64,000 bases of DNA from Alphaproteobacteria bacterium (lineage in GTDB: Bacteria > Pseudomonadota > Alphaproteobacteria > SP197): positions 512,001-576,000 of the forward strand of contig OZ245842.1 in the NCBI GenBank assembly GCA_965228895.1, written 5' to 3'. Positions 1-64,000 of the stretch are shown here, one piece after another. The first letter of the stretch is position 1. Each line of letters starts with the position of its first letter. A model generated the notes under the pieces. The model ran no database searches and was not told the origin of the DNA. It worked only from the letters and a program-made list of their open reading frames with translations. The position numbers were made by a program, and so were the translations under genes.

Positions 1-2
1 AT

Positions 3-860
3 ACAGGTCGTCCGTCAGTCGGTCGCTACGCGACCGAAGACCTGTTTGATACAGCGCGCTATCCATTGGACGAGCGCGGCTCGCCGAACTATCAGGCGGT
101 CGTTGAACAGGCACGCTCCGGTCTTGAAGCAGAGCGTTGCGCGAGGCTCGAGGGTTTTGTGCGGCAAGACATCCTTGTGTTGATGCAGGAGGAGGCGGAA
201 TCGCTTGCGCCGCGCGCTACCTACACGGAGAAGGACCTCAATCCTTACTTCAGTGATCCCCCGCCGGATTGTCCGCCCGATCATCCGCTGCGTCGTTTTT
301 CGCCACGGCGCCATGGCATGGTCCGTGGCGACATGCTCGACAGGAGCGGTGCAATCTGGGCCGTGTTTCAGAATGCTGATCTCTGCCGGTTTGTCGGCGA
401 TTGTCTAAGACTTGAGCAGCTCTACACCTACCGGGATCCTTATGGCTGTGTGAACGTGAACGTGCAGCCACGCGGCCGGGAATTCGCGTGGCACTTCGAC
501 CACAACGACTTCACCGTTTCGATGGGTCTGAAGCAGCCCGCCCAAGGCGGCGTCTTCGAATACGTCCCTGACATTCGCACGCGCACGGAAGAAAACTACG
601 ACGACGTCCAACGCGTGCTTGATGGTGATCGCAGCCAGGTGCGCGTTCTGGCGCTACGGCCCGGCGATCTTCAGCTGTTTAGAGGCGGCTATAGCCTGCA
701 TCGGGTAACGGCAGCTGAGAGCGGCGAGCGGCATAGCTTGCTATTGAGCTACGTGACGGATCCCCATCACATCGCGACGCCGGATTATGCCCTGCGCCTT
801 TGGGGAGACGTGCATCCAGACCAGAGGGAGGCCGCAGCCAGTACACACGGCGTGCGTTGA
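3..860 (+). CDS. BesD/HalD-family Fe(II)/2-oxoglutarate oxygenase, hydroxylase-type (5' partial)
   Basis: Frame is open from base 3 (..EDLFDTARYPLDERG..), so the true start probably lies upstream of the window. Motifs WHFD (HxD), GGVFEYVPDIR and PGDLQLFRGGYSLHRVT. Confidence 0.75.
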   Translation, partial: TGRPSVGRYATEDLFDTARYPLDERGSPNYQAVVEQARSGLEAERCARLEGFVRQDILVLMQEEAESLAPRATYTEKDLNPYFSDPPPDCPPDHPLRRFSPRRHGMVRGDMLDRSGAIWAVFQNADLCRFVGDCLRLEQLYTYRDPYGCVNVNVQPRGREFAWHFDHNDFTVSMGLKQPAQGGVFEYVPDIRTRTEENYDDVQRVLDGDRSQVRVLALRPGDLQLFRGGYSLHRVTAAESGERHSLLLSYVTDPHHIATPDYALRLWGDVHPDQREAAASTHGVR

Positions 861-934
861 GACGATAGGTGGTCAGATCCATCGACTGCGAACGATGGCG
901 GTCGGAGTTTTCAGCGAGGAACGGGAGGCAAGTC

Positions 935-2512
935 ATGTCGAAGAAACACAATAAAGGATCATTGTCACTCCATAGCGATCGGCGCACCGTTCTTGTCGGC
1001 GGTACGGCCGCTGTTGGCGCAGTTTCGCTTGGTCTTTCCGTGACGGCCTTGGCGCAAACGCCACAGAAGGGGGGCAAGTTCGTCGTCGGCATCTCGAACG
1101 GCGCCAGCACCGATACGCTCGACCCCGCGACCTTCTCATCGGCCTTGCAGATCTTCTTGGGTTACTCGTTGCGCAACAATCTCACCGAGATCGGTTCGGA
1201 CGGCTCGCTCAAGCCGGAACTGGCGGAGAGCTGGGAATCCGACGACGCCAAGACCTGGTCGTTCAAGCTTCGTAATGGTGTTGTGTTTCACAACGGCAAG
1301 TCACTCGATGCCAATGACGTCGTCGAGTCGCTGAAGCTGCACCTTGGTCCGGACTCCGCATCGGGAGCGGCATCCTTGCTCGAGGCGGTCACCTCCGTTG
1401 CGGCCGATGGCAATCAGCGGGTCACGGTCGAACTGTCGCAGGCCAACGCGGATTTCCCGTTCATCTTGTCGGACTATCACTTCAACATCCTGCCGGTTGG
1501 TTCCGATGGTTCGCTTGATACCAGCGGCGTCGGGACAGGCGGCTATGTGCTTGAAAATTACGACCCCAGTGTCCGGACGCTGCTCACCCGCAACGATAGC
1601 TATTGGAAGGAGGGCGCAGCCTTCTTTGACGCCGGCGAGGTGGTTCTCATTAATGACCCGACGGCGCGAGGCAGCGCGCTGATGTCCGGCGATATCGACG
1701 CGATCAACGAGGCTGACACGAGAACGGCCGCCTTGATGGCCGACAACAGCGACGTCATTGTCGAGTCGGTTCCCAGCGGGTTTCACCCGACCTTCGCCAT
1801 GCGCACCGATATGGCGCCCTTTGACAACAACGATGTGCGCTTGGCGCTGAAGTACGGCATCGACCGCCAGGCGCTGGTCGACATCATACAAGGGGGCTAT
1901 GGCAGCGTGGCGAACGACCAGCCCATTGCACCGTCCATGCCTTTCTATGATCCAAACCTGGAGCAGCGTCCCTACGATCCCGACCGGGCCAAACATCACT
2001 TGAAGCAAGCCGGTCTGGACAGCCTTCAGGTTCAGCTCAGCGCCGCGGATGGTATTTGGCCGGGCTGCGTGGATGCCGCGACCATGTATCGTGAGCAAGC
2101 CATGCCGAGCGGCATCGATATCGAGGTCATCCGCGAGCCGAATGACGGCTATTGGTCCGATGTCTGGCTGGTCAAACCTTTCGTTTCCAGCGCTTGGGGC
2201 GCCCGCCCGACCGCCGACATGATTTTCACGCAGGCTTATGCGGCCGGTGGTGCCTGGAACGAGACCGCCTTCGAGAACGCCCGTTTCAACGAGTTGCTTG
2301 TCGCCGCCCGGGCAGAGCTCGACGACAGCAAACGCGCTGAGATGTACAGCGAGATGCAACGGCTGGTGCACGACAACTCCGGCGCCGTCATCCCGTTCTT
2401 CCGTAATCATGTTTATGCGCGGCGGACATCAATCGAACACAGCGGACAGCTGGCCTCGAATTGGCAGCTTGACGGCTACAAGGCGATGGAGCGCTGGTGG
2501 GCTGCCGGCTGA
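935..2512 (+). CDS. ABC transporter substrate-binding protein, DppA/OppA family 5, Tat-like signal
   Basis: DRRTVL signal, LKPELAESWE..WSFKLRNGVVFHNG motif. GGGAGG RBS before ATG 935 (ORF track start 869). Confidence 0.88.
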   Translation: MSKKHNKGSLSLHSDRRTVLVGGTAAVGAVSLGLSVTALAQTPQKGGKFVVGISNGASTDTLDPATFSSALQIFLGYSLRNNLTEIGSDGSLKPELAESWESDDAKTWSFKLRNGVVFHNGKSLDANDVVESLKLHLGPDSASGAASLLEAVTSVAADGNQRVTVELSQANADFPFILSDYHFNILPVGSDGSLDTSGVGTGGYVLENYDPSVRTLLTRNDSYWKEGAAFFDAGEVVLINDPTARGSALMSGDIDAINEADTRTAALMADNSDVIVESVPSGFHPTFAMRTDMAPFDNNDVRLALKYGIDRQALVDIIQGGYGSVANDQPIAPSMPFYDPNLEQRPYDPDRAKHHLKQAGLDSLQVQLSAADGIWPGCVDAATMYREQAMPSGIDIEVIREPNDGYWSDVWLVKPFVSSAWGARPTADMIFTQAYAAGGAWNETAFENARFNELLVAARAELDDSKRAEMYSEMQRLVHDNSGAVIPFFRNHVYARRTSIEHSGQLASNWQLDGYKAMERWWAAG

Positions 2513-2533
2513 TTGCGTCATAGACCAAGTCGT

Positions 2534-2570
2534 GGGGAACGCTCTCTCCTGCACGTTGAGAGCGTTCCCC
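2534..2570 (+). terminator. 13-bp stem-loop after SBP gene (terminator or mRNA-stabilising hairpin)
   Basis: GGGGAACGCTCTC-N11-GAGAGCGTTCCCC perfect stem; no U-tract. Confidence 0.5.
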
Positions 2571-2680
2571 CGACGCGTCACTCGGCATGTTTGCCTCGGA
2601 TACAACCGGCTTCAGACGTTCTCTTGCTAGTTTGCGATAGGGTCAAACCCTAAGATCAGTTGGTTGAGAGGAGGAACGTC

Positions 2681-3565
2681 TTGAAGACGATCACGTTTAT
2701 CGGGCTCGGCGTCATGGGCCTCCCCATGGCGAAGAACCTCGTTGCCAAGGGTTTCGATGTGTTGGGCTGCGATATCGCGAGCCCATCCCGCGATGCCCTC
2801 GTGGAAGCCGGTGGTCGTGCTGTCGACCCGGACGCGTTGTTGCTCGACGGACACGACGCGGTCATCACGATGCTGCCTGAGGGAACCCATGTTCGTGAGG
2901 TCTATAAAGACCTCGTATTCCCCCAAGCAAACTCGGACATGGTTCTGATCGATTGCTCGACGATCGACGTCGAGACGACGCGCTCGCTGTCCATCGCAGC
3001 CGAGGCTAAGGGGCTCGCCATGGTCGATGCGCCGGTCTCCGGCGGTCACGCGGCGGCAGGTTCCGGGCAACTGAGCTTCATGATCGGCGGCAGTGACGAG
3101 GCGGTGGCCCGCGCATGGCCGCTCCTGGAACAGATGGGTGCCAAGCTCCAGCATTTCGGTGCAAGCGGCATGGGTCAGGCCGCGAAGGCCTGCCACAACA
3201 TGATCTGCGGCATCACCGCCATGGCCGTCTGCGAGGGATATGCGCTGAGTCAGGCTCTGGGCCTGGACGCCGCTCAGTTCCACGCTCTGTGCAAAGGCGC
3301 GGCGGCGCAGAGTTGGACGCTGGAGAACCGCTGCCCGATCCCAGGCGTCGCGCCGGACGTGCCATCGAGCAACGGTTATCAGCCGGGTTTCGCTGCCCGA
3401 CTGATGGCGAAGGATCTGCGCTTGGCCCAGACGGCGGCCAAAGCCGCCGGCCTGGAGACGCCGTTCGGCGCGGAGGCGGCGCGCAAGTTCACCGACTTCG
3501 CCGCCGGTGATGATGGCGACCTCGACTTCTCGGCATACTATCGAACCTTGCGCCCGGAGACCTAG
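2681..3565 (+). CDS. mmsB: 3-hydroxyisobutyrate dehydrogenase family
   Basis: FIGLGVMGLPMAKNL, DAPVSGG, AAKACHNM, LMAKDL. TTG start after GAGGAGG. Confidence 0.8.
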   Translation: MKTITFIGLGVMGLPMAKNLVAKGFDVLGCDIASPSRDALVEAGGRAVDPDALLLDGHDAVITMLPEGTHVREVYKDLVFPQANSDMVLIDCSTIDVETTRSLSIAAEAKGLAMVDAPVSGGHAAAGSGQLSFMIGGSDEAVARAWPLLEQMGAKLQHFGASGMGQAAKACHNMICGITAMAVCEGYALSQALGLDAAQFHALCKGAAAQSWTLENRCPIPGVAPDVPSSNGYQPGFAARLMAKDLRLAQTAAKAAGLETPFGAEAARKFTDFAAGDDGDLDFSAYYRTLRPET

Positions 3566-5080
3566 ATGGCAGAGAACATAGCTGACATGACATCCGCGTC
3601 GAAGACGCTTGAACCACGGCTGCCCGTCGACGGTGTCGCCGGCAGTTTCGTCAACGGCACCTGGCATCGGCCGGAGAGTGGCGAAAAACTGACCGTCGAG
3701 AACCCGTCGCGGCGCACGCCTCTGGCGGAGGTCGGGCGCGGCACGGCGCGCGAGGTCGACCTGGCTGTCAAGGCGGCGATGGCGGCGTTCCCCGCCTGGC
3801 GGTCGCTTGCGGCGAGCGAGCGCGGCCGCATGCTGACCGAGCTCGGCGACCGGCTGATCGCCGATGCCGAGGAGGTCGCGCGGCTTCTGGCCGCCGAGAC
3901 GGGCAACGCCATCAAGACCCAGTCGCGTGGCGAGGTGATGGGGGCGGCCGGCGTGCTCAAGTACTATGGCGGCGTCAGTGTCGAGCAGAAGGGCGAGACC
4001 CTGCCATTGGGACCCGGCATCTTCAGCTATTCGACGCGCGAGCCCCATGGCGTTGTCGGCTCGATCATTCCCTGGAACTCGCCGTTGCAGTTGGGCGCGG
4101 TCAAGATTTCGATGGCGCTCGCCACCGGTAACACGCTTGTCCTGAAGCCGGCCGAAGATGCGCCGCTTGCCGTCTTGCGCCTGGTCGAAATGGCCGCCGA
4201 CATCTTCCCGCCGGGCGTCTTCAATGTGGTGACCGGGCTGGGCGAAGAGGCGGGCGCAGCGCTCGCCCGCCATCCCGATGTCGCCAAGGTCTCGTTCACC
4301 GGTTCGTCGGAGGTCGGCAAGCTGGTCGCGTACGCCGCCGCCGACCGCATCGCCAACGTCACGCTGGAACTGGGCGGCAAAAGCCCCTGCATCGTCTTGC
4401 CTGACGCGGCCGAAGATGCGCATCTTGAGAAGACCGTCACGGGTATCTGCAACGCCATGCGCTTTGCCCGGCAAGGCCAATCGTGTACGGCGGGTTCGCG
4501 CCTGTTTGTTCACAGGTCCGTCTGGGACACGATCATGCCCCGGGTCGCCGAGAAGGCCGCCGCCATGATTGTCGGCGATGCCCTCGACCCGGACGTCGAC
4601 ATCGGCGCGGTCATCAACGGCGAGCGCTATGGCGCCATCCGCGCCTATGTGGCGGAGGCCGAAGCGGAAGGCGCGACGTTCCTGACCGGCGCGACTCCGC
4701 CCGACGATCCGCCGGGTTTTCAGCCGATCCCGACGGTCCTAACCGGGCTCGACAACAGCTGGCGCATTGCGCGCGAAGAGGTGTTCGGTCCGGTGCTGGT
4801 CGCCATCCCCTGGGACGACGAAGACGAGGTCGTTGCCATGGCGAACGACACCCATTATGGGCTCGCAGCGTTCATCTTTGCGCGCGATGCCAGCACAATC
4901 GTCCGCATGACCCGCGCGATCGATGCCGGCTGGGTGCAGGTCAATCAGGGCGGCGGCCAGATCCCCGGCATGTCCTATGGCGGCACCAAACAGTCGGGTA
5001 TTGGTAGCGAATACTCGATCGAAGGCGCGCTGGAGGCTTACACGTTCCGCAAATGCGTGACGATCGCGGTCGATCCCTGA
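3566..5080 (+). CDS. Aldehyde dehydrogenase
   Basis: IPWNSP, FTGSSEVG, LELGGKSP, GQSCTAGSR, EEVFGP. Confidence 0.92.
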   Translation: MAENIADMTSASKTLEPRLPVDGVAGSFVNGTWHRPESGEKLTVENPSRRTPLAEVGRGTAREVDLAVKAAMAAFPAWRSLAASERGRMLTELGDRLIADAEEVARLLAAETGNAIKTQSRGEVMGAAGVLKYYGGVSVEQKGETLPLGPGIFSYSTREPHGVVGSIIPWNSPLQLGAVKISMALATGNTLVLKPAEDAPLAVLRLVEMAADIFPPGVFNVVTGLGEEAGAALARHPDVAKVSFTGSSEVGKLVAYAAADRIANVTLELGGKSPCIVLPDAAEDAHLEKTVTGICNAMRFARQGQSCTAGSRLFVHRSVWDTIMPRVAEKAAAMIVGDALDPDVDIGAVINGERYGAIRAYVAEAEAEGATFLTGATPPDDPPGFQPIPTVLTGLDNSWRIAREEVFGPVLVAIPWDDEDEVVAMANDTHYGLAAFIFARDASTIVRMTRAIDAGWVQVNQGGGQIPGMSYGGTKQSGIGSEYSIEGALEAYTFRKCVTIAVDP

Positions 5081-6345
5081 TGAACCGGGATCGTTTCGGC
5101 AACCCGATCGATCCGAGTGTCGGCTACGCCAGAGGCACGCTGCTTGGTTCCAGCGCCGACGAGGTCAGGCGGTTGCGTCACGCTCAGTCCGTGGCGGGCG
5201 CGCGTGTTACCGAACAAGGCCCTGACAGCATTGCGATCTTCACCGGCAACTCCCGGTACTTTCCGCTGGGTGGCGACGATGTGTCGACGCTTTGCGAAGA
5301 GTGGGTTGGGCCGGGTTTGTTCAAGGACCGCTTGCGCGATGTCGCGGTGTCTCATCTGGGCGGTGGCGACGGCGATGACGCCGCGGTGTTCAACCGAACC
5401 AGCGCCGGTATTGTTGCATCGATCCTTGCGTTGTCGAACAGGCGACCCGTCATCTCCGTCGTGCCGGACGGCGACCGCTCCCATGCCTCGGTGGTGCGCG
5501 GTTGCCGTCTCGCCGGCGTGCCGCTGGTCGAGGTTGCGGGTTCGTCCGACTGTGCCGAACCGATCGCCGAGCATCGGCCTTGTCTTGTCATCGTCACGAC
5601 TGTGACCAGCACGCTGAGCCGCCTTGACGACGCGCGAACCGAGGCTGCGGTGGCCGCCGCCAAGAGAGCTGCCGCTATCACCTTGCTGGACGAGGCGTAT
5701 GGCGCCCGGCTGCGCACCGTGCTCCATGATGGCAGGCCGAGCCTCGCCCTGGGCGCCGATCTCTCGATCACCAACGCCGATAAGGCCGGGCTTGCCGGAC
5801 CGCGCGCTGGTGTCATGGCCGGATCGCCGGGCGTGCTGATCCCTGTGATCGCGCGGGCAGCGGAGCTCGGTATGGAGGCGCGGGCGCCGATTGCGGCTGG
5901 CGCCATGCGCTCGCTAGAGGCCTTCGACCCCGCCATGTTGCTGGACGAAGCGCGCGACGGGCGCGCCATCGCCGATGTTTTGGCCAACTTGTTCGATGAC
6001 AAGGTCGTTCAACGGTCCGACCTCGGGCCCATGATCGATGAAGAGGATGTGCACGCGATCGTCGTGCGGCGCGCCGGGGTTGAGCGCACGGATATCGTGC
6101 CGGCGGAGACGACGTCGGCCATCGGCATGTTGCTGCTGCGTGACCATGGTGTGCTGACCACCAACACCCATGGCCAGCCGGGTGGCCGCGTTTCGCTTAG
6201 GCTGAAGCCGACACCCGGTGCCGTGGCGCGAGCCGGCGGAGCCGCCGCGTTGGGTGCTGCGGTAGGCGACGCGATTGATGAGGTCGCCGGGAACTTCGGT
6301 AGTCCCAGCTGGCTCGCCAACCTGATTTTTGGGAGCGATGCATGA
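5080..6345 (+). CDS. PLP-dependent fold-I enzyme, SelA-related MJ0158-like family
   Basis: AAVFNRTSAG, LLDEAYGARLR, TNADKAGLAGPRAG (candidate PLP Lys). TGATG coupling to ALDH stop. Confidence 0.65.
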   Translation: MNRDRFGNPIDPSVGYARGTLLGSSADEVRRLRHAQSVAGARVTEQGPDSIAIFTGNSRYFPLGGDDVSTLCEEWVGPGLFKDRLRDVAVSHLGGGDGDDAAVFNRTSAGIVASILALSNRRPVISVVPDGDRSHASVVRGCRLAGVPLVEVAGSSDCAEPIAEHRPCLVIVTTVTSTLSRLDDARTEAAVAAAKRAAAITLLDEAYGARLRTVLHDGRPSLALGADLSITNADKAGLAGPRAGVMAGSPGVLIPVIARAAELGMEARAPIAAGAMRSLEAFDPAMLLDEARDGRAIADVLANLFDDKVVQRSDLGPMIDEEDVHAIVVRRAGVERTDIVPAETTSAIGMLLLRDHGVLTTNTHGQPGGRVSLRLKPTPGAVARAGGAAALGAAVGDAIDEVAGNFGSPSWLANLIFGSDA

Positions 6346-7358
6346 CTGTTTCGCGAGAAAAACTTGCGCATCTGGATGACCGGCTTGATCGCCTCGCCAA
6401 TCTCGATATCGGTAACCGTGGCGTCGAGTATCTCTATGACGCGTCGCGCGCGCTTCAAGGCGGCTCGCTTGCGGGGCGCGCTGCCGATCGTCTGCTCGCA
6501 GTGCCCCAGGGTGGCACGGTCATCATGACCACCGGCTCGGTTTCGCGTGCATGGATTACGCCGGAGATCGGTGAGAACGACGGTCCGTCCGGTGCCGCCG
6601 CCGTCGCACGCGCCCTTGTACTGGCTCGCGACGTCACCTGCATTGTGCTCGCCGAAGACGCGCTGCTCCAACCGATTGGTGCCGTCATGACGTCGGCAGG
6701 ACTGACTTGCGTCGACTTTGAAACGGCCCGTGCGGCCCGTGCCGATGGCAGCCTGGCGACCGTGGTTATGCAGAGCTATCCGACCGACGATGCAGCGGGG
6801 GCGAAGGCCGCTCATGACCTGCTCGATGACATGACGCCTGACCTGCTGTTCTCGACAGAGCGGGTCGGGCGCAACGAAAGAGGCATCTACCACAATATGG
6901 GCGGGTTGGATTACGGCATGGGCCGCGCGCGCGTCGACCTATTGTTCGATGAGGCGCTCGCACGCGGACTGCCGGTCGTCGCCGTTGGCGATGGGGGCAA
7001 CGAGATCGGCATGGCCAGCGTACGTGACGCGGTGGTCGCCCATGTGCCGTTCGGTGACCGCTGTAAGTGCGGATGCGGCGGCGGCATCGTTGCGGTAACG
7101 GGCGCCGACGTGCTTGTCACGGCAGCCTGCTCGAATTGGGGTTGTACGGCCATCACGGCCGCCATGGCGGCGCGCACCGGCGACGCGCGGTTGCTCCATA
7201 CGCCCGAGGCCGAAGGCCGGCTCCTGGACTGCATGGTCGCGAACGGCCTCATCAATTCGACACACGGAATCGTTGATGACAACGTTGACGGCATCGCGCG
7301 TGCGAGCCACGTCGCCGTGGCCGAGCTATGCCGTTCGATTGTTGCGCCGGTACTTTGA
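6342..7358 (+). CDS. D-glutamate cyclase-like domain protein (DUF4392)
   Basis: ENDGPSGA, TERVGR, YHNM, VGDGGNEIGM, ACSNWG. ATGA overlap with upstream gene. Confidence 0.75.
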   Translation: MTVSREKLAHLDDRLDRLANLDIGNRGVEYLYDASRALQGGSLAGRAADRLLAVPQGGTVIMTTGSVSRAWITPEIGENDGPSGAAAVARALVLARDVTCIVLAEDALLQPIGAVMTSAGLTCVDFETARAARADGSLATVVMQSYPTDDAAGAKAAHDLLDDMTPDLLFSTERVGRNERGIYHNMGGLDYGMGRARVDLLFDEALARGLPVVAVGDGGNEIGMASVRDAVVAHVPFGDRCKCGCGGGIVAVTGADVLVTAACSNWGCTAITAAMAARTGDARLLHTPEAEGRLLDCMVANGLINSTHGIVDDNVDGIARASHVAVAELCRSIVAPVL

Positions 7359-7479
7359 TCGGTTGCATTCGCTTGGATGAATTCCTCCTGCGATAACTCG
7401 CGACTTTTGGAATTGAGTCCGGCCAGAAGCGTCACCTATCGTCTTCGAACGGTAGGTGACCAATCATAGGATATGACCA

Positions 7480-8979
7480 GTGGCACAACGACGGCGACGC
7501 AACAGTCCGGAGACCGTGGAAGCAACACGGGCGGCGCTGCCTGTGGGCGGTCGCTTTCAGCCGCTGACATCGGGCAAGTCCGGAACGATTGTTCAAGCGG
7601 CGTTCGACATCGTCGAACGCATTGGATTTGCCGACTGCGCGCCGCATCTTGTCGAACTTGCCTGCGCGCAAGGTGCGCAACAGCGGCCTGACGGCCGACT
7701 GACGTTTCCTCGTGGCATGGTCGAAGATGCCCTTGGTCGTGCCGCCCGCAAGGTGGAACTGCCGGGCTTCGTTGTCGACAAAGGTCTCGAGATCGGCGGC
7801 GGCCGTGTTCACATCGGGACCGGCGGTGCGGCGGTCGAGATCCTGGATGCCCACGCCATGGCGTTTCGCGATGCCGGGCTCGACGACCTCTATCGCCTGA
7901 TGCGGATCGTCGGGGTCAGCGACAACATCCACTACGGCGTCCGGCCCGTTGTCGCGCGGGATATGCCGACCCCGTTGGAACTGGACATCAACACGGCCTT
8001 CGCCTGTCTCAAGGCGACCGCGAAACCGATCGGCGTCAGTTTCGATTCAGCGGCGCATATGGCGCCGGTGACACAGCTTTTCGATATGGCGCTTGGCGCA
8101 GACGACAGGTTTCGGGCCCAGCCCTTCTGTTTTGCCGTGATCGTCCACGTTGTCCCGCCTCTGCGCTTCGCGGCAGAGGGTCTGGCCGTTATGGAAGCCG
8201 CGATCCGCGCGGGCATGCCGCTGCAGATTTGCTCGGCTGCCCAGGCCGGTGCGACCAGCCCGGTAACCCTGGCGGGCGCCCTGGCCCAGGGGCTCGCCGA
8301 ATGTCTGGGCGGGCTGATGATGGTCGATCTGATCGAGCCCGGCTTCCCCTGTATCTTCGCTTTCATGCCGTTCATTTCCGATCTCAGGACCGGTGCCATG
8401 ACCGGCGGCAGCGGTGAAGCGGCGGTGGCCAACGCAGCGGCGGCGCAACTGATGCTTGAATTGGGCCTGCCGTCGACCGTGTCGGCCGGCATGACCGACG
8501 CCAAGCTCGCCGATGCCCAAGCTGGTTACGAGAAGGGATACACGGTGGCGCTCGCCGCCCAGGCCGGTGCCGACATGATCAACCTGTCGGTCGGCATGCT
8601 CGGTTCGATCATGGCGGCATCGCCGGAAGCGCTGGTCATCGACAACGACATGTGCGGAGCGATCCTGCGTTCGGTGCGCGGCATCGAGGTGTCGGATGGT
8701 GCGATTGATCTTGAATTGATGGAACGCGTGGTCTGCGGTCCCGGGCATTACCTCGGCGAGGCCCAGACGCTCGCGATGATGAAGTCGGAATACACCTATC
8801 CCGAACTCGGCGACCGTCAGAGCATCGCCGATTGGACCGAAGGCGGCGCGAAATCGATCTGGCAACGCGCAAGGGAGTGCGTCGCGGAGATCGACGGGGC
8901 TGAACCGCCAAGCCATCTGCCCGCCGACCGCGAGGCGCAGATCAGGGCGGCTTTCCCCATTCACCTGCCGACGATGTAG
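7480..8979 (+). CDS. Trimethylamine methyltransferase (MttB) family, non-pyrrolysine
   Basis: HIGTGGAA, QAGATSPVTLAGAL, DLRTGAMTGGSGE, GMTDAKLADAQAGYEK. No in-frame TAG. Confidence 0.88.
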   Translation: MAQRRRRNSPETVEATRAALPVGGRFQPLTSGKSGTIVQAAFDIVERIGFADCAPHLVELACAQGAQQRPDGRLTFPRGMVEDALGRAARKVELPGFVVDKGLEIGGGRVHIGTGGAAVEILDAHAMAFRDAGLDDLYRLMRIVGVSDNIHYGVRPVVARDMPTPLELDINTAFACLKATAKPIGVSFDSAAHMAPVTQLFDMALGADDRFRAQPFCFAVIVHVVPPLRFAAEGLAVMEAAIRAGMPLQICSAAQAGATSPVTLAGALAQGLAECLGGLMMVDLIEPGFPCIFAFMPFISDLRTGAMTGGSGEAAVANAAAAQLMLELGLPSTVSAGMTDAKLADAQAGYEKGYTVALAAQAGADMINLSVGMLGSIMAASPEALVIDNDMCGAILRSVRGIEVSDGAIDLELMERVVCGPGHYLGEAQTLAMMKSEYTYPELGDRQSIADWTEGGAKSIWQRARECVAEIDGAEPPSHLPADREAQIRAAFPIHLPTM

Positions 8980-8982
8980 ACC

Positions 8983-11403
8983 ATGAAATCCCACGCCCAA
9001 GTGGTCGTCATTGGCGGCGGCGCGGTCGGTACCGCGATCCTCTACCACCTGGCTGTAGGCGGCATCACCGACACGCTTTTGCTTGAGAAGGACGAACTGA
9101 CGGCGGGTTCAACGTGGCATGCGGCCGGCAACATCCCGACCTACGCGAACTCCTGGCTTGGCATGCGTGCCGGCAATTACGCCTGGCGGCTCTACAAGGA
9201 TCTGAGCGAGGCGGTCGACAGTCCGATCACCTACCGCCACACGGGCGCCTTCTGGCCGGCTCACACGTCGGAACGCATGGCGCTGTTTCATCACCTGACC
9301 GGCGTTTCGCGCAGTGCCGGATTTGATCTTCAGATCTTGTCGCCGACTGAGATGGAGGCCTTGCACCCCTATTGGCAGGCCGATGACACGGTCTTGGGCG
9401 GTATCTTCGATCCTTATGAGGGCGATATCGATCCCAGCCAACTGACCCAGGCGCTGGCCAAGGGCGCCCGCGATCTGGGCGCCGAGATCGCACGTTTCAC
9501 GCCGGTGACCGGTCTCGCCCAGCGGTCATCCGGCGAGTGGGATGTCAAGACGGAGAAGGGGGACGTGACCGCCGGCATCGTGATCAACGCGGCGGGTTTC
9601 TATGGCGCGAAGATAGCCGCGATGACAGGCCAGCATCTGCCCGTCACGACGCTGGAGCACCAATACCTCGTGACCGATCCCGTGGAGTCTCTGAAGCAGG
9701 ACCCATCGCTTTTTCCGCTCGTCCGTGATCCCGACATTCGTTTCTATCTGCGCCGCGAGGGCAACGGTTTCCTGTTCGGCTCATACGGTCACGCCGGCCG
9801 CCCGGCCTGGCCGGACGGACCGCCCGATGACTTCGCCCATCAACTCTTCCCCGACAGCGTCGACGACATCTTGGACGTTCTCGAAGAAACACTCGTCCAC
9901 GTGCCTATCCTGGGCGAGGCGGGCGCGCAGCGGTTCGTCAATGGCCCCATTGCCTACGCGCCTGATGCCCTGCCGCTGGTCGGGCCGGCGGGCGGTCTCG
10001 AGAACTTCTACCACGCGACGGGCGTTCAGATCGGCATCACCCAATCGGCGGCGATCGGCAAGGCGATGGCCGAGTGGATCACAGAAGGCGAGACGGAATG
10101 GGATCTCGCCGCCTGGGATCCCCGACGATTTGATTCCTGGGCAAGTCATCACTATGCGTCCCGCCGCGCCTGTGAACTCTATGAGCTGCAGTACGCGATT
10201 CCCTACCCCCACCGGATCCTGAAATCCGCGCGCCCGGTCCAGGTGACGCCGCTCTATGACACGTTGGTGGAGCGCGGCGCGGTGATGGGCCAGATCGCCG
10301 GATGGGAGCGCGCTTTCTGGTTTAAGCGCGATGGCGCGACCGATTCCGGCGCACTGAGCTTCGGCGACGAACCCTGGCACGCCGCCGTTCGCGCGGAATG
10401 CCAGACCGTGCGCGATGCGGTCGGTGTCATGGATCACGGCGGTTTCACCAAGTACACGGTCGGGGGTCCTGGCGCCGAAGCCTACCTGTCGCGTGTCTTC
10501 TGCGGTGGCATCCCGAAGCCCGGCCGTGTCCGGTTGAGCTACATGCTGACACCCAAGGGCCGCATCTTGTCGGAGGCGACGATTGCGCGGCTTGCAGACG
10601 ACCGATTTCTGCTCTGCGGACCGACGCTTGCCGACCAGCGGGACTTTGACTGGCTGACGCAACACCTGCCGGACGATGCTAGCGTGAAATTGGAACGCGG
10701 TGCACGGCACGACGCGGCGTTGATGGTCATGGGCCCGAAATCGCGTGACCTGCTGGCACCTCTGACCAATGCGGATCTCGGTGCCGATGCGGCGCCATGG
10801 ATGAGCGTTGCCGAAATCGATCTCGCCGGTGTTCCGGTAACGGCGATGCGTGTCTCCTATGTCGGTGAGCTCGGTTGGGAATTGCACCTGGCCGCGTCCG
10901 ATCTAACGGAACTTTACGGGGCCGTGTGCGAAGCCGGCGATCATCATGGCCTCTGCGACTTCGGCTCTTACGCGCTCAACGCCATGCGGATCGAAAAGGG
11001 CTATCACGGCTGGGGCACAGATTTTGGCGTCGAGTACACGTTATTCGATGCGGGGCTTGGGCGTTTTGCCAATCTCGAGAAGATCAGCTTCGTCGGACGC
11101 GATGCTGTCGTCGCGCAGGTCCAATCAGTGCCGGACTGGTCCTTTATTGGGCTGGAGATCCTTGATCCCGGCCCCGACGCGCTCGCCAGCGATCCCATCG
11201 TCAGAGATGGCACATGGATCGGCTACATCACCTCCTGCAGCATGGGTTTCCGCACGGAAAAACATCTGGCGCTCGGCTATGTGCGATCGGGAAGTGTGGC
11301 CATAGGCGATCGTTGTGTGGTCTCGATCTTCGGAGAAGAGCGCACGGCCGTGTGCCATTCTCCTCACGTCTACGATCCCGACAACCAACGGCTCCGCGCC
11401 TAG
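8983..11403 (+). CDS. FAD-dependent oxidoreductase with GcvT domain (dimethylglycine dehydrogenase-like)
   Basis: VIGGGAVG, LTAGSTWHAAG, RVSYVGELGWELH, AMRIEKGY. Confidence 0.9.
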   Translation: MKSHAQVVVIGGGAVGTAILYHLAVGGITDTLLLEKDELTAGSTWHAAGNIPTYANSWLGMRAGNYAWRLYKDLSEAVDSPITYRHTGAFWPAHTSERMALFHHLTGVSRSAGFDLQILSPTEMEALHPYWQADDTVLGGIFDPYEGDIDPSQLTQALAKGARDLGAEIARFTPVTGLAQRSSGEWDVKTEKGDVTAGIVINAAGFYGAKIAAMTGQHLPVTTLEHQYLVTDPVESLKQDPSLFPLVRDPDIRFYLRREGNGFLFGSYGHAGRPAWPDGPPDDFAHQLFPDSVDDILDVLEETLVHVPILGEAGAQRFVNGPIAYAPDALPLVGPAGGLENFYHATGVQIGITQSAAIGKAMAEWITEGETEWDLAAWDPRRFDSWASHHYASRRACELYELQYAIPYPHRILKSARPVQVTPLYDTLVERGAVMGQIAGWERAFWFKRDGATDSGALSFGDEPWHAAVRAECQTVRDAVGVMDHGGFTKYTVGGPGAEAYLSRVFCGGIPKPGRVRLSYMLTPKGRILSEATIARLADDRFLLCGPTLADQRDFDWLTQHLPDDASVKLERGARHDAALMVMGPKSRDLLAPLTNADLGADAAPWMSVAEIDLAGVPVTAMRVSYVGELGWELHLAASDLTELYGAVCEAGDHHGLCDFGSYALNAMRIEKGYHGWGTDFGVEYTLFDAGLGRFANLEKISFVGRDAVVAQVQSVPDWSFIGLEILDPGPDALASDPIVRDGTWIGYITSCSMGFRTEKHLALGYVRSGSVAIGDRCVVSIFGEERTAVCHSPHVYDPDNQRLRA

Positions 11404-11480
11404 AGCGGATCATGGTTAGATGGAACCGCTTAACGGTTCCATCTAACCATGTGAATCCGCTCTTTATCGATCTGCTCTAG
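11400..11480. repeat. Palindromic CTAGAGC-ended REP/RIME-like element (short copy)
   Basis: CTAGAGCGGATCATGGTTAGATGGAACCG..CGGTTCCATCTAACCATGTGAATCCGCTCT..GATCTGCTCTAG. Related to copies at 30443 and 34318. Confidence 0.8.
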
Positions 11481-11492
11481 CCGGTCAAACCG

Positions 11493-12410
11493 TCAGAACC
11501 CGCCTTTAGGTGATGTGCACCACTCCACGAGATGCTGCGCCGTCGTTACGACTGGCCCGACGTCGGGCTCGTCGCCGCGCGAGACCGCCTGCCATGGGAT
11601 CATGATGCCGTCGGCGCCCACCTGCATGGCGGCAATGCGCCCGCTGTCGATATGGGGACGCATCGCCCAGCCTGCGAGAACGCTGGTGCCTTGGCCGGCG
11701 GCGACCAGTTCGACAATCGCCTCGGGCAGTTCGACGGTAGCGCCCCATCGCGGGTAGTAACCCTCGGCGCGGAACAGGCGCGCGAACTCGCGGTCGGGTT
11801 CCGGTACTTTGGTGTAGGTGATAAAGGTCTCGCCTTCGATATCCTCGCCCCCGATATAGGCCTTGCCGGCCAGCCGGTGGTCCGGCGGCGTGATGAAGAG
11901 CAGGGGATCGTCGAACAAGGGCCAGTGCCGTGCCTCGCGTAACGATGCCTCACCGGACATCACGACAAGATCAACCTGGCGGTTGGAGAGTGCCTGCAGC
12001 GGATCGCGTCCGGCTGCGGCCATGACCTGAATGTCGATACCACTCGTCTTGCCGTGAAAGTAGGTCAGAAATCCCGGCAGCCAGTGATAGGAGCTGTAAG
12101 CCTCGACGGCGACGCGGACAATGTGGTCCATGCCGTTGTTCATGCGCCGGACGTCGGCTTCGACACGTTCCATCTCGACCAGCCAGCGGTCGCTGGCATC
12201 GGCCAAGTACTCGGCCGCCGCGGTCATGCGGAGCCGCTTGTGCAGGCGCTCGAAAAGGCGCACGCCAAGCCGGCGCTCCGCCTCCTTGATGCGGTGCGAC
12301 AAGGCCGATGGTGTCAGGCCCAATTCGTCGGCCGCGTCGGTCACGCGCCCGGTGCGTCCGATCGCCCGGATCATCTGCAAATGGCGCAAGTCGAGGAGAG
12401 GTTCGGGCAT
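11493..12410 (-). CDS. LysR-family regulator (MetR-like)
   Basis: N-terminal HTH TDAADELGLTPSALSHRIKEAE; divergent from 12516. Confidence 0.9.
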   Translation of the reverse strand: MPEPLLDLRHLQMIRAIGRTGRVTDAADELGLTPSALSHRIKEAERRLGVRLFERLHKRLRMTAAAEYLADASDRWLVEMERVEADVRRMNNGMDHIVRVAVEAYSSYHWLPGFLTYFHGKTSGIDIQVMAAAGRDPLQALSNRQVDLVVMSGEASLREARHWPLFDDPLLFITPPDHRLAGKAYIGGEDIEGETFITYTKVPEPDREFARLFRAEGYYPRWGATVELPEAIVELVAAGQGTSVLAGWAMRPHIDSGRIAAMQVGADGIMIPWQAVSRGDEPDVGPVVTTAQHLVEWCTSPKGGF

Positions 12411-12515
12411 CAGTCTGGCTGAATTTCATTCACCTAAACACCCTAATGTTGTTATTGCGGGTCAGTCAAACATCAAAAAGACTACGGTCCTGAGTGTTAT
12501 TGGGAGTTAAGATCC

Positions 12516-13859
12516 ATGGCCACGTCACCATCTGTTGCCGTCAATCCCGCAAGCCAGGACACCGCCATGGCGCCGACGCAGAAGACCGACGCCGAACGCG
12601 ATCTGATCGAGCGCGCCGCGCGGGTTCTGCCCGCTGGCGGGTTCGGTAACTTCGATCCCTCTGTTGTCATTCGAGAGGGCCGTGGCGGGCGCGTCTGGGA
12701 TGAGAGTGGCAACGAGTATGTCGATTTCCTGCTCGGCTCCGGTCCCATGTTGGTCGGCCACGGCAATCCCGAGGTCATCGAGGCGGTCGAGGAACAGCTG
12801 CGCCGCGGCGTCACCTTCTTTGCTTCCAACGCCGCCGGGATCGAACTGGCCGAGGCGATCTGCGAGGCCGTGCCGTGTGCCGAACAGCTGCGCTATGTCA
12901 GCACCGGGTCGGAAGCCGACATGTACGCCATCCGGCTCGCCCGCGCCCATACCGGCCGCAGCAAGATCCTGAAGTTCGAAGGCGGTTATCACGGCATGTC
13001 CGGCGAGGCATTGATGAGTCTCGCACCGCAACGGCTGGAGAACTTCCCGCAGGCTGTGCCCGACTCCGCCGGCATTCCTGAAGCCGTGCGCGATAGCGTG
13101 ATCGTCGCGCCGTTCAACGACGCGGACTTTGCCCGGCAGCTGATCGAAGAATATGCCGACGAGATCGCCGGCGTCATCGTCGAGCCGCTGCAGCGTCTGA
13201 TCCCTCCGGCGCCGGGTTTCCTTGAGACGTTGCGCGAGGAGACGACGAAACACGGCATCGTTCTCATCTTTGACGAGGTGGTGACCGGCTTTCGCCTCGC
13301 CTATGGCGGCGGCCAAGAACGCTATGGCATCACGCCGGACATCTGCACGCTCGGCAAGGTGATCGGCGGCGGTTTTCCGCTTGCCACGATCGCGGGCCGG
13401 GCCGAATTCATGGCGCATTTCGATAAGGCGAAGGTCGGGTCCGAGGGCTTTACGTTTCAGGTCGGCACGCTCAGCGGCAATCCTGTCGCCGCCGTGGCGG
13501 GCCTCAAGACGCTTGAGATCCTGCGCCGTTCCGGAAGTTACGAGCGGATGCGCGAGACCGGCCGGACGATCATGGCGGCGCTCCATGATCGCCTGACCCG
13601 TGTCGGCATAGCACACCAAATTGTCGGCGACGCCGTTCTCTTTGACGTCGTCTTCACGGACCGGCCGGTCAGGGACTATCGCGATGTGCTTAGCGCTGAC
13701 GCCGGATCGCTGAAGACCTTCAACGCGGTTCTGCGCGAGCGCAGGATTCTTAAATCCGAGGGAAAATTTTACATCTCGCTCGCCCATGATGCCGATGATG
13801 TCGCGCACACGGTGCAGGCGATTACCGCGGCCGCCGATCGGCTTGGTGAGGCGACATGA
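12516..13859 (+). CDS. Class III aminotransferase (glutamate-1-semialdehyde aminomutase-like)
   Basis: KFEGGYHG, LIFDEVVTGFR, LGKVIGGGFP, GTLSGNP. Confidence 0.88.
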   Translation: MATSPSVAVNPASQDTAMAPTQKTDAERDLIERAARVLPAGGFGNFDPSVVIREGRGGRVWDESGNEYVDFLLGSGPMLVGHGNPEVIEAVEEQLRRGVTFFASNAAGIELAEAICEAVPCAEQLRYVSTGSEADMYAIRLARAHTGRSKILKFEGGYHGMSGEALMSLAPQRLENFPQAVPDSAGIPEAVRDSVIVAPFNDADFARQLIEEYADEIAGVIVEPLQRLIPPAPGFLETLREETTKHGIVLIFDEVVTGFRLAYGGGQERYGITPDICTLGKVIGGGFPLATIAGRAEFMAHFDKAKVGSEGFTFQVGTLSGNPVAAVAGLKTLEILRRSGSYERMRETGRTIMAALHDRLTRVGIAHQIVGDAVLFDVVFTDRPVRDYRDVLSADAGSLKTFNAVLRERRILKSEGKFYISLAHDADDVAHTVQAITAAADRLGEAT

Positions 13860-14773
13860 CGACGTTCGAACCCTATCGTGGCGTCATCGCGCCCAACCTG
13901 ACACCCTTCAACGACGATCTCAGCATCGCGTCGGATCTCTACGTCGCCCACGGCAAGGCGCTGTTGGACGGGCCCTGCGTCGCGCTGGCGCCGTTCGGCA
14001 CGACCGGCGAGGCGCTCTCGGTCGCGTCCGACGAACGCATTGCCGCGATCAAGGCGCTGATCGATGCCGGCGTCGACCCGCAGCGTCTGGTGCCGGGAAC
14101 CGGACTAACCAACCTGCCGGAGACCGTACAGCTGTCGCAGGCATGTCTGGACATGGGCTGCGCCGCCGTCATGACGCTGCCGCCGTTCTACTTCAAGGGT
14201 GTCTCCGACGACGGCCTCTATGCCTACTTCGCGGAGCTGATTGCACGTATCGATCGCGCGGCGTGCCGCATCTTCCTCTACCACATCCCTCAGGTTGCCG
14301 GCGTCGGTATCCCGACTGCGGTCGCCGCCCGGTTACGCCGCGACTTCCCGGGCGAGATCGTTGGCATCAAAGACAGCTCCGGTGACTGGGACAACACAAG
14401 GGCGCTACTCAATATCGACGGGTTGATTGTCTATCCCGGCTCGGAACTGCCGCTCTTCGAGGCAATGGCGCTGGGCGCGCCGGGCTGCATCTCGGCCACG
14501 GCAAACCTGAATGGGGCGGCCATCGCCGAGGTGATCGCACTCATTGAGCACGGAGATATGGACACCGCCAAGTCCAAGTTTGGGCACGTCCGCGACGTCC
14601 GCATGATGTTTCAACACTACGCGCCCATCCCAGCACAAAAGCGACTTCTGGCGATGGCAACAGGCGAAAAGCGCTGGGCCAACGTGCGCCCACCACTCCA
14701 GGCCATGGATGAAGAAGCCGGTCAAACGCTGGCACGTGACCTGAGGCCGGGGTTGGTTGTTCAACACGCTTGA
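13856..14773 (+). CDS. Dihydrodipicolinate synthase/N-acetylneuraminate lyase family aldolase
   Basis: GTTGE, LYHIPQ, GIKDSSG (Schiff-base Lys). Confidence 0.88.
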   Translation: MTTFEPYRGVIAPNLTPFNDDLSIASDLYVAHGKALLDGPCVALAPFGTTGEALSVASDERIAAIKALIDAGVDPQRLVPGTGLTNLPETVQLSQACLDMGCAAVMTLPPFYFKGVSDDGLYAYFAELIARIDRAACRIFLYHIPQVAGVGIPTAVAARLRRDFPGEIVGIKDSSGDWDNTRALLNIDGLIVYPGSELPLFEAMALGAPGCISATANLNGAAIAEVIALIEHGDMDTAKSKFGHVRDVRMMFQHYAPIPAQKRLLAMATGEKRWANVRPPLQAMDEEAGQTLARDLRPGLVVQHA

Positions 14774-14818
14774 GACGTGTTGAGAACACTGCAAACAGCT
14801 TTGCCGCCTAAGGCGCAC

Positions 14819-15072
14819 TTCCCTGATACGGCACAAAAACTCCCTGATCGGTGACGAGGTTTCCCTGTTCGGTTGTTTAGGGAACTCTACTTTAGTCTAT
14901 TGAAATGACTGCCGGACCTTGGCCGTAAAACACAGATTTCGCCGAAAGCTGCAAAAGTTCCCTGTGTTTTCCCTGTAAACGGGGAAGTCCCCGCAGAGAC
15001 GGGTTCTATCGAGACTGCCCGCACCGCCATTCTCCAGCACCACCATTCTTCATCATGCAGATTATGTGAACA
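14819..15072. mobile_element. Integrative-element end remnant with dif-like site (copy A)
   Basis: Repeated TTCCCTG boxes, CCCTGTAAACGGGGAA, GAGACTGCCCGCACCGCCA, then ATTCTTCATCA-TGCAGA-TTATGTGAACA (15045-15072). Confidence 0.6.
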
Positions 15073-15280
15073 CTACTCCAACTGCGTTGGCCCGGGTGCC
15101 GACGCTTCATACGGCCCTTGCTTCTGACAGGAGTCTCGTGAGTTTGGAAGGGGCGACAGAGCCCTGACAAAGTTCGGTGCGGTAAGCAGCGGGGCCGGCT
15201 GGAAGAATGGCGCCTCGATGGCGGTCTCCGGCAACTTCGAAATCCCAGACTTAAGCCTGCGATCTATTCGCACACGATGT

Positions 15281-15333
15281 TGATTGACACATCAGTCAAC
15301 TGCTGCCTATGGTTTTGACTGATGTGTCAATCA
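15281..15333 (+). promoter_or_regulatory. Sigma70-like promoter with twin TTGAC-N6-GTCAA operator boxes
   Basis: Perfect 19-bp inverted repeat (15281-15299 / 15315-15333). TTGACA (15284) -18 nt- TATGGT (15308). Confidence 0.7.
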
Positions 15334-15448
15334 GGTACGGATAACAGCGTATCGGCGGGCACGCTAAAGGGGCCATTAGCGAGTAAAGAAGCCGGAACAA
15401 CGGGCTCAAAAACGTCCCTGATGCGCACGAAGTAGGGAGGGCGAACCG

Positions 15449-16321
15449 ATGTGTGCGATTTGCGGATGCGGCGGCGACAACCCGGGGGGCCGAACCGGCG
15501 CGCATGATAGCCGCCGTGCCGCCCATCACCACGACCACCACCACAACCACCACCACAACCACGATCACATCCATGCCGCCGGCGCGGCGCTCGACGAGAC
15601 GAACCTTGTCGAAATCGAGAGAGACCTTCTTTCCAAGAACGATCGCTTCGCCGCGGCGAACCGGGATCGCCTTGCCCATGATCGGGTGCTAGCCCTCAAT
15701 CTCGTGTCGAGCCCGGGCGCGGGAAAGACTTCGCTGCTGGTCGAAACGGTCGGGTCGCTCCGCGGCAAGATGCCGGTCGGCGTCATCGAAGGTGACCAGG
15801 AAACCAGCAACGACGCCGAGCGCATTCTCGCCACCGGTGTCGATGCTGTTCAGATCAACACCGGACGTGGCTGCCACCTGGACGCCCACATGGTCGGCCA
15901 TGCCCTGGATGATCTGCCGTCGCTGGCCGGCGGCGTCGTGTTTATTGAAAATGTCGGCAACCTCGTATGCCCGGCCGCCTTCGATCTGGGCGAGGCCGCG
16001 AAGGTCGTGATCCTCTCCGTGACCGAAGGCGACGACAAACCGCTCAAGTATCCCGACATGTTCGCCGCCGCGCAGATGATGATCCTGAGCAAGATCGACC
16101 TTCTGCCCCATGTCGATTTCGATCCCGATCGCGCGCTGGAACGGGCGCGGCGAATCAACCCGAATCTCGATTGTCTGCGGCTTTCGGTACGCAGCGGAGA
16201 TGGCATGACGGCATGGTTCGATTGGATCGAGCAACGCGCTGCTGCTGTCGGCGGTTCGCCGCGGACCACCGGCCGCGACGCATGCCCCGTGACGAAGGGG
16301 GAGGCCCATCGCCATGCATGA
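15449..16321 (+). CDS. hypB: Nickel incorporation GTPase HypB with His-rich N-terminus
   Basis: MCAICGC, poly-His stretch, [33 protein letters not shown]. Confidence 0.95.
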
Positions 16322-16736
16322 ATTGGCGTTGGCGCGCAGCCTGGTTGAGATGGTCGATGACTACGCCGCGCAGAATGGCGACCAGGTGGTGCGGCGTATC
16401 CATGTCCGGCTGGGTCAAATGTCGGCCATGACGCGCGCCCTCTATTTCTGTTTTGACTCCGTGTCGCGCGGCACGCGTAGCGAAGGCGCCGTGCTCGATA
16501 TCGAAGAGATACCGCTGACCGTCAGGTGCCGCCACTGCGACGAAATCAAGACGCCGAGCGGGCGCTACAACTTCCGTTGTCCCGACTGCGGTATGCCGAC
16601 GCCTGAAATGATCACCGGCCGGGAGATGCAGTTGACCGCGATCGAACTAGGCCCACCGATCACGGCGGTGCCCGCCACCGACTCCGATATGTCTCACACC
16701 CCTCACGGAGAGCCGCATGCCGTCCCAATCTCCTGA
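16314..16736 (+). CDS. hypA: Nickel metallochaperone HypA
   Basis: MHELALA start and two CxxC motifs (CRHC, CPDC). Confidence 0.95.
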
Positions 16737-17796
16737 CGCCTGGGACTTCGTTCCCCACCAACATCGCGGGCCCCATCGAGAGGTCGAGCCGGACGCCCAC
16801 ATCCGTTCGCCAAGCAAACACAACGGTCCGTTCAAGTCGCCGGGGTTGCGGACCTTTATGGGCGCGCCCTATTGCGAGCCCGACCGCGAGAAGGTTCGCG
16901 CTGCAGGCGCCAAGGTCTGCTTCCTGGGGGCGCCCTGGGATCAGGGCACGATCGTGCGGACCGGCACGTCGAGCGGGCCGGAAGGGGTGCGCGAAGCCTC
17001 GACCCACTACTTCCCTTACATGTTTGAGTACGACGTCGACCTGCTGACGTTCTTCAACGTTGTCGATTGCGGCGACATTCCCATCGTTCCCGGCAACAAC
17101 CCGCTGTCACAGGCCTATATGTGCGACTACGTCACGGAATGCCTGGAAGGCGGCGCCAAGGTCATTCTTGTCGGCGGTGACCATTCGGTGCCGATCCCCG
17201 GCGCGCGGGCGTTGTCGCAGTATCTCGGTCGCCACAAACCCGATGCCACGATGGGGTACCTGCACGTCGACTGTCACCTTGACGCCGCAGTCGATTGGGG
17301 CGGCATCGAAATCACCAACGCGTCGGGACCGCCGGAAGCCCTCAAGCTGCCCAACTGCAACGCCCGGAACATGGCACATATGGGTTCGCGCAACGGTCTC
17401 AATCCCAAGGACTGGCTGGATTTCTGGATCGACAACGATATCCCGATCGTGCCGATGTCCGAGGTCGTGGAGAAGGGTATCGAGCCGTGCACACGGTTCA
17501 TCCTGGACCGGGCGTGGAACGGGACCGAGGCGCTCTACTTCTCCTGGGATACCGATTCCCTTGACGCCAGCTGTATGCCGGGGACCAGTTGTCCTGAGTG
17601 CTACGGCATCAAGGCGCGCGAGGCCATTCAGGTGGCCCGCATTCTAGGCGAGTACGGCGCCGATGTGCTGGAACTGGCGGAACTCGCGCCGGTGTTCGAC
17701 GCCAGCCAGATGAGCACGAAGCTCGCCTGCAACTTGATCTACCACTACCTCGGCAGTCGTGCCGCGACGCTTCGCGACCGTGGCGAGGCGCCATGA
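16717..17796 (+). CDS. Ureohydrolase, catalytic subunit of metformin/dimethylguanidine hydrolase-like enzyme (MfmA/DmgH-alpha-like)
   Basis: Metal motifs GGDHS, DCHLD, WDTD intact. PHQHRGP, YFPYMFEYDVDLL and HMGSRNGLNPKDW match MfmA as I recall it. Confidence 0.8.
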   Translation: MPSQSPDAWDFVPHQHRGPHREVEPDAHIRSPSKHNGPFKSPGLRTFMGAPYCEPDREKVRAAGAKVCFLGAPWDQGTIVRTGTSSGPEGVREASTHYFPYMFEYDVDLLTFFNVVDCGDIPIVPGNNPLSQAYMCDYVTECLEGGAKVILVGGDHSVPIPGARALSQYLGRHKPDATMGYLHVDCHLDAAVDWGGIEITNASGPPEALKLPNCNARNMAHMGSRNGLNPKDWLDFWIDNDIPIVPMSEVVEKGIEPCTRFILDRAWNGTEALYFSWDTDSLDASCMPGTSCPECYGIKAREAIQVARILGEYGADVLELAELAPVFDASQMSTKLACNLIYHYLGSRAATLRDRGEAP

Positions 17797-17848
17797 CCCC
17801 TGCATCAATTCCACTCGCTCAACAATCGTTCCGTCAGGAGACCTGTCC

Positions 17849-18892
17849 ATGAATCCGGCCAAGGCATTCTTGCATCTGTTCTCACCCCTGGGCGGCGACG
17901 ACGCGGATAACTACCGTTCTCCGGGGCAGATTTCGTTCCTGCGCGCACCCTTCGTATCGGTTGACAAGGACGCGCTGCAGAACGCGAACGCAACCTACGC
18001 CTATGTCGGCGCGCCCTATGACGAGGGCAATGTCGGCAAGCCCGGTTGCGAAGACGGCGCACGCGAGTTTCGTGTCGCGTCGCTGGACTATTTTCCTTAC
18101 TGGTTCGAGTTCAACGTCGACCTGCATGGATCGTCCATCGATTGCGGCGATGTCCAGATGCCGCGCGTCAACCCGAAGGTCGCGCACGAGCGTATCTATG
18201 ACACCGTGCGTACTGTTCTTGATGCCGGCCTGACGCCGATTATCTGTGGCGGCGACCGCTCCATCTCGATCCCAGCGGCAAAGGCGCTGTCCGATCATCT
18301 CGGAAAGGACCGCAAGATGGGCTACATGCATCTGGGCGCCCATCTGGACATGGCCGACACCTGGGCAGGCGAAGAGAACGTCAGCACCTGTGCCCTGGCG
18401 CGCATCACCGAACTAGAGAATTTGAACCCGGCGAACGTCGCTCATATCGGCGCCCGGAATTCGTTCAACCCGAAGGACCATCTCGACTTGGTCAAACACC
18501 GTGGCATCCGGTTCCATCCGATGTTCGAGGTCCTTGAGCGGGGTATTGACGACGTTATGGATGAGGCGGTCGAAAACGTCTGGACCGGCACCGATGGCCA
18601 GTACGTCAGCTTCAACTTCAACGTCATGGATTCATCGGCCGCACCTGGCGTTACGGCGACTGAGAGCGGTGGCCTTGAATCCCGGGAAATCATGCGTGTC
18701 GCCGCCAAAATCGCTGATCGTGGCGGACCGGCGGTCATCGACGTAACCGAGCTTTGCCCTATGTTCGACATCAGCGGATCGACATCGCGCATGGCCGTCT
18801 GCGTCGTCCTGCGAATCATGGCCGGCATCGCCGCCAGGGACGGCGCCGTGATCGACGACACCATTCGTCGGCCCGGGTGGCAACACGGCTAA
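17849..18892 (+). CDS. Ureohydrolase-fold non-catalytic subunit (MfmB/DmgH-beta-like)
   Basis: AGGAG RBS then MNPAKAFLHLFSPLGG. Metal ligands degenerate: GGDRS, GAHLD, FNFN. Confidence 0.8.
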   Translation: MNPAKAFLHLFSPLGGDDADNYRSPGQISFLRAPFVSVDKDALQNANATYAYVGAPYDEGNVGKPGCEDGAREFRVASLDYFPYWFEFNVDLHGSSIDCGDVQMPRVNPKVAHERIYDTVRTVLDAGLTPIICGGDRSISIPAAKALSDHLGKDRKMGYMHLGAHLDMADTWAGEENVSTCALARITELENLNPANVAHIGARNSFNPKDHLDLVKHRGIRFHPMFEVLERGIDDVMDEAVENVWTGTDGQYVSFNFNVMDSSAAPGVTATESGGLESREIMRVAAKIADRGGPAVIDVTELCPMFDISGSTSRMAVCVVLRIMAGIAARDGAVIDDTIRRPGWQHG

Positions 18893-18986
18893 CTGAGAGT
18901 GCTCACCCGCCACGGCTCGACCTGTGGCGCGGTCACGAACAAGAAACGTACGAGGCTTCACAACGATCAATAAGGGGAGATGTGGT

Positions 18987-20087
18987 ATGACTATGCGGAC
19001 CAACAAGTTCAGGCATTCAGTAAGCCGACGTTCATTCTTGTCGGGCGCGGCCGGCGCCGCGTCGGTTGCGGCGACGGGTTCGCTTCTGCCGAGCCGGGCC
19101 CATGCCGCCGGCGAGCTCAACATTCTCGTTTGGTGCGATCACGCGGATTCGAAACTGCTCGAGCCTTTCGAGCAGGCGCACGACGTCAAGGTCAATGCCA
19201 AGACCTATGAGGGGACCGGCACCGCGCTTTCCATTCTCGAACAGTCGGCGCCGGGCGACTGGGACGTCATCGTTATCGACGCGCCCGATGTTCCGCAGGT
19301 CGCGGATCTCGGTATCCTGACCGAACTGTCGGATGACATCGCGCCGTGGAACGACATCTTCCCGCAATTGCGCGACGCCCCATACACGCGCGTCGACGGC
19401 AAGGTTTACGCGATCCCCGAAAAGTTCGGCTATTACGGCTTCTGCTACAACAAGGATGCCGTGGACGCGGCCGACGCCAAGAAAGGCGATATCGCCTGGA
19501 ACGAGAAGTACAAGGGCCGTATCGGCGTCTACGACTACTACTTCCCGGTCATACAGATGGTCGGGCTCTCAATGGGCAAGAAGCCGGCCGATATCACCGC
19601 CGATGACCTCGACGCTATTCGCGAGCGGCTGCTCGCCATGAAACCCAACGTCAAAATGATCGGCGATATCGTGAGCGTGCAGAATGCGCTCGTCACCGGA
19701 TCGGTCGATGTCATCGTCGGCGGCGCGGAGTTCGCCGTTTCCAATCTGATGCCGAGCAACCCGCAGCTTGACTGGGTGATCTCCGATGATGGTGGCCTGA
19801 TCTGGAACCAGGGCATCGGCATCTTGAGCGACAGCAACCGTCAGGATCTGGCGGCCGAGTTCATCAAGTGGATCATGAGCCCGAAAGGCCAGGGTCTGCT
19901 GGCGACGTCGGAGTGTTTCTGGGCGATGCCGGCCAACGAGACCGCTGAAATCTCCGATGCCGACAAAGCCAATCTGCGCTGGGACGATCAGGCTGACTTC
20001 CTCGCGCGGTCCGAGGTCTCCCTGTTGCCCGATGTCGAGATGGACGCGGCCATGCTCGATATCTGGACGGAGTTCCTGCAGTCCTAG
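18987..20087 (+). CDS. PotD/PotF-like ABC substrate-binding protein, Tat signal
   Basis: SRRSFL Tat motif, LNILVW, polyamine-binding fold features. GGGGAG RBS. Confidence 0.85.
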   Translation: MTMRTNKFRHSVSRRSFLSGAAGAASVAATGSLLPSRAHAAGELNILVWCDHADSKLLEPFEQAHDVKVNAKTYEGTGTALSILEQSAPGDWDVIVIDAPDVPQVADLGILTELSDDIAPWNDIFPQLRDAPYTRVDGKVYAIPEKFGYYGFCYNKDAVDAADAKKGDIAWNEKYKGRIGVYDYYFPVIQMVGLSMGKKPADITADDLDAIRERLLAMKPNVKMIGDIVSVQNALVTGSVDVIVGGAEFAVSNLMPSNPQLDWVISDDGGLIWNQGIGILSDSNRQDLAAEFIKWIMSPKGQGLLATSECFWAMPANETAEISDADKANLRWDDQADFLARSEVSLLPDVEMDAAMLDIWTEFLQS

Positions 20088-20200
20088 CTTTTGGGGGGCT
20101 GACTGTTGGACGAGCCCAATCTTAGGACGTTCGACGGGCCCGGCGCTTATCAGCGTCGGGCCGGCGTCGCGCGGATCAAACTGGTTGTGATCAGGTTTCG

Positions 20201-21097
20201 ATGACCAGCCGCGTCGACAGCGATGACCGGCGCGCCTTGGGTGATGTCGATAAGCTCGGGGGCCTCGCGCTGACGCGATGGATGGTCTATCCGGCGCTGA
20301 TCTTCTCTCTGTTGTTCTTCGTCACGCCGTTCCTGGTCATGGCGGCCGTCAGCCTGTGGCAGCGGCTTCGCGGGAAGCTTGAAGCCACATGGACGTTCGC
20401 CAACTACGAAAAGTTCTTCTCGCGCGACTACCTCGTCGAGGCATTGATCAATTCGATCGAGGTGACCGTGATAACCACGGTCGTCAGCATCGTGATCGCC
20501 TATCCGCTGGCCTACATCCTGGCTTATCGCGTTCCCGTCAGATGGCAGAAGGTGTTGCTGATACTCGCGATCCTGCCGTTCTGGACCGCTTATGTCGTGC
20601 GTTCGTACAGCTGGCTTCTGGTGCTGTCCGACAACGGCATCATCAACTCGTTCCTGATGTCGCTGGGCGTGATCGCCGAGCCCCTGACCCTGGCCTATAC
20701 GCGCGGCGCCACCATCCTTGGGTTTGTTCATTTCTTCACGATGCTTCTGACCCTGACGATCTATGCGAACCTGATTCAGATTCCGCGTTCCTACCGTCAT
20801 GCCGCGGCCGACCTGGGCGCTTCCTCCCTGCAGATCTTCCTGCGCGTCACACTGCCGCTCAGCATACCCGGTGTCGCCGTCGGTGCGTTTCTGACCTTCG
20901 TCATTACAATCGGTGACTACATCACGCCGCAGATCCTGGGCGGCAACACCGAGGTCCTGGTGCCCCAGGCCATCATTCTGCAGATCTCGCGCGCCGCTGA
21001 TTTCCCCATGGCGTCGGTGATGAGCGTGACACTCATGGTCGTCGTCACGGGCATCTATTTTGCCTGCGCGCGCTACCTCAAGATGGACCGGCTATGA
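20201..21097 (+). CDS. PotB-like ABC permease
   Basis: Hydrophobic; LPFWTAYVVRSYSW; AAADLGAS (EAA loop). Confidence 0.9.
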   Translation: MTSRVDSDDRRALGDVDKLGGLALTRWMVYPALIFSLLFFVTPFLVMAAVSLWQRLRGKLEATWTFANYEKFFSRDYLVEALINSIEVTVITTVVSIVIAYPLAYILAYRVPVRWQKVLLILAILPFWTAYVVRSYSWLLVLSDNGIINSFLMSLGVIAEPLTLAYTRGATILGFVHFFTMLLTLTIYANLIQIPRSYRHAAADLGASSLQIFLRVTLPLSIPGVAVGAFLTFVITIGDYITPQILGGNTEVLVPQAIILQISRAADFPMASVMSVTLMVVVTGIYFACARYLKMDRL

Positions 21098-21888
21098 TCA
21101 GGACGTGGCTCGGACAAAGCGCGGCCGGCGCCTATCTGCTGCTGGGCCTCGCCTTCATCTATCTGCCGGTGGTTATCCTGGTTCTGTTTTCCTTCCAGGA
21201 TGGCGACCTGCCGGTGCCGCCGTTCGAAGGGGTAAGTCTGCAGTGGTACGACAAGCTGTTCGCCAACGAACGCCTGCTCGATGCCCTCATCAACTCGGTC
21301 ATTGTCGCGGTGCTGTCGGGTGCGGCCACCACCTTGCTCGGTTTCCTGGCAGCCTACAGTCTGTCCAGGTCGCCGGTGCGCTTTGAAGGCGCCGCGCGCT
21401 TCCTGTTGATCGCGCCGATCACCGTGTCCTATCTGATCATCGGCATGGGCCTGCTCACGACGTTCAGCGTGGTCGGCATCTCAAAGTCGCTCTTCGCGGT
21501 CGGTATCGGCCATGTCGTGATCAACCTGCCGCTTGCCTTTGCGATTATCTATTCGCAGATGAGCGAGCGTCACAAAAACATCGACGCGGCGGCCCATGAT
21601 CTCGGCGCCAGCGACCTGCAGACGATCCTGCTTGTCTCCGCACCGATGATGAAAGTGCCGCTGATCGCGTCTTTCTGCTTGGCCGCGACGCTATCATGGG
21701 ACGAATTCATCATCGCGTTCTTGCTGAGCAGCTTCGAGGTCACGTTGCCGGTCATTATCTTCGAAATGCTGCGGGCCGGTCTGACGCCGGAGGTCAATGC
21801 GGCGGGAACGCTTGTTTTCGCTATCTCACTCACGATCATCATGATCGCAGCGGCCGCTTTGTTGTTCAGGCGGGGGGATGAACGATGA
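21094..21888 (+). CDS. PotC-like ABC permease
   Basis: FIYLPV, AAAHDLGAS, LSWDEF, PEVNAA. Confidence 0.9.
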   Translation: MIRTWLGQSAAGAYLLLGLAFIYLPVVILVLFSFQDGDLPVPPFEGVSLQWYDKLFANERLLDALINSVIVAVLSGAATTLLGFLAAYSLSRSPVRFEGAARFLLIAPITVSYLIIGMGLLTTFSVVGISKSLFAVGIGHVVINLPLAFAIIYSQMSERHKNIDAAAHDLGASDLQTILLVSAPMMKVPLIASFCLAATLSWDEFIIAFLLSSFEVTLPVIIFEMLRAGLTPEVNAAGTLVFAISLTIIMIAAAALLFRRGDER

Positions 21889-22955
21889 ACGACAGCCTTG
21901 TCGCCTTAAAAAATGTCCGAAAGAGCTACGGCGAGCTCGTCGCGCTGAACGACGTCGACCTCTCGATCGATCAGGGACAGTTTGTCGTCCTGCTTGGTCC
22001 CTCGGGCAGCGGCAAAACGACGCTGCTGTCGATCCTCGGCGGTTTTACCACGCCGACGTCGGGCGAGGTGTGGATCGATGGGCAGGACGTGACGACCACG
22101 CCGCCCGCGCAACGCCCGACCGTCACGGTATTTCAGGACTATGCGCTTTTTCCGCATATGACGGTCAGCGAGAATGTCGGTTTCGGTCTGGCCATGCGCA
22201 GGGTTCCACGGGGGCAGCGCAAACAACGGGTCGAGAGTGTTCTGGAAACCGTCGGGCTTCACGATCTCGGTGGCCGCCGGATTGACCAGCTTTCCGGCGG
22301 CCAGCGCCAGCGTGTCGCGCTGGCGCGCGCCATCGTTGTTGAGCCGGCGGTTCTGCTCCTCGACGAACCCCTGGGCGCGTTGGACCTTAAGATCCGGCAG
22401 CAGATGCAGGAGGAACTGGTCGAGCTGCAGCGCCGGATCGAGACGACGTTTGTGCACGTCACCCACGATCAGGAGGAGGCCATGAACGTGGCCGACGTCG
22501 TCGTCGTGATCAACAAAGGCGCCATCGAGGACGTCGGACCGCCGGAGCGCGTCTATCTGCGCCCGGCCAGCCTGTTCACAGCGACGTTCATGGGCGACAG
22601 CAACATTCTAAGCGGCAAATCGATCGCATCGAATGGCGTTCAGGCGACGATCGACACGCCTTTGGGCGCCATCGTGGTCGACGGTCATATTGACGTCGGT
22701 ACGACCGCGCACCTATCCGTCCGGCCGGAGCAGATCAAGGTCGGTGCGGCGCAGTCTGACGACATGCTCAGTCTGGGTGACGCTCAGATATCGACCATGG
22801 TCTTTCAGGGCGCCCATCGGCGCTGCCACGCCCGGCTCGGGCCAAATCAAGACGTCGACTTGCTGTTATACGTACCGCCTGAGCAGGACTTGACGCCGGG
22901 CCAATCGGTCTCCATTCAGGTGCGCGCCGCCGACATCGTGCTCTTGCGGGATTGA
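21885..22955 (+). CDS. PotA-like ABC ATPase
   Basis: GPSGSGKT, LSGGQRQR, LLLDEP, THDQEEA. Confidence 0.93.
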   Translation: MNDSLVALKNVRKSYGELVALNDVDLSIDQGQFVVLLGPSGSGKTTLLSILGGFTTPTSGEVWIDGQDVTTTPPAQRPTVTVFQDYALFPHMTVSENVGFGLAMRRVPRGQRKQRVESVLETVGLHDLGGRRIDQLSGGQRQRVALARAIVVEPAVLLLDEPLGALDLKIRQQMQEELVELQRRIETTFVHVTHDQEEAMNVADVVVVINKGAIEDVGPPERVYLRPASLFTATFMGDSNILSGKSIASNGVQATIDTPLGAIVVDGHIDVGTTAHLSVRPEQIKVGAAQSDDMLSLGDAQISTMVFQGAHRRCHARLGPNQDVDLLLYVPPEQDLTPGQSVSIQVRAADIVLLRD

Positions 22956-23018
22956 TGGCCTGTGGGCCGCGTTCGGCTGCCTCGGAAGGATGACGGTGAG
23001 TAGCTTCAAAGGTCGTAA

Positions 23019-23636
23019 GTGATGGTAATGACGCAGGACAACAAACGGAATGCGACGGCCGAAGCGCTACTGGAGGTGGCGCTCGAACTCTTTTCCACGC
23101 GGGGATATGCGGATGTCACGATCCAGGAGATCGCGCAGAGGACGAACACGACCTATTCGCTGACATACTACTATTTCAAGAACAAAGAAGAGCTGTTCCA
23201 CGCGGCCGTCGCTTATTCCATCGATCAGGCGATCGAGAATTACAAGCAACTGGAAGGGCGTCACAGCTCGCCCGTCGAACTGATTGACGACTGGTTTGAC
23301 AGCAACATCACCTACGCGGAATCGCTAAAGCGCGCCGTTAAGATCATGTTCGAGTTCTCCGAGAAGCGAGACGGGTCGCCTTCAGTCGCGAGCTATGTCG
23401 AGTACTTCTATGAGTTCGAACGTAGTCTTCTGGCCGATTGCCTGCGGCGTGGTGTCGAGCAGGGTATGTTTGAGTGCGCGTCGCCCGAGTCCACGGCGGC
23501 TTTTATCTCAACGCACATTGACGGCATTTTTCATGGTGCTCTTGTCCGTCCTGGTTTGAACATCGAAGCGGCGATGTCGGAGTTGAAGACCGTCCTCTGG
23601 CAACTTCTCAAGTTCGAACCGCCAAAGGAGCACTAG
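23019..23636 (+). CDS. TetR-family regulator
   Basis: LFSTRGYADVTIQEIA..YYYFKNKEELF HTH. Confidence 0.9.
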   Translation: MMVMTQDNKRNATAEALLEVALELFSTRGYADVTIQEIAQRTNTTYSLTYYYFKNKEELFHAAVAYSIDQAIENYKQLEGRHSSPVELIDDWFDSNITYAESLKRAVKIMFEFSEKRDGSPSVASYVEYFYEFERSLLADCLRRGVEQGMFECASPESTAAFISTHIDGIFHGALVRPGLNIEAAMSELKTVLWQLLKFEPPKEH

Positions 23637-24103
23637 TTGGCATTCAGTCACGAGCCCGACAAGCGAAACTCAAAACGGCAGGCCAAGACGCTTGAGGGTT
23701 TCCGCCTTTGCGGCGTAGCCCATTTCGTTTGGCTGGATTGTTCTCCTGACGCATCAAGGAACATCGCTGATCGGACGACGACAGACCTAATTCGATTGGG
23801 TAGGGAGGTTCCAGCTCCGCCATTGAAACAGCGCCAGGAACTTACCCAACAAACCAAAGGTCTGACAGGAAACGTGATATCTCTCAGATCGTTGCCGATT
23901 TGCGGGTGATCCAGTTGGATACGGGTTGGCAGTTAGCCCAATCCACGTCTTTCCACCGTGCATATCATGGCTCTCGGGGAAGAGGGATCTGGATGTGGCG
24001 TGCTCGTACTGGCTTTCGCAACGATCGCTTCTGACTCTGGACATCCGCTATCGATCGAACGGGACGACGCTGCTTAGGTCGTGTTGGATTTTTCCCGGTT
24101 TTT

Positions 24104-24936
24104 CTAACTCGACCTTCCTCCCGTCCCCCGTAAACGGGCGACCTTGCTGAGAAGGTCGAACCAGAAAGGCGCCCCCAGGCTGATAGCGGCGACCGTGATG
24201 GCCCAACCCAGAACTGTCTTGAGCCATTCCACAAGTCCGACCGGCGGTTCGTTCCACCCAATTGGAAACATCTCTAGCCTTTGCAGGGTATCCGTCATCT
24301 CCTCGTTTGATGTCGTTGAGTCCGCAACCACTTCTGCTTGGGCTGCGAGCTGCGTGCGCAAGGCATCATTACTCCAGAGCTGTTCGACAAGGTGTATGGA
24401 GCTGGCGTTCGTCGCGATCGTGACGGCCGTGGCGATGACAAAGATGATCACCTTGACGTGCCGGGCATACCATCCAGACATCCTCGTCATACCCCCATCA
24501 AACCATGAGGCCAGGCGGTCTTTGAAACGTTGGCCACGTCTTCGCCTTGTGTCAGCCAAACGTCGAGGATGTTCTTAATCGGGTTATCGGTTTCGATCTT
24601 TCCGATGACGTCGCGAACTTCGTCTGCCGTACACGCCACGTATGATTTCTCGGCGTTATCCCTGGCAGTCAACTCGAGGAGAACGGTGCTCAGAGTCTCC
24701 GGTGCAATGTATGACGGCAGCTTGCCGTCTTTGGCCGGGTTCCCAATCAACGGATGGCGGTAGACCCTTTGAGCTTACTGATCACCGTCCAACCGCCTGA
24801 TACCGGCGTTGAGGTTTTTGGACCTCGGTCCATACATGCTGGCAATCCATTCCTGAACGGAGGATGCGACCAAACTCAGCACGATATAGAAAAGAATGGT
24901 GCCGAGGGCGATGTCGATAGCGGGATGATCAAGCAT
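24104..24936 (-). pseudogene. Disrupted membrane protein (SLGAPFWFDLL-type hypothetical family)
   Basis: ATG 24936 MLDHPAIDIALGTILFYIVLSLVASSVQEW; in-frame TAA at 24775-24777; frameshift near 24530 into the WFDGGM..SLGAPFWFDLL frame. Confidence 0.7.
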
Positions 24937-25129
24937 CTTGGTCTCCATCAATGTCTGCTCGAACCTTAGGAAACGTTCTTCACAACGTGGTGCTTGCGGC
25001 CCAGAACCGTCTATCCCGTGCTGAAGACAGCATGTGTCAGGTCGTCATTACGGCTGTGCACTCGTTTGGCGCTCCAGGATCATGGCGTCTACCTGGGCCA
25101 GATTGCTTCGTAACTCTTCCGCATGGTCG

Positions 25130-25365
25130 TCGGTGTTGTCCGCGTCGGCGTAGAAGTGCTGACCCAAGGCTGTTTTGCGCTGCCGCCCAGTAGAACGGCA
25201 CGCGCTCCAGGGTCTACTCTTCCAAGGTCGCCTGAAATGCCGACACGGCATCTTCAGCGTGAGCCGAGTCGCCGCTTCGCCCGCCCAGCGCCGTCAGCGC
25301 GTTGCCCAAATTGTTCTGCGCCATCGCCCAGTCGAGCGGCAGGCGGTCACGCGGATCAATACACA
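25130..25365 (-). pseudogene. TPR-repeat protein fragment
   Basis: Minus strand reads RDRLPLDWAMAQNNLGNAL..LEE*TLERVPFYWAAAQNSLGSAL, with an internal stop. Ends approximate. Confidence 0.65.
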
Positions 25366-25403
25366 ATGGCCCAAGTCTAGGGGGCTAGGACACGGCGAGA
25401 TAC

Positions 25404-25513
25404 TTCCCTGACGAGCTGAGTTGCTTCCCTGTTAACAGGGAAGTTTCGACAAAGATGGGCTCGCAGTGGACTGCCCGTGCCACCAATTTCCCATAGTGCA
25501 GATTATGGCATGA
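25404..25513. mobile_element. Element-end remnant with dif-like site (copy B)
   Basis: Palindrome TTCCCTGTTAACAGGGAA (25425-25442), GACTGCCCGTGCCACCA, then ATTTCCCATAG-TGCAGA-TTATGGCATGA (25486-25513). Confidence 0.6.
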
Positions 25514-25769
25514 TGCGCGAAGGCTATGGTTTGCGGCGATGGTTGAGTTGAATTTTGGGAACCAACGGCGGACGATTTTGTATGAGCCGTCGATGCCGTG
25601 TTCGGCCCGCATCATCTCGACGTTACGCAGGGACAACGCGAAACTGGCATAGAGCCAGAGCGTGTCGGGGATGACCTGAGGTGAGGGTTGATGTCGGCTG
25701 TGCGAGATGTCTTGCATCTGACGGCAGCAGCAGCCGATCGTTGCGGCAGCTCGTTAGTGTGACATTGCC
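25514..25769 (-). mobile_element. IS6-family remnant (one terminal repeat and degraded transposase N-terminus)
   Basis: LWLYASFALSLRNVEMMRAEHGIDGSYKIVRRWFPKF resembles IS6 transposase N-termini. GGCAATGTCACAC end at 25769. Confidence 0.75.
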
Positions 25770-25793
25770 TCGAACCAATCTTAGCATAAGACC

Positions 25794-26720
25794 ATGCCAA
25801 TTCTGCTCCCAGACTTTCCTTCGTTCAGCTCACTGGTTGCTTTGGACAGTGTCGTGCGGACCGGAAGCTTCGCGGCGGCGGGGCGCGAGCTTCATGTCAG
25901 CGAGGTCGCGATAAATCGGAAGGTCGCCGAACTGGAAGCATGGCTCGGCACAGATCTGGTTGTCCGTCGACGGCCGCGAATTGTGGTAACGGACGATGCC
26001 AAGGCGATTGCATCGGTGTTTCGAAACGAAACGCAAAAGATTCGCGATGAACTCAGCCGCATTCGACGTCTCAAGAGATCCACCAATCGCGTGACCGTCT
26101 ATGTGTCGACGGCATTCTCGCTTTTTTGGTTGTCTCCTCGAATTCACCGCTTGCATGACCAACATCCGAACCTTGAACTCAACATCGTATCAAACGTTCG
26201 CTCAGACCGTTTCGACCCCGAAGAATGCGACATGGCCATCGTCTATACGGACCAAGAGATAGATGGATTCGAGAATATTCTGCTTTTTCATGATGACATC
26301 GTCCCGGTCGCTAGCCCCCAATATTTGAAATCTCGCAAGAGGCGCAAGCATTGTGGCGATTTCTCCCAAGACACCCTTTTATGCCTCGCCAAAAGCAACA
26401 GTCTGTTTGTCGATTGGGATTTCTGGTTCGAAGCCACCGGTTACGTTGGTCAACCCGGTCAACACCGCGAAGTCTTCAACGATTATGGGCCGATGATCAT
26501 GGCTGCCATCGAAGGCATCGGCGTTGCGATGGGATTTCGTCGGGGTATCGCGCTGGCGATCGAGGATCATCGGCTTGTTGAAGTCGTAAACACGAGCGTC
26601 CCTGCGCCCGGCGACTACAGACTTTTGGTCAGTAAGAAAAGAAAACGTAATTCACCCGAAACGGTGGCTGTGTTTCGCGACTGGATCATCGGCGAAGCTC
26701 GCAAGGGTTCTGAAACATAA
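25794..26720 (+). CDS. LysR-family regulator (GcvA-like)
   Basis: GSFAAAGRELHVSEVAINRKVAELE; FWLSPRI; AAIEGIGVAM. Confidence 0.88.
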   Translation: MPILLPDFPSFSSLVALDSVVRTGSFAAAGRELHVSEVAINRKVAELEAWLGTDLVVRRRPRIVVTDDAKAIASVFRNETQKIRDELSRIRRLKRSTNRVTVYVSTAFSLFWLSPRIHRLHDQHPNLELNIVSNVRSDRFDPEECDMAIVYTDQEIDGFENILLFHDDIVPVASPQYLKSRKRRKHCGDFSQDTLLCLAKSNSLFVDWDFWFEATGYVGQPGQHREVFNDYGPMIMAAIEGIGVAMGFRRGIALAIEDHRLVEVVNTSVPAPGDYRLLVSKKRKRNSPETVAVFRDWIIGEARKGSET

Positions 26721-27035
26721 ACCCGAGTTGTTCCGGCGTGCTGTGACCACACCTCTGGAGCTTCGAAATTTTATCCCGCCCCTCAACAGCGGTCCGGATC
26801 AATCCGAACGTCAAGTTGCGTCATAAGAACCAATCAGTAGATTTTCGCGTCCCATCATATCTGCAACCGTATGACGGCTCGGCGCTAATGCGCCTAAGCA
26901 CCACGACGCAGTCTTGGCGATATCGGAATCACCGATGCATCGCGCTGGACCTGGCGGAGACCAGGCACGGGCGTTTTTCGTCCGGCTACGTCGGGGATTA
27001 CGGCAAGCAGGCCATCCAAGCGGAAGGGAACAGTC

Positions 27036-28313
27036 ATGCCACTTGGCAACACAACGCTGGCAAGCAAGACCTACCCTCACCGCGACGCCCTGTCCCATCG
27101 AGCGTCGGGCATGTCCCTAAAGGACAACGAGCCACAAGCAGACATGAACCGCATGCGCCAGTACAGACTTGGGCGCCTACAAGAACAAATCCGAGATATG
27201 GAGTATGCGGGGGCTCTGCTTTTTGACCCGGTCAATGTTCGCTATGCGACGGGCATCAGCAGCTATGCTGTCTACGGGCTGCACAATCCGCTTCGATGTG
27301 TCTTCGTGCCACCCGACGGGCGCTGCACACTGTTTGATCATGACAATCTGGAGTACTTCGGAGAGCAGCTTGGCATTTTTGATGACGTTAGAAACATGCC
27401 GACGCTTTCGTTCTTCTACTACGGAAACTTGCTTCAAGAAGCAGCCGACAAGTTCGCCCAAGACGTAGAGGTTCTGGTCAGCGACAGAGGGGCGGGAAAC
27501 AACAGGATTGCGATCGATCGTTTCGAGCCTTCGTTGGCGCGCGGGTTCTCACATACGAACCTTGAGATCTGCGATGCACAGGAGCCCGTCGAAAGAGCGC
27601 GTTCGGTAAAATCGGATGACGAAATCCACTGTATTCTGCACGCCATTTCCATCGCCGAAGAAGCACTCGGTGAAATCCGTCGTGCGTTGAAACCTGGCGT
27701 TACCGAAAATGAAATGGCGGCTCTTCTTCAATACGTTAATGTCAAGAACGGCGGTGAGTGGAGCGAGTACAAACTGATCTCTTCGGGCGGGCGCACCAAC
27801 CCATGGGGCCAGGAAGCAACGGATAGAAAAATTCGGTCGGGCGAACTCCTCATCGTGGATACGGGCATGGTCGGTCCTCTGGGGTACTTCGCCGATCTGA
27901 CCCGAACCTTCATCTGCGAACCATGTAGTCCCACGACAGAGCAGAAACGCCTCTACGCCATCGCCCTCGAGAACATTGAATACAACATGGCCGTCATCAA
28001 ACCGGGAATGACGTTCACCGAATTCTCCCATGCGTGTTGGGAGCTGCCGGAAGAGTTTACTGGAGACCGGTATCCAACGCCGCTGCACGCCGTGGGCATG
28101 CGGGGTGAATGGCCGATGTTGTGTTATCCGATCGACTTGCATGAGCGCGGTCATGAAGGGGTGATCGAAGCCGGCATGATCCTCTCGGTCGAGAGCTACA
28201 TCGGTGCGACCGATGGGACAGAGGGCGTAAAGCTTGAAGAGCAGGTTCTGGTGACAGATGGCGGAATTCAACGGCTCTCGACGTTCCCCTATGAAGCGTT
28301 GTTGATGGCTTGA
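27036..28313 (+). CDS. M24 (Xaa-Pro peptidase fold) enzyme, DddP-like
   Basis: MRQYRLGR, LFDPVNVRYATG, SSGGRTNPWGQE, ADLTRT, HAVG, VESY, KLEEQV. Start uncertain. Confidence 0.78.
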   Translation: MPLGNTTLASKTYPHRDALSHRASGMSLKDNEPQADMNRMRQYRLGRLQEQIRDMEYAGALLFDPVNVRYATGISSYAVYGLHNPLRCVFVPPDGRCTLFDHDNLEYFGEQLGIFDDVRNMPTLSFFYYGNLLQEAADKFAQDVEVLVSDRGAGNNRIAIDRFEPSLARGFSHTNLEICDAQEPVERARSVKSDDEIHCILHAISIAEEALGEIRRALKPGVTENEMAALLQYVNVKNGGEWSEYKLISSGGRTNPWGQEATDRKIRSGELLIVDTGMVGPLGYFADLTRTFICEPCSPTTEQKRLYAIALENIEYNMAVIKPGMTFTEFSHACWELPEEFTGDRYPTPLHAVGMRGEWPMLCYPIDLHERGHEGVIEAGMILSVESYIGATDGTEGVKLEEQVLVTDGGIQRLSTFPYEALLMA

Positions 28314-28476
28314 TCACGACACAGGCGACGCACCTTGTCACAAGCTCGAACGCACGACATGGGCTACTGGGCCTGTCGTGCGGCGCTACGCAATGACGTG
28401 GGTCGTGTCGCGCCATCCGGCGAATGTGTCGCTCCTTCTGGCGCGGTGCTCGGGCTCAGGTCCCTTGATATGTGAA

Positions 28477-28513
28477 TTGACTCCTAAGAAATATTATTTA
28501 TGATTGATCAATG
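28477..28513 (+). promoter_or_regulatory. Candidate promoter with overlapping operator-like box
   Basis: TTGACT -16 nt- TATGAT. TATTTATGATTGATCAATG resembles the boxes at 33519 and 36485. Confidence 0.45.
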
Positions 28514-28843
28514 CAGGTGTTTTTGACCCGAACGTCTTCAAGCTGGATCGCGTTTGGCGCTCTGCCGACAGAATCGTTGGAAAAACGGAAGTCGAAATCA
28601 TGCGCAATTTGATGATCGGACCGGTCTAGAGGCTTGCAGCTAAGGATCCGACGTCGTGATGCGGTTCATCGCATGCCCGGCAAGTATTGGATCGTCTTGT
28701 CTGGAGTCCGAAGACCAAAGCGGGATCGTTTCGAACCGGTCGACAGCACGGTCTGCGCATAACGCGTGCGGCCCTGAACAGTGACGTTGCCGATGCGACC
28801 GGTCATCGGCCAACCCATAAAACACCATAGAAGGAGACGCAAA

Positions 28844-30433
28844 ATGGTGAACAGGAGTACAAGTATCGAGGCAACACGTCGTAACGTTTTGGCAGGTGGC
28901 GCGGCGGCAACGGCGGCCACGTTGGCCGGATCGGCTATCCTAAAACCCGGCGAAGCACAGGCCGATGAGCCGAAGCGCGGCGGCAGTTTTCGGATAGGCA
29001 GTGGACATGGGTCGTCGACCGACTCGACCGATCCGACGACCTACGAGAACGGCTTCACCACGCTGATGGCGTTGGGCGGCATACACAACTACCTCACCGC
29101 GATCGGACCGGATGGCCAGATGGAGGCCGAACTGGCGGAGGAGTGGACACCGAACGCCGATGCATCACAGTGGACCTTCAAGATCCGTCAAGGTGTCGAA
29201 TATCACAACGGCGGCACGGTTACCGCAGCCGATGCCAAGGCTGTGCTGGACCACCATCGCGGTCCGGATTCAACGTCCGGTGCGGCGGGCATTCTAAAGC
29301 TGATCACCGAGACAAAAGCCGATGGCGACATGCTGATCGTTACCTTGGACGGCCCCAATGCCGACTTTCCGATCATGATGTCCGACTATCACGTTCCGAT
29401 CACACCCATGCGCGACGACGGCACACCCGACCCGTCAGGAAACGGTGCGGGCAGTTACATTCTGCAGGAATACAATCCCGGCCAGAATGTGCTCATGACG
29501 CGTAATCCAAACTATTGGCGCAGCGACGTCGCCTGGGTCGACGAGGCCGAGATCTTCACCATTGCCGATCCCACAGCACGGCAGAACGCGCTCGCCTCCG
29601 GCCAGGTTAACTTGATCGATCGTGTTGACCCGAAGATCGCCGCCTTGCTTGGCGAAAACCCGAATGTTGCGATCGAATCAGTGCCGTCTACACTGCATTA
29701 CACGCTGCCGATGCGCACGGACACGGCGCCGTTTGACGACAACAATGTTCGCTTGGCCCTGAAACACGCGCTTAACCGCGATGATGTCGTTGACAAGATC
29801 CAACGGGGTTACGGCATGGCCGGCAACGATTCGCCGATCACGCCGGCCAACCGGTTCTACAACAGCGATCTCGCGCCGCTGGAATACGACCCGGAGAGAT
29901 CGAAATACTACTTGAAGCAGGCTGGTCTCGATTCCCTGTCCGTTGACCTTTCGACATCCGACGCGGCCTTCGTTGGCGCCGTTGACATGGCGGTCCTCTA
30001 CAAGGAACACGCGGCACCCGCCGGGATCGATATCAATGTCGTGCGCGAGTCACCGGACGGCTATTGGTCGGATGTCTGGATGCAGAAGCCGTGGTGCACA
30101 TGCTACTGGGGCGGCCGGCCGACGGAAGATTGGATGTTCTCGACAACCTATGCCTCGGACGCGCCGTGGAACGATACGTTCTGGTCGCATGAGCGCTTTG
30201 ACGAATTGCTGGTGATGGGCCGCGCCGAGACCGATGGCGACATGCGACGCGAGATCTATTGGGAGATGCAACAGATTCTGCAAGACGAAGGTGGCGTTGT
30301 TGTCGCCATGTTCGCCAACCACGTGGATGCGCGCAGCACCAATGTGGCGCACGGACCTCAGACTGCCGGTAACTGGGCGCTGGACGGCAGCCGCTGTATC
30401 CAGCGTTGGTGGTTGGAAGACCCGACCGCTTAG
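28844..30433 (+). CDS. ABC substrate-binding protein, DppA/OppA family 5, Tat signal (paralog of 935..2512)
   Basis: TRRNVL; AAGGAG RBS. Shares MRTDxAPFDxNxVRLALK and DGYWSDVW with the 935 protein. Confidence 0.88.
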   Translation: MVNRSTSIEATRRNVLAGGAAATAATLAGSAILKPGEAQADEPKRGGSFRIGSGHGSSTDSTDPTTYENGFTTLMALGGIHNYLTAIGPDGQMEAELAEEWTPNADASQWTFKIRQGVEYHNGGTVTAADAKAVLDHHRGPDSTSGAAGILKLITETKADGDMLIVTLDGPNADFPIMMSDYHVPITPMRDDGTPDPSGNGAGSYILQEYNPGQNVLMTRNPNYWRSDVAWVDEAEIFTIADPTARQNALASGQVNLIDRVDPKIAALLGENPNVAIESVPSTLHYTLPMRTDTAPFDDNNVRLALKHALNRDDVVDKIQRGYGMAGNDSPITPANRFYNSDLAPLEYDPERSKYYLKQAGLDSLSVDLSTSDAAFVGAVDMAVLYKEHAAPAGIDINVVRESPDGYWSDVWMQKPWCTCYWGGRPTEDWMFSTTYASDAPWNDTFWSHERFDELLVMGRAETDGDMRREIYWEMQQILQDEGGVVVAMFANHVDARSTNVAHGPQTAGNWALDGSRCIQRWWLEDPTA

Positions 30434-30442
30434 GCGCGTGAC

Positions 30443-30582
30443 CTAGAGCAGATCCTGTTTTGATGGAATCGCTTGGCGATGACATCAAGGCAGGTGGATC
30501 TGCTCTACTCATCGACAAAGAGCGGATTCACATGGTTGGATGGGACCGTCAAGCGGTTCCGTCCAACCATGATCCGCTCTAG
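30443..30582. repeat. Double-hairpin CTAGAGC-ended REP/RIME-like element
   Basis: CTAGAGCAGATCC..GGATCTGCTCTA plus AGAGCGGATTCACATGG..CCATGATCCGCTCTAG. Confidence 0.8.
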
Positions 30583-30992
30583 CCTTGAAAGCACCGGCCG
30601 TCTTCCTCAATGCTGACCGGTTTGGCGGTTTTGAACAAGGCAAGCTGTTTGCCATCTGCAACGAACATGGGGCAATCAGATCCGTAAAGGCGCTGCGCCA
30701 CCTTGATGCCTGCCATGACGTTGATGTCCGCATGACCGATGACGATCCCGGCCGGTCCGCAGCCACGGCGGAGCATGTCAGCGATGTTCCCGGGCGTGCC
30801 GCCTGATCCTCGAACCATCGGTACAATGAGGCATGTACCGCCAATGGCCTTGCCCACTTGCGGATGGCTCTGATCGATAATCAGGCCGCTCTCGTAGTCG
30901 ATGCCGCCCCAAAAGCTGATCGAGGTTTCGAGGACGAGAGCCGGCGCGTTGATCGTTCCCGCTATGACCGGCTTAAGGTCGATGACAGTCAT
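30579..30992 (-). CDS. Aconitase X small (swivel) subunit, DUF126
   Basis: ISFWGGID, HPQVG, RGSGG. Confidence 0.85.
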   Translation of the reverse strand: MTVIDLKPVIAGTINAPALVLETSISFWGGIDYESGLIIDQSHPQVGKAIGGTCLIVPMVRGSGGTPGNIADMLRRGCGPAGIVIGHADINVMAGIKVAQRLYGSDCPMFVADGKQLALFKTAKPVSIEEDGRCFQG

Positions 30993-32257
30993 GCCCCGAT
31001 CGCCATGTCCGGGTCCGTCCAGACTTCACCGCGAACGGCTGACTCAACACACTCGCGTAGGCTTCCGATGGTTGCCTGAAGTTTGAGTTCGCCCGGCGCA
31101 TAGTAAGCGAATTTGCCGGAGTTGGTCATGACGCGGCCGTCGAGTCCGTGGACGTTCGGGCGCCAATAAAGGCAGGTGTCGGCGACGGGGGTCACACCGG
31201 CGGATTTCAATGTCTCGATCCAGCCCTTTTCCCTGGCGCGTTCCAGCACGTATCGGTTCATTTGAATGTAGAAAAAAAGCCCCGCCTTGATCGACCGTCC
31301 CTCTATGAGTTTGGCGAGCAGGCCGACCTCGGCAAGCGAGGCATGGGGCGTACCGACGACGACCGCGTCGATCGTTCCTTTGTCGAACTGGGTGAGTTCC
31401 GCTTTCGCTGATTTCAAGAGTGAGATGGAAATCGTATCCCGTTTCACCGGTTCTCTGCCGCCGGTGGCGGTGTCCAGTGTCGGTGCTTCCGGTGTTAGGC
31501 CGACCGCGTGATACATCGCTACGCCGCCGGCTGCGGCACCGGTTGCACTGATCGCGCGTAGATTTTCAGGTGTCGCTTTTTGGGGAATACCAAGCAGAAC
31601 GGGAATGTCCATACCGGCCTTGCGTCCCATGGCATGACCAATCAGCTGGTAGGAGAGGTCGTCGGAGGCGAATGCCTCCGGGAGCGCTTCGATGTCCAGG
31701 ACCAGCGTTGCCCGGCGACCCTCGTCCGTGTGCAATCCCATGTAGGGGACCCGTCCGGTCAGCGCGGCGGCCATGTCGAGATAGTCGCCGTATTTCAGCG
31801 TGCGTGCGCCGACCACACTGTTGAAATAGGAAACTGCGTTTGATTCCGATACCGCAATGTGCGCGCCAGAGGTCGGGCGGCCGGGCAACTGATAGGGTGC
31901 GCAGGTAAGAGCCAGGCGGCAACCAATTTGTTTGTGCAGGTCCGTCAGCGCAATCGAGCGCTCGGCGGCCCATTGCCCGTACGTATCGGACCGCAGCTTC
32001 GGGTTGTCCGCATCGTACACGCTGACATTGGTGTAGGTCGGGACACTCACTGCGGCCTTGTTGTCGACGAGCCAGCGGAGCAGATCATAGTGCGGCTCAA
32101 TAGTGCCGAAGGTTGTGTTGACGTAGGCAGCCTCGATCTCCTGCAACCTTTCGGCCCCGTGCATGTCGCCGGCTTTGATGATCAGGCCGATGGCAAATTC
32201 GAGTGCCGGCCCGCGCCGTCCGTCGGCCATGGCCTGTTCGTCTTGCGACAGTCTCAT
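30989..32257 (-). CDS. Aconitase X large subunit, DUF521
   Basis: TCAPY, SESNAVSYFNSVVGART, GTPHAS, DTC, TNSGKFAYY. Confidence 0.88.
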   Translation of the reverse strand: MRLSQDEQAMADGRRGPALEFAIGLIIKAGDMHGAERLQEIEAAYVNTTFGTIEPHYDLLRWLVDNKAAVSVPTYTNVSVYDADNPKLRSDTYGQWAAERSIALTDLHKQIGCRLALTCAPYQLPGRPTSGAHIAVSESNAVSYFNSVVGARTLKYGDYLDMAAALTGRVPYMGLHTDEGRRATLVLDIEALPEAFASDDLSYQLIGHAMGRKAGMDIPVLLGIPQKATPENLRAISATGAAAGGVAMYHAVGLTPEAPTLDTATGGREPVKRDTISISLLKSAKAELTQFDKGTIDAVVVGTPHASLAEVGLLAKLIEGRSIKAGLFFYIQMNRYVLERAREKGWIETLKSAGVTPVADTCLYWRPNVHGLDGRVMTNSGKFAYYAPGELKLQATIGSLRECVESAVRGEVWTDPDMAIGA

Positions 32258-32300
32258 CTGTGCAGATCCTGCGGTCGGCCGCCGGGACTCTAGGTCGCGT

Positions 32301-33449
32301 TCAGGCCTTCATCGCGGCTTCGACAAGCCGGGCCAGATGCACCGTTCCGCCGTCCCAATAAGGCGAGAAGCGGCCACCGTCATAGGCCGGCGCCTGGCGG
32401 CCTTCCTGCAGGCGCCGGCAGATGCCTTCGTCCTCGCCATTCAGAGCGACGTAGTAGTCCATCAGATTCTTACGGGCCGCGGCGTGGGCGTCATCGGTCG
32501 CAGCCTCGCCGACAAAATGGGCGTGCACATCGACCCTGGTACGGTCGATCGCCAGGGGCACGACGTGCCAATGAAGCAGGTAGCTGGGGTGGATGCTGAT
32601 CATCCAGTTGGGAAAGAACACGCCGAAGAAGGAGAGGTTGATGAGTTCTTCGGTAAGGCCCGGAATCAGCGGCAGGTCTCCGCGCACCTGCTTGCCTGTA
32701 TCGGTCGACTGGAACTCCGAGAAGATGAAGGCGCCGCTGCCGACCGAGGACTTGCGCTGGTCGGGGGTCATCATGCTGTCGAGCGTCGGATGAACGGCAA
32801 ACACGTGGTAGGTATCGAGAAAGTTCTCGATGGTCAGTTTCCAGTTCGCATCGAAGGTACTGGAAACCGAACCGGCATACCGCATCGCTGACAGGTCATA
32901 GCCTTCAGCTTCCTTTTCCAACGGAGCGACATGGTCCGCGAAGGGACCGGCTTGGCCGTCGATGTTGACCAGGATCGCCCCGTTCCACGTCACCAAGGGA
33001 ACCGGAAACAGACCCTCACAGTCGTGGAGTGCTTCGTCGTCCTTGCTGGCGTGTGCACCGGGTCCGAAGAAATGAGCGCGCGATTTCAGCTTGCCGTCCA
33101 GATCAAACGTCCAGGCGTGATAGGGGCAGGTGATCATGGCGGTGCGGGCCTTATCCTCGGTCACAATGCGGGTGCCGCGATGGGGGCAGACATTCTGGAA
33201 CGCCTTGATGTCGCCTGATGCATTGCGCGTGAAGAAGATGGGAACGCCTGCGACTTCAGCCTGCGCCACCGAGCCTTTTTCGGGCACCATGCCCTCGACG
33301 CCGGCAAGAGCCCAGGTGCGTTGAAAAATACGCTGTTTCTCGAGCGCATAGTGAGCGGGGTCTACATAGTAGTCGTTGGGGAGACCGCGATCCGTCGGCG
33401 CTGGCCGTTGCCTGTTCCGTTCGGTGTCGCGGCGTTCAACAACCTTCAT
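32301..33449 (-). CDS. Rieske non-heme iron oxygenase alpha subunit (betaine N-demethylase/choline monooxygenase-like)
   Basis: CPHRG..CPYHAW Rieske motif; NWKLTIENFLDTYHVFAVH; ED. Start 33449 after GGAGG. Confidence 0.88.
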   Translation of the reverse strand: MKVVERRDTERNRQRPAPTDRGLPNDYYVDPAHYALEKQRIFQRTWALAGVEGMVPEKGSVAQAEVAGVPIFFTRNASGDIKAFQNVCPHRGTRIVTEDKARTAMITCPYHAWTFDLDGKLKSRAHFFGPGAHASKDDEALHDCEGLFPVPLVTWNGAILVNIDGQAGPFADHVAPLEKEAEGYDLSAMRYAGSVSSTFDANWKLTIENFLDTYHVFAVHPTLDSMMTPDQRKSSVGSGAFIFSEFQSTDTGKQVRGDLPLIPGLTEELINLSFFGVFFPNWMISIHPSYLLHWHVVPLAIDRTRVDVHAHFVGEAATDDAHAAARKNLMDYYVALNGEDEGICRRLQEGRQAPAYDGGRFSPYWDGGTVHLARLVEAAMKA

Positions 33450-33518
33450 GGATCCATCCTCCCGGTACCGAAGAGAGCGCATTTCAAGCATGGCAGGGGT
33501 GTGATCATTAGGCAATAA

Positions 33519-33537
33519 GATTTATCAGTAGTAAATC
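33519..33537. promoter_or_regulatory. Palindromic operator GATTTA-N7-TAAATC in divergent promoter
   Basis: Perfect 6-bp arms between the Rieske gene and the XRE regulator. Confidence 0.55.
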
Positions 33538-33559
33538 ATGTGTTTCTCTGTCGAGGGCC

Positions 33560-34321
33560 ATGGTTCAATGCGTCGCGCACAACCGGCAGTCCGCTGCAGG
33601 AGATAACCCAGGCATGCCTGCATCATCAGCCCCGAAGCGGGCACGTAAGGCCAAGACCAAGGCCAAAACTGCAGTTTCGGCAAAGGAAGACGACCTGGTA
33701 AGCGTCGCGGCGGAACGTCTCGACAGCCTTGATGAGTCACCGGATCTGAAATCGGCCGTTGGCCAGGAAGTGCGCTTTTGGCGCGACCAGCGTGGACTGA
33801 CCGGCGCCAAGCTGGCCAAGCTATCGGGTGTTTCCGCGGGCATGCTGACCAAGATCGAGAAAGGCGATGTGGCGCCATCGATCCAGACCCTGGTGAAGAT
33901 TTCCGAAGCCCTGGATGTGCCGGCATCGATGTTCTTTCACCGCCTGCAAAAGCGCCCCTATGTCTCTTTTGTGCCGGCCGGCAAGGGCCTGAAGACCGAC
34001 AGGCGGGGCACCCGCGGCAATCAGATCTACGAGTTGGTTGGCCACAACATCGGCCACACGATCGGGATCGAACCCTTCCTTGTGACGGTCGATGACCGGT
34101 CTGAACCGTTCCCCATGTTGCAGGAGGAAGGTTACAAGTTCCTCCACATGATGGAGGGCGAGGTCGTCTATCGCGTGGGTCAGCGGAAGTTTCCCCTGAA
34201 ACCCGGCGACAGCCTGACCTTTGACGCCATGGCGCCGCACGGCGTCGACAAACTGATCAAGGTTCCCGCGCACTGGCTTTCCATCGCCATCTTTCCGCGC
34301 TTCGAGCACAACGGGCGCTAG
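33560..34321 (+). CDS. XRE-family HTH regulator with cupin sensor domain
   Basis: LAKLSGVSAGMLTKIEKG..PSIQTL; LKPGDSLTFDAMAPH. Start may be 33614. Confidence 0.88.
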   Translation: MVQCVAHNRQSAAGDNPGMPASSAPKRARKAKTKAKTAVSAKEDDLVSVAAERLDSLDESPDLKSAVGQEVRFWRDQRGLTGAKLAKLSGVSAGMLTKIEKGDVAPSIQTLVKISEALDVPASMFFHRLQKRPYVSFVPAGKGLKTDRRGTRGNQIYELVGHNIGHTIGIEPFLVTVDDRSEPFPMLQEEGYKFLHMMEGEVVYRVGQRKFPLKPGDSLTFDAMAPHGVDKLIKVPAHWLSIAIFPRFEHNGR

Positions 34322-34456
34322 AGCAGATCCCTTTTTGATGGAATCGCTTTGCGATGCGATCAAGACGGGTGAATCTGCTCTATTCATAGAAAAGAGCGGA
34401 TTCACGTCGTTAGCTGGAACCGTTGCGCGGCTCCAGCCAACAACGATCCGCTCTAA
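34318..34456. repeat. Double-hairpin REP/RIME-like element between convergent genes
   Basis: CTAGAGCAGATCC..GAATCTGCTCTA..AGAGCGGATTCAC..GATCCGCTCTAA. Confidence 0.8.
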
Positions 34457-36438
34457 ATCTCGGAGGCGACTTCGAGGCCTTCCAGGACGGCTTCCTCTGC
34501 GGTGCGCGCGGCGAGGCAGTCGCCGATCATGTGGACGTCGCCTTCGTAACCTTCCAGTTCGTGTTCCAAGTCCTGCACGGGCACATGGCCCTGCGAAACA
34601 ATCAGCGTGTCCATTTCGTCCAGGATGATCGCCTCGCCGCTTGCCATGTGCTGGAAGTAGGCGCTGGTGGCATCGGCGCCGAAGAGGCGCGCCAGCGGCA
34701 CCAGGTCGACGCCCAGTTTGTGGAGCGTGCCCAGCCAGACATCGCGGGTGTAGCGCGGGATCATCTCGCCGGCGATGTGGCCGGTCGAGGCGAGACGGAC
34801 ATGACAGCCATCGCGCGCGAGCTTTTCGGCGAGACCTAGCCCGATCCAGTCGCAGCGCCAGTCGGCAATGACGACACGACGTCCTGTGTTGGCGCCCTGC
34901 AAAACCTGCCAGGGGTCGAGGACGTGGGCTTCGTCGATGCCGTCAAAATCCGGTCGATGAACCGTCGCGCCGGTGGCGATGATGACGGCGTCGGGCTGCT
35001 CGTCTTCGACCAAGGCGCGATCCACCTTCCGGCCTTTGACGACGCGGACACCGGTCAGCTCCATTTCGCGTGTGAGGTTGGTGACAATGCCGCCGAACTC
35101 CGCGCGAGCCGGCAACAACTGCGCCAGCAGGGCCTGTCCGCCCAGGCGATCGGAGGCCTCAAAGAGTGTGACATCGTGCCCCCGTTCGGCGGCGACGGCG
35201 GCGGCTTTCATGCCACCGGGACCGCCGCCCGCGATCAGCACTTTCCTGCGCTGCGCTGCCGGCCGGCGCTCTCCATAGGTCAGCTCGCGCCCGGTTTCGG
35301 GGTGCTGGATGCACGAGACGCCGAGGCCCCGGTGCATCCGATCGATGCAGGCTTGGTTACAGGCGATGCAGATACGGACGTCGTCCAGCCTGCCTTGCGT
35401 CACCTTGTCCGGCATGTCGGGGTCGCAGATCATGGCGCGGGTCATGCCGACGAGGTCGGCCTGCCCCGTGGCAAGCACCTGCTCGGCGGTCGGTGCATGG
35501 TTGATGCGTCCGACAGTGATCACCGGCTGTCTGACATGCTGTTTGAGGGCTGCGGCGAAGGGCGCGGTGAGCGCCATGTCGGTTCCCATCGGCGGCACGA
35601 TGAAGGTCGCGGCACCTATCTGGCGCGACGAGCCGGAGGTCACGTTGAAGTAGTCGAGCCCGCCGGCCGGACCCGCCGCACGGCAGATGTCGATGACATC
35701 GCCGGCTTCCAAACCATCGGTCGTGAATTCGTCGCCCGAGATGCGCATGCCCATCGCCATATCAGGGCCGATCCTGGTTCGCACGGCATCGACAATCTCG
35801 AGCAGGAGACGCATGCGGTTCTCGAACGATCCACCGTAGGCGTCGGTGCGCCGGTTGATCCGGGGGCTGAGGAACTGCGCGACGAGATAGCCGTGGCTGG
35901 CGGCGATCTCGACGCCATCCATGCCGGCTCTTTTGCAGCGTTCGGCCGCATCGGCATAAGCCGTGATGATTTCGCGGATCATCGACAGCGGCATTTCCCG
36001 GGCGGCGGTGTGGTAGCGTTCCGATGGCGCGACGGAAGGGCCATAGGCGACGGCGCGGCGGCCGTCTCGGCCGAAGGTCTGTTCCAACCCCAGGTGGAAG
36101 AGCTGGCCAAAGAGTGCGCAGCCGTGATGGTGGAGACGGTCGGCCAGACGCTGGAACGACGGTACGGCCCGATCGTCGCTGATGACCAGATGGGCGCTCT
36201 CAGCGACGGTGCTTTCGACAACCATGGCTGCTTCGGTGATGATGAGACCCGCGCCCCCCGCCGCCCGCGCCTCGTGATAGGCGAGCAGTCGGTCGCCGAC
36301 CTCATGGTTCTCCACCAGGCGCGTGCCGTGGCCCGAGGAGACGATGCGGTTGCGCAGGACCGCGTTGTTGATGGTGATCGGCGAGAGAAGGTGGGGGAAC
36401 TGTTCGGGGGCCTGGTTCATTTGGATTTGCCTCGGCAT
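34453..36438 (-). CDS. NADH:flavin oxidoreductase (OYE family with 4Fe-4S/FAD; StcD/DgcA-like)
   Basis: RNRIVSSGH, SHGYLVAQFLSP, YGGSFENR, CIACNQAC, GGGPGG. Confidence 0.85.
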   Translation of the reverse strand: MPRQIQMNQAPEQFPHLLSPITINNAVLRNRIVSSGHGTRLVENHEVGDRLLAYHEARAAGGAGLIITEAAMVVESTVAESAHLVISDDRAVPSFQRLADRLHHHGCALFGQLFHLGLEQTFGRDGRRAVAYGPSVAPSERYHTAAREMPLSMIREIITAYADAAERCKRAGMDGVEIAASHGYLVAQFLSPRINRRTDAYGGSFENRMRLLLEIVDAVRTRIGPDMAMGMRISGDEFTTDGLEAGDVIDICRAAGPAGGLDYFNVTSGSSRQIGAATFIVPPMGTDMALTAPFAAALKQHVRQPVITVGRINHAPTAEQVLATGQADLVGMTRAMICDPDMPDKVTQGRLDDVRICIACNQACIDRMHRGLGVSCIQHPETGRELTYGERRPAAQRRKVLIAGGGPGGMKAAAVAAERGHDVTLFEASDRLGGQALLAQLLPARAEFGGIVTNLTREMELTGVRVVKGRKVDRALVEDEQPDAVIIATGATVHRPDFDGIDEAHVLDPWQVLQGANTGRRVVIADWRCDWIGLGLAEKLARDGCHVRLASTGHIAGEMIPRYTRDVWLGTLHKLGVDLVPLARLFGADATSAYFQHMASGEAIILDEMDTLIVSQGHVPVQDLEHELEGYEGDVHMIGDCLAARTAEEAVLEGLEVASEI

Positions 36439-36467
36439 AGTCGTCTATCAAACGATGACAGCATGCT

Positions 36468-36503
36468 TGACTAAAAAGCAAGAATATTTACTATTACGAA
36501 ATC
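36468..36503. promoter_or_regulatory. Divergent promoter with operator-like box
   Basis: TTGACT and AT-rich spacer. TATTTACTATTACGAAATC matches the reverse complement of the 33519 box at 14 of 19 positions. Confidence 0.5.
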
Positions 36504-36548
36504 AATCACTTGTCGCGCCGGCGTAGACCGGCGTCCGGGTCTTGCCGC

Positions 36549-38621
36549 ATGAGCCGTGATCCCAGCCATGACGTCCTTTTTGAGCCGATTCAGATCGGAC
36601 CGGTGACTGCGCCCAACCGTTTTTACCAGACACCTCAGTGCAGCGGCATGGGCCGCAACCACCCGTCGCCCTGGATCAGGATGCGCGAGATCAAGGCCGA
36701 GGGCGGCTGGGGTGTGGTGTTCGCCGAACAGTGCGACATCCACCACAGCACCGATAACACGCGCAACGTGCGGCTATGGGATGAACAGGACATCCCCCTG
36801 CTGGCCAGCATGGTCAAGGCGGTACACGCCCATGGCAGTCTCGCCGGGCTGATGCTGGCGCATAACGGGTTCGTCACGCCCAACCTGATCGGCCGTGAGA
36901 TCCCGCTGGCGCCATCGTGCATCCCCTCTTTTGGTGTCGTTCCCAGCCATGCCCGTGCGCTCGACAAGGCCGATATCAAGACGCTTCGCAAGGTTCATCG
37001 CACCGCCGCGCGCAACGCCCAAAAGGCCGGGTTTGACATCATCAATGTCTACGCCGGTCACAACCTGGCGCTTCCCATGCATTTCCTCGCCCGTCGCTAC
37101 AACCAGCGCACGGACGAATATGGCGGCAGTCTCGAAAACCGCGTGCGGTTCCTGCGCGAACTGATCGAGGACACCAAGGATGCGGTGGGCGACACCTGTG
37201 CCGTGGGCGTGCGCCTATCCGTCGATGAGATGATGGGTCCTGGCGGTCTTACCTGCGAGGGCGAGGGCCGTGATGTCGTCGCCATGCTGGCGGACCTTCC
37301 CGATCTCTGGGACGTCAACGTGTCGTCCTGGGCGTGGGACTCGATCACCTCGCGGTTCGGCGAGGAAGGGTCGCAGGAAGACAAGGTATCGTTCGTCAAA
37401 CAGGTGACGAGCCGTCCCGTGGTCGGGGTCGGCCGGTTCACCAGCCCCGACACGATGGCATCGCAGATCAGACGCGGTGTTCTCGACATCATCGGCGCGG
37501 CGCGGCCGACCATTGCCGATCCCTTTCTGCCAAAGAAGATCGAGGAAGGAAGGCCTGAAGATGTTCGCGAGTGCATCGGCTGTAACATCTGCACCACGAA
37601 CAACTATCTGATGGCCCCGATCCGCTGCACCCAGAACCCGACCATGGGGGAGGAGTGGCGGCGCGGTTGGCATCCCGAACGCATGCCGGCAGCCGACACC
37701 GACGATCGCATCCTGATTGTCGGCAGCGGACCAGCCGGCCTGGAAGCTGCTCGCGCGCTGGGGCAGCGCGGATACCCCGTCATGCTGGCAGAGGGCCGTG
37801 ATGAACTGGGCGGCAGGATCAGCCGGGAGGCAAGACTACCGGGTCTTTCCGCCTGGGCGCGGGTGCGCGACTGGCGGCTGGGTCAGATTGCCAAGATGCC
37901 CCATGTGGAGGTCTATCCGGGCAGCACGATGACGCCGGCGGATGTTCAGGCGGCGGACTGCAGTCTGGTGGGTGTAGCGACAGGTGCGGTCTGGCGGCGT
38001 GATGGTATCGGACGTTATCACACGGCCCCCATTCCCGGTTCCGAGGCGGAGCATGTCTTTACGCCCGACGATATGATGGATGGGGCTAAACCGAACGGTC
38101 ATGTCGTGATCTGGGATGACGATCACTTCTATATGGCCGGCGTCATGGCGGAGGCTCTCGTCAATGTGGGGCACGAGGTCACGATCGTGACGCCCCAGGC
38201 GTCGACCGCGAGCTTCACCCAGTTCACCCTGGAACTTGATCATATCCATCGCAGATTGGCGCGGCTGGGCGTCGAGATCATGGGGTATCACGCCCTCGCG
38301 CAGATCAGTGAAGGCGAGGTGGTGGTGAAGAACGTGCACGGCGGACCGGAGCGGCCGCTTGCCTGCGACAGTGTTCTGATGGTGGCGGGCATGACGCCCA
38401 GCGATGGCCTTGTTCGTGAATTGGCGAACAGAAACGGCGGTCCGCGCGTGGTTGCCTTCGGCGATTGTCTGGCGCCCTCTATCATCGCCACGGCGGTTTA
38501 CGGTGGTCACCGTTTCGCACGCAATCTCACGATGAGCCTCGACGAAACGGCCGACTTCTTGCGCGAGGACGTAGCGATTGCTGATGGCGTCCCGGTCCGC
38601 CAGACAATGGCGGCGGATTGA
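36549..38621 (+). CDS. Trimethylamine/dimethylamine/histamine dehydrogenase family flavoprotein
   Basis: RDPSHDVLFEPIQIGP..NRFYQTPQC (candidate FMN-linking Cys), YAGH, CIGCNIC..CTQNPTMGEEWRRGWHPE. Confidence 0.87.
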   Translation: MSRDPSHDVLFEPIQIGPVTAPNRFYQTPQCSGMGRNHPSPWIRMREIKAEGGWGVVFAEQCDIHHSTDNTRNVRLWDEQDIPLLASMVKAVHAHGSLAGLMLAHNGFVTPNLIGREIPLAPSCIPSFGVVPSHARALDKADIKTLRKVHRTAARNAQKAGFDIINVYAGHNLALPMHFLARRYNQRTDEYGGSLENRVRFLRELIEDTKDAVGDTCAVGVRLSVDEMMGPGGLTCEGEGRDVVAMLADLPDLWDVNVSSWAWDSITSRFGEEGSQEDKVSFVKQVTSRPVVGVGRFTSPDTMASQIRRGVLDIIGAARPTIADPFLPKKIEEGRPEDVRECIGCNICTTNNYLMAPIRCTQNPTMGEEWRRGWHPERMPAADTDDRILIVGSGPAGLEAARALGQRGYPVMLAEGRDELGGRISREARLPGLSAWARVRDWRLGQIAKMPHVEVYPGSTMTPADVQAADCSLVGVATGAVWRRDGIGRYHTAPIPGSEAEHVFTPDDMMDGAKPNGHVVIWDDDHFYMAGVMAEALVNVGHEVTIVTPQASTASFTQFTLELDHIHRRLARLGVEIMGYHALAQISEGEVVVKNVHGGPERPLACDSVLMVAGMTPSDGLVRELANRNGGPRVVAFGDCLAPSIIATAVYGGHRFARNLTMSLDETADFLREDVAIADGVPVRQTMAAD

Positions 38622-38623
38622 CC

Positions 38624-39760
38624 ATGGCTGAACGCGCGCTCCCTCTGGCCGGCCACAAGGTCATCGAGATCGGTTCCTCGGTGGCCGCACCCTATGCCGC
38701 CTGGATCCTGGGCATGCTGGGTGCTGACGTCGTCAAGGTCGAGAACCCGGAAGGGGGCGACGATGCCCGGCGTTGGGGACGTATGTTCCCCGACGGCCGC
38801 TCGTCGTTTTTCCTGGCGCTGAACGCCAACAAGAAGTCGGTCACGGTGGACCTCAAGAACGAGGCCGAACGGACATGGCTGGCTGATACCTGCGCGGGTG
38901 CCGATGTCGTGATCCAGAACATGCGCCCGGGCAAGGTGGCACAGTATGGGCTGGACGGTGTCACGCTGGTCGGACGCAATCCGGGACTGGTCTATTGCAA
39001 CCTCGGCGCCTTTGGCGCTGTCGGTCCCAACAAGGACAAGCCCGGTTACGACCCGCTGATGCAGGCCGCGGGCGGGATCATGAGCCTGACCGGTGAGCCC
39101 GACCGGCCGCCGGTGCGGGTCGGCGTGTCGATTGTCGATCAGGGCACGGGCATGTGGTGCGCCATCGGGATCCTGTCGGCCCTCTACCAGCGCAAGGATA
39201 CGGGCAGAGGCTGCCTCGTCGATGCCTCGCTCTATGAGACCGCCGTGGCGTGGACGACAAACCAGTCGGCCATGGTCCGGGTCGACGGGCGGAATCCTGA
39301 AAAGGCGGGTTCCGGCGCCCGCGGCATGGCGCCCTATCAGGCTTACGAATGCAGCGACGGCTGGCTGGTCGTGAGTGCGCCCAATGATCGCCTGTTCGAG
39401 CGCCTGTCGAACGCTTTGGGGCATACCGATTGGCCGTCGGACGAACGCTTCTCGTCCAACCAAAAACGCTACGCCAACCTCGCAGCGCTCAACGATCTGC
39501 TGATGCCGATCCTGGCCGGTGAAACGCGCGCGCACTGGATGAACGTCCTGGAGGCTGCGGGTGTTCCCTGCGCGCCGGTGCGCGAAATCACCGAGATGCT
39601 GGCCGACCCGCAGACCGAAGCGCTTGGTATCGTGCAACAGATGGCAGGCAGTTCGATGCCGCTGATGGGATTGCCGCTGAGTTTCGATGGTCAACGTCCG
39701 CCACAGCGGTCCGCGCCGCCCGATCTGGGTGAACACAACGACCTGAAGGAGACATCGTGA
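38624..39760 (+). CDS. CaiB/BaiF family III CoA-transferase
   Basis: LGADVVKVE, NANKKSVTVDLK, PGYDPLMQA. Confidence 0.9.
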   Translation: MAERALPLAGHKVIEIGSSVAAPYAAWILGMLGADVVKVENPEGGDDARRWGRMFPDGRSSFFLALNANKKSVTVDLKNEAERTWLADTCAGADVVIQNMRPGKVAQYGLDGVTLVGRNPGLVYCNLGAFGAVGPNKDKPGYDPLMQAAGGIMSLTGEPDRPPVRVGVSIVDQGTGMWCAIGILSALYQRKDTGRGCLVDASLYETAVAWTTNQSAMVRVDGRNPEKAGSGARGMAPYQAYECSDGWLVVSAPNDRLFERLSNALGHTDWPSDERFSSNQKRYANLAALNDLLMPILAGETRAHWMNVLEAAGVPCAPVREITEMLADPQTEALGIVQQMAGSSMPLMGLPLSFDGQRPPQRSAPPDLGEHNDLKETS

Positions 39761-40551
39761 GAGACGATTTCGAAACCCTGAAGGTTGAACGGATCGACGA
39801 CCACATCCTTGTGGTCACGCTCAACCGGCCGGAAGTCCGCAACGCGACGAACACGCAGATGGGGCTGGAGAGGCTGGAGCTGTTCCAGGGACTCTACGTC
39901 GATCAGAAGGACGTACGCTGCGTGGTCCTGACGGGGGCAGGCGACAAGGCGTTCAGCGCTGGGGGCGATCTTAAGGAACGCAAGGGCATGTCGGATGCCG
40001 ACTGGCGCCGCCAGCATGCGATCTTTGAGCAGGGCGCGATCGCCCTAAAACAGTGTCCGGTCCCGGTGATCGCGGCGGTCAACGGTGCCGCCTATGGCGG
40101 CGGATGTGAGACCGTCCTGTCTTGCGACTTCGTTTATGCCGTGCGCGGCGCACGATTTGCCCTGACGGAAGTCACCATCGGCATTCTGCCGGGAACGATG
40201 GGAACCCAGCAGATGCCGCGCGCGGTGGGTGAACGCCGGGCCAAAGAAATCCTGATGACAGGCAGACCGTTCAGTGCTGAGGAAGCGCATGACTGGGGGC
40301 TGGTCAACAAGCTGTGCGAACCGGAATCGCTGATCGATGACACGCTGGAAACCGCACGCGTGATTGCCGGCAACGCGCCGCTTGCCGTGCAGCGCATCAA
40401 ACGCGCGGCGGGCGTGGCGGGCGAAATCGACATTTCCAGCGGTTTCCAGTTTGAGTTGGAAGCCTACAACCGCCTGGTTGGGACGGAAGACCGCCGCGAA
40501 GGTGTTCTGGCCTTCAACGAAAAACGCAAACCCCGCTTCAAGGGTCAGTGA
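39757..40551 (+). CDS. Enoyl-CoA hydratase/isomerase
   Basis: FSAGGDLKE, AAVNGAAYGGGCE, TEVTIG. Confidence 0.9.
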   Translation: MRDDFETLKVERIDDHILVVTLNRPEVRNATNTQMGLERLELFQGLYVDQKDVRCVVLTGAGDKAFSAGGDLKERKGMSDADWRRQHAIFEQGAIALKQCPVPVIAAVNGAAYGGGCETVLSCDFVYAVRGARFALTEVTIGILPGTMGTQQMPRAVGERRAKEILMTGRPFSAEEAHDWGLVNKLCEPESLIDDTLETARVIAGNAPLAVQRIKRAAGVAGEIDISSGFQFELEAYNRLVGTEDRREGVLAFNEKRKPRFKGQ

Positions 40552-40552
40552 T

Positions 40553-41497
40553 ATGAGCACCATCGATGTCATCGTGCAGGAAGTCGGCCCCCGTGACGGC
40601 CTGCAGAACGTCGCGCAGGTGATGCCGACCGAGGCCAAGCTGGCGTGGATCGGGGCGGTCGCCGAGGCCGGTGTGCCGCAGATCCAAGTCGGCAGTTTCG
40701 TGCCGCCCAAACTGATGCCGCAACTGGCCGATACGGCCGACGTGGTCCGCTGGACACGGGAAAACTGGCCGGATGTCGCCATGTCCGTGCTGGTGCCGAA
40801 CCTGAAGGGGGCGGAGCTGGCGTTGCCGCACCGGCCTGACCAGATCGCTTTTGTCATGTCCGCTTCGGCCGCCCACAACGAACGCAATGTCCGCCGCTCA
40901 GTCGAGGAATCGCTGGCAGACTTTCGTCGCATCGTCGCCCATCGCGATGCCGTCGATCCCGAACGACGGACCATCGTTTCCGGCGGTATCGCCACCGCCT
41001 TCGGCTGCACAATTCAAGGTGAGGTGCCGGAAGCCGAAGTCCTTCGCTTGGCTCAGGCCCTGGCAGAAGCTGGGGCGGACAGGATCGGCATCGCTGACAC
41101 GGTGGGCTACGGCAACCCCGAACAGGTTCGACGAATCTTCACGGCGGTCCGCGACGTGGTCGGACCCGACGTCAGGCTTGGCGCACATTTTCACGACACA
41201 CGCGGCCTGGGATTGGCGAACGTCTACGCCGCGTTGGAAGCCGGTGTGCGCCAGTTCGATGGCGGCATGGGCGGATTGGGTGGCTGCCCCCATGCGCCGG
41301 GCGCCACGGGAAACATCGTGACGGAGGATCTTGTCTTCATGCTCGAATCCATGGGGCTGAAGACCGGGATCGACCTGGACAGACTGGTCGCGGCCCGTGG
41401 CGTCATGGAGCGCAACCTGCCGGGCGAACCAACCTTCGGCACGTTCGTGAAGGTCGGGGTGCCGAAGGGTTTTATTCCCGCCAGCAGGGTGGCCTGA
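40553..41497 (+). CDS. HMG-CoA lyase family (DRE-TIM)
   Basis: EVGPRDGLQ, HFHDTRG, GGLGGCPHAPGATGN. Confidence 0.9.
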   Translation: MSTIDVIVQEVGPRDGLQNVAQVMPTEAKLAWIGAVAEAGVPQIQVGSFVPPKLMPQLADTADVVRWTRENWPDVAMSVLVPNLKGAELALPHRPDQIAFVMSASAAHNERNVRRSVEESLADFRRIVAHRDAVDPERRTIVSGGIATAFGCTIQGEVPEAEVLRLAQALAEAGADRIGIADTVGYGNPEQVRRIFTAVRDVVGPDVRLGAHFHDTRGLGLANVYAALEAGVRQFDGGMGGLGGCPHAPGATGNIVTEDLVFMLESMGLKTGIDLDRLVAARGVMERNLPGEPTFGTFVKVGVPKGFIPASRVA

Positions 41498-41498
41498 G

Positions 41499-42677
41499 AT
41501 GACCGTCATGGTCGAAGCCGGTGAGGATTACGCCGACCTGCGCGAACAAGTCACGCGCCTTTGCGCGGGTTTCCCAGGCGAATACTGGCGCGGTCTGGAA
41601 GACGAACCGGTCGAGAGCAGCTATCCCACGGCCTTTATCGAAGCGATGACCCAAGCAGGATATCTCGCGGCCCTGATCCCCGAAGAGTATGGCGGATCCG
41701 GCCTGCCGTTGCGCGCCGGCTCGGTCATTCTGGAGACCGTCAACCGCTGCGGCGGCAGTGCGGCTGCCGGACACGCCCAGATGTACACCATGGGCACCGT
41801 GCTGCGGCACGGCAGCGACGAACAGAAGCAGCGTTACCTCCCCGCCATCGCCAAGGGCGAACTGCGCCTACAGGCCTTTGGCGTGACAGAGCCGACATCG
41901 GGTTCGGACACGACCCAGATCCGCACCCGGGCCGAACGGACCAACGAAGGCTACGTGATCAACGGCCAGAAGGTCTGGACCAGCCGGGCGCTCCATTCCG
42001 ATCTCATGTTGTTGATCGCGCGCACGACGCCGCTGGCCGATGTCGAGAAACGCCATCAGGGCATCTCGACCTTCCTGATCGACCTGCAGGAGGCCAGGAA
42101 GAACGGCTGCACGATCCGGCCGATCGACGCGATGATCAACCACAACACCACCGAGGTCTTCTTTGACAACGTCGTGGTGCCCCATGACGCGCTGATCGGC
42201 GAGGAAGGCAAAGGTTTTCGTTACATCCTGGACGGCATGAATGCCGAGCGCTGTCTGACAGCCGCCGAAGCCATTGGAAACGGCCACTACTTCGTCGAGA
42301 AGGCCGTGGCCTACGGCAACGAGCGGGTCGTCTTTAACCGGCCCATCGGTCAGAACCAGGGCATCCAGTTTCCCATCGCCCAGGCCTATGCCCAGCTTGA
42401 GGCGGCCGATCTGATGGTGCGCAAGGCGACCGCGCTGTTCGAGGCGGGCGAGCCTTGCGGTGCGGAAGCCAACATGGCGCGCCTGCTTTCCGGTGAAGCC
42501 TCGTGGGCCTGTGCCGAAGCCTGCTTCACGACCCATGGCGGCTTCGCCTTTGCCCGGGAGTACGACATCGAACGCAAGTGGCGCGAGACCCGCCTGGCGC
42601 GTGTCGCGCCGATCTCGCCCAATCTCATCCTCAGCTTCATTGCCCAACATGTCCTCGGCCTCCCCAAATCCTACTGA
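41499..42677 (+). CDS. Acyl-CoA dehydrogenase
   Basis: IPEEYGGSG, FGVTEPTSGSD, NGQKVWTS, THGGFAF. Confidence 0.92.
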   Translation: MTVMVEAGEDYADLREQVTRLCAGFPGEYWRGLEDEPVESSYPTAFIEAMTQAGYLAALIPEEYGGSGLPLRAGSVILETVNRCGGSAAAGHAQMYTMGTVLRHGSDEQKQRYLPAIAKGELRLQAFGVTEPTSGSDTTQIRTRAERTNEGYVINGQKVWTSRALHSDLMLLIARTTPLADVEKRHQGISTFLIDLQEARKNGCTIRPIDAMINHNTTEVFFDNVVVPHDALIGEEGKGFRYILDGMNAERCLTAAEAIGNGHYFVEKAVAYGNERVVFNRPIGQNQGIQFPIAQAYAQLEAADLMVRKATALFEAGEPCGAEANMARLLSGEASWACAEACFTTHGGFAFAREYDIERKWRETRLARVAPISPNLILSFIAQHVLGLPKSY

Positions 42678-44037
42678 GATCGCACCGTTGGCCGAAGGCG
42701 CTGGGGTCACCCGTGCGCTTGCCCGCTGGGTCGTCGACGTCGAGCGTGACGCGATCAGCGAACGCGCGTTGCGTTGCGCCAGCCATGCGCTCCTCGACTG
42801 GGTCGGGGTCACGCTCGCAGGACAGGCGGAACCACTCGTGGACATCCTGGTGCGCGACGCCGAGCGTAACGGCGAGCAGGGTGTCGCCCGTCTTATCGGA
42901 CGCCGTGCCGATGTTTCGCCGGCCTTTGCCGCACTGATCAACGGTGCGGCTTCCCATGCGCTCGACTTCGATGATGTCAATCAGCGTGTTCAGGGCCATC
43001 CCACCGTGGCGATTGTCCCGGCGCTCTTGGCGGCCGCGCCAGCTTGCGGGGCGACGGGCGCTGACCTTCTTGAGGGTATGGTGGTTGGGACTGAAGTCGC
43101 CTGCGCCGTGGGCGAGATGCTGGGGACGCCGCATTACGACCTCGGTTTTCATGCCACGGCCACGGTCGGAAGTTTGAGCGCAGCGACGGCTGTCGCAAGA
43201 CTGATGCGTCTGGACGAAGTCCAGACGGCAACCGCGTTGGGGCTTGCCGCGACGCAGGCAGCCGGTTTGAAGGCGAACTTCGGCACCATGGCCAAGCCGC
43301 TTCACGCCGGTAAGGCCGCGATGAATGGTTTGCTTGCGGCGCGCTGGGCTGGCGCGGGGCTCACTGCTTCGACGACAATTCTTGAAGCCGTACAGGGATT
43401 TGGCGCGGTCATGTCGACCGGCTTCAACGCCGATTTCTCGCCACCGTCGGATCAGTACGGTATCGAGCTCAACTGCTACAAGTTCTATCCAGCCTGTTAC
43501 TTCACCCACTCGGCCATCGCGGCGACCTGCGCCTTACGTGACGAACACGCGTTGTCTCCAGACGATATCGACAACGTTGTGGTTCATCTGCAGCCCCAGC
43601 ACGACAAGGTCTGTAATATTGCCGAGCCGAAGGACGGGCTGGGCATCAAGTTTTCCGTGCGCCATCTGGTGGCGATGGCCCTTGCGCGGGTCGAGGTCGG
43701 CGATATCCGCGTGTTCACCGAAGAGATGGCCGAACGTCCCGACCTCATTGCCTTGCGTGAACGGATCGCCTTCGCGGCTGCGTCGGTTCCGACCCGGTGG
43801 GCGGCGCGGGTCGAGATCCAATGTCGCGATGGACGCCGGCTCGCAAGCGATGAGGACGTGGGCATTCCTGCCGACGATCTCGATCGTCAGGAGGCGCGGC
43901 TGCTCGCCAAGTTCCTCGCTCTATCGGCGCCGAAGCTCGGAGAACAACGCAGTCATGCGCTAGCGGATTTTGTTCTTGGCATGGGCTCAGCCGCCGACAT
44001 GACCGGCCTGTTCAATGCCGCAAGTCCCGGCGACTGA
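42649..44037 (+). CDS. MmgE/PrpD family protein
   Basis: SHALDFDD, GHP, GFHAT, KPLHAG, KFYPAC. Start uncertain (42649 ATG or 42688 TTG). Confidence 0.87.
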   Translation: MSSASPNPTEIAPLAEGAGVTRALARWVVDVERDAISERALRCASHALLDWVGVTLAGQAEPLVDILVRDAERNGEQGVARLIGRRADVSPAFAALINGAASHALDFDDVNQRVQGHPTVAIVPALLAAAPACGATGADLLEGMVVGTEVACAVGEMLGTPHYDLGFHATATVGSLSAATAVARLMRLDEVQTATALGLAATQAAGLKANFGTMAKPLHAGKAAMNGLLAARWAGAGLTASTTILEAVQGFGAVMSTGFNADFSPPSDQYGIELNCYKFYPACYFTHSAIAATCALRDEHALSPDDIDNVVVHLQPQHDKVCNIAEPKDGLGIKFSVRHLVAMALARVEVGDIRVFTEEMAERPDLIALRERIAFAAASVPTRWAARVEIQCRDGRRLASDEDVGIPADDLDRQEARLLAKFLALSAPKLGEQRSHALADFVLGMGSAADMTGLFNAASPGD

Positions 44038-44050
44038 GGACGCAGCGGCC

Positions 44051-45529
44051 ATGAAAGACTACAGGATGTTCATCGGCGGGCACTGGTGTGATTCGGCATC
44101 GGAGTCATGGATCGACAGTGAGTTTCCCTACACAAGGGAACCGTGGTGCCGGATACCACGAGGCATTGCCGAGGACGCCAAGGCTGCCGTCGACGCTGCT
44201 GATGCCGCGTTCGACAATCCGGCGTGGCGTGATCTGCAGCCGGCGGGGCGCGCCAAACTGCTGTTTCGTCTTGCCGATCTGCTGGAAGCACGGGCCGATG
44301 AACTTGCGGAAGTCGAGAGCCGCGACAACGGCAAACGGATCGTCGAGACACGCGGACAGGCCCGGCGTCTGCCCGACTGGTACCGCTATTTTGGTGGTCT
44401 GGCCGATAAGATCGAGGGCGGTGTGGTGCCCAATGGCAGTCCCGACGTCCTGAACCTTACCCTGCGCGAGCCGTTGGGTGTGGTCGTCGCGATCACGCCC
44501 TGGAACTCGCCCCTCTTGCTCGCAGCGTGGAAGCTGGCACCCGCCCTTGCCGCAGGCTGTACCGTGATCCTGAAACCTTCCGAATACACGTCCGCCTCGT
44601 CCCTGGAACTGGCGGCGCTTTTCGAGGAAGCCGGCTTTCCGCCTGGCGTCGTGAATGTGGTGACCGGTTTCGGTCATGAGATCGGCGAGGCGCTCGTTGG
44701 TGATCCCCGGATCGCCAAGGTTTCGTTCACCGGGGGCGAGGCGGGGGGCCGGGCGGTCTACAAGCTCGCCGCCGAACACTTCCACGCTGTATCGCTGGAA
44801 CTGGGCGGCAAATCGCCCAACATCGTCTTCCAGGACGCCGAGATCGGCAACGCGGTGAACGGGATTACCGGCGGGATCTTTGCCGCGACGGGTCAGACCT
44901 GCATTGCCGGTTCCAGGCTGCTGGTGCATCGCTCGATCCATGACGAGGTTGTCGCGGGCGTTGTCGACGCTTCGGCATCGGTGCGCTGTGGCGACCCACT
45001 GGATGCCGCCACCCAAATGGGCCCCGTGGCGACCGGAGCACAGTTCGACAAGATCCTCGGCCACATCACAGCGGCCAGGTCAGAGGGTGCGACCTGTGTT
45101 CTGGGTGGTGAACCTGCGACCGGAGGCGCATGCGGCAACGGGCTTTTCATCCCGCCGACAATTTTCACCGATGTCACCAACACCATGGCGCTTGCCCGCG
45201 AAGAGGTGTTTGGACCGGTTCTGGCCGTCATCGGGTTCGACGATGACGAGGAGGCGATCGCCATCGCGAATGACACCGACTACGGCCTTGCTGCAGGCGT
45301 CTGGACCACCAGCATGCGCCGCGCCGTGCGCGTCAGCCGCCAACTGAAGGCCGGCACCATCTGGGTCAATACCTATCGCCAGGTCTCCCACGCCTCGCCG
45401 TTTGGCGGCTACAAGCGAAGCGGCATCGGACGCGAGAATGGTGTCGAGGCGATCAACGAATTCCTCCAGACCAAATGCGTCTGGTTCAACACGGGCGAAA
45501 CCGTGCCCAATACCTTCGATATGCGCTGA
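44051..45529 (+). CDS. Aldehyde dehydrogenase
   Basis: PWNSP, LELGGKSP, GQTCIAGSR, EEVFGP. Confidence 0.92.
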   Translation: MKDYRMFIGGHWCDSASESWIDSEFPYTREPWCRIPRGIAEDAKAAVDAADAAFDNPAWRDLQPAGRAKLLFRLADLLEARADELAEVESRDNGKRIVETRGQARRLPDWYRYFGGLADKIEGGVVPNGSPDVLNLTLREPLGVVVAITPWNSPLLLAAWKLAPALAAGCTVILKPSEYTSASSLELAALFEEAGFPPGVVNVVTGFGHEIGEALVGDPRIAKVSFTGGEAGGRAVYKLAAEHFHAVSLELGGKSPNIVFQDAEIGNAVNGITGGIFAATGQTCIAGSRLLVHRSIHDEVVAGVVDASASVRCGDPLDAATQMGPVATGAQFDKILGHITAARSEGATCVLGGEPATGGACGNGLFIPPTIFTDVTNTMALAREEVFGPVLAVIGFDDDEEAIAIANDTDYGLAAGVWTTSMRRAVRVSRQLKAGTIWVNTYRQVSHASPFGGYKRSGIGRENGVEAINEFLQTKCVWFNTGETVPNTFDMR

Positions 45530-45531
45530 GG

Positions 45532-46521
45532 ATGGAAAGTCTGTTCGTTCTCAGCGCCGCCGACATTGCGCAACTTGAGCTTGCGCCCGATGCCGTCATA
45601 GGGGCTGTGGAGGCGGGACTGATTGCACAGGCGAGCGGCGATGCCGTTGCGGCGCCGACTGTCAGCTATCTTCCCGATCCCGCCCGAAGCGGCCTGCACT
45701 CTGCGATCCGCGGCGCGTTGCCAGGGGACAATCTTGCCGTGCTCAAGGCGGTGGGGACATATCCCGACAACGCGGCGCGCGGACTAACCACCAATCCCGG
45801 GATACTGATCCTGTTCGCCAGTGACACCGGTCTGCCAATTGCCTTGCTCGATGCATCGTGGCTGACGACCCTGCGAACTGCGGCAGTTACAGCGTCGGGC
45901 ATCCGTGCATTGGCGCGACCGGACGCGCGCGTGCTGGCTTGCATCGGAACCCGCGGCATTGCTGTCGAGGCGGTGCGTCTCGTGGCCGGCATGTTGGCGC
46001 TCCAAGAGGTTCGTATCCATGGGCGAGATCCGCAAACCTGCCGGGCTTCGGCTGCAAGTCTTTCGTCCGATCTTGGTGTTGCCGTGCGCGCGACAGCGTC
46101 ATGGCATGAATGCCTGGACGGCGCCGATATCATGATCGAAGGCGCAAGCCTCGATCGTCACCGCACGCTCTTTCCCCTTGAGACGATCGTCGAGGGGACC
46201 ACCTTGGCGGCCTTCGGTGCGTTCAGTTCCTTTCCCGACGGCCTTCCCGCCCGTATCGACCGACTGATTATGGACCGATGGGTCGATGGTGACAGCGGCG
46301 CACTGGGCCCCCATGTCGCGCGCGGCCAGATTAGCGAGGGTTCTGTCGATGGCTATATCGGGGACGTGCTTGCCGGTCAGATAGCAGGGCGCCGCGATGC
46401 GGGCGAGCGCATCCTGTTCTGGCACCGCGGAGTCGCAGCCTGCGATATCTTGTTGGCCGAGGCCATGATCGACGCTGCGCGCAAGAACGGCTTGGGCCAA
46501 ACCGTTCCGTTCCACGCCTGA
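45532..46521 (+). CDS. Ornithine cyclodeaminase/mu-crystallin family (imine reductase-like)
   Basis: YPDNAARGL, LTTLRTAAVTA, GVAACD. Confidence 0.82.
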   Translation: MESLFVLSAADIAQLELAPDAVIGAVEAGLIAQASGDAVAAPTVSYLPDPARSGLHSAIRGALPGDNLAVLKAVGTYPDNAARGLTTNPGILILFASDTGLPIALLDASWLTTLRTAAVTASGIRALARPDARVLACIGTRGIAVEAVRLVAGMLALQEVRIHGRDPQTCRASAASLSSDLGVAVRATASWHECLDGADIMIEGASLDRHRTLFPLETIVEGTTLAAFGAFSSFPDGLPARIDRLIMDRWVDGDSGALGPHVARGQISEGSVDGYIGDVLAGQIAGRRDAGERILFWHRGVAACDILLAEAMIDAARKNGLGQTVPFHA

Positions 46522-46544
46522 AATGTCTGCCTGAGGAGAAGAAC

Positions 46545-46751
46545 ATGCCACTGCTGACAATTGCCCTCGTCGAAGGGCGGTCCAAGGCCGAGAAGGATGC
46601 GCTGTCGCGCCGGATTTGCGAGGCCATGAACGAAGAAATGGGCGTTCCGCCCGAGGCAATCTGGATCAAGTACGAGGATGTTTCCGCCGACGAGTGGTAT
46701 GTCGGCCCCGACAGCATCGCCGACCGCAAGAAAGCGCGGGGCGGGCGCTGA
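46545..46751 (+). CDS. 4-oxalocrotonate tautomerase family
   Basis: N-terminal Pro (MPLLTI), GRS..K, WYVG; GAGGAG RBS. Confidence 0.85.
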   Translation: MPLLTIALVEGRSKAEKDALSRRICEAMNEEMGVPPEAIWIKYEDVSADEWYVGPDSIADRKKARGGR

Positions 46752-46754
46752 CCC

Positions 46755-48095
46755 ATGAACGAACCGCCTCCGGTTGATCAAGAAACGGATCGGGTCATCC
46801 CCGCGGTCACACCCGAAGAGCGGCTCTACAGGATCGTCGAGGACGGCCTTTGTATCGGCTGTGGTCTGTGCGAGAGCATTGCCGGTCGGGACAGTGTGCG
46901 GGTGACGACCGTCGAAAACGGCTACCAGCGCCCGGTTGTCGAAGGCCCGCTCGATCAGGAAACTGTCGATCGCATTTATGACACCTGCCCCGGGCTCCGC
47001 CTTGATACGCTGCCTGGCAGGCTGCTCGACGACGATACGGTGATCGACCCTGTCTGGGGCCCGTTCAAACGCATGTTCAGCGGATATGCAAGCGACGATG
47101 CGGTACGCGTGCCGGCCGCCAGCGGCGGTGTGCTGACGGCGCTTTGCAACTTCCTGGTCGAGGATGGCCGTGTTGCCTTCATCCATCACGCACGACCGGC
47201 TGAGGAGGATGCGACGTTCGGCGTCGCGCATATCAGTTCAGACGTTGCGGGGATTGCCGCCGGTACAGGATCGATTTATGGCCCGTCGCCAGTGCTTGCC
47301 AACATTCGCGGTGTGCTCGACAGGGGCGAGACCTTCGCCTTCGTGGGAAAGCCCTGTGATATCTCCGCGTTGCGCAACTATGCGCATTTTGACAACAGGG
47401 TCGATGCGCTGGTGCGCTACTGGTTGACGCCGGTCTGTGGTGGCATCGTGCCACCACCCCAGATGGATACGTTCCTCGCTAAGCGCGACCTCGACCGCGC
47501 CGATCTCGCCTGGTTCAAGTACCGGGGTGACGGTTGTCCCGGTGACGTGGAGTTTCTGTCGCAGGATGGCCGGCGCTTCACGGCCAACATGTACGAACCC
47601 TATGGCGGTTTCGACGAGGCAGACTGGCAACTCCCGTTCCGTTGCAAGGTCTGCCCTGACGGACCTGGAGAGGCAGCCGACATTGCAGCCGGTGACCAAT
47701 GGGTTGACGACATACCCGACTGGGAGGCCGCCAAGACGGACAAGGGATCGAACGCTGTGATCGTGCGGACCGCAGCAGGCATCGACCTCATCGATGCAGC
47801 GGTGAAAAGTGGTTACCTCACGGTCGACCACGAAGTAACGCCGCGTTTCTACGACACCTGCCAGCACCATCACGTTGTCAAGAAACAGGTCATGCGGTCG
47901 CGCTGGGACGGCATGCTGGCCGAGGGCAGGTTGTCCCCGAGGTCCCAGGGTTTGCGCTTGGACGACCACGCGCGAGCAAATCCAGCCGAAGTCAATGCGG
48001 CCCAGATGGCAGGAACGCGTCAACGTTTGAGGAACGGCCGCAACACCGAACGGAAACCACGTGCGCGCGACCGGATTGAGGCGTCGCAAAAATGA
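46755..48095 (+). CDS. FrhB/FdhB-like (F420 hydrogenase beta-subunit fold) FAD/Fe-S oxidoreductase
   Basis: CIGCGLC..CP, ASGGVLT, VGKPC, YRGDGCPG, RCKVCPD, ADIAAGD. Confidence 0.82.
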   Translation: MNEPPPVDQETDRVIPAVTPEERLYRIVEDGLCIGCGLCESIAGRDSVRVTTVENGYQRPVVEGPLDQETVDRIYDTCPGLRLDTLPGRLLDDDTVIDPVWGPFKRMFSGYASDDAVRVPAASGGVLTALCNFLVEDGRVAFIHHARPAEEDATFGVAHISSDVAGIAAGTGSIYGPSPVLANIRGVLDRGETFAFVGKPCDISALRNYAHFDNRVDALVRYWLTPVCGGIVPPPQMDTFLAKRDLDRADLAWFKYRGDGCPGDVEFLSQDGRRFTANMYEPYGGFDEADWQLPFRCKVCPDGPGEAADIAAGDQWVDDIPDWEAAKTDKGSNAVIVRTAAGIDLIDAAVKSGYLTVDHEVTPRFYDTCQHHHVVKKQVMRSRWDGMLAEGRLSPRSQGLRLDDHARANPAEVNAAQMAGTRQRLRNGRNTERKPRARDRIEASQK

Positions 48096-48156
48096 CCACC
48101 AAAACCTCTTTCCGGCAGCGCGGTAACGCGACGCATGCCGTGTGATGTAGCTGCCG

Positions 48157-49023
48157 ATGGAGACTGCCGTGACCACCTACAGGAAGCCCGAGCACTGGAA
48201 AGATCCGACCAAGAAGCTCTATCCACATCAGGTCATGTTCACCTGTCCGCCCAAGGATTTTTGTGGTGCGCCCACGGACTTCCTGCGTATGGCGCCCGAG
48301 ACCGTCGGCGTACACGGACGCATGATGCACGTGAACGATTACGAACACACGCTCGACCAGCGAAAGAAGAACTTCGCGTTGCTGGAAGAGTTCGTCGCGT
48401 GTTCCGCCGACGCGGGTGCTGATGTCTGCGGCCAGGTCGGCTCCAACTGGGTCCACGCCTCGGGTCTGGGGGTTGAGGGTATCCGGCAATTCTGCGAGCG
48501 GATGAGCGAAACATACGAGACGCCGTTTCACATGTCGGGCTACGCCATGGTGGAGGCCTTGCGCGCAGCGAACGTCGAGAAGGTCGCGTTGAACGCGGTC
48601 TATCACTGGCCGGACTGGTGGCAGGGTACGGTGGGATTTCTGCGCGAGGCCGGCTTTGACGTCGTGTGGGCCGGCAACTTCGTCGACCAGGGTTGGTTTG
48701 CGAGCCAGCACGAACTCGATGCTGAGATCTGGTGCTTCGATGAGGAACTTGCGGCGAAGTCGATGGCGTATGTCGCCGAACAGGCGCCCCAGGCCGACGC
48801 CTATCTCGCCAACGGTACGGCTCACTTTCGTCGCCCGTCCGATGGTGTCACCCAACGCTTCTGCGCTCTTGCACCCGACCTTGAGGTCATGCTGGGCAAA
48901 CCCGTCATCACCCACGACATCGCGCTCTATTGGCGCATCTTCAAGACGCTCGGCGTCGGTCCGGTGACCAGACAGGGACGGCTGCTGTCATCGCTTCAGG
49001 CCGTGCGCTCCTCGGCGGCCTGA
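48157..49023 (+). CDS. Maleate isomerase/arylmalonate decarboxylase (Asp/Glu racemase superfamily)-like protein
   Basis: AMVEALRAANVEKVAL, FLREAGFDVV, LEVMLGKPVITHD. Confidence 0.65.
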   Translation: METAVTTYRKPEHWKDPTKKLYPHQVMFTCPPKDFCGAPTDFLRMAPETVGVHGRMMHVNDYEHTLDQRKKNFALLEEFVACSADAGADVCGQVGSNWVHASGLGVEGIRQFCERMSETYETPFHMSGYAMVEALRAANVEKVALNAVYHWPDWWQGTVGFLREAGFDVVWAGNFVDQGWFASQHELDAEIWCFDEELAAKSMAYVAEQAPQADAYLANGTAHFRRPSDGVTQRFCALAPDLEVMLGKPVITHDIALYWRIFKTLGVGPVTRQGRLLSSLQAVRSSAA

Positions 49024-49076
49024 TGCCGTCGTGGTTCATCCACGAACCAAAGTAACGGCGGGCCTGGAGTAGGGGC

Positions 49077-49727
49077 ATGGCGCAAAGGGTCGATGTCTAT
49101 TGGTCGCACAACTCCCCCTATTGTTATCTGGCACTCGATCGGATTCTGGCGCTAAGCCGGCAGCCGGACGTTGACGTGGTCTTGCGTCTGGTCCTGCCGG
49201 GTCTAATGCGCAACGCCGACCGCTTCGTCGATGCCGAGCCGGTCGAAGAAGCCTACTTTCTGCGCGACGCCGCGCGCACGGCGGCGTTTCTGGGTGTTCC
49301 GTTCGGCTGGCCGCAGCCATGGCCTGTGGCATTTCTGGATGGAAATCTGTACCGCGCGGCGCCCGACCAGCCGCGTGCCTGGCGTCTCTACAATCTCAAT
49401 GCCGCCGCCCGGGAACAGGGCAGGGGCTGGGGTTTCATCGAACATGTGAGTCCGTTGATCTGGAACGGCCTGACCGAGGACTGGAACAAGGATGAGAACC
49501 TGGTCCCAGCGGTCGAGCGCGCGGGCTTCGATTACGCCGAACTTTGCCGGCGGGCCGATGAAGGAGCGGCGCAGTTCAAGCGCGACTTCGCCAGAAACCA
49601 CGAGGACCTGCTTGTGGCCGGTCATTGGGGCGTCCCGGTCTTCGTCGTCGATGGTGAACCGTTCTATGGCCAGGACCGTTTCGATCAGCTCTTGTGGCGC
49701 TTGGATCAATCAGCCGCGAGGCAGTGA
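49077..49727 (+). CDS. 2-hydroxychromene-2-carboxylate isomerase/DsbA-like (kappa GST) family
   Basis: YWSHNSPYCYL, HWGVP, FYGQDRF. Confidence 0.85.
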   Translation: MAQRVDVYWSHNSPYCYLALDRILALSRQPDVDVVLRLVLPGLMRNADRFVDAEPVEEAYFLRDAARTAAFLGVPFGWPQPWPVAFLDGNLYRAAPDQPRAWRLYNLNAAAREQGRGWGFIEHVSPLIWNGLTEDWNKDENLVPAVERAGFDYAELCRRADEGAAQFKRDFARNHEDLLVAGHWGVPVFVVDGEPFYGQDRFDQLLWRLDQSAARQ

Positions 49728-49780
49728 TCGATTTGTCGTGAGACGTAGCGCGATCAGAATGCCGATGCGATAGGGTACAG

Positions 49781-49865
49781 CCTGTCAACAGGGAAATCGC
49801 GGCACAGACAAGCTCGCTCGAGACTGCCCGCACCACCACTTTCCACAATGCAGATTATGTGGGGG
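49781..49865. mobile_element. Element-end remnant with dif-like site (copy C)
   Basis: CCTGTCAACAGGGAA, GAGACTGCCCGCACCACCA, then ACTTTCCACAA-TGCAGA-TTATGTGGGGG (49838-49865). Overlaps the mrpG stop. Confidence 0.6.
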
Positions 49866-50217
49866 TTTTCTTGGGCTGTGTGTTGTTGCGTGCTCTGTTT
49901 GTGTCTGCCAGCTCATCAATCGCCATGCCTTTCCACAACGGTACGCCGGTGCGATACGCGGCGCGCGCGATCATGTGTGCGGCGACCGGAGCCGTCAGCA
50001 GAAGGAAGACGATGGCGGCGATGGCGCGGGCGACGATACCGGTCTCGCCAAAGTGGACGGCGACGGCGACGAGGATAAGGCCACAGCCCAGCGTTCCCGC
50101 CTTGGTCGAGGCATGCATGCGGATCAGGACATCCGGCAGGCGAAGCACGCCGAGCGCGGCTGCGAAAGCGAAGAGGCCTCCGGCGATGACCAGCACCGAC
50201 GTGATGATATCGATCAT
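49855..50217 (-). CDS. mrpG: Mrp Na+/H+ antiporter subunit G
   Basis: LRLPDVLIRMHASTKAGTLG, TAPVAAH. Confidence 0.93.
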   Translation of the reverse strand: MIDIITSVLVIAGGLFAFAAALGVLRLPDVLIRMHASTKAGTLGCGLILVAVAVHFGETGIVARAIAAIVFLLLTAPVAAHMIARAAYRTGVPLWKGMAIDELADTNRARNNTQPKKTPT

Positions 50218-50528
50218 GGCTGATCGCCAGCCTTGTCGAAAGGCATGTCGTCGCGCGCGCGTCGGCGTTCGGCGAACCGGGCGAAGGCGACCGTGGCGAG
50301 AAAAGCGATCAGGGCCAGCGCAATGGCGACGTCGAGATAGGCGGGCTCGCCTGACGCAATTGCAAAAAGCGCGCTGAAAGCGACCGCCAGGACAGTCACG
50401 AGGTCAAGTGCGACAACACGATCGGGCAGGCTTGGCCCCCGCGCCATACGCAGCACCGCAAGCACGATTGCCGCGATCAGAAGGGCAAAGGCGATGTCGG
50501 TCGCCGTGGTGAGAATGGGAGAGGTCAT
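50214..50528 (-). CDS. mrpF: Mrp antiporter subunit F
   Basis: RGPSLPDRVVALD, FLATVAFARF. Confidence 0.93.
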   Translation of the reverse strand: MTSPILTTATDIAFALLIAAIVLAVLRMARGPSLPDRVVALDLVTVLAVAFSALFAIASGEPAYLDVAIALALIAFLATVAFARFAERRRARDDMPFDKAGDQP

Positions 50529-50533
50529 GATCC

Positions 50534-51007
50534 TTACTCCAAAGCCGCGAGCACACGTTGCTCGATGCCTCGCTTGAGTTCGTCACGCAGGACCTGCGGG
50601 TCGTCGACGAACATGGCATGGACGTAGAGGGTCTTGCGGTCTTCCGAGATGTCCAGGCTCAGACTACCGGGCGTCAGAGATATCAGGTTGGCAATCATCA
50701 GGATTTCGCCGTCCCGTGTGGCGTCGAGCGGCAACGCGATGATGCCGGGCCGGCTCCTGTGGGTCGGCGTCAAGACGTCCCAAACCACGCGCAAACTGGA
50801 GACAAAGAGCTCATAGATGAACAGGAGCGCGAGACGGATGACCCGCCACACACGCTCGAAATAGCTGGTGTCACCAAACATGGGCTTGGCGGTCCAAAGC
50901 GCGAGGTAACCGACGACGTAACCGATGAGCAGATTGGACAGCGTAAAGCTCCCGGTCAGTGCGGCCCAGCCGAGTGCAAGCGCGGCGTTCAAGGCAAAGA
51001 GGTTCAT
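50534..51007 (-). CDS. mrpE: Mrp antiporter subunit E
   Basis: [17 protein letters not shown]. Confidence 0.93.
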
Positions 51008-52506
51008 GGTGAGCCACCCAGGACGGCGTTGACGTAAGCATCGGGGTTAAGCAGTTGTGCCGCCGAGCGTTCGGCAAACGTGACGAACGGCTCAGGGAAA
51101 AAGCCGATGACCAGGGTCAAGGCGGCGAGCGTGGCGATCGGCGCCAGCAGCTTGATACGATCGCCGGCGTTGAGCATGGTCAGCTTCGGCGACGGGCCTT
51201 CTGGCTGGGGTTTCCAGAACGCCTCGGCCCAGATCTTGGTCATCGAATAGACGGTCAGCAGCCCGACAACCAGGGCAGCGGCTGCGACAACATAGGCGCC
51301 GATGTCGAGGCTCGCCTTGACCAACAGGAACTTGGCCCAGAAGCCTGAGAGCGGCGGAAAGCCGGCAAGCGACAGGGCGGGTATCAGGAACAGAACGGCA
51401 AGCAGGGGGCTTGATTTATAGAGACCGCCCATGTTGTCGAGGTCGAAGCCGTGCGTCAGCCGCTTCGCGACGCCGCTGACCAGAAACAGGTTGGCTTTCA
51501 CGATGATGTGGTGGACCAGGTAGAAGACCGCACCGATCAGGGCGAGCGGCGTAAAGAGCGCCAAACCGAGCACCATGTAGCCGATCTGACTGACGATGTG
51601 GAACGACAGGATCTTGCGGAACTCGTTCTGGGCGGCCGCACCGAGCACGCCGGTGATCATGGTCAAGACGGCGACGACCAACAACAGATCGTGCGTGTAG
51701 TCGGTGTCTGTTGTGAACACCAGGGTAAACATGCGGATCAGGGCGTAGACGCCAACCTTGGTCAAGAGACCGGCAAAGATCGCCGAAACCGCCACCGGCG
51801 GCGTGTGATAGGACGCCGGCAGCCAGAAAAAGAGCGGGAACACCGCGGCCTTGATGCCGAACGCGACAAGGAACAAGACGGCAATGACAGTGACCAGTGC
51901 CTGGTTCTCGACGTCCCCGATGGCGCGGTGCAGATCCGCCATGTTGAGCGTGCCGGTGATGCCGTAGAGCAACCCGATGCCGGTGAGGAACATGGCGGTC
52001 GACACCAGATTGAGGACGACGTACTTGATACCGCCATCAAGCTGCGCCTTGCTGCCGCCCAAAACCAGCAGACCAAACGAGGCGATCAGCATGACCTCGA
52101 ACCAGACATAGAGGTTGAACAGGTCGCCGGTGACAAAGGCGCCGCAGACGCCGGCCAGCAGGACCTGGAACAGCGCGTGGTAACCCAAGGCCTCACGCCG
52201 GGTGTCAATGTCCGCCAGCGCATAGACCGCGACGGCCAACCCGGTGATCGCGGTGATCAGCACCATGACCGCGCTCAAGAGATCGGCGACTAGGGTGATG
52301 CCGAACGGCGCGGGCCAATTGCCCATTTGCGCGGCAATGACGCCGTCTTGCCAGACTGCGATGAACAGCGCGATCGCCACGGCCAGCAGAGCCAGGCAGC
52401 CGCCAATGCTGAGCCAGCGTCCGGCCGCGCCGCGATTGCGGAACAAGAAGACGAGCACGGCGGTCACCAGCGGCAGCATGACGGGCAGCGCGAGAAGCCA
52501 ACTCAT
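51004..52506 (-). CDS. mrpD: Mrp antiporter subunit D
   Basis: [40 protein letters not shown]. Confidence 0.94.
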
Positions 52507-52877
52507 GGGTTCTTGTCCTGCCGATCCGTTTCTGGTTCGGCCACCCGCATACGATCGCCGTCGAGCGTACCGAGCGCACTATAGCTGCGATAGACCAGCA
52601 CAAGCGCGAAGGCGAACAGGCCAAAGCCGATGACGATCGCGGTCAAGACCAAGGCTTGGGGTAGCGCGTTGGCGACCATCTCAGGCGGCGCCGAGAGACC
52701 TTCCGCGATCAGGGGCGGCACCGCGGGCGTCAGGCGTCCGGCGGCAAAGATCGTCAGGTTGGCGGCGTTGCTCAGCAAGACCAGCCCAAACAAAAACCGC
52801 AACACGTTGCGGGCGAGCATCAGATAGACGCTTGCCGCCACCAGAATCCCGACCAGGAGCGCCAGAATCGCTTCCAT
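52503..52877 (-). CDS. mrpC: Mrp antiporter subunit C
   Basis: [14 protein letters not shown]. Confidence 0.94.
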
Positions 52878-52879
52878 GG

Positions 52880-53302
52880 TCAGGCTTCCTCCTCAAGCGC
52901 CAGGACCAGGGTCAGCACGGCGCCGATGACGGCCAGGTAGACGCCGATGTCGAACAGCAAGACCGTGCTGAGCGCCAGACCTTTGGCGCCGTCGCTGCTG
53001 TTACCGAAAATCCACCACTGTCCGGTGAACAGCGGTTCGCCGGTCAGTGCGGGCACCATCCCAGCGACGATAGAGAGGCCAAGGCCGACCATGGCGATGA
53101 CGCGCGGGTCGGCGCGCAGCGCACGGCGTGCCGAACCGGCGCCGTGCGCAATGCCATAGAGAATGAAGCCGATCGACGCGATCAGACCGCCAATGAAGCC
53201 GCCGCCCGGATCGTTGTGGCCGCGCAACAGCATGTAGACCGAGAAAAGCAGCATCAGCGCAACGAGAAGCCGCGTTGCCGTGTTCAAGATCAGCGAATTC
53301 AT
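52880..53302 (-). CDS. mrpB: Mrp antiporter subunit B
   Basis: [20 protein letters not shown]. Confidence 0.94.
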
Positions 53303-55611
53303 CGCGTACCTCTTGCTCTGACGCCGCGCAGCACGGCAAAGGCGCCAAGGGCCGCGACCGCGACAACCACAATTTCACCGAACGTATCGAGTGCGCGGAA
53401 ATCGACGAGGATCACGTTGACGATGTTGCGGCCATAGGCGTCAGGCACGCTGGCAGCCTCGTAATAGGCGGTTACCGACAGGTCGAGGGGACCTTCGGAG
53501 ACGGCAAGCAAGGTCAGCGCGACAACGGCGCCGACCGTGAGCGCCAGAGCACCATCTTTCCAGCGGCAGCGCTTCAAGACGTCGCGCTCGAGCAGAGGCA
53601 GTCGCAGCATGGCAACGGCGACCAAGACGACGACCAGCGTCTCGACCAAGAGCTGTGTCATCGCCACGTCCGGCGCACCGAACATGACGAAGAAGAGAGC
53701 AACGCCGATCCCGACAATACCGAGTGCGCAGATGGCCGTGAGGCGCGACCGGGCGAACGCTGCCATGATGGCGCCGGTCGCGATCAGAACGACGACAGCG
53801 CCGTGCTTGAACAAGATATCCGGCCACGCGGCTGGCCAGCGCACGGCGCCAGTCGCGACAAGCGTAAGGCCAACAGCCAGCGCGAAGCTGGCGAAGATTA
53901 CGAACAGATAGTGCCTGAGGACACCGTGCTGCAGGAACCGTGTCTGTGTCTTGGCGACCAGCTTGAGACCGTCGAGACAGGCGTCCCACGCTCTATCTGC
54001 GGTGACCGGCAAGGCTGTTTCGAGACGGATCAAGAAGGCGCGTAACGTTTGGTGGAAGACATAGATCAGGACGCCGACGGCAAATGTCAGCACGCTTAAG
54101 AGAAGCGGCAGGTTGATGCCGTGCCACAGCTTCAGATTGATGGTTTCCGGCCGGCCGAGAACGGCGGTAACGGCCGGCTGCACCAGGCTTTCGGCAATCA
54201 GCGCCGGCGCCAGGCCGAAGGTGAGGCCAAGAACGGCCAGAAGCAGCGGTCCGATCCACATCCTGAAGGGCGGGTCATGTGGTGTTCCGGCTGTCGGCAT
54301 CGTGGCGCCAAAGAATGGCCTGAGTGCGATGACACCGGCCATGGCGACCATGAGCATGTTCGCGGCGATGGCGGCGGAGGTGACGAAGGCCGGCTCGGCG
54401 GCGATGGCAAGCGCACCTTCGTACTTCAGCTCCTTGCCGATGAAACCCAGAAACGGCGGGAATCCGGCCATGGATAGCGCGGCGGCCACGGCGGCCAGGG
54501 CCGTGATCGGCATCAGTGAGGCCAGGCCGCGCAGCCGATCGGTCTCGCGCGTGCCGGTCTGATGATCGATGACGCCGACTACGAGGAACAGCGAGGCTTT
54601 ATAGAGTGAATGGACGATCAGAAACGTCATGGCGGCGGCGACGGCGACGGTCGCATCGGCGCCCAGAAACATGGTGAGGGTGCCAAGCGCCATGACCGTG
54701 GTGTAGGCGAGTGCCAGCTTCAGATCGGTCTGACGCAAGGCAATGACCGATGCAATCACGGCGGTCAGGGCGCCGACAATGGTCAATGTCCACATCCAGG
54801 CGTCCGTGCCGCTCATCGCCGGATGCATACGTGCCAAGAGGTAGATGCCCGCCTTGACCATGGTTGCGGAGTGCAGATAGGCGCTGACCGGTGTCGGCGC
54901 GGCCATGGCGTTGGGCAGCCAGAAGTGGAAGGGAAACTGTGCCGACTTGGTGAAGGCGGCCGCGAGGATCAGAACGAGGATCGGCAGATAGAGATCATGG
55001 GCGCGAATCACGTCGCCCATGGTCAGGATCTCGGAGAGCTCATAACTCCCCGCGACATTGCCCAACAAGATGAAACCGGCCAGCAGCGCCAGGCCGCCGG
55101 CACCGGTCAGAAGCAAGGCCTGCAGGGCCGCGCGCCGCGCCTTGGCCGAGGCATGGTCGAAACCGATCAGAAGGTACGAGGTGACCGTTGTGAGTTCCCA
55201 GAACACAAACAGCGTGATCAGGTTGTCGGCAAGCACCAGACCGAGCATCGCGACCATGAACATCAGAAGAAAAAGAACGAACCGGCCGAATTGGGCGTGG
55301 CCGGCCATGGAGGCGCCGGCATAGAGCGCGACAAGTGTTCCGATGCCGCTGATCAGAAGCGCAAATGTCAGGCTAAGGCCATCAATCAGAAAGGACGCGC
55401 TAACGCCTAGGCTGGGTACCCAGTCGTGAGCAACCCGGATCGTGCTGCCATCTGCGATCGCGGGTAGGCATGCCGCAAACACGGCCGTCAGCAAGGCAGG
55501 CGGAACCGCACAGAGCCAGCCGAGCGCGGCGCCCTTTGGCGCCGTTCGCGGCGGGCAGGCCTCTTCGTGCCGGTCGATATGCGGACCGCTGCTGGTCATG
55601 CCTGTTGGCAA
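53299..55611 (-). CDS. mrpA: Mrp antiporter subunit A (group 1, separate from B)
   Basis: [58 protein letters not shown]. Confidence 0.94.
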
Positions 55612-55833
55612 TCCTGTTGGCGTTGATGAGAGGGCGACGGCGGTGAAGCAATGACATGATATCAGTCACGGCGTGGGCGGGCGAGAGCGTGCTCGGTTGC
55701 GAACACCGGACACCTTGCCGAAGCGCGGCGCCCCCGCTGAAACGCGGAGGACGCCGCACCCCGCGACACTCGGCCATGTACCGGAGGGAATACACGGTCT
55801 CCCGTCAGGGCTGGATCGGTGTCGAATGGACGG

Positions 55834-56052
55834 TCACGCGTTGAGATGCCGGGCTTGTGCGGGCGGGTTGACCAGTATGGCGCCCATCAGTCTTTCCCAA
55901 GCGTCCATCTCGTCCTTGATCGCCAGCTTTTCGCGTTTGAGTTGCTGTAGGACCAAGGCATCGGGCAGGGGCCGGTTCTGCTCGGCAGTGATTCGACTCT
56001 CGATGGCGCCATGGCGTTCTTTCAAGACACTGTAGCGGGTGTTGGTGGACAT
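55834..56052 (-). CDS. DUF465/YdcH-family small coiled-coil protein
   Basis: RHGAIESRI..RPLPD..LKREKLAIKDEM; RBS-like AGGAAA. Confidence 0.8.
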   Translation of the reverse strand: MSTNTRYSVLKERHGAIESRITAEQNRPLPDALVLQQLKREKLAIKDEMDAWERLMGAILVNPPAQARHLNA

Positions 56053-56369
56053 TGCCGTTTTCCTATCTCCTGTGATGCGGATCAGCCGCGCACCGCTAGG
56101 TGGCGGTCACAAGCCGGTGCTTGTCGTTGCTGGTCGTCAGTTCGGTGAGGCGGTCGAAGAGCGGTCCGCTGTCGTTGCCCGTTGCGCTGTTGACCGCCGC
56201 CGTCGTGGGCTCGTCCAAGACCTCTGTCGCCTCGCTAATGCCGTCGTGTTCGAGGCTTCGCCAAACGACGCCAGTGTCTCACTCCGCCGCAACCGGCACC
56301 CGATCAACATCGCTGACATGGAGATGCGGTGCCACACATGATTGTTCCAATCATGATTTTGATGACGTT

Positions 56370-56388
56370 TGATAGGAAAGCCCTATCA
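56370..56388. promoter_or_regulatory. OxyR-type LysR operator ATAG-N7-CTAT upstream of DUF465-mrp
   Basis: TGATAGG-AAAGC-CCTATCA with perfect 7-bp arms. Confidence 0.65.
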
Positions 56389-56519
56389 TCAAATCATTGG
56401 GGGCTCCGAGACCAACTGCCGGGAACGCCGGCGGGCGCTGTACTATCCAGGTCGACAGTTTTCCTGAAAGGCCCGTGCGCCATAGGCGAAATGGCGGCCG
56501 GCCGACAGTCTTCGGCCTG

Positions 56520-57521
56520 TCACGATGCGGTGGAGGCCTGGTCACTGTAGGCGGATGTCGCCGCGTCAAGCTGGACAGGTGAAACGAAACCCGGCGGTTT
56601 CACGGCGAGAACCGAGCACGCGACCTGGTTCAGGATGGTTTCGGCGGTGTTGCCGATGATCAGACCCTGGATGCCGGTTCGCGCCACCGTTCCCATGACA
56701 ATCAACTCAACACGCTTGCGCTCGGCAAACTCCGGGACGGCCTTGCGCGCGATGCCCTTGCTCAAATGCACCTGGCGCCGCCCGTCGCTGTCGGGGAACC
56801 GCTGCAGCAACTGGTCGAGCTCGACGGCGCTTCGCCGACGTTTTTCCTCAACCAGCATATCCACCTCTTCCGACGCGACGCGCGCGAATCCGCTGTTACG
56901 CAGCATGTCCTCGCCGTCCAGGTTCCAGACATGGATGACATGCAGCTCACTCTCATCGGCCCGCGACAGTGATGTCGCCAGTTCCATGATCGTTGTGTTG
57001 AGTGCGCTCCGCTGCTCGTCCTCTGGATCGGGATCGACGGCGGCAAGAATGCGGGCGTAATGGTGACGATCATTGCGGCGCATGAGCCACACCGGGCAGG
57101 GACATTTTCGCAGCAGATGCAGGTCGGTGCTTGCGAAGAAGAGCGAACCTGCTTCCCATTCTCCCGCGGCACCCTTGATCACGAGGTCATGGCCGTCGCG
57201 CAGAACCTTGCTGATGACTTCGACGAACGGGATCCCCTGCACGACAAACTCGGACGTCGCCACGCCGGCTTCGTTGATCGTTTCTGCGATGCGCCCAACG
57301 TGGGCATGATGAAACTCCTGCACTTCGTGCTCGACGTCGTGCTCGCGCATACCGCGCACGGCGCGGAACAGTTTGCCGAGTTCGCCGGGAGCGGTTTCGA
57401 TCACGTCGATCAAGGTGAGGTGGGCATCGTTGGACTTGGCCAACGTTATGGCGCGTGCAACGGCCGTCTTGTTGATGCTGCGGATATCGCACACCAACAG
57501 AATGTTCCGGAACCTCTTCAT
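56520..57521 (-). CDS. Tandem-domain universal stress protein (UspE-like)
   Basis: DLHLLRKCPCPVW, ILAAVDP, IVMGTVARTGIQGLIIGNTAE. Confidence 0.92.
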   Translation of the reverse strand: MKRFRNILLVCDIRSINKTAVARAITLAKSNDAHLTLIDVIETAPGELGKLFRAVRGMREHDVEHEVQEFHHAHVGRIAETINEAGVATSEFVVQGIPFVEVISKVLRDGHDLVIKGAAGEWEAGSLFFASTDLHLLRKCPCPVWLMRRNDRHHYARILAAVDPDPEDEQRSALNTTIMELATSLSRADESELHVIHVWNLDGEDMLRNSGFARVASEEVDMLVEEKRRRSAVELDQLLQRFPDSDGRRQVHLSKGIARKAVPEFAERKRVELIVMGTVARTGIQGLIIGNTAETILNQVACSVLAVKPPGFVSPVQLDAATSAYSDQASTAS

Positions 57522-57621
57522 GCCTCAGCCCCACACGTGCGTGATCGTTTTTGGGTAGGCCTGGCGGTGGCCAGATTGCGCCGCCGCCGGCGTTCTGATG
57601 TGAGATGGGCTTGAAAAGCTC

Positions 57622-57669
57622 ATTGCTCCAATCGAAGTTAATGGGGATTTCGATAGTTTCCGCCATTCA
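57622..57669. promoter_or_regulatory. Degenerate OxyR-type operator in usp/LysR divergent promoter
   Basis: CGATAGT-TTCCG-CCATTCA, preceded by ATTGCTCCAATC at the same 30-bp offset as ATTGTTCCAATC at 56341. Confidence 0.5.
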
Positions 57670-57672
57670 ACG

Positions 57673-58620
57673 ATGTCAGACACATCAGGAGTAACCGCCT
57701 TGCCAACCTTGCAGCAGCTTCGCTATCTGGTCGCCGTTGCCGACACGCTCCATTTTCGCCGCGCCGCGGAAATGACACACGTCACGCAACCGACATTGAG
57801 CGGTCAGCTTCGCGAGCTCGAGAACAAGCTTGGCGTTCAGTTGGTGGAGCGCAGCCGCGCGAAGGTCATCCTGACTCCGGTCGGCGCGGAGATTGCGGCG
57901 CGTGGTCGAACCGTCCTGCGTGACGTGCAGGATATCGTCGAATTGGCCACACACGGCCATAGCCTGCTCGACGGGACCATTCGCGTCGGCGTTCTGCAGT
58001 CGCTAGGCCCTTACTTTCTGCCGCATATCGTGCCGGATCTTCATCAAAGTTATCCCGACCTGAAGCTCTACGTTCGCGAAGGTATGCCGCAAGCGCTGCT
58101 GAGCGGCATCGATGACGGCAGCTTCGATCTGCTGTTCTTCCCGTTGCCGGTCAAGGGCGCTGACCTCCACACGACGCGGCTGTTTCGTGAGCCCTTGTGG
58201 ATCGTGATGCCGCGGGATCATCACTTGGCGAGCAAAAAGACCATCGATCGATCGGATCTGAAAGACCAAACCGTCCTGACGCTGGAGCGTGGCCATCGTC
58301 TGCACGACCAGGTACAGGAACTTTGCGAGCAGTACCGTGCCAACGTGTCGATGGATTATGAGGGCACCAGTCTGGACACGCTGCGCCAAATGGTCGGCAT
58401 GGGCATGGGGTTGTCGTTTTTACCGGCACTCTACGTCCGGTCGGAGGTTTTGCAGGACGATCAGGTCGTCGTGCGCCAACTGCGCAGCCGCTCGCCGTCG
58501 CGCATGGTCGGCATGGTGTGGCGCCGGCACTCGGCGCGCCAGGATGAGTTCGTTACGCTTGCCGGTTTCGTTCGCGGCGTCATGAAGAGCCGTGTTCCCG
58601 ACCTGACGATCGTTTCGTAG
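57673..58620 (+). CDS. OxyR-like LysR regulator lacking the peroxidatic cysteine
   Basis: QLRYLVAVA..HFRRAAE..VTQPTLS, GTSLDTLRQMV. LERGHRLHDQ where OxyR has LEDGHCLRDQ. Confidence 0.85.
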   Translation: MSDTSGVTALPTLQQLRYLVAVADTLHFRRAAEMTHVTQPTLSGQLRELENKLGVQLVERSRAKVILTPVGAEIAARGRTVLRDVQDIVELATHGHSLLDGTIRVGVLQSLGPYFLPHIVPDLHQSYPDLKLYVREGMPQALLSGIDDGSFDLLFFPLPVKGADLHTTRLFREPLWIVMPRDHHLASKKTIDRSDLKDQTVLTLERGHRLHDQVQELCEQYRANVSMDYEGTSLDTLRQMVGMGMGLSFLPALYVRSEVLQDDQVVVRQLRSRSPSRMVGMVWRRHSARQDEFVTLAGFVRGVMKSRVPDLTIVS

Positions 58621-58667
58621 CGTTGCGTCGGCCAAGTGTCGCGGCGCATGATCGGCGCGGCACAACC

Positions 58668-58709
58668 TGATAGGAAGATCCTATCATCGTCGGCATTGCA
58701 CCCATCAAT
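58668..58709 (+). promoter_or_regulatory. OxyR-type operator upstream of atpB
   Basis: TGATAGG-AAGAT-CCTATCA, followed by ATTG-N7-CAAT (58695-58709). Confidence 0.65.
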
Positions 58710-58772
58710 GCCCACCAACATCTCCTGACGCGAAACATAGCCCACCTTTGCGCATCGGACAGGAGAAGAGGT

Positions 58773-59540
58773 ATGGCTTCCGGCGAGCAGGAAGCGCCAT
58801 ACGCCATAACGCAGTTCGAGATCGACTACCTCGTGCCGATCAATCTGTTCGGCATCGACATGTCGTTCACGACGTCGGCGCAGGCGATGGTGACGACGAC
58901 CCTCCTGGTCAGCGTTTACCTGATCTATGGCATCCGCCAGCGCTCGCTTGTGCCTGGCCGTCTGCAGTCAAGCGTCGAGGCGGTTTATACGTTTGTCGCG
59001 AACACGGTCACGAAAACCGCCGGGCCGCAGGCTGAATCAGCAATACCCTTCGTCTTTTCCCTGTTCGTGTTCATCCTGTTCGGCAGTCTGTTCGGCCTGA
59101 CGCCGGTCAAGTTCACCTTCACGAGCCACCTGGTTGTCACCCTTGCACTGGCGCTTGTCGTCTTTGCCTATGTCAACACGCTTGCGGTGCGCACGCAGGG
59201 TGCCGGTGTCTTTCGTATGTTCTTGCCGGCCGGTACGCCGCTCTACATGGCGCCGCTGATCGTTGTGATCGAGGTGATCTCCTATCTGTTCCGGCCGATC
59301 ACGTTGGGTGTCCGCATCTTTGCCAACATCCTGGCCGGCCATATCATGATCAAACTCTTCGCCGACTTCAGCGTCATGCTGACGGAAGGTTTGGGACTTG
59401 CCGGTATGGCCCTTGCGCTGCTGCCGGTTGCGATGATGGCCGTGCTTTACGGCTTCGAGGTCATGATCTTCCTGGTCCAGGCCTACATCTTCATCCTCAT
59501 TACCTCACTCTACATTCGCGATGCGTTGCATGCGCACTAG
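58773..59540 (+). CDS. atpB: F0 ATP synthase subunit a (orphan copy)
   Basis: VPGRLQS, IEVISYLFRPITLGVRIFANILAGH (essential Arg), QAYIF. Confidence 0.92.
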   Translation: MASGEQEAPYAITQFEIDYLVPINLFGIDMSFTTSAQAMVTTTLLVSVYLIYGIRQRSLVPGRLQSSVEAVYTFVANTVTKTAGPQAESAIPFVFSLFVFILFGSLFGLTPVKFTFTSHLVVTLALALVVFAYVNTLAVRTQGAGVFRMFLPAGTPLYMAPLIVVIEVISYLFRPITLGVRIFANILAGHIMIKLFADFSVMLTEGLGLAGMALALLPVAMMAVLYGFEVMIFLVQAYIFILITSLYIRDALHAH

Positions 59541-59579
59541 CGCATAGCGACGCCAACACCACGGAAAGGACGTTACGAC

Positions 59580-59807
59580 ATGACGGACGACGGCATCAGA
59601 CTGCTTGCGGCTGCCCTTGCATTGCTGCCGCTCTTTGGCGTCGCGCTCGCGTTGGGCAAGATCTTCTCTGATTGGATTTCCTCCGTCGCACGCAATCCCG
59701 GTGCTGGCGAGAAAGTCCAGCCGGTGGGATTGCTCGGTTTCGCACTGACCGAAGCGATTGCGCTCTTTGCACTGATTGTCTCGTTCATCATCCTGTTCGT
59801 GGGGTGA
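59580..59807 (+). CDS. atpE: F0 ATP synthase subunit c (orphan copy)
   Basis: ARNP loop, GFALTEAIALF (carboxylate Glu); AAAGGA RBS. Confidence 0.92.
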   Translation: MTDDGIRLLAAALALLPLFGVALALGKIFSDWISSVARNPGAGEKVQPVGLLGFALTEAIALFALIVSFIILFVG

Positions 59808-59897
59808 CATTTCTGTAGGCATGACGTGAAGATCGTTTCGCGACAAGACCGACTTGTGAACCGCCCATGCCGTCGAATCGGCTGAAACGCCGATCTC

Positions 59898-59922
59898 GCT
59901 TTCCATAATGCTTATGGGGCTG
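59898..59922. other. Possible broken dif-like site (copy D)
   Basis: GCTTTCCATAA-TGC-TTATGGGGCTG aligns to copy C with 3 bp of the spacer missing. Confidence 0.35.
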
Positions 59923-60145
59923 ACCTTCCCACACATCCGGTTCTGACCTGACACGGACTTGGGCAACGGTTCCCTGCTAATTTGGCAGAAAGAATGACAA
60001 ATTTGTGGCCGGTGATTACCATGCTGCCTCTGTCCTGGGAGACAGTACGGCAATTGGTCGGCCTCCCTTGACTGGTTCAATGTTAGCGCGAGTGCATGGC
60101 CGGCCCGTTGATCCCGTTCATAACGATGAATAGGAGGAGGTAACC

Positions 60146-61267
60146 ATGACAACACGCGATCCCGTAGACCAACTTCTGTCTGGTCGAATGGACCGGCGCA
60201 CGCTCAGCAAGACGCTCGGCTCGCTTGGCATCGGCGTTGCAGCCATGCCACTCGTAACACAGGAAGTACGGGCCGAAGAGGAGGAGGCCAACTTCTTCAC
60301 CTGGGCTGGTTATGAGAACCCAATGTTCCATCAGACCTATATTGACAAATATGGTGTCTCGCCCAACGTCACGTTCTTCGGTGGCACCACCGAAGCCAAG
60401 AACAAGATTCTTGCCGGGTACAAGACCGACATTGGTCACCCCTGTTCGGGCGGTGTTACGGAGTGGTATGCGTCCGGCATTATCGTCCCGTTCGATACCG
60501 GCCGGATGAAGTTCTGGAATGACTACTTTGAGCCTCTCAGGAACATCAACTCAACCCTGACGCCGGAAGGCGATCATCTGTTTGTTCCGTGGGACTGGGG
60601 CAATTCATCGATCCTCTACCGCACCGATCTCGTGGAGATCGAGGAAGAATCCTGGGGCCTGCTGTTTGACGAGCGGTACAAGGGCAAGCTTGCGACCTAC
60701 GATTCACCGCAGGCCGGTGTGCAAGTCGCCGCTCAGGTCCTCGGCTTTACGAACCTCGAATCCCTGAGCGACGAGCAACTCGCTGAAGTCAGGACGCTCT
60801 TGGAAAAGCAGCGTTCGCTTTTGCGGTTCTATTGGGAGAGCCAGTCCGAGGCCGGTCAGGCCATGGTCGCCGGCGAGTTGGTTGCGACCTACGCCTGGAA
60901 CGATCTCTACAAGACGGTGACCGATGCGGGGATCCCTGTGACCTATATGTCGCCTAAAGAAGGCGCGCGCAACTGGGTTTGCGGCTTCGTGCTGACCGCC
61001 CCGGAGAACCGGGTTGCCAGCGACGAGCGTGTCTACGACTTCCTCGACGCCATGATGTCGCCGGAAGCCGGCGCCTTCTTGATCGACGAGTACAGCTACG
61101 GCGCAGCCAACAGCAAGTCCTTTGACCTGGTTCCGCCCGAGCGCGTTGCGGAGGTCGGTCTGTCCGATCCCGAAGCCTTCTTGGCGAAGGGCATCCTGCA
61201 GCCCATACCGCCCGAATACGACGAGAAGTACGTCAATCTCTGGGAAGAGGTGAAACTCGGCATGTAG
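60146..61267 (+). CDS. PotD/PotF-like ABC substrate-binding protein (no adjacent permeases)
   Basis: DRRTL signal, FFTWAGYE, PWDWG, SWGLLFDERYKGK, PKEG; AGGAGGAGG RBS. Confidence 0.87.
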   Translation: MTTRDPVDQLLSGRMDRRTLSKTLGSLGIGVAAMPLVTQEVRAEEEEANFFTWAGYENPMFHQTYIDKYGVSPNVTFFGGTTEAKNKILAGYKTDIGHPCSGGVTEWYASGIIVPFDTGRMKFWNDYFEPLRNINSTLTPEGDHLFVPWDWGNSSILYRTDLVEIEEESWGLLFDERYKGKLATYDSPQAGVQVAAQVLGFTNLESLSDEQLAEVRTLLEKQRSLLRFYWESQSEAGQAMVAGELVATYAWNDLYKTVTDAGIPVTYMSPKEGARNWVCGFVLTAPENRVASDERVYDFLDAMMSPEAGAFLIDEYSYGAANSKSFDLVPPERVAEVGLSDPEAFLAKGILQPIPPEYDEKYVNLWEEVKLGM

Positions 61268-61367
61268 CGCCGATGTTGTACACACTGCCGGGCGTGCGCA
61301 GAGCGGGTCCGGCGGTGTGTGCCGTTCCAAATCGCAATGACGTCGTTCAACGCCGTTTGCCTGTCGA

Positions 61368-63098
61368 TCATCGACCGATAGCGTAGGCGTCCCGTCGCGG
61401 GTCGGCACCGCCGGTGAGCAGACTGGTCTCAGGATCGACCGTGATGGCCGACATCACGCCCATATCCATGGGTTCCCAATCTTCGACCCGGCGAACGTCG
61501 TGTCCCCTGTTCGAGAGTTCATCGGTCACATCCGTCTCAATGCGGCTCTCGACGTGCAGACGGCCCGGCAGATAATCGTGCGGCCAGAAGGAGTCGGGGA
61601 AACTCCAGGTCGTGAACCGTGGCGCCTCGATGGCGGTCTGGGCGTTCATGCCGAACACGGCGATGTTCAGGAACGTCTGGACCATGGCCTGGCACTGGGC
61701 ATCGCCACCGGGACAACCAAACGGCATGAACAGCTTGCCGTCTTTGAACGCCATGGCGGGGTTGGGTGTCAGTCGAGGCCGCTTCCAAGGCTCGAGCTTC
61801 GACGCGTGGTTTTCGTCGAGCCACGTCTGCGTGCCCCGACCGGAGAGACTGAAACCGAGTTCCGGCACGATGGGTGCGCGTGTGTTCGCATCGCTCGGCG
61901 TGGCCGAGAAGGCGTTTCCCCAGCGATCGACGACACAGGTGTAGCTGGTATCGGTTTCGCGTTCGCGAAAGCTCTGCCCTGAGCGCGGTTCCGGTCGACC
62001 CCACGGCGTCATGTCGTTAATGAGGCCTGGGGCCGGCATCTCTCCGAACGCCTGGTGCATGTCTATCTGCCCACGTCGGCTGCGTGTGTATTCCGGCGTC
62101 ATCAAAGCGTCCATCGGCACGTCGACCATGTCGGGATCGCCGAAGTAATAGTCCCGATCGGAGAAGCTCAGGTTCATGGCTTCGGACAGCAGATGAATGT
62201 AGTCCGCGCTGTTGTGTCCGAGCGCGGCGAGGTCGTCATGCTCCAGCATCTGCAGGGTCTGCGGCACGACCGGCCCCTGACACCAGGGCCCGCAGGCAAA
62301 GATCTCGTAGTCATGAAAGGTGCCGCGCACATGGGGCTCTTCCTTGACCGAAAAGTCACGAAAGTCCTCCAGCCTGAGCAGGCCGCCTTGTTCTTCGCTG
62401 TAACGCGCCATCTCCTGGGCGATGTCGCCGCGATAGAATTCGTCCCGGGCGGCCCGAATAGCCGCCTCGCGGCCTTGCGCCGCATGCTTGCGCTCGACAT
62501 CGATCAACCGTTCGAAGGTGCGCGCCAGCGCCGGCTGGACGATGAGTGTGCCTGCCGGAGGCACCTCTCCGTCGCGCAAGTATGTCTCCCGGTTGGCGGG
62601 CCAACGGCTGATGGCGTCAACTTCGCCCACGAGCTGGTTGCGCACGACCGTTGAGAGGGCGTAGCCGTCCCACGCTATTTCCAGCGCCGGTGTCAGGACT
62701 TCTTCCAACGTCATGGTGCCGTAGTTTTGCAGCGCGGTGAGCCATGCATCGGGTGCTGCCGGCACCACCGCACGGCGGATGTCCGCGGGCAAGTCGCCTG
62801 CGCAGTTGTCCTTGAAAAACGCGATGCTCGCTGCCTTCGGCCAGCGGCCGAGCCCGCTGATCGTGGTCACGGCGCGACGGTCAGCGAGGTAGATCATGAT
62901 GGGCGCGACGCCGCCGAAGTTCGTGTTGTCGCCCAGCACCACGTTGATCACGATGCCGGAGGCGACACCCGCATCCACCGCGTTGCCGCCTTGCTCCAGC
63001 AACCGGTAACCCGCCGCTGCCGACAACGGATGGCCCGAACTGATAACATGGTGCGTGCCCATGACCGGCGGGCGATGCGAACCATAGGTCGTTGTCAT
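61368..63098 (-). CDS. Gamma-glutamyltransferase family Ntn-hydrolase
   Basis: GGNAVDAGVA, DTSYTCVVD (Thr nucleophile), RPRLTPNP, PGGDAQ, ADPRR. ORF track start 63176. Confidence 0.88.
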   Translation of the reverse strand: MTTTYGSHRPPVMGTHHVISSGHPLSAAAGYRLLEQGGNAVDAGVASGIVINVVLGDNTNFGGVAPIMIYLADRRAVTTISGLGRWPKAASIAFFKDNCAGDLPADIRRAVVPAAPDAWLTALQNYGTMTLEEVLTPALEIAWDGYALSTVVRNQLVGEVDAISRWPANRETYLRDGEVPPAGTLIVQPALARTFERLIDVERKHAAQGREAAIRAARDEFYRGDIAQEMARYSEEQGGLLRLEDFRDFSVKEEPHVRGTFHDYEIFACGPWCQGPVVPQTLQMLEHDDLAALGHNSADYIHLLSEAMNLSFSDRDYYFGDPDMVDVPMDALMTPEYTRSRRGQIDMHQAFGEMPAPGLINDMTPWGRPEPRSGQSFRERETDTSYTCVVDRWGNAFSATPSDANTRAPIVPELGFSLSGRGTQTWLDENHASKLEPWKRPRLTPNPAMAFKDGKLFMPFGCPGGDAQCQAMVQTFLNIAVFGMNAQTAIEAPRFTTWSFPDSFWPHDYLPGRLHVESRIETDVTDELSNRGHDVRRVEDWEPMDMGVMSAITVDPETSLLTGGADPRRDAYAIGR

Positions 63099-63242
63099 AG
63101 GTCGAGTTCCCCGCATGTGTTGGGTGGCGGCATCGGTCTTGTCAAACCAGGTTGGCTTGGGTTGGCCAGGGGTCACGCGTCGCCGGTGAGCATGCGCAAT
63201 CCCTGCCTCGACTTCAACAGCGCACGATAGAACGGATTGTGG

Positions 63243-64000
63243 TCAAGCTTGGAACGGCGTTGAATCGAGAAAACGCTGCAGCACGTTCGCGGTGATTGTG
63301 GATACGTTGTTCTCATAATTGCTGTGACACAGGCCGTCGCACCAGGAGATGGAGCCGGTGGAAAACACGGCGCCGCCGGCCGGCGTTTCAAAGAACACCA
63401 TGTCTGCTCGGACTAGGGGTGAGTTCTCGCCGTTGATGTCGGCGGTCAGATGGTAAAACTCTTCGGGCACCGTGAGATAGCTGGCAGAAAGATGGGTGGC
63501 GTTGGCGACAACCAGCGCATGCGGTGGCGTGCCCAACGCCGCATCGGCGCGGTCGAGCTCCGCGCCCGCGGCGCCGCCCAGGGCAAAACCAAAATCGCCG
63601 ATCCTCTCGTTCTCGCCGACGCCTTCGAAGATCCACGCGGCTCTTGGGTCGAAACTCGCCTCGGTGCGCTCGTAGTAAGAGGCGGAGTCGAACCCACATG
63701 CCGTGTAGCCCACACCCAGCAGTTCCTGCGGCGTGCGGCCATTGCGCCGCCACAGACCGGAGAGCTCTCCCGTCGACGCCAGGTGATATTCACCGGGCTC
63801 CGCGATCCAGTTTCTGCCGCCGTCCTCGGCCCGGCGCATCTCGATGAGGCCGGAATCTTCGGGATGGTAGGCGATCTTCCAATAGAATCCGTTCGCACCG
63901 AGATACATGAACCGGCCACCTTGCTCGAGGTAGGCGAGTATCGCATCCGACATGGACTGTGAGGTGTACTCCGGGTGGCTGCCCGAGATGACACAGCGGT
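63243..64000 (-). CDS. N,N-dimethylformamidase large-subunit family (5' partial)
   Basis: Frame open to the window end: SGSHPEY, YLGANGFYW, IEMRRAE, GLWRRNGR, GAVFSTGSISW. Confidence 0.85.
   Translation of the reverse strand, partial: RCVISGSHPEYTSQSMSDAILAYLEQGGRFMYLGANGFYWKIAYHPEDSGLIEMRRAEDGGRNWIAEPGEYHLASTGELSGLWRRNGRTPQELLGVGYTACGFDSASYYERTEASFDPRAAWIFEGVGENERIGDFGFALGGAAGAELDRADAALGTPPHALVVANATHLSASYLTVPEEFYHLTADINGENSPLVRADMVFFETPAGGAVFSTGSISWCDGLCHSNYENNVSTITANVLQRFLDSTPFQA

Follow-up and report, generated by a model that had tools for sequence, protein, structure and literature searches.

What are the three similar stretches of non-coding DNA that stand between catabolic operons on this alphaproteobacterial contig, and which process could have placed them there? 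The first-pass annotation had described them as co-oriented junction copies, each composed of an element end and a dif-like Xer site. Within the window, i.e. the whole 64-kb stretch analyzed here, pattern search and alignment recovered the three copies where they had been placed, all on the plus strand, and the alignment bears out that similarity ceases directly past TTATG, where homology stops at 15066, 25507 and 49859. The motif CCTGTnAACrGGGAA starts at 14972, 25428 and 49781, and GACTGCCCGyrCCrCCA has three exact matches in the window (15013, 25469 and 49822); since up to three mismatches give four matches against 2.5 expected, only the exact triple is informative. With at most one mismatch, TGCAGATTATG was found three times (0.68 expected; 1/100 shuffles reaches three) and CATAA-N6-TTATG four times against 0.38 expected. 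Three of the latter matches correspond to the copies, whose CATAA arms all deviate at a single position (CATCA, CATAG, CACAA), and the fourth, at 2402, lies within a gene.

The repeated unit is larger than originally delimited. Over its ~235 bp, five to seven TTCCCTG half-sites of constant arrangement precede a conserved block, which leads into CATAA-N6-TTATG; copy 1 reaches leftward to 14819 through additional TTCCCTG sites, which number 11 against 2.6 expected. A fourth close copy is present in a Hyphomicrobiales MAG (L025:5803-6041), and distant relatives (L032–L035) were found on Methylocapsa, Bradyrhizobium and Sphingobium replicons. The family as seen here consists of these eight loci, and a profile built from its members recovers exactly the three copies in the window. 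The features in the window are:

14819–15066, plus strand: copy 1, full-length module, 248 bp long with its internal duplication of 16 nt; aligned end to end with L025:5803-6041, profile match at 14791–15083 (E 1e-61)
14819–14884, plus strand: distal array of copy 1, with TTCCCTGA (14819), CTCCCTGA (14840) and the inverted pair TTCCCTG-N10-TAGGGAA (14861–14884)
14958–14986, plus strand: proximal sites of copy 1, TTCCCTGT and the hairpin-forming inverted pair TTCCCTGT-AAA-CGGGGAA
15013–15029, plus strand: conserved block of copy 1, GACTGCCCGCACCGCCA, an exact-pattern match
15018–15052, plus strand: 16-nt tandem duplication, in copy 1 only (repeat family D11; a gap in the alignments)
15051–15066, plus strand: core palindrome of copy 1, CATCA-TGCAGA-TTATG, at whose end homology stops
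24104–25384, minus strand: degraded DNA left of copy 2 (GC 0.56), with a broken membrane-protein gene (24104–24935) and a TPR-like fragment (25217–25384), from ORFs, stops and GC
25399–25507, plus strand: copy 2, internal-deletion form, distal sites 1–2 fused to the proximal hairpin
25492–25507, plus strand: core of copy 2, CATAG-TGCAGA-TTATG
25511–25717, minus strand: IS6-family transposase gene fragment, truncated where copy 2 ends and limited to the N-terminal 66–69 residues (tblastn, profile, BLASTP)
49781–49859, plus strand: copy 3, a stump and the shortest of the three, running from hairpin to core
49844–49859, plus strand: core of copy 3, CACAA-TGCAGA-TTATG
49855–49857, minus strand: stop codon of mrpG (ORF 49855–50217), inside the TTATG of copy 3

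The array layout is kept in five full-length copies from four genera, and the distal layout of copy 1, with its spacing of 20–22 bp, is matched in L025, L032 and L033. In copy 2, the segment 25399–25433 aligns with the L025 distal sites at 29/35 positions. Within the conserved block, GGACTG is retained in L032, L034 and L035, and reads GCACTG in L033 as well as in a second, partial copy at that locus. The core consists of two inverted arms of 5–6 nt around a 6-nt (or 4-nt) centre, TTTCCATAA-TGCAGA-TTATG, and lies at the very edge of the module, ~85 bp past the array; the distance from the first TTCCCTG site to the core is ~190 bp in copy 1 and L025. Pairwise identity is 70–78% among the window copies and 78–81% between these and L025. 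Invariant runs of 9–11 nt are arithmetically unsurprising among only four close sequences with ~59% invariant columns. At these identities, the window copies are old and independent, not recent duplicates.

The proposal that the copies mark changes in gene content held in so far as all three are intergenic, whereas visible decay and lower GC of the surrounding DNA are confined to copy 2. The TPR-like fragment on its left matches TPR_10 at E 8e-4, under the family cut-off, and the DNA just to its right is low in GC (0.56) and GC3 (0.58–0.64). In comparison with plasmid IS6 genes by tblastn, residues 3–69 of the IS6 fragment are covered at 52% identity; residues 8–64 match the profile NF033587 (E 9e-8), and BLASTP gives a match to ISMno6. 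A tblastn extension to 25199, by which the IS6 gene would continue through copy 2, was rejected as alignment drift that crosses two stop codons and has few identities. As the two flanks are different broken genes, copy 2 is no simple insertion. Copies 1 and 3 lie in clean intergenic DNA without further trace of a mobile element, their arrays facing the 3' end of a plus-strand gene 45–54 bp away. MrpG tails vary by 5–36 residues among 15 homologues, so that CATAA may or may not have existed at the mrpG stop codon beforehand.

The edge of the module is directly visible: the four close copies end at the identical base in front of four unrelated flanks, and copies 1, 2 and L025 also have a common left edge with different left flanks. 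No terminal inverted repeats were found, the reverse complement of the module end being absent from the whole window; no target duplication was seen by eye in the flanks of the three copies and L025, and neither the window nor L025 contains a separate partner site or partner junction. The statement that no integrase is left in the window was confirmed by a Pfam scan of 56 main ORFs and five small ones, which revealed no recombinase; the only mobile-element gene among them is the IS6 fragment.

Mobile-element genes occur within ~2.5 kb at 6/8 loci, copy 2 with its IS6 fragment among them. The four relatives from PLSDB are located on plasmids or chromids, mostly as one copy per record, and keep the motif array, not the palindrome, in the company of phage packaging genes, DRT defence genes, and recombinase and IS fragments. 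An IS66 TnpA gene accompanies L025, a resolvase pseudogene L033, and Drt1a and DRT8 L034, while L034 and L035 each stand near a gene fragment matching a phrog annotated as "recombinase". L035 is further accompanied by a ParB-methylase (phrog_498), a DUF5681 protein and a large-terminase (TerL) fragment (phrog_38, E 1e-41), and a ParB-methylase pseudogene homologous to that of L035 lies ~2 kb from L032. This methylase and the right flank of L034 and L035 are the only flanking genes common between loci. In the two Sphingobium copies, homology continues for ~500 bp past the core side, so the edge is no junction in that lineage; a tblastn search with the recombinase-like gene fragment from Sphingobium found no counterpart near the window copies. 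Each locus has one TTCCCTG cluster, with no second one that could be the other end of an element. A single exact-pattern scan of 185,579 species genomes, which would miss diverged copies such as L032–L035, gave one match, and none of 50,697 phage records contains the module. The plasmid database returned no match to copy 1, and only short gene-level matches to 13000–27000 (near mode). Among the literature matches listed, a search with the module sequence string gave unrelated primer matches only, and one for rhizobial mosaic elements gave nothing usable.

Several other identities were rejected. The ending ...CCACCA suggests the 3' end of a tRNA or tmRNA; ARAGORN predicted 0 genes, and there is no conserved T-arm pairing. 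Rfam gave no match on the repeats, even when E values as high as 10 were allowed around copies 1 and 2; what little matched belongs to unrelated eukaryotic families and stays under their cut-offs. Folding z-scores range from -0.03 to -2.4, with only the minus strand of copy 3 standing out, and compensatory changes are absent. Non-compensatory changes in the hairpin, together with this ordinary folding, point to protein-binding DNA rather than RNA. A minus-strand frame appears open across the copies; stop codons and the 16-nt duplication speak against a coding sequence, as does the absence of a synonymous bias. The copy 1 module also contains no sigma-70 promoter or terminator.

The site at the module edge had been called dif-like. 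Its inner palindrome and 11-6-11 geometry with CATAA...TTATG stand, whereas the likeness to dif goes no further than the inner palindrome. In either orientation, the copies agree with five published Rhizobiales difs at 12–18/28 positions, compared with 18–26/28 among these difs; twelve 28-mers of the window reach at least 16/28 against the M. loti dif, the copies' own sites included in the count. The nearest named relatives of the host MrpG are from Rhodospirillales and Kiloniellales (73–84% identity), and the host may lie outside Rhizobiales. On the variable side, the outer arm shows no conservation; each window copy has an inner arm degraded by one to three changes (5–7/8 matching), and the TGCAGA centre (TCTGCA reversed) has only 2–3/6 bases in common with the Rhizobiales difs. 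The core of L025 is a perfect CATAA-TGCAGA-TTATG, and its inner arm on the minus strand, TTATGGAA, equals the first eight XerD-arm bases of the published Rhizobiales difs except Bartonella. Cumulative GC skew climbs across the window with no turn at any copy, a weak indication as the 64 kb are dominated by gene-strand effects. The copies do not qualify as true Xer/dif sites; the dif reading is weak, and Xer is a candidate recombinase only.

We tentatively read the repeats as fossil copies of a ~235-bp non-coding mobile-DNA module, which may represent the donor half of a tyrosine-recombinase-type recombination locus; we regard this as plausible rather than probable. Its accessory arm, with five to seven direct and inverted TTCCCTG half-sites, is predicted to bind most likely one protein, and the two inverted arms of the core at the edge would form a putative tyrosine-recombinase crossover site. 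The module would comprise the accessory arm, the core arm on its inner side and the crossover region itself, and the DNA past TTATG would be whatever it had become joined to. The edge may have been made by strand exchange, presumably by a tyrosine recombinase, either host XerCD or a dedicated enzyme since lost. As the inner arm is altered in every window copy, the sites are presumably inactive by now. With regard to the claim that these are element ends moved via Xer, the precise common edge, the four flanks and the cut IS6 gene argue for ends of something mobile, whereas the Xer/dif identity was not supported beyond the inner palindrome. The inner geometry of tyrosine-recombinase sites, perfect in L025, counts for the preferred reading. 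Against it count the absence of a recombinase tied to the module among the loci seen, the Sphingobium homology past the edge, the missing partner junction, copies 1 and 3 without a mobile trace, and the small size of the family, with eight loci and one match in the one exact-pattern scan. The common left edge of copies 1, 2 and L025 is not predicted by a donor half-site and fits a small mobile unit, and the distant relatives, with array and without palindrome, suggest that the array may function independently of the core.

Two alternatives give the array and core another role in integration or regulation. Host XerCD might have serially integrated integrase-less circular cassettes of 10.4 kb and 24.3 kb (15067–25507 and 25508–49859) at a dif-like site, leaving an IMEX-like array of three co-oriented hybrid sites. 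The CATAA-N6-TTATG geometry, the XerD-like L025 arm, the lack of an integrase in the window and the low GC and GC3 to the right of copy 2 agree with such a history, and co-orientation without separate partner sites is what a tandem array predicts. A precedent comes from PMC10589892, which describes dif-like attP/attB sites of integrase-less alphaproteobacterial prophages at variable places away from the terminus, and a like placement of Jorvik-like phages. We nevertheless consider serial Xer integration unlikely, given the poor agreement with the difs over 28-mer and centre, the imperfect inner arm, the unconserved outer arm, the possibility that the host lies outside Rhizobiales and, weakly, the absence of a skew turn; moreover, a tandem array would place related element ends to the right of copies 1 and 2, where the flanks are unrelated, one of them being the middle of an IS6 gene. 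Alternatively, the module could be a portable promoter or operator, in which a regulator-site array drives the minus-strand gene beside it, has spread with mobile DNA and shows common edges through accidents of descent and deletions. Conservation without compensatory changes suits operators, as does the retention of the array and not the palindrome in the distant relatives. At 5/8 loci, the first array-side gene is on the minus strand and reads away from the module (the TPR-like fragment at copy 2, IS66 tnpA at L025, a hypothetical gene at L032, at L033 a trypsin-like protease accompanied by a GerE regulator, and Drt1a at L034), and the L035 methylase would make six. However, the genes served are all different, the arrays of copies 1 and 3 face the 3' end of a plus-strand gene 45–54 bp off, copy 1 has no sigma-70-like promoter or terminator, and decay would not be expected to produce one exact edge in front of four different flanks, which makes this explanation improbable as well.

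A phage origin is suggested by L035, whose array faces the methylase, the DUF5681 protein and the large-terminase fragment, and by the homologous methylase at L032. The module would then be a cos-like packaging-initiation region of tailed phages, with the palindrome as terminase cut site, the TTCCCTG array as small-terminase sites and the edge as a rejoined cut end, which would account for a precise one-sided edge without a recombinase; the order of palindrome, 45–85 bp, sites, ~75-bp spacer, sites and genes mirrors lambda cos. Yet terminase genes occur at only 1/8 loci, and this locus has no palindrome; the window contains no phage genes, the module is in none of the phage records, the common left edge stays unexplained, and it is unparsimonious to assume that one end was captured four times independently and cut back to no more than 250 bp in every case. 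We judge this origin to be very unlikely. The discrete edges of copies 1, 2 and L025, with flanks differing on both sides, would also suit a small, non-autonomous element transposed in trans by an IS110-, IS91- or IS200/IS605-type enzyme from elsewhere in the genome, and so would the absence of inverted ends and duplications, the co-orientation and the intergenic positions. Such an element is highly doubtful, considering that copy 2 lies between two different broken genes instead of interrupting one, that no conserved end hairpin exists besides that of the array, that site arrays are not known to be typical of these classes, and that the module is rare, with three copies in 64 kb and one match in the exact-pattern genome scan.

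Going beyond the fossil-module reading, an undescribed gene-less junction module, made of a host-factor array and a minimal Xer-type core, could conceivably let a host recombinase stitch catabolic cassettes of 10–25 kb tandemly into the chromosome and be reused by phage-like and defence elements on plasmids and chromids. We think this quite unlikely; if true, pdif modules and IMEX arrays would have a metabolic counterpart on the chromosome. Real recombination sites would mark the assembly of large catabolic blocks in free-living Alphaproteobacteria without a travelling recombinase and would provide a sequence signature by which further genomes could be searched for such joints. If the copies are fossils, they still flag a conserved non-coding element that has no name and whose putative protein-binding array is clear; it accompanies phage remnants and DRT genes in several genera.

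Among known systems, the closest architecture is that of cer/psi. The module resembles them in total length (~230–250 bp), in the one-sided accessory arm to a small 11-6-11-like core with inner CATAA/TTATG, in its independence of a nearby recombinase gene and in having relatives on plasmids and chromids. With an accessory part of ~160–180 bp in cer/psi and ~190 bp here, the match is one of architecture only. In contrast to cer/psi, the outer arm is unconserved, the core is missing in L032–L035, and the arm beside the accessory side is more XerD-like than XerC-like, which is the opposite of cer/psi; to our knowledge, TTCCCTG is no known ArgR, PepA or ArcA site. In pdif modules of Acinetobacter plasmids, genes are bounded by short Xer-type sites without a recombinase inside; XerC/D and XerD/C sites in inverse orientation stand at their flanks, whereas all three sites here are co-oriented on the plus strand of a ~5.5 Mb contig, and each carries, in the full-length form, a 190-bp arm. 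IMEX, including Jorvik-like prophages, likewise have a dif-like attachment sequence and no integrase, and tandem co-oriented arrays of them are known. They differ in that the cargo here is catabolic operons of 10–24 kb without phage or replication genes, in that only the inner palindrome is like real dif and in that the flanks are not related element ends; an IMEX would have a dif-like site at either end, one at the host dif, and here only three co-oriented copies were found. In lambda, cosN and the R sites of cosB precede the small terminase gene Nu1, and at L035 alone an interrupted protein-site array, following the palindrome in the family layout, points to packaging genes; 7/8 loci lack terminase genes, L035 itself lacks the palindrome and no phage record matches. 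The inverted repeats and target duplication of MITEs and DDE transposon ends are absent. The Tn4430 IRS and attI sites also combine an inverted-arm core with accessory repeats on one side; they measure ~65–116 bp and lie beside their own recombinase gene, unlike the module with its ~190-bp arm and no adjacent recombinase. By eye, the accessory motif TTCCCTGA resembles the inner core arm TTCCATAA at 6/8 positions.

Three co-oriented copies had been claimed by the first-pass annotation, and both reading of the sequence and motif scans of the window confirmed them: copy 1 (14819..15066), copy 2 (25399..25507) and copy 3 (49781..49859) all lie on the + strand, and a profile from eight family members detected exactly these three copies in the window. 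Alignments likewise bore out that similarity stops just after TTATG.

Conserved blocks of the three copies
Starts at 14972, 25428 and 49781, + strand: hairpin block
Starts at 15013, 25469 and 49822, + strand: GACTGCCCGyrCCrCCA
Starts at 15056, 25497 and 49849, + strand: TGCAGATTATG

In the window, TGCAGATTATG occurs three times against 0.68 expected, a count reached in 1/100 shuffles. CATAA-N6-TTATG with at most one mismatch was found four times (0.38 expected), namely in the three module copies and at one intragenic site at 2402. Identity is 70–78% among the window copies and 78–81% between them and L025, a related copy in a Hyphomicrobiales MAG; the copies are therefore old or independently acquired and not recent local duplications.

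Scanning one genome per species with an exact pattern yielded 29 loci, of which L025 is the sole true fourth copy. The other 28 were dismissed as chance matches (about 33 expected by our own arithmetic), since none carries the remaining element and the best profile E value was 0.012. Copy 1 and L025 can be aligned across ~240 bp, and the unit is larger than the first-pass annotation had described.

Order of features shared by copy 1 and L025
1: two TTCCCTGA sites, spaced 21–22 bp
2: inverted pair TTCCCTG-N10-TAGGGAA
3: spacer of ~75 bp
4: two further sites, the second forming the hairpin TTCCCTGTTAACAGGGAA
5: ~25 bp with GGAGACGGGTTCGC, then GACTGCCCGCACCACCA
6: edge, TTTCCATAA-TGCAGA-TTATG

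The TTCCCTG motif is over-represented in the window (11 vs 2.6 expected), and a 16-nt tandem duplication is private to copy 1. Copy 2 is an internal-deletion form, in which 25399-25433 matches the two distal L025 sites at 29/35 positions and leads directly into the hairpin, and copy 3 begins at the hairpin. Several other identities were rejected for the module: ARAGORN reported 0 tRNA or tmRNA genes, no Rfam family matched, a folding test gave no convincing structured RNA, and coding sequence was ruled out. A transposon with inverted ends was also discarded, as the inverted partner of the end is absent from the window and no target duplication is visible.

Pfam scans of the 56 main window ORFs found genes for catabolism, transport and housekeeping but no recombinase, in line with the earlier statement that the window lacks an integrase. 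A DHDPS-family gene precedes copy 1 by 45 bp, and a cobW/hypA/arginase-family operon follows it at 380 bp. Copy 3 is preceded at 54 bp by a DSBA-like gene, and the stop codon of the opposite-strand mrpG falls within the TTATG of this copy. Copy 2 sits in degraded DNA of lower GC (0.56 vs 0.60–0.63). To its right, an IS6 transposase gene is truncated after residue 66–69, exactly at the module end (an apparent extension past the cut proved to be alignment drift); to its left are a broken gene for a membrane protein and a TPR-like fragment whose match is below cut-off (E 8e-4). As different genes are broken on either side, DNA must have been joined at the module by one or more rearrangements.

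The best candidate for recent acquisition in the window is the region 23637-28400: GC is low (0.54–0.57), genes are broken, and it contains the IS6 fragment together with a LysR gene (GC3 0.58) and a creatinase-like M24 gene (GC3 0.64). The tight operon at 15449-23636 encodes a CobW-like GTPase, HypA, two arginase-family proteins, an ABC transporter (SBP, two permeases and ATPase) and a TetR regulator, a layout that we take to be that of nickel-dependent guanidino-compound hydrolase clusters (putative function). Paralogous SBP_5 and aldehyde dehydrogenase genes with 70–80% DNA identity flank the repeat copies (869-5080 vs 28781-30433 and 44015-45529).

Iterative blastn against PLSDB recovered more diverged relatives on plasmids of Methylocapsa (L032) and Bradyrhizobium (L033, where a further, partial copy follows 150 bp after the full module) and on two replicons of Sphingobium (L034 and L035, the latter taken without its three sister strains). 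Over the core stretch they share 50–67% identity with the window clade. Site array, hairpin and (G/C)ACTG persist in them, but the CATAA-N6-TTATG palindrome does not. They are accompanied by mobile or defence-related DNA. L035 neighbours a ParB-methylase, a DUF5681 protein and a large-terminase fragment, and L032 a pseudogene homologous to that methylase. In L034 (Sphingobium sp. TomTYG65), a small defence island at 1052-8483 adjoins the module and encodes Drt1a (1230 aa, E 0), a 210-aa fragment of a tyrosine integrase, and a DRT8 reverse transcriptase paired with its PD-(D/E)xK partner. At L033, a trypsin-like protease and a GerE regulator lie to one side and a resolvase pseudogene (9764-10091) to the other. 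L034 and L035 have 600 bp in common on the far side of the core; this stretch comprises a terminator and part of a gene that matches a phrog annotated as 'recombinase'. L025 neighbours an IS66 TnpA fragment. A recombinase could not be linked to the module. The element was absent from all 50,697 records of the phage database. We also observed two choline dehydrogenase genes flanking the L034 island, a strikingly AT-rich stretch of ~120 bp between array and ParB-methylase gene in L035 (9600-9720; absent at the other loci), and that the partial L033 copy (9227-9285) is the hairpin-to-ACTGC stretch, ~380 bp ahead of the resolvase pseudogene.

Tentatively, the three repeats could be read as a site-specific recombination module whose donor half survives as a scar. 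This reading fits best with the precise common edge, the unrelated flanks, the lack of inverted ends, an accessory array that flanks a small core of inverted arms on one side, and the steady presence of mobile-element debris. In architecture the module works like cer/psi, the Tn4430 IRS and attI, but membership fails on the tested features for each. Against a recombination module, the array outlasts the core in distant relatives, and in the Sphingobium copies the core side is no junction. A common left edge also speaks against it and is better explained by a small mobile unit. A non-autonomous element appears quite improbable overall, as does a cos-type relic, and a regulatory cassette is unlikely.

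The strict Xer accretion model of the first-pass annotation, under which 15067-25507 (10.4 kb) and 25508-49859 (24.3 kb) would have come in as cassettes, also seems rather doubtful. Published Rhizobiales difs, e.g. AAGTCGCATAA-GATAGA-TTATGGAACTT, are given by Carnoy and Roten (2009, PMC2731167). Five of them match each other at 18–26/28 positions, whereas the four sites (window copies and L025) match them at 12–18/28 in either orientation and differ in the central region. The host itself may lie outside the Rhizobiales, as MrpG has its nearest named relatives in Rhodospirillales and Kiloniellales (73–84% identity). Twelve window 28-mers, in a count that did not leave out the copies' own sites, reach at least 16/28 against the M. 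loti dif. Dif-likeness holds for the inner palindrome and not for the rest of the site. In favour of Xer, the L025 inner arm on the minus strand, TTATGGAA, equals the first eight XerD-arm bases of these published difs except Bartonella, which would put the XerD arm within the module and leave the XerC arm to the variable flank. Of these eight bases, however, just 5–7 are retained in the window copies. According to PMC10589892, Jorvik-like prophages of Alphaproteobacteria lack an integrase and carry dif-like attP/attB at variable places, which sets a precedent for Xer acting at sites other than the terminus. Cumulative GC skew rose across the 64-kb window, in which gene-strand effects dominate, with no turn at any copy, which is weak evidence on the position of the terminus.

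A second repeat family consists of palindromic ~65–76 nt units (CTAGAGCGGAT...ATCCGCTCT) at 11400-11475, 30443-30581 and 34318-34455, just downstream of genes and doubled at 2/3 places. Two sets bracket an AcnX/Rieske/HTH-cupin block, and the units are reminiscent of the intergenic mosaic elements of rhizobia or of REP-like elements. Finally, Rfam PYLIS_3, the pyrrolysine insertion sequence of mttB, matched at 8491-8590 (45.1 bits, cut-off 38) within an MttB-family gene (7480-8979) whose frame is open throughout under table 11; this match probably represents coding-sequence conservation in a non-pyrrolysine homologue.

Follow-up and report, generated by a model that had tools for sequence, protein, structure and literature searches.

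A gene block spanning a Mrp antiporter, a stress protein, a regulator and two ATP synthase subunits was identified at 49855-59807 of the window (the whole 64,000-nucleotide stretch of alphaproteobacterial DNA analyzed in this study). The block encodes mrpA-G, a DUF465 protein, a tandem universal stress protein (Usp), an OxyR-like LysR regulator, and atpB-atpE, the last two being accessory copies of the F-type subunits a and c (atpB2 and atpE2, with products a2 and c2). We consider the chances about even that the block is an accessory, horizontally acquired ion-homeostasis module with a dedicated LysR regulator, in which a2 and c2 take part in a second form of the ATP synthase.

The gene list given for this region by the first-pass annotation was borne out by Pfam (Table 1). 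All seven families of a group 1 Mrp cation/proton antiporter occur in order, with overlapping or abutting frames, and MrpA scores 1009 bits against NCBIfam PRK12647 (cut-off 937). The genome contains two Mrp loci, of which the block holds the second; the other MnhG gene is located at 2.494 Mb. The DUF465 gene was also found by tblastn in 5 of 17 related loci. The Usp contains two Usp stretches and has UspE as its best NCBIfam model (169 bits against a cut-off of 227). Beside atpB2-atpE2 there are no b, delta or F1 genes, and the block contains no other atp gene; the next gene on the + strand, at 60146, encodes a solute-binding protein, which leaves no such gene downstream of the pair.

Table 1. 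Features of the block and its flanks (window positions)
Feature	Position	Strand	Evidence or remark
Genome-wide intergenic repeat, full-length, ~95 nt	49774..49867	+	nhmmer, genome 561774-561867, E 2.1e-24
mrpGFEDCBA, seven-gene group 1 Mrp cation/proton antiporter operon	49855-55611	-	Pfam, all seven subunits
mrpG	49855-50217	-	Pfam
mrpF	50214-50528	-	Pfam
mrpE	50534-51007	-	Pfam
mrpD	51004-52506	-	Pfam
mrpC	52503-52877	-	Pfam
mrpB	52880-53302	-	Pfam
mrpA	53299-55611	-	Pfam
DUF465 small protein	55834-56052	-	PF04325, E 9.1e-12; first gene of leftward mrp transcript
Second operator-like palindrome, ATTGTTCCAAT	56341..56351	.	Kept in G004 within otherwise diverged DNA
Box 1, TGATAGGAAAGCCCTATCA, OxyR-type ATAG-N7-CTAT	56370..56388	.	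Upstream of DUF465-mrp; kept in G004
Tandem universal stress protein, UspE-like	56520-57521	-	PF00582, two stretches, E 9.4e-33
ATTGCTCCAAT, second motif in usp promoter	57622..57632	.	usp side; identical in G004
Box 3, GATAG-N7-CATTC, degenerate	57652..57668	.	usp-lysR divergent gap; kept in G004
LysR-type regulator, OxyR paralogue	57673-58620	+	Pfam; OxyR structure match
Box 2, TGATAGGAAGATCCTATCA	58668..58686	.	Centre 96 nt upstream of atpB2 start codon
atpB2, accessory F-type subunit a (ATP-synt_A)	58773-59540	+	Pfam
atpE2, accessory F-type subunit c (ATP-synt_C)	59580-59807	+	Pfam
Truncated hairpin copy, TTTCCATAATGC, 3 nt missing, then TTATGGGGC	59900..59920	+	93 nt past atpE2 stop

The accessory a and c subunits

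A complete housekeeping F0 operon (atpI-B-E-F'-F) is located elsewhere in the genome, at 151.4-153.9 kb. The search for a separate housekeeping atp locus had been set beforehand as a check, and its presence rules out the candidate explanation that a2/c2 represent the genome's only atpB-atpE, displaced by a split of the operon. Only two b-type genes were found in the genome, both inside the housekeeping operon, together with one gamma gene. The a2 protein is 43% identical to the housekeeping subunit a and c2 is 47% identical to the housekeeping c. In a tree, the 17 B2 rows are separated from 6 housekeeping rows with support of 100/100, and nine columns that never vary in a2 differ from housekeeping a. 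Each of the five other module genomes has a single housekeeping a gene and a single a2 gene.

Key residues are kept in both proteins. Against the alphaproteobacterial subunit-a model NCBIfam NF004482, a2 scores 275.5 bits (cut-off 225; PF00119 E 1.7e-51), and the essential Arg with its neighbouring Asn and His in the penultimate long helix (GVRIFANILAGH) is kept in 17/17 a2 rows, a few of which have Leu or Val for Ile in this stretch. The c2 protein scores 45.9 bits against Pfam PF00137 (threshold 24) and 62.2 bits against the alpha-type equivalog NCBIfam NF005733 (cut-off 85; housekeeping c scores 87), with Glu58 and the R38-N-P loop kept in all 18 c2 sequences. A remnant of an N-ATPase was also considered and rejected, as a2 reaches only 44.2 bits on altF1_A (cut-off 302.1); c2 had no match to the alternate-c (N-ATPase) model at E <= 1e-5. 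Purifying selection is indicated by dN/dS values of 0.02-0.11 for c2 (computable for 9 of 12 pairs) and 0.09-0.21 across 4 pairs of a2. Judged by these sequence comparisons, a2 and c2 appear to be true, distinct F-type subunits of the alphaproteobacterial (mitochondrial) type and to form a co-evolving, selectively maintained rotor-stator pair. Among the public records listed, those that are named read only "F0F1 ATP synthase subunit A" or "F-type H+-transporting ATPase subunit a".

The H+/ATP ratio of the enzyme is fixed by how many c subunits it has, a number regarded as constant within one organism. The putative register of c2 against the Bacillus helix-1 motif was set from the conserved Arg. 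In this register, helix 1 of atpE2 reads G20-x-A22-x-A24-x-G26, with Ala22 present in 18/18 and Ala24 in 16/18 c2 sequences; two of the 18 also have Ala at position 20. The housekeeping c has Gly at both positions 22 and 24 (6/6 sequences). Most c2 sequences are G-x-A-x-A-x-G, compared to AxAxAxA in Bacillus, and only two of the four motif positions are Ala. Other markers described for alkaliphilic Bacillus, PxxExxP in subunit c and Lys at Arg+8 in subunit a (PMC4453477), are absent: helix 2 of c2 reads ALTEAIA and contains no Pro, and the Arg+8 residue of a2 is Gly. According to the accounts of Bacillus pseudofirmus OF4, the motif Ala widen the ring (c13, versus c12 after Ala-to-Gly changes), and a larger c-ring is advantageous at lower proton-motive force (PMC4453477, PMC2914638). 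The Ala-for-Gly substitutions in c2 should alter ring geometry, and the c2 ring is probably larger, with a higher H+/ATP ratio, although ring size is not readable from sequence across species.

Regulator and operators

The best solved relative of the LysR regulator is Pseudomonas aeruginosa OxyR (4x6g, E 6.6e-61) and its best NCBIfam model is OxyR (240 bits, below the 329 cut-off). The protein had been described as a Cys-less OxyR paralog, a wording that needs correction: one Cys is present, at the OxyR C208 position, and the position of the peroxide-sensing C199 is occupied by Arg. The same position is Arg in G004, a genome of the same genus. Of 12 orthologues encoded at other loci, 10 also have Arg here, and the remaining two have Ala and Gln. 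A canonical OxyR with both Cys is encoded elsewhere (genome 2632739-2633653). The block LysR was rejected as a genuine OxyR on its score below the equivalog cut-off and its lack of Cys199; it is best read as an OxyR paralogue incapable of the C199-C208 redox switch.

OxyR-type operators were found as two perfect boxes and one degenerate box. In the 64-kb window, ATAG-N7-CTAT occurs exactly twice, at 56372 and 58670 (shuffle mean 0.24), and these are also the only two sites in the 5.53-Mb genome with the longer version TGATAG-N7-CTATCA, so that both lie inside the block. The first-pass annotation had placed a related box in all three promoters, which holds fully for these two, but the third is degenerate; it ends 4 nt ahead of the lysR start codon, and relatives have TTCGATAG-N7-CTTTCGAA in its place. 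Across the 17 loci, 25 of 27 boxes with <=1 mismatch fall within the module span, and a box is located upstream of atpB2 in 11 of the 16 loci having upstream sequence. Three loci (L014, L016, and L017) have a single box region between divergent usp-mrp and atpB2 units. A second motif, ATTGyTCCAAT, accompanies the box in the mrp and usp promoters with the same 30-nt spacing in each, and G004 retains it: ATTGTTCCAAT starts 30 nt before the GATAG box of the mrp promoter, on its gene-proximal side, and the start-to-start spacing from ATTGCTCCAAT to the usp box is the same. The exact pattern ATTGnTCCAAT has 4 occurrences in the genome. A promoter scan identified no clear sigma-70 promoter adjoining the boxes. 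These patterns support an operator of the OxyR type shared by the three promoters, block-specific in this genome and recurring in relatives.

Distribution and probable horizontal acquisition

Synteny of mrp, usp, lysR, atpB2 and atpE2, which the first-pass annotation had proposed to check, is shared by other genomes. In all 17 related loci atpE2 directly follows atpB2, while lysR and usp are each present in 11 and mrp in 10 (10 of 13 when only loci with 5 kb or more of upstream sequence are counted); the module synteny recurs in 10 loci belonging to several families. None of the 17 loci gave a match to atpF, and their downstream sides share no conserved gene. The full block is present in a cultured species, Pelagibius litoralis DSM 21314 (locus L018). 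The link between Mrp and a2/c2 is separable, not obligatory: G004 has kept mrp-DUF465-usp-lysR (88-93% amino-acid identity) without atpB2-atpE2, and three distant loci (L021, L022, and L024) contain a2/c2 without mrp within their flanks. The regulator is accompanied by a Dps/ferritin-like gene in L021 and L022, which is a hint of a different stress signal.

Among 400 other sampled Alphaproteobacteria, a2 was found in only one. The patchy distribution of the block, together with the observation that its proteins resemble their counterparts in another order more closely than the housekeeping proteins do, fits and points to horizontal acquisition. To this extent the earlier description of a mobile module agrees with the data, but mobility through the flanking dif-like sequences is not supported. 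Such sequences do exist, at 49840-49862 and, truncated by 3 nt, to the right of atpE2; the left-hand one is the hairpin (TTTCCACAATGCAGATTATG) that ends the full-length repeat, which overlaps the mrpG stop codon. Both belong to a genome-wide repeat family (at least 15 copies, located at 345-562 kb and 4.21-4.25 Mb), of which neither the 17 related loci nor the regions searched in G004 and G005 yielded a copy. Relative to the segment that G004 lacks, the right-hand copy is internal and does not mark an edge. A Xer/dif site or Xer-bounded element is not supported, given this genome-wide occurrence and the absence of the repeat around the module elsewhere.

Proposed roles of the second rotor-stator pair

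In the proposed mechanism, the non-redox LysR would, on a putative inducing signal, bind the GATAG-N7-CTATC operators and control three local units: DUF465 with the second Mrp, the tandem Usp (transcribed divergently from the regulator's own gene), and atpB2-atpE2. Since the genome contains no other b, delta or F1 genes, a2 and c2 most likely use the housekeeping b/b' stalk and F1, with which they would assemble into a second ATP synthase form. An Ala-substituted ring, probably larger and thus with a higher H+/ATP ratio, would be well matched to the weak proton-motive force that accompanies alkaline or saline stress, which is also when Mrp works. More tentatively, it is possible that the block acts as a natural gear-shift, in which the c-ring of the housekeeping F1Fo and its matching a subunit are replaced, the new ring being Ala-substituted and of another size, and H+/ATP is raised as the second Mrp is switched on; coupling ratio and cation/proton homeostasis would thus be adjusted together within one regulon.

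There are several potential alternatives. The a2 and c2 proteins may be stress-time spares or isoforms in the normal ATP synthase that leave the coupling ratio unchanged, serving for example in replacement, dosage or tolerance to an altered membrane, with the Ala residues only tuning ring stability. This is unlikely, although it would agree with the retention of all catalytic residues and the F1-contacting loop, with a module devoid of its own stalk and F1 genes, and with a helix-1 motif changed at two of four positions and no further alkaliphile marks. Against it, the clades of a2 and c2 are old and distinct (the 100/100 split and the nine a2-specific columns), and Ala22 does not vary in c2; because a and c have long been maintained together, a changed rotor-stator interface is argued over mere spares. 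It is less probable still that a2/c2 form a regulated proton conductor that needs no F1, may or may not include the host b, and would return protons to the cytoplasm, or dissipate membrane potential, alongside Mrp. The lack of b, delta and F1 genes in or adjoining the module in 17/17 loci and the co-location of the pair with a proton-importing antiporter could be read in this way; however, all 18 c2 sequences keep the R-N-P loop, the part that meets the central stalk of F-type enzymes, leakage through an uncoupled a/c pore would be expensive for the cell, and literature searches found no precedent. That the genes are unrelated neighbours, through chance adjacency, a split housekeeping operon or an N-ATPase remnant, is very improbable, for although the parts exist apart in G004 and three distant loci, the housekeeping F0 operon is complete, the N-ATPase models are missed by far, the synteny recurs in several families, and the block promoters have in common an operator unique in the genome.

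The proposed second form of the enzyme can be compared to known systems. B. pseudofirmus OF4 is described as having Ala for Gly in the c helix-1 packing motif, depending on a Mrp antiporter, and synthesizing ATP in a manner adapted to low proton-motive force (PMC4453477, PMC2914638). In Bacillus, however, there are no a and c besides the adapted ones, which lie in the single atp operon, while the block provides an extra pair with its own regulator, and the Bacillus marks are incomplete or absent in c2 and a2, as detailed above. N-ATPases (atpDCQRBEFAG) likewise constitute a second, horizontally acquired F-type membrane set beside the normal synthase (PMC5709465), but their operons hold all subunits (beta, epsilon, Q, R, b, alpha and gamma as well), whereas the block holds a and c only. 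In Photobacterium profundum SS9 the environment also selects the form of ATP synthase, there through two whole, differentially regulated operons as described in PMC10054830; the block duplicates only the rotor ring and its stator partner. The regulator resembles OxyR in its closest structure and NCBIfam model, its ATAG-N7-CTAT operators and its gene divergent from a target, but differs in scoring under the cut-off, in having mostly Arg at C199 and in coexisting with a separate canonical OxyR. In Escherichia coli, the LysR-type regulator NhaR adjoins and controls the Na+/H+ antiporter gene nhaA. The block similarly has a LysR-type regulator adjoining a cation/proton antiporter, although NhaR belongs to another LysR subfamily, NhaA to another antiporter family, and the NhaR regulon has no ATP synthase genes.

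If the proposed mechanism is true, one bacterium would hold two coupling ratios and choose between them, and a regulated second rotor-stator pair would make the question of variable coupling directly testable. The block offers a compact regulon for such experiments, with three promoters and one operator type, and points to an OxyR-family regulator that has departed from redox sensing and governs ion-homeostasis genes. Rare and apparently spread horizontally, the block hints that some bacteria may remodel their ATP synthase in response to ion or pH stress.

Gene content of the block and its counterparts elsewhere in the genome

ORF listing together with Pfam and NCBIfam scans bore out the genes that a first-pass annotation, made from the sequence alone, had listed for window positions 49855-59807: a complete mrpA-G set, DUF465, usp, an OxyR-like lysR and an atpB-atpE pair (atpB2 and atpE2, encoding subunits a2 and c2), with no b, delta or F1 genes found inside or adjoining the block. 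A solute-binding protein gene and a gamma-glutamyltranspeptidase gene follow atpE2. Reading a2 and c2 as part of a split operon is rejected by a complete F0 operon elsewhere in the source genome (G000), of the normal alphaproteobacterial form atpI-atpB-atpE-atpF'-atpF (~151.4-153.9 kb), which contains the only two b-type genes, and by the presence of just one gamma gene (860 kb). This confirms a separate housekeeping atp locus; the window pair is not the genome's only atpB/atpE and is therefore the extra one. Besides the F-type enzyme, the genome contains a V/A-type ATPase operon (G000:C1:4676443-4684030; locus L008 4443-12030) with B, D, an I-like subunit, a double-hairpin c/K subunit and A. 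A further MnhG/MrpG gene (G000:C1:2494333-2494569) points to another Mrp locus (2.494 Mb), and the antiporter of the block, like its a/c pair, is therefore an accessory copy. Elsewhere in the window, positions 8491-8590 (+) match the Rfam family PYLIS_3, the pyrrolysine insertion sequence of mttB, at 45.1 bits (gathering score, 38), probably within an MttB-family methyltransferase gene.

Features of the block, of the repeat family and of related loci (window coordinates unless a locus is named; genes from ORF listing and Pfam/NCBIfam scans)
Feature	Position	Strand	Remarks
mrpG-F-E-D-C-B-A	49855-55611	-	
DUF465	55834-56052	-	
usp	56520-57521	-	two Usp domains in product
LysR-type regulator	57673-58620	+	
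atpB2 (ATP-synt_A)	58773-59540	+	
atpE2 (ATP-synt_C)	59580-59807	+	
Solute-binding protein gene	60146-61267		downstream of atpE2
Box 1	56370-56388		upstream of DUF465-mrp
Box 2	58668-58686		centre 96 nt before atpB2 start codon
Box 3	57652-57668		degenerate; usp-lysR gap
Repeat copies	14964-15068, 25420-25512, 49774-49867, 59900-59920		
Dps/ferritin-like gene	L021 4508-5224, L022 7075-7791		Hyphomicrobiales-type loci; GATAG-N7-CTATC boxes adjoin; no mrp in flanks
Small ORF	L010 9315-9641, L012 9482-9742, L014 5455-5739		
Small ORF	L015 9642-9950, L017 5544-5831, L018 9604-9837		

Distribution, conserved neighbourhood and origin

Within the order of the source genome (33 genomes, one family, five genera), a2 was found only in the source genome, while the other 32 genomes contain only housekeeping-type subunit a (39-48% identity). 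The LysR of the module is present in this order only in the source genome and in the same-genus genome G004, with remaining matches at or below 40% identity. Of 400 other Alphaproteobacteria, sampled evenly, a single genome contained a2 (G277, 80% identity; E <= 1e-75). The first-pass annotation had proposed searching for other atpB-atpE pairs lacking atpF, and a pattern scan using one genome per species identified 17 such loci with a2 at 60-84% identity, in records assigned to Pelagibius, Kiloniellales, Minwuiaceae, Hyphomicrobiales and Dongiaceae. In all 17, atpB2 is directly followed by atpE2, and tblastn of the window's proteins placed lysR in 11 loci, usp in 11, and mrp genes in 10. Upstream sequence of 5 kb or more is available for 13 loci; 10 of these have mrp, and the other three (L021, L022 and L024) are the most distant. 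Housekeeping atpF, atpF' and atpI gave no tblastn match in any of the 17 loci, and nothing downstream of atpE2 is conserved among them, near-identical pairs excepted. In each of the five other carrier genomes, a single housekeeping a gene accompanies a single a2 gene. A broad search of proteins gave a list of 120 clusters (>=58% identity), in which all named records say plain subunit A. Literature searches turned up no account of an accessory a/c pair associated with Mrp or with a LysR, and PMC12421958 has no bearing on the subject; the supplementary transcription-unit patterns of PMC5709465 might include a-c units.

In a maximum-likelihood tree, a branch with 100/100 support separates 17 a2 sequences from 6 housekeeping sequences. 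The window's a2 shares 72-84% identity with that of Kiloniellales-like carriers, compared to 57-63% for housekeeping a. The tree agrees: a path of 0.26 leads from it to the nearest a2, while the housekeeping a of the source genome lies on a branch of 0.65. Horizontal acquisition at the level of the genus fits this pattern, and unequal rates of evolution are a weaker alternative. In G004 (G004:C398:8229-19151, L032), mrp-DUF465-usp-lysR is retained at 85% nucleotide and 88-93% amino-acid identity and is directly followed by the gamma-glutamyltranspeptidase gene, so that the 2.7 kb of window 58631-61305 (atpB2, atpE2 and the binding-protein gene) is missing; the same-genus genome G005 has only the transpeptidase gene. 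Since lysR-atpB2-atpE2 is the usual gene order at other loci, loss of atpB2-atpE2 in G004 appears more parsimonious than gain in the source genome.

The flanking sequences described earlier as dif-like do exist, sharing TTTCCAYAATGC...TTATG at 49840 and 59900, but they are not attachment sites travelling with the module. They belong to a family of at least 15 copies in the source genome, with no Rfam match, and searches of the 17 related loci and of the retrieved G004 and G005 regions revealed no copy. A full copy spans ~95 nt and three hairpins (a TTCCCTGTTAACAGGGAA hairpin, a GGCAG...CTGCC stem and a terminal CCATAATGCAGATTATGG hairpin), and copies are intergenic, mostly between convergent genes. 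The family is confined to two regions, 345-562 kb on the + strand and 4.21-4.25 Mb on the - strand, both ~0.8-1.0 Mb from the GC-skew minimum (5.04 Mb) and symmetric about the GC-skew origin. A repeat search found no long repeats bounding the block, and with no repeat copies in related loci, dif-mediated mobility is not supported. Because collinearity with G004 and G005 ends at the 49774 copy and no more than ~200 bp from the 14964 copy, these repeats may mark rearrangement points in the source strain. A related single site at genome position 2598517 (-) might be the true dif.

Sequence features of subunits a2 and c2

Subunit a2 is 43% identical to its housekeeping counterpart and c2 is 47% identical over 58 residues. 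The a2 sequence exceeds the cut-off of the alphaproteobacterial subunit-a model (275 bits versus 225) and falls far below that of the N-ATPase model (44 versus 302), so an N-ATPase remnant is rejected. Subunit c2 passed Pfam and scored 62 bits with the alpha-type c equivalog, below the cut-off of 85 (housekeeping c, 87). All relatives retain the essential Arg of a2 and, in c2, Glu58 and the R-N-P loop. Ratios of dN/dS against relatives (NG86) were 0.02-0.11 for c2 (9 of 12 pairs, dS being too saturated in three) and 0.09-0.21 for a2 (four pairs), values that are rough because all dS are near or above 1.

Nine a2 columns, including K113, Y133 and D198, are invariant within the clade and different from housekeeping a, and a four-residue insertion precedes the last helix pair; K113, D198 and the insertion lie on what we take, from the topology of subunit a, to be the periplasmic side. 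Sodium coupling of c2 was considered and set aside: Ala and Ile follow Glu58, and Leu occupies the helix-1 position that holds polar ligands in Na+-binding rings. Helix 1 of housekeeping c carries G20-x-G22-x-G24-x-G26 (6 of 6), compared to Ala22 in 18 of 18 c2 sequences, Ala24 in 16 and additionally Ala20 in 2; Pro17, Lys/Arg27 and Asp/Glu31-Trp32 further mark c2.

According to PMC4453477 and PMC2914638, an Ala motif in Bacillus pseudofirmus OF4 loosens helix packing to give a c13 ring, Ala-to-Gly double mutants form c12, and larger c-rings help at low proton-motive force. The Ala-substituted helix-1 motif suggests that the c2 ring differs in size and is probably larger. Unlike in Bacillus alkaliphiles, however, c2 does not contain PxxExxP and a2 does not contain Lys at Arg+8.

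Regulator, operator-like sites and the proposed regulon

The best solved relative of the LysR-type regulator is Pseudomonas aeruginosa OxyR (E 6.6e-61), and its best NCBIfam model is OxyR (240 bits, under the cut-off of 329). Described earlier as Cys-less, the protein in fact keeps Cys at the resolving position C208 and has Arg at the peroxide-sensing position C199, as do the proteins of G004 and of 10 of 12 orthologous loci; in the remaining two orthologues, which are distant, position C199 holds Ala in one and Gln in the other. The canonical OxyR of the source genome (2.633 Mb) has both Cys.

The three promoters do carry a related ATAG-N7-CTAT box, of which the third is degenerate. This motif occurs twice in the window versus 0.24 in shuffles, two of the three GATAG-N7-CTATC sites in the whole genome are in the block, and TGATAG-N7-CTATCA occurs genome-wide only at boxes 1 and 2. 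Across the 17 related loci, 27 boxes have one mismatch or none, and 25 of them lie inside the module span, where they occupy the same three types of gap; a box precedes atpB2 in 11 of 16 loci with upstream sequence, and in L014, L016 and L017 the divergent usp-mrp and atpB2 units have one box region between them. At the mrp and usp promoters, the GATAG box is accompanied on its gene-proximal side by an ATTGyTCCAAT palindrome, with a start-to-start spacing of 30 nt, and both elements are conserved in G004 amid otherwise diverged DNA. LysR tetramers usually bind two sites about three helical turns apart, as in this layout.

The third GATAG-N7-CTATC site (G000:C1:2681471; L051 2972-2988) precedes an isocitrate-dehydrogenase-like gene by ~50 nt; it may be bound by one or the other OxyR-type regulator, or it may be a chance occurrence. 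A ~290-nt leader (window 56053-56340), unconserved in G004, separates the operator from the DUF465 start codon, and the corresponding distance from the box is much shorter in some relatives (~80-115 nt in L009 and L019). A 66-aa ORF between box 1 and DUF465 (56137-56337, -) was not called a gene because its DNA is unconserved in G004 except for the operator region. Scans for promoters (6 promoter-like sites versus 2.2 expected) and terminators (11 versus 7.8) did not help to place promoters. Between the LysR box and atpB2, six related loci have a small ORF (77-108 aa). Its product starts with what resembles a signal peptide, contains (W/Q)(L/I)PGT(L/W) as a core and has Cys-Ala-(Leu/Trp)-(Val/Ala) at the C terminus. 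The window lacks this ORF, and tblastn gave no match to it in the source genome.

A Dps/ferritin-like gene takes the place of mrp beside the regulator, a C199-less OxyR paralogue, and a2/c2 in L021 and L022. This association in distant loci, and the separability of the parts evident from G004 (mrp without a2/c2) and from L021, L022 and L024 (a2/c2 without mrp), count against a strict functional unit of Mrp and a/c. Since the source genome contains no other stalk or F1 genes, a2 and c2 most likely work with the housekeeping stalk and F1; their assembly, the ring size and the inducing signal are points that we infer. The best-supported account reads the block as an accessory regulon gained through horizontal transfer; its OxyR paralogue, which lacks the redox switch, would control a second Mrp antiporter, a Usp protein and a second rotor-stator pair that would use the stalk and F1 subunits of the housekeeping enzyme.
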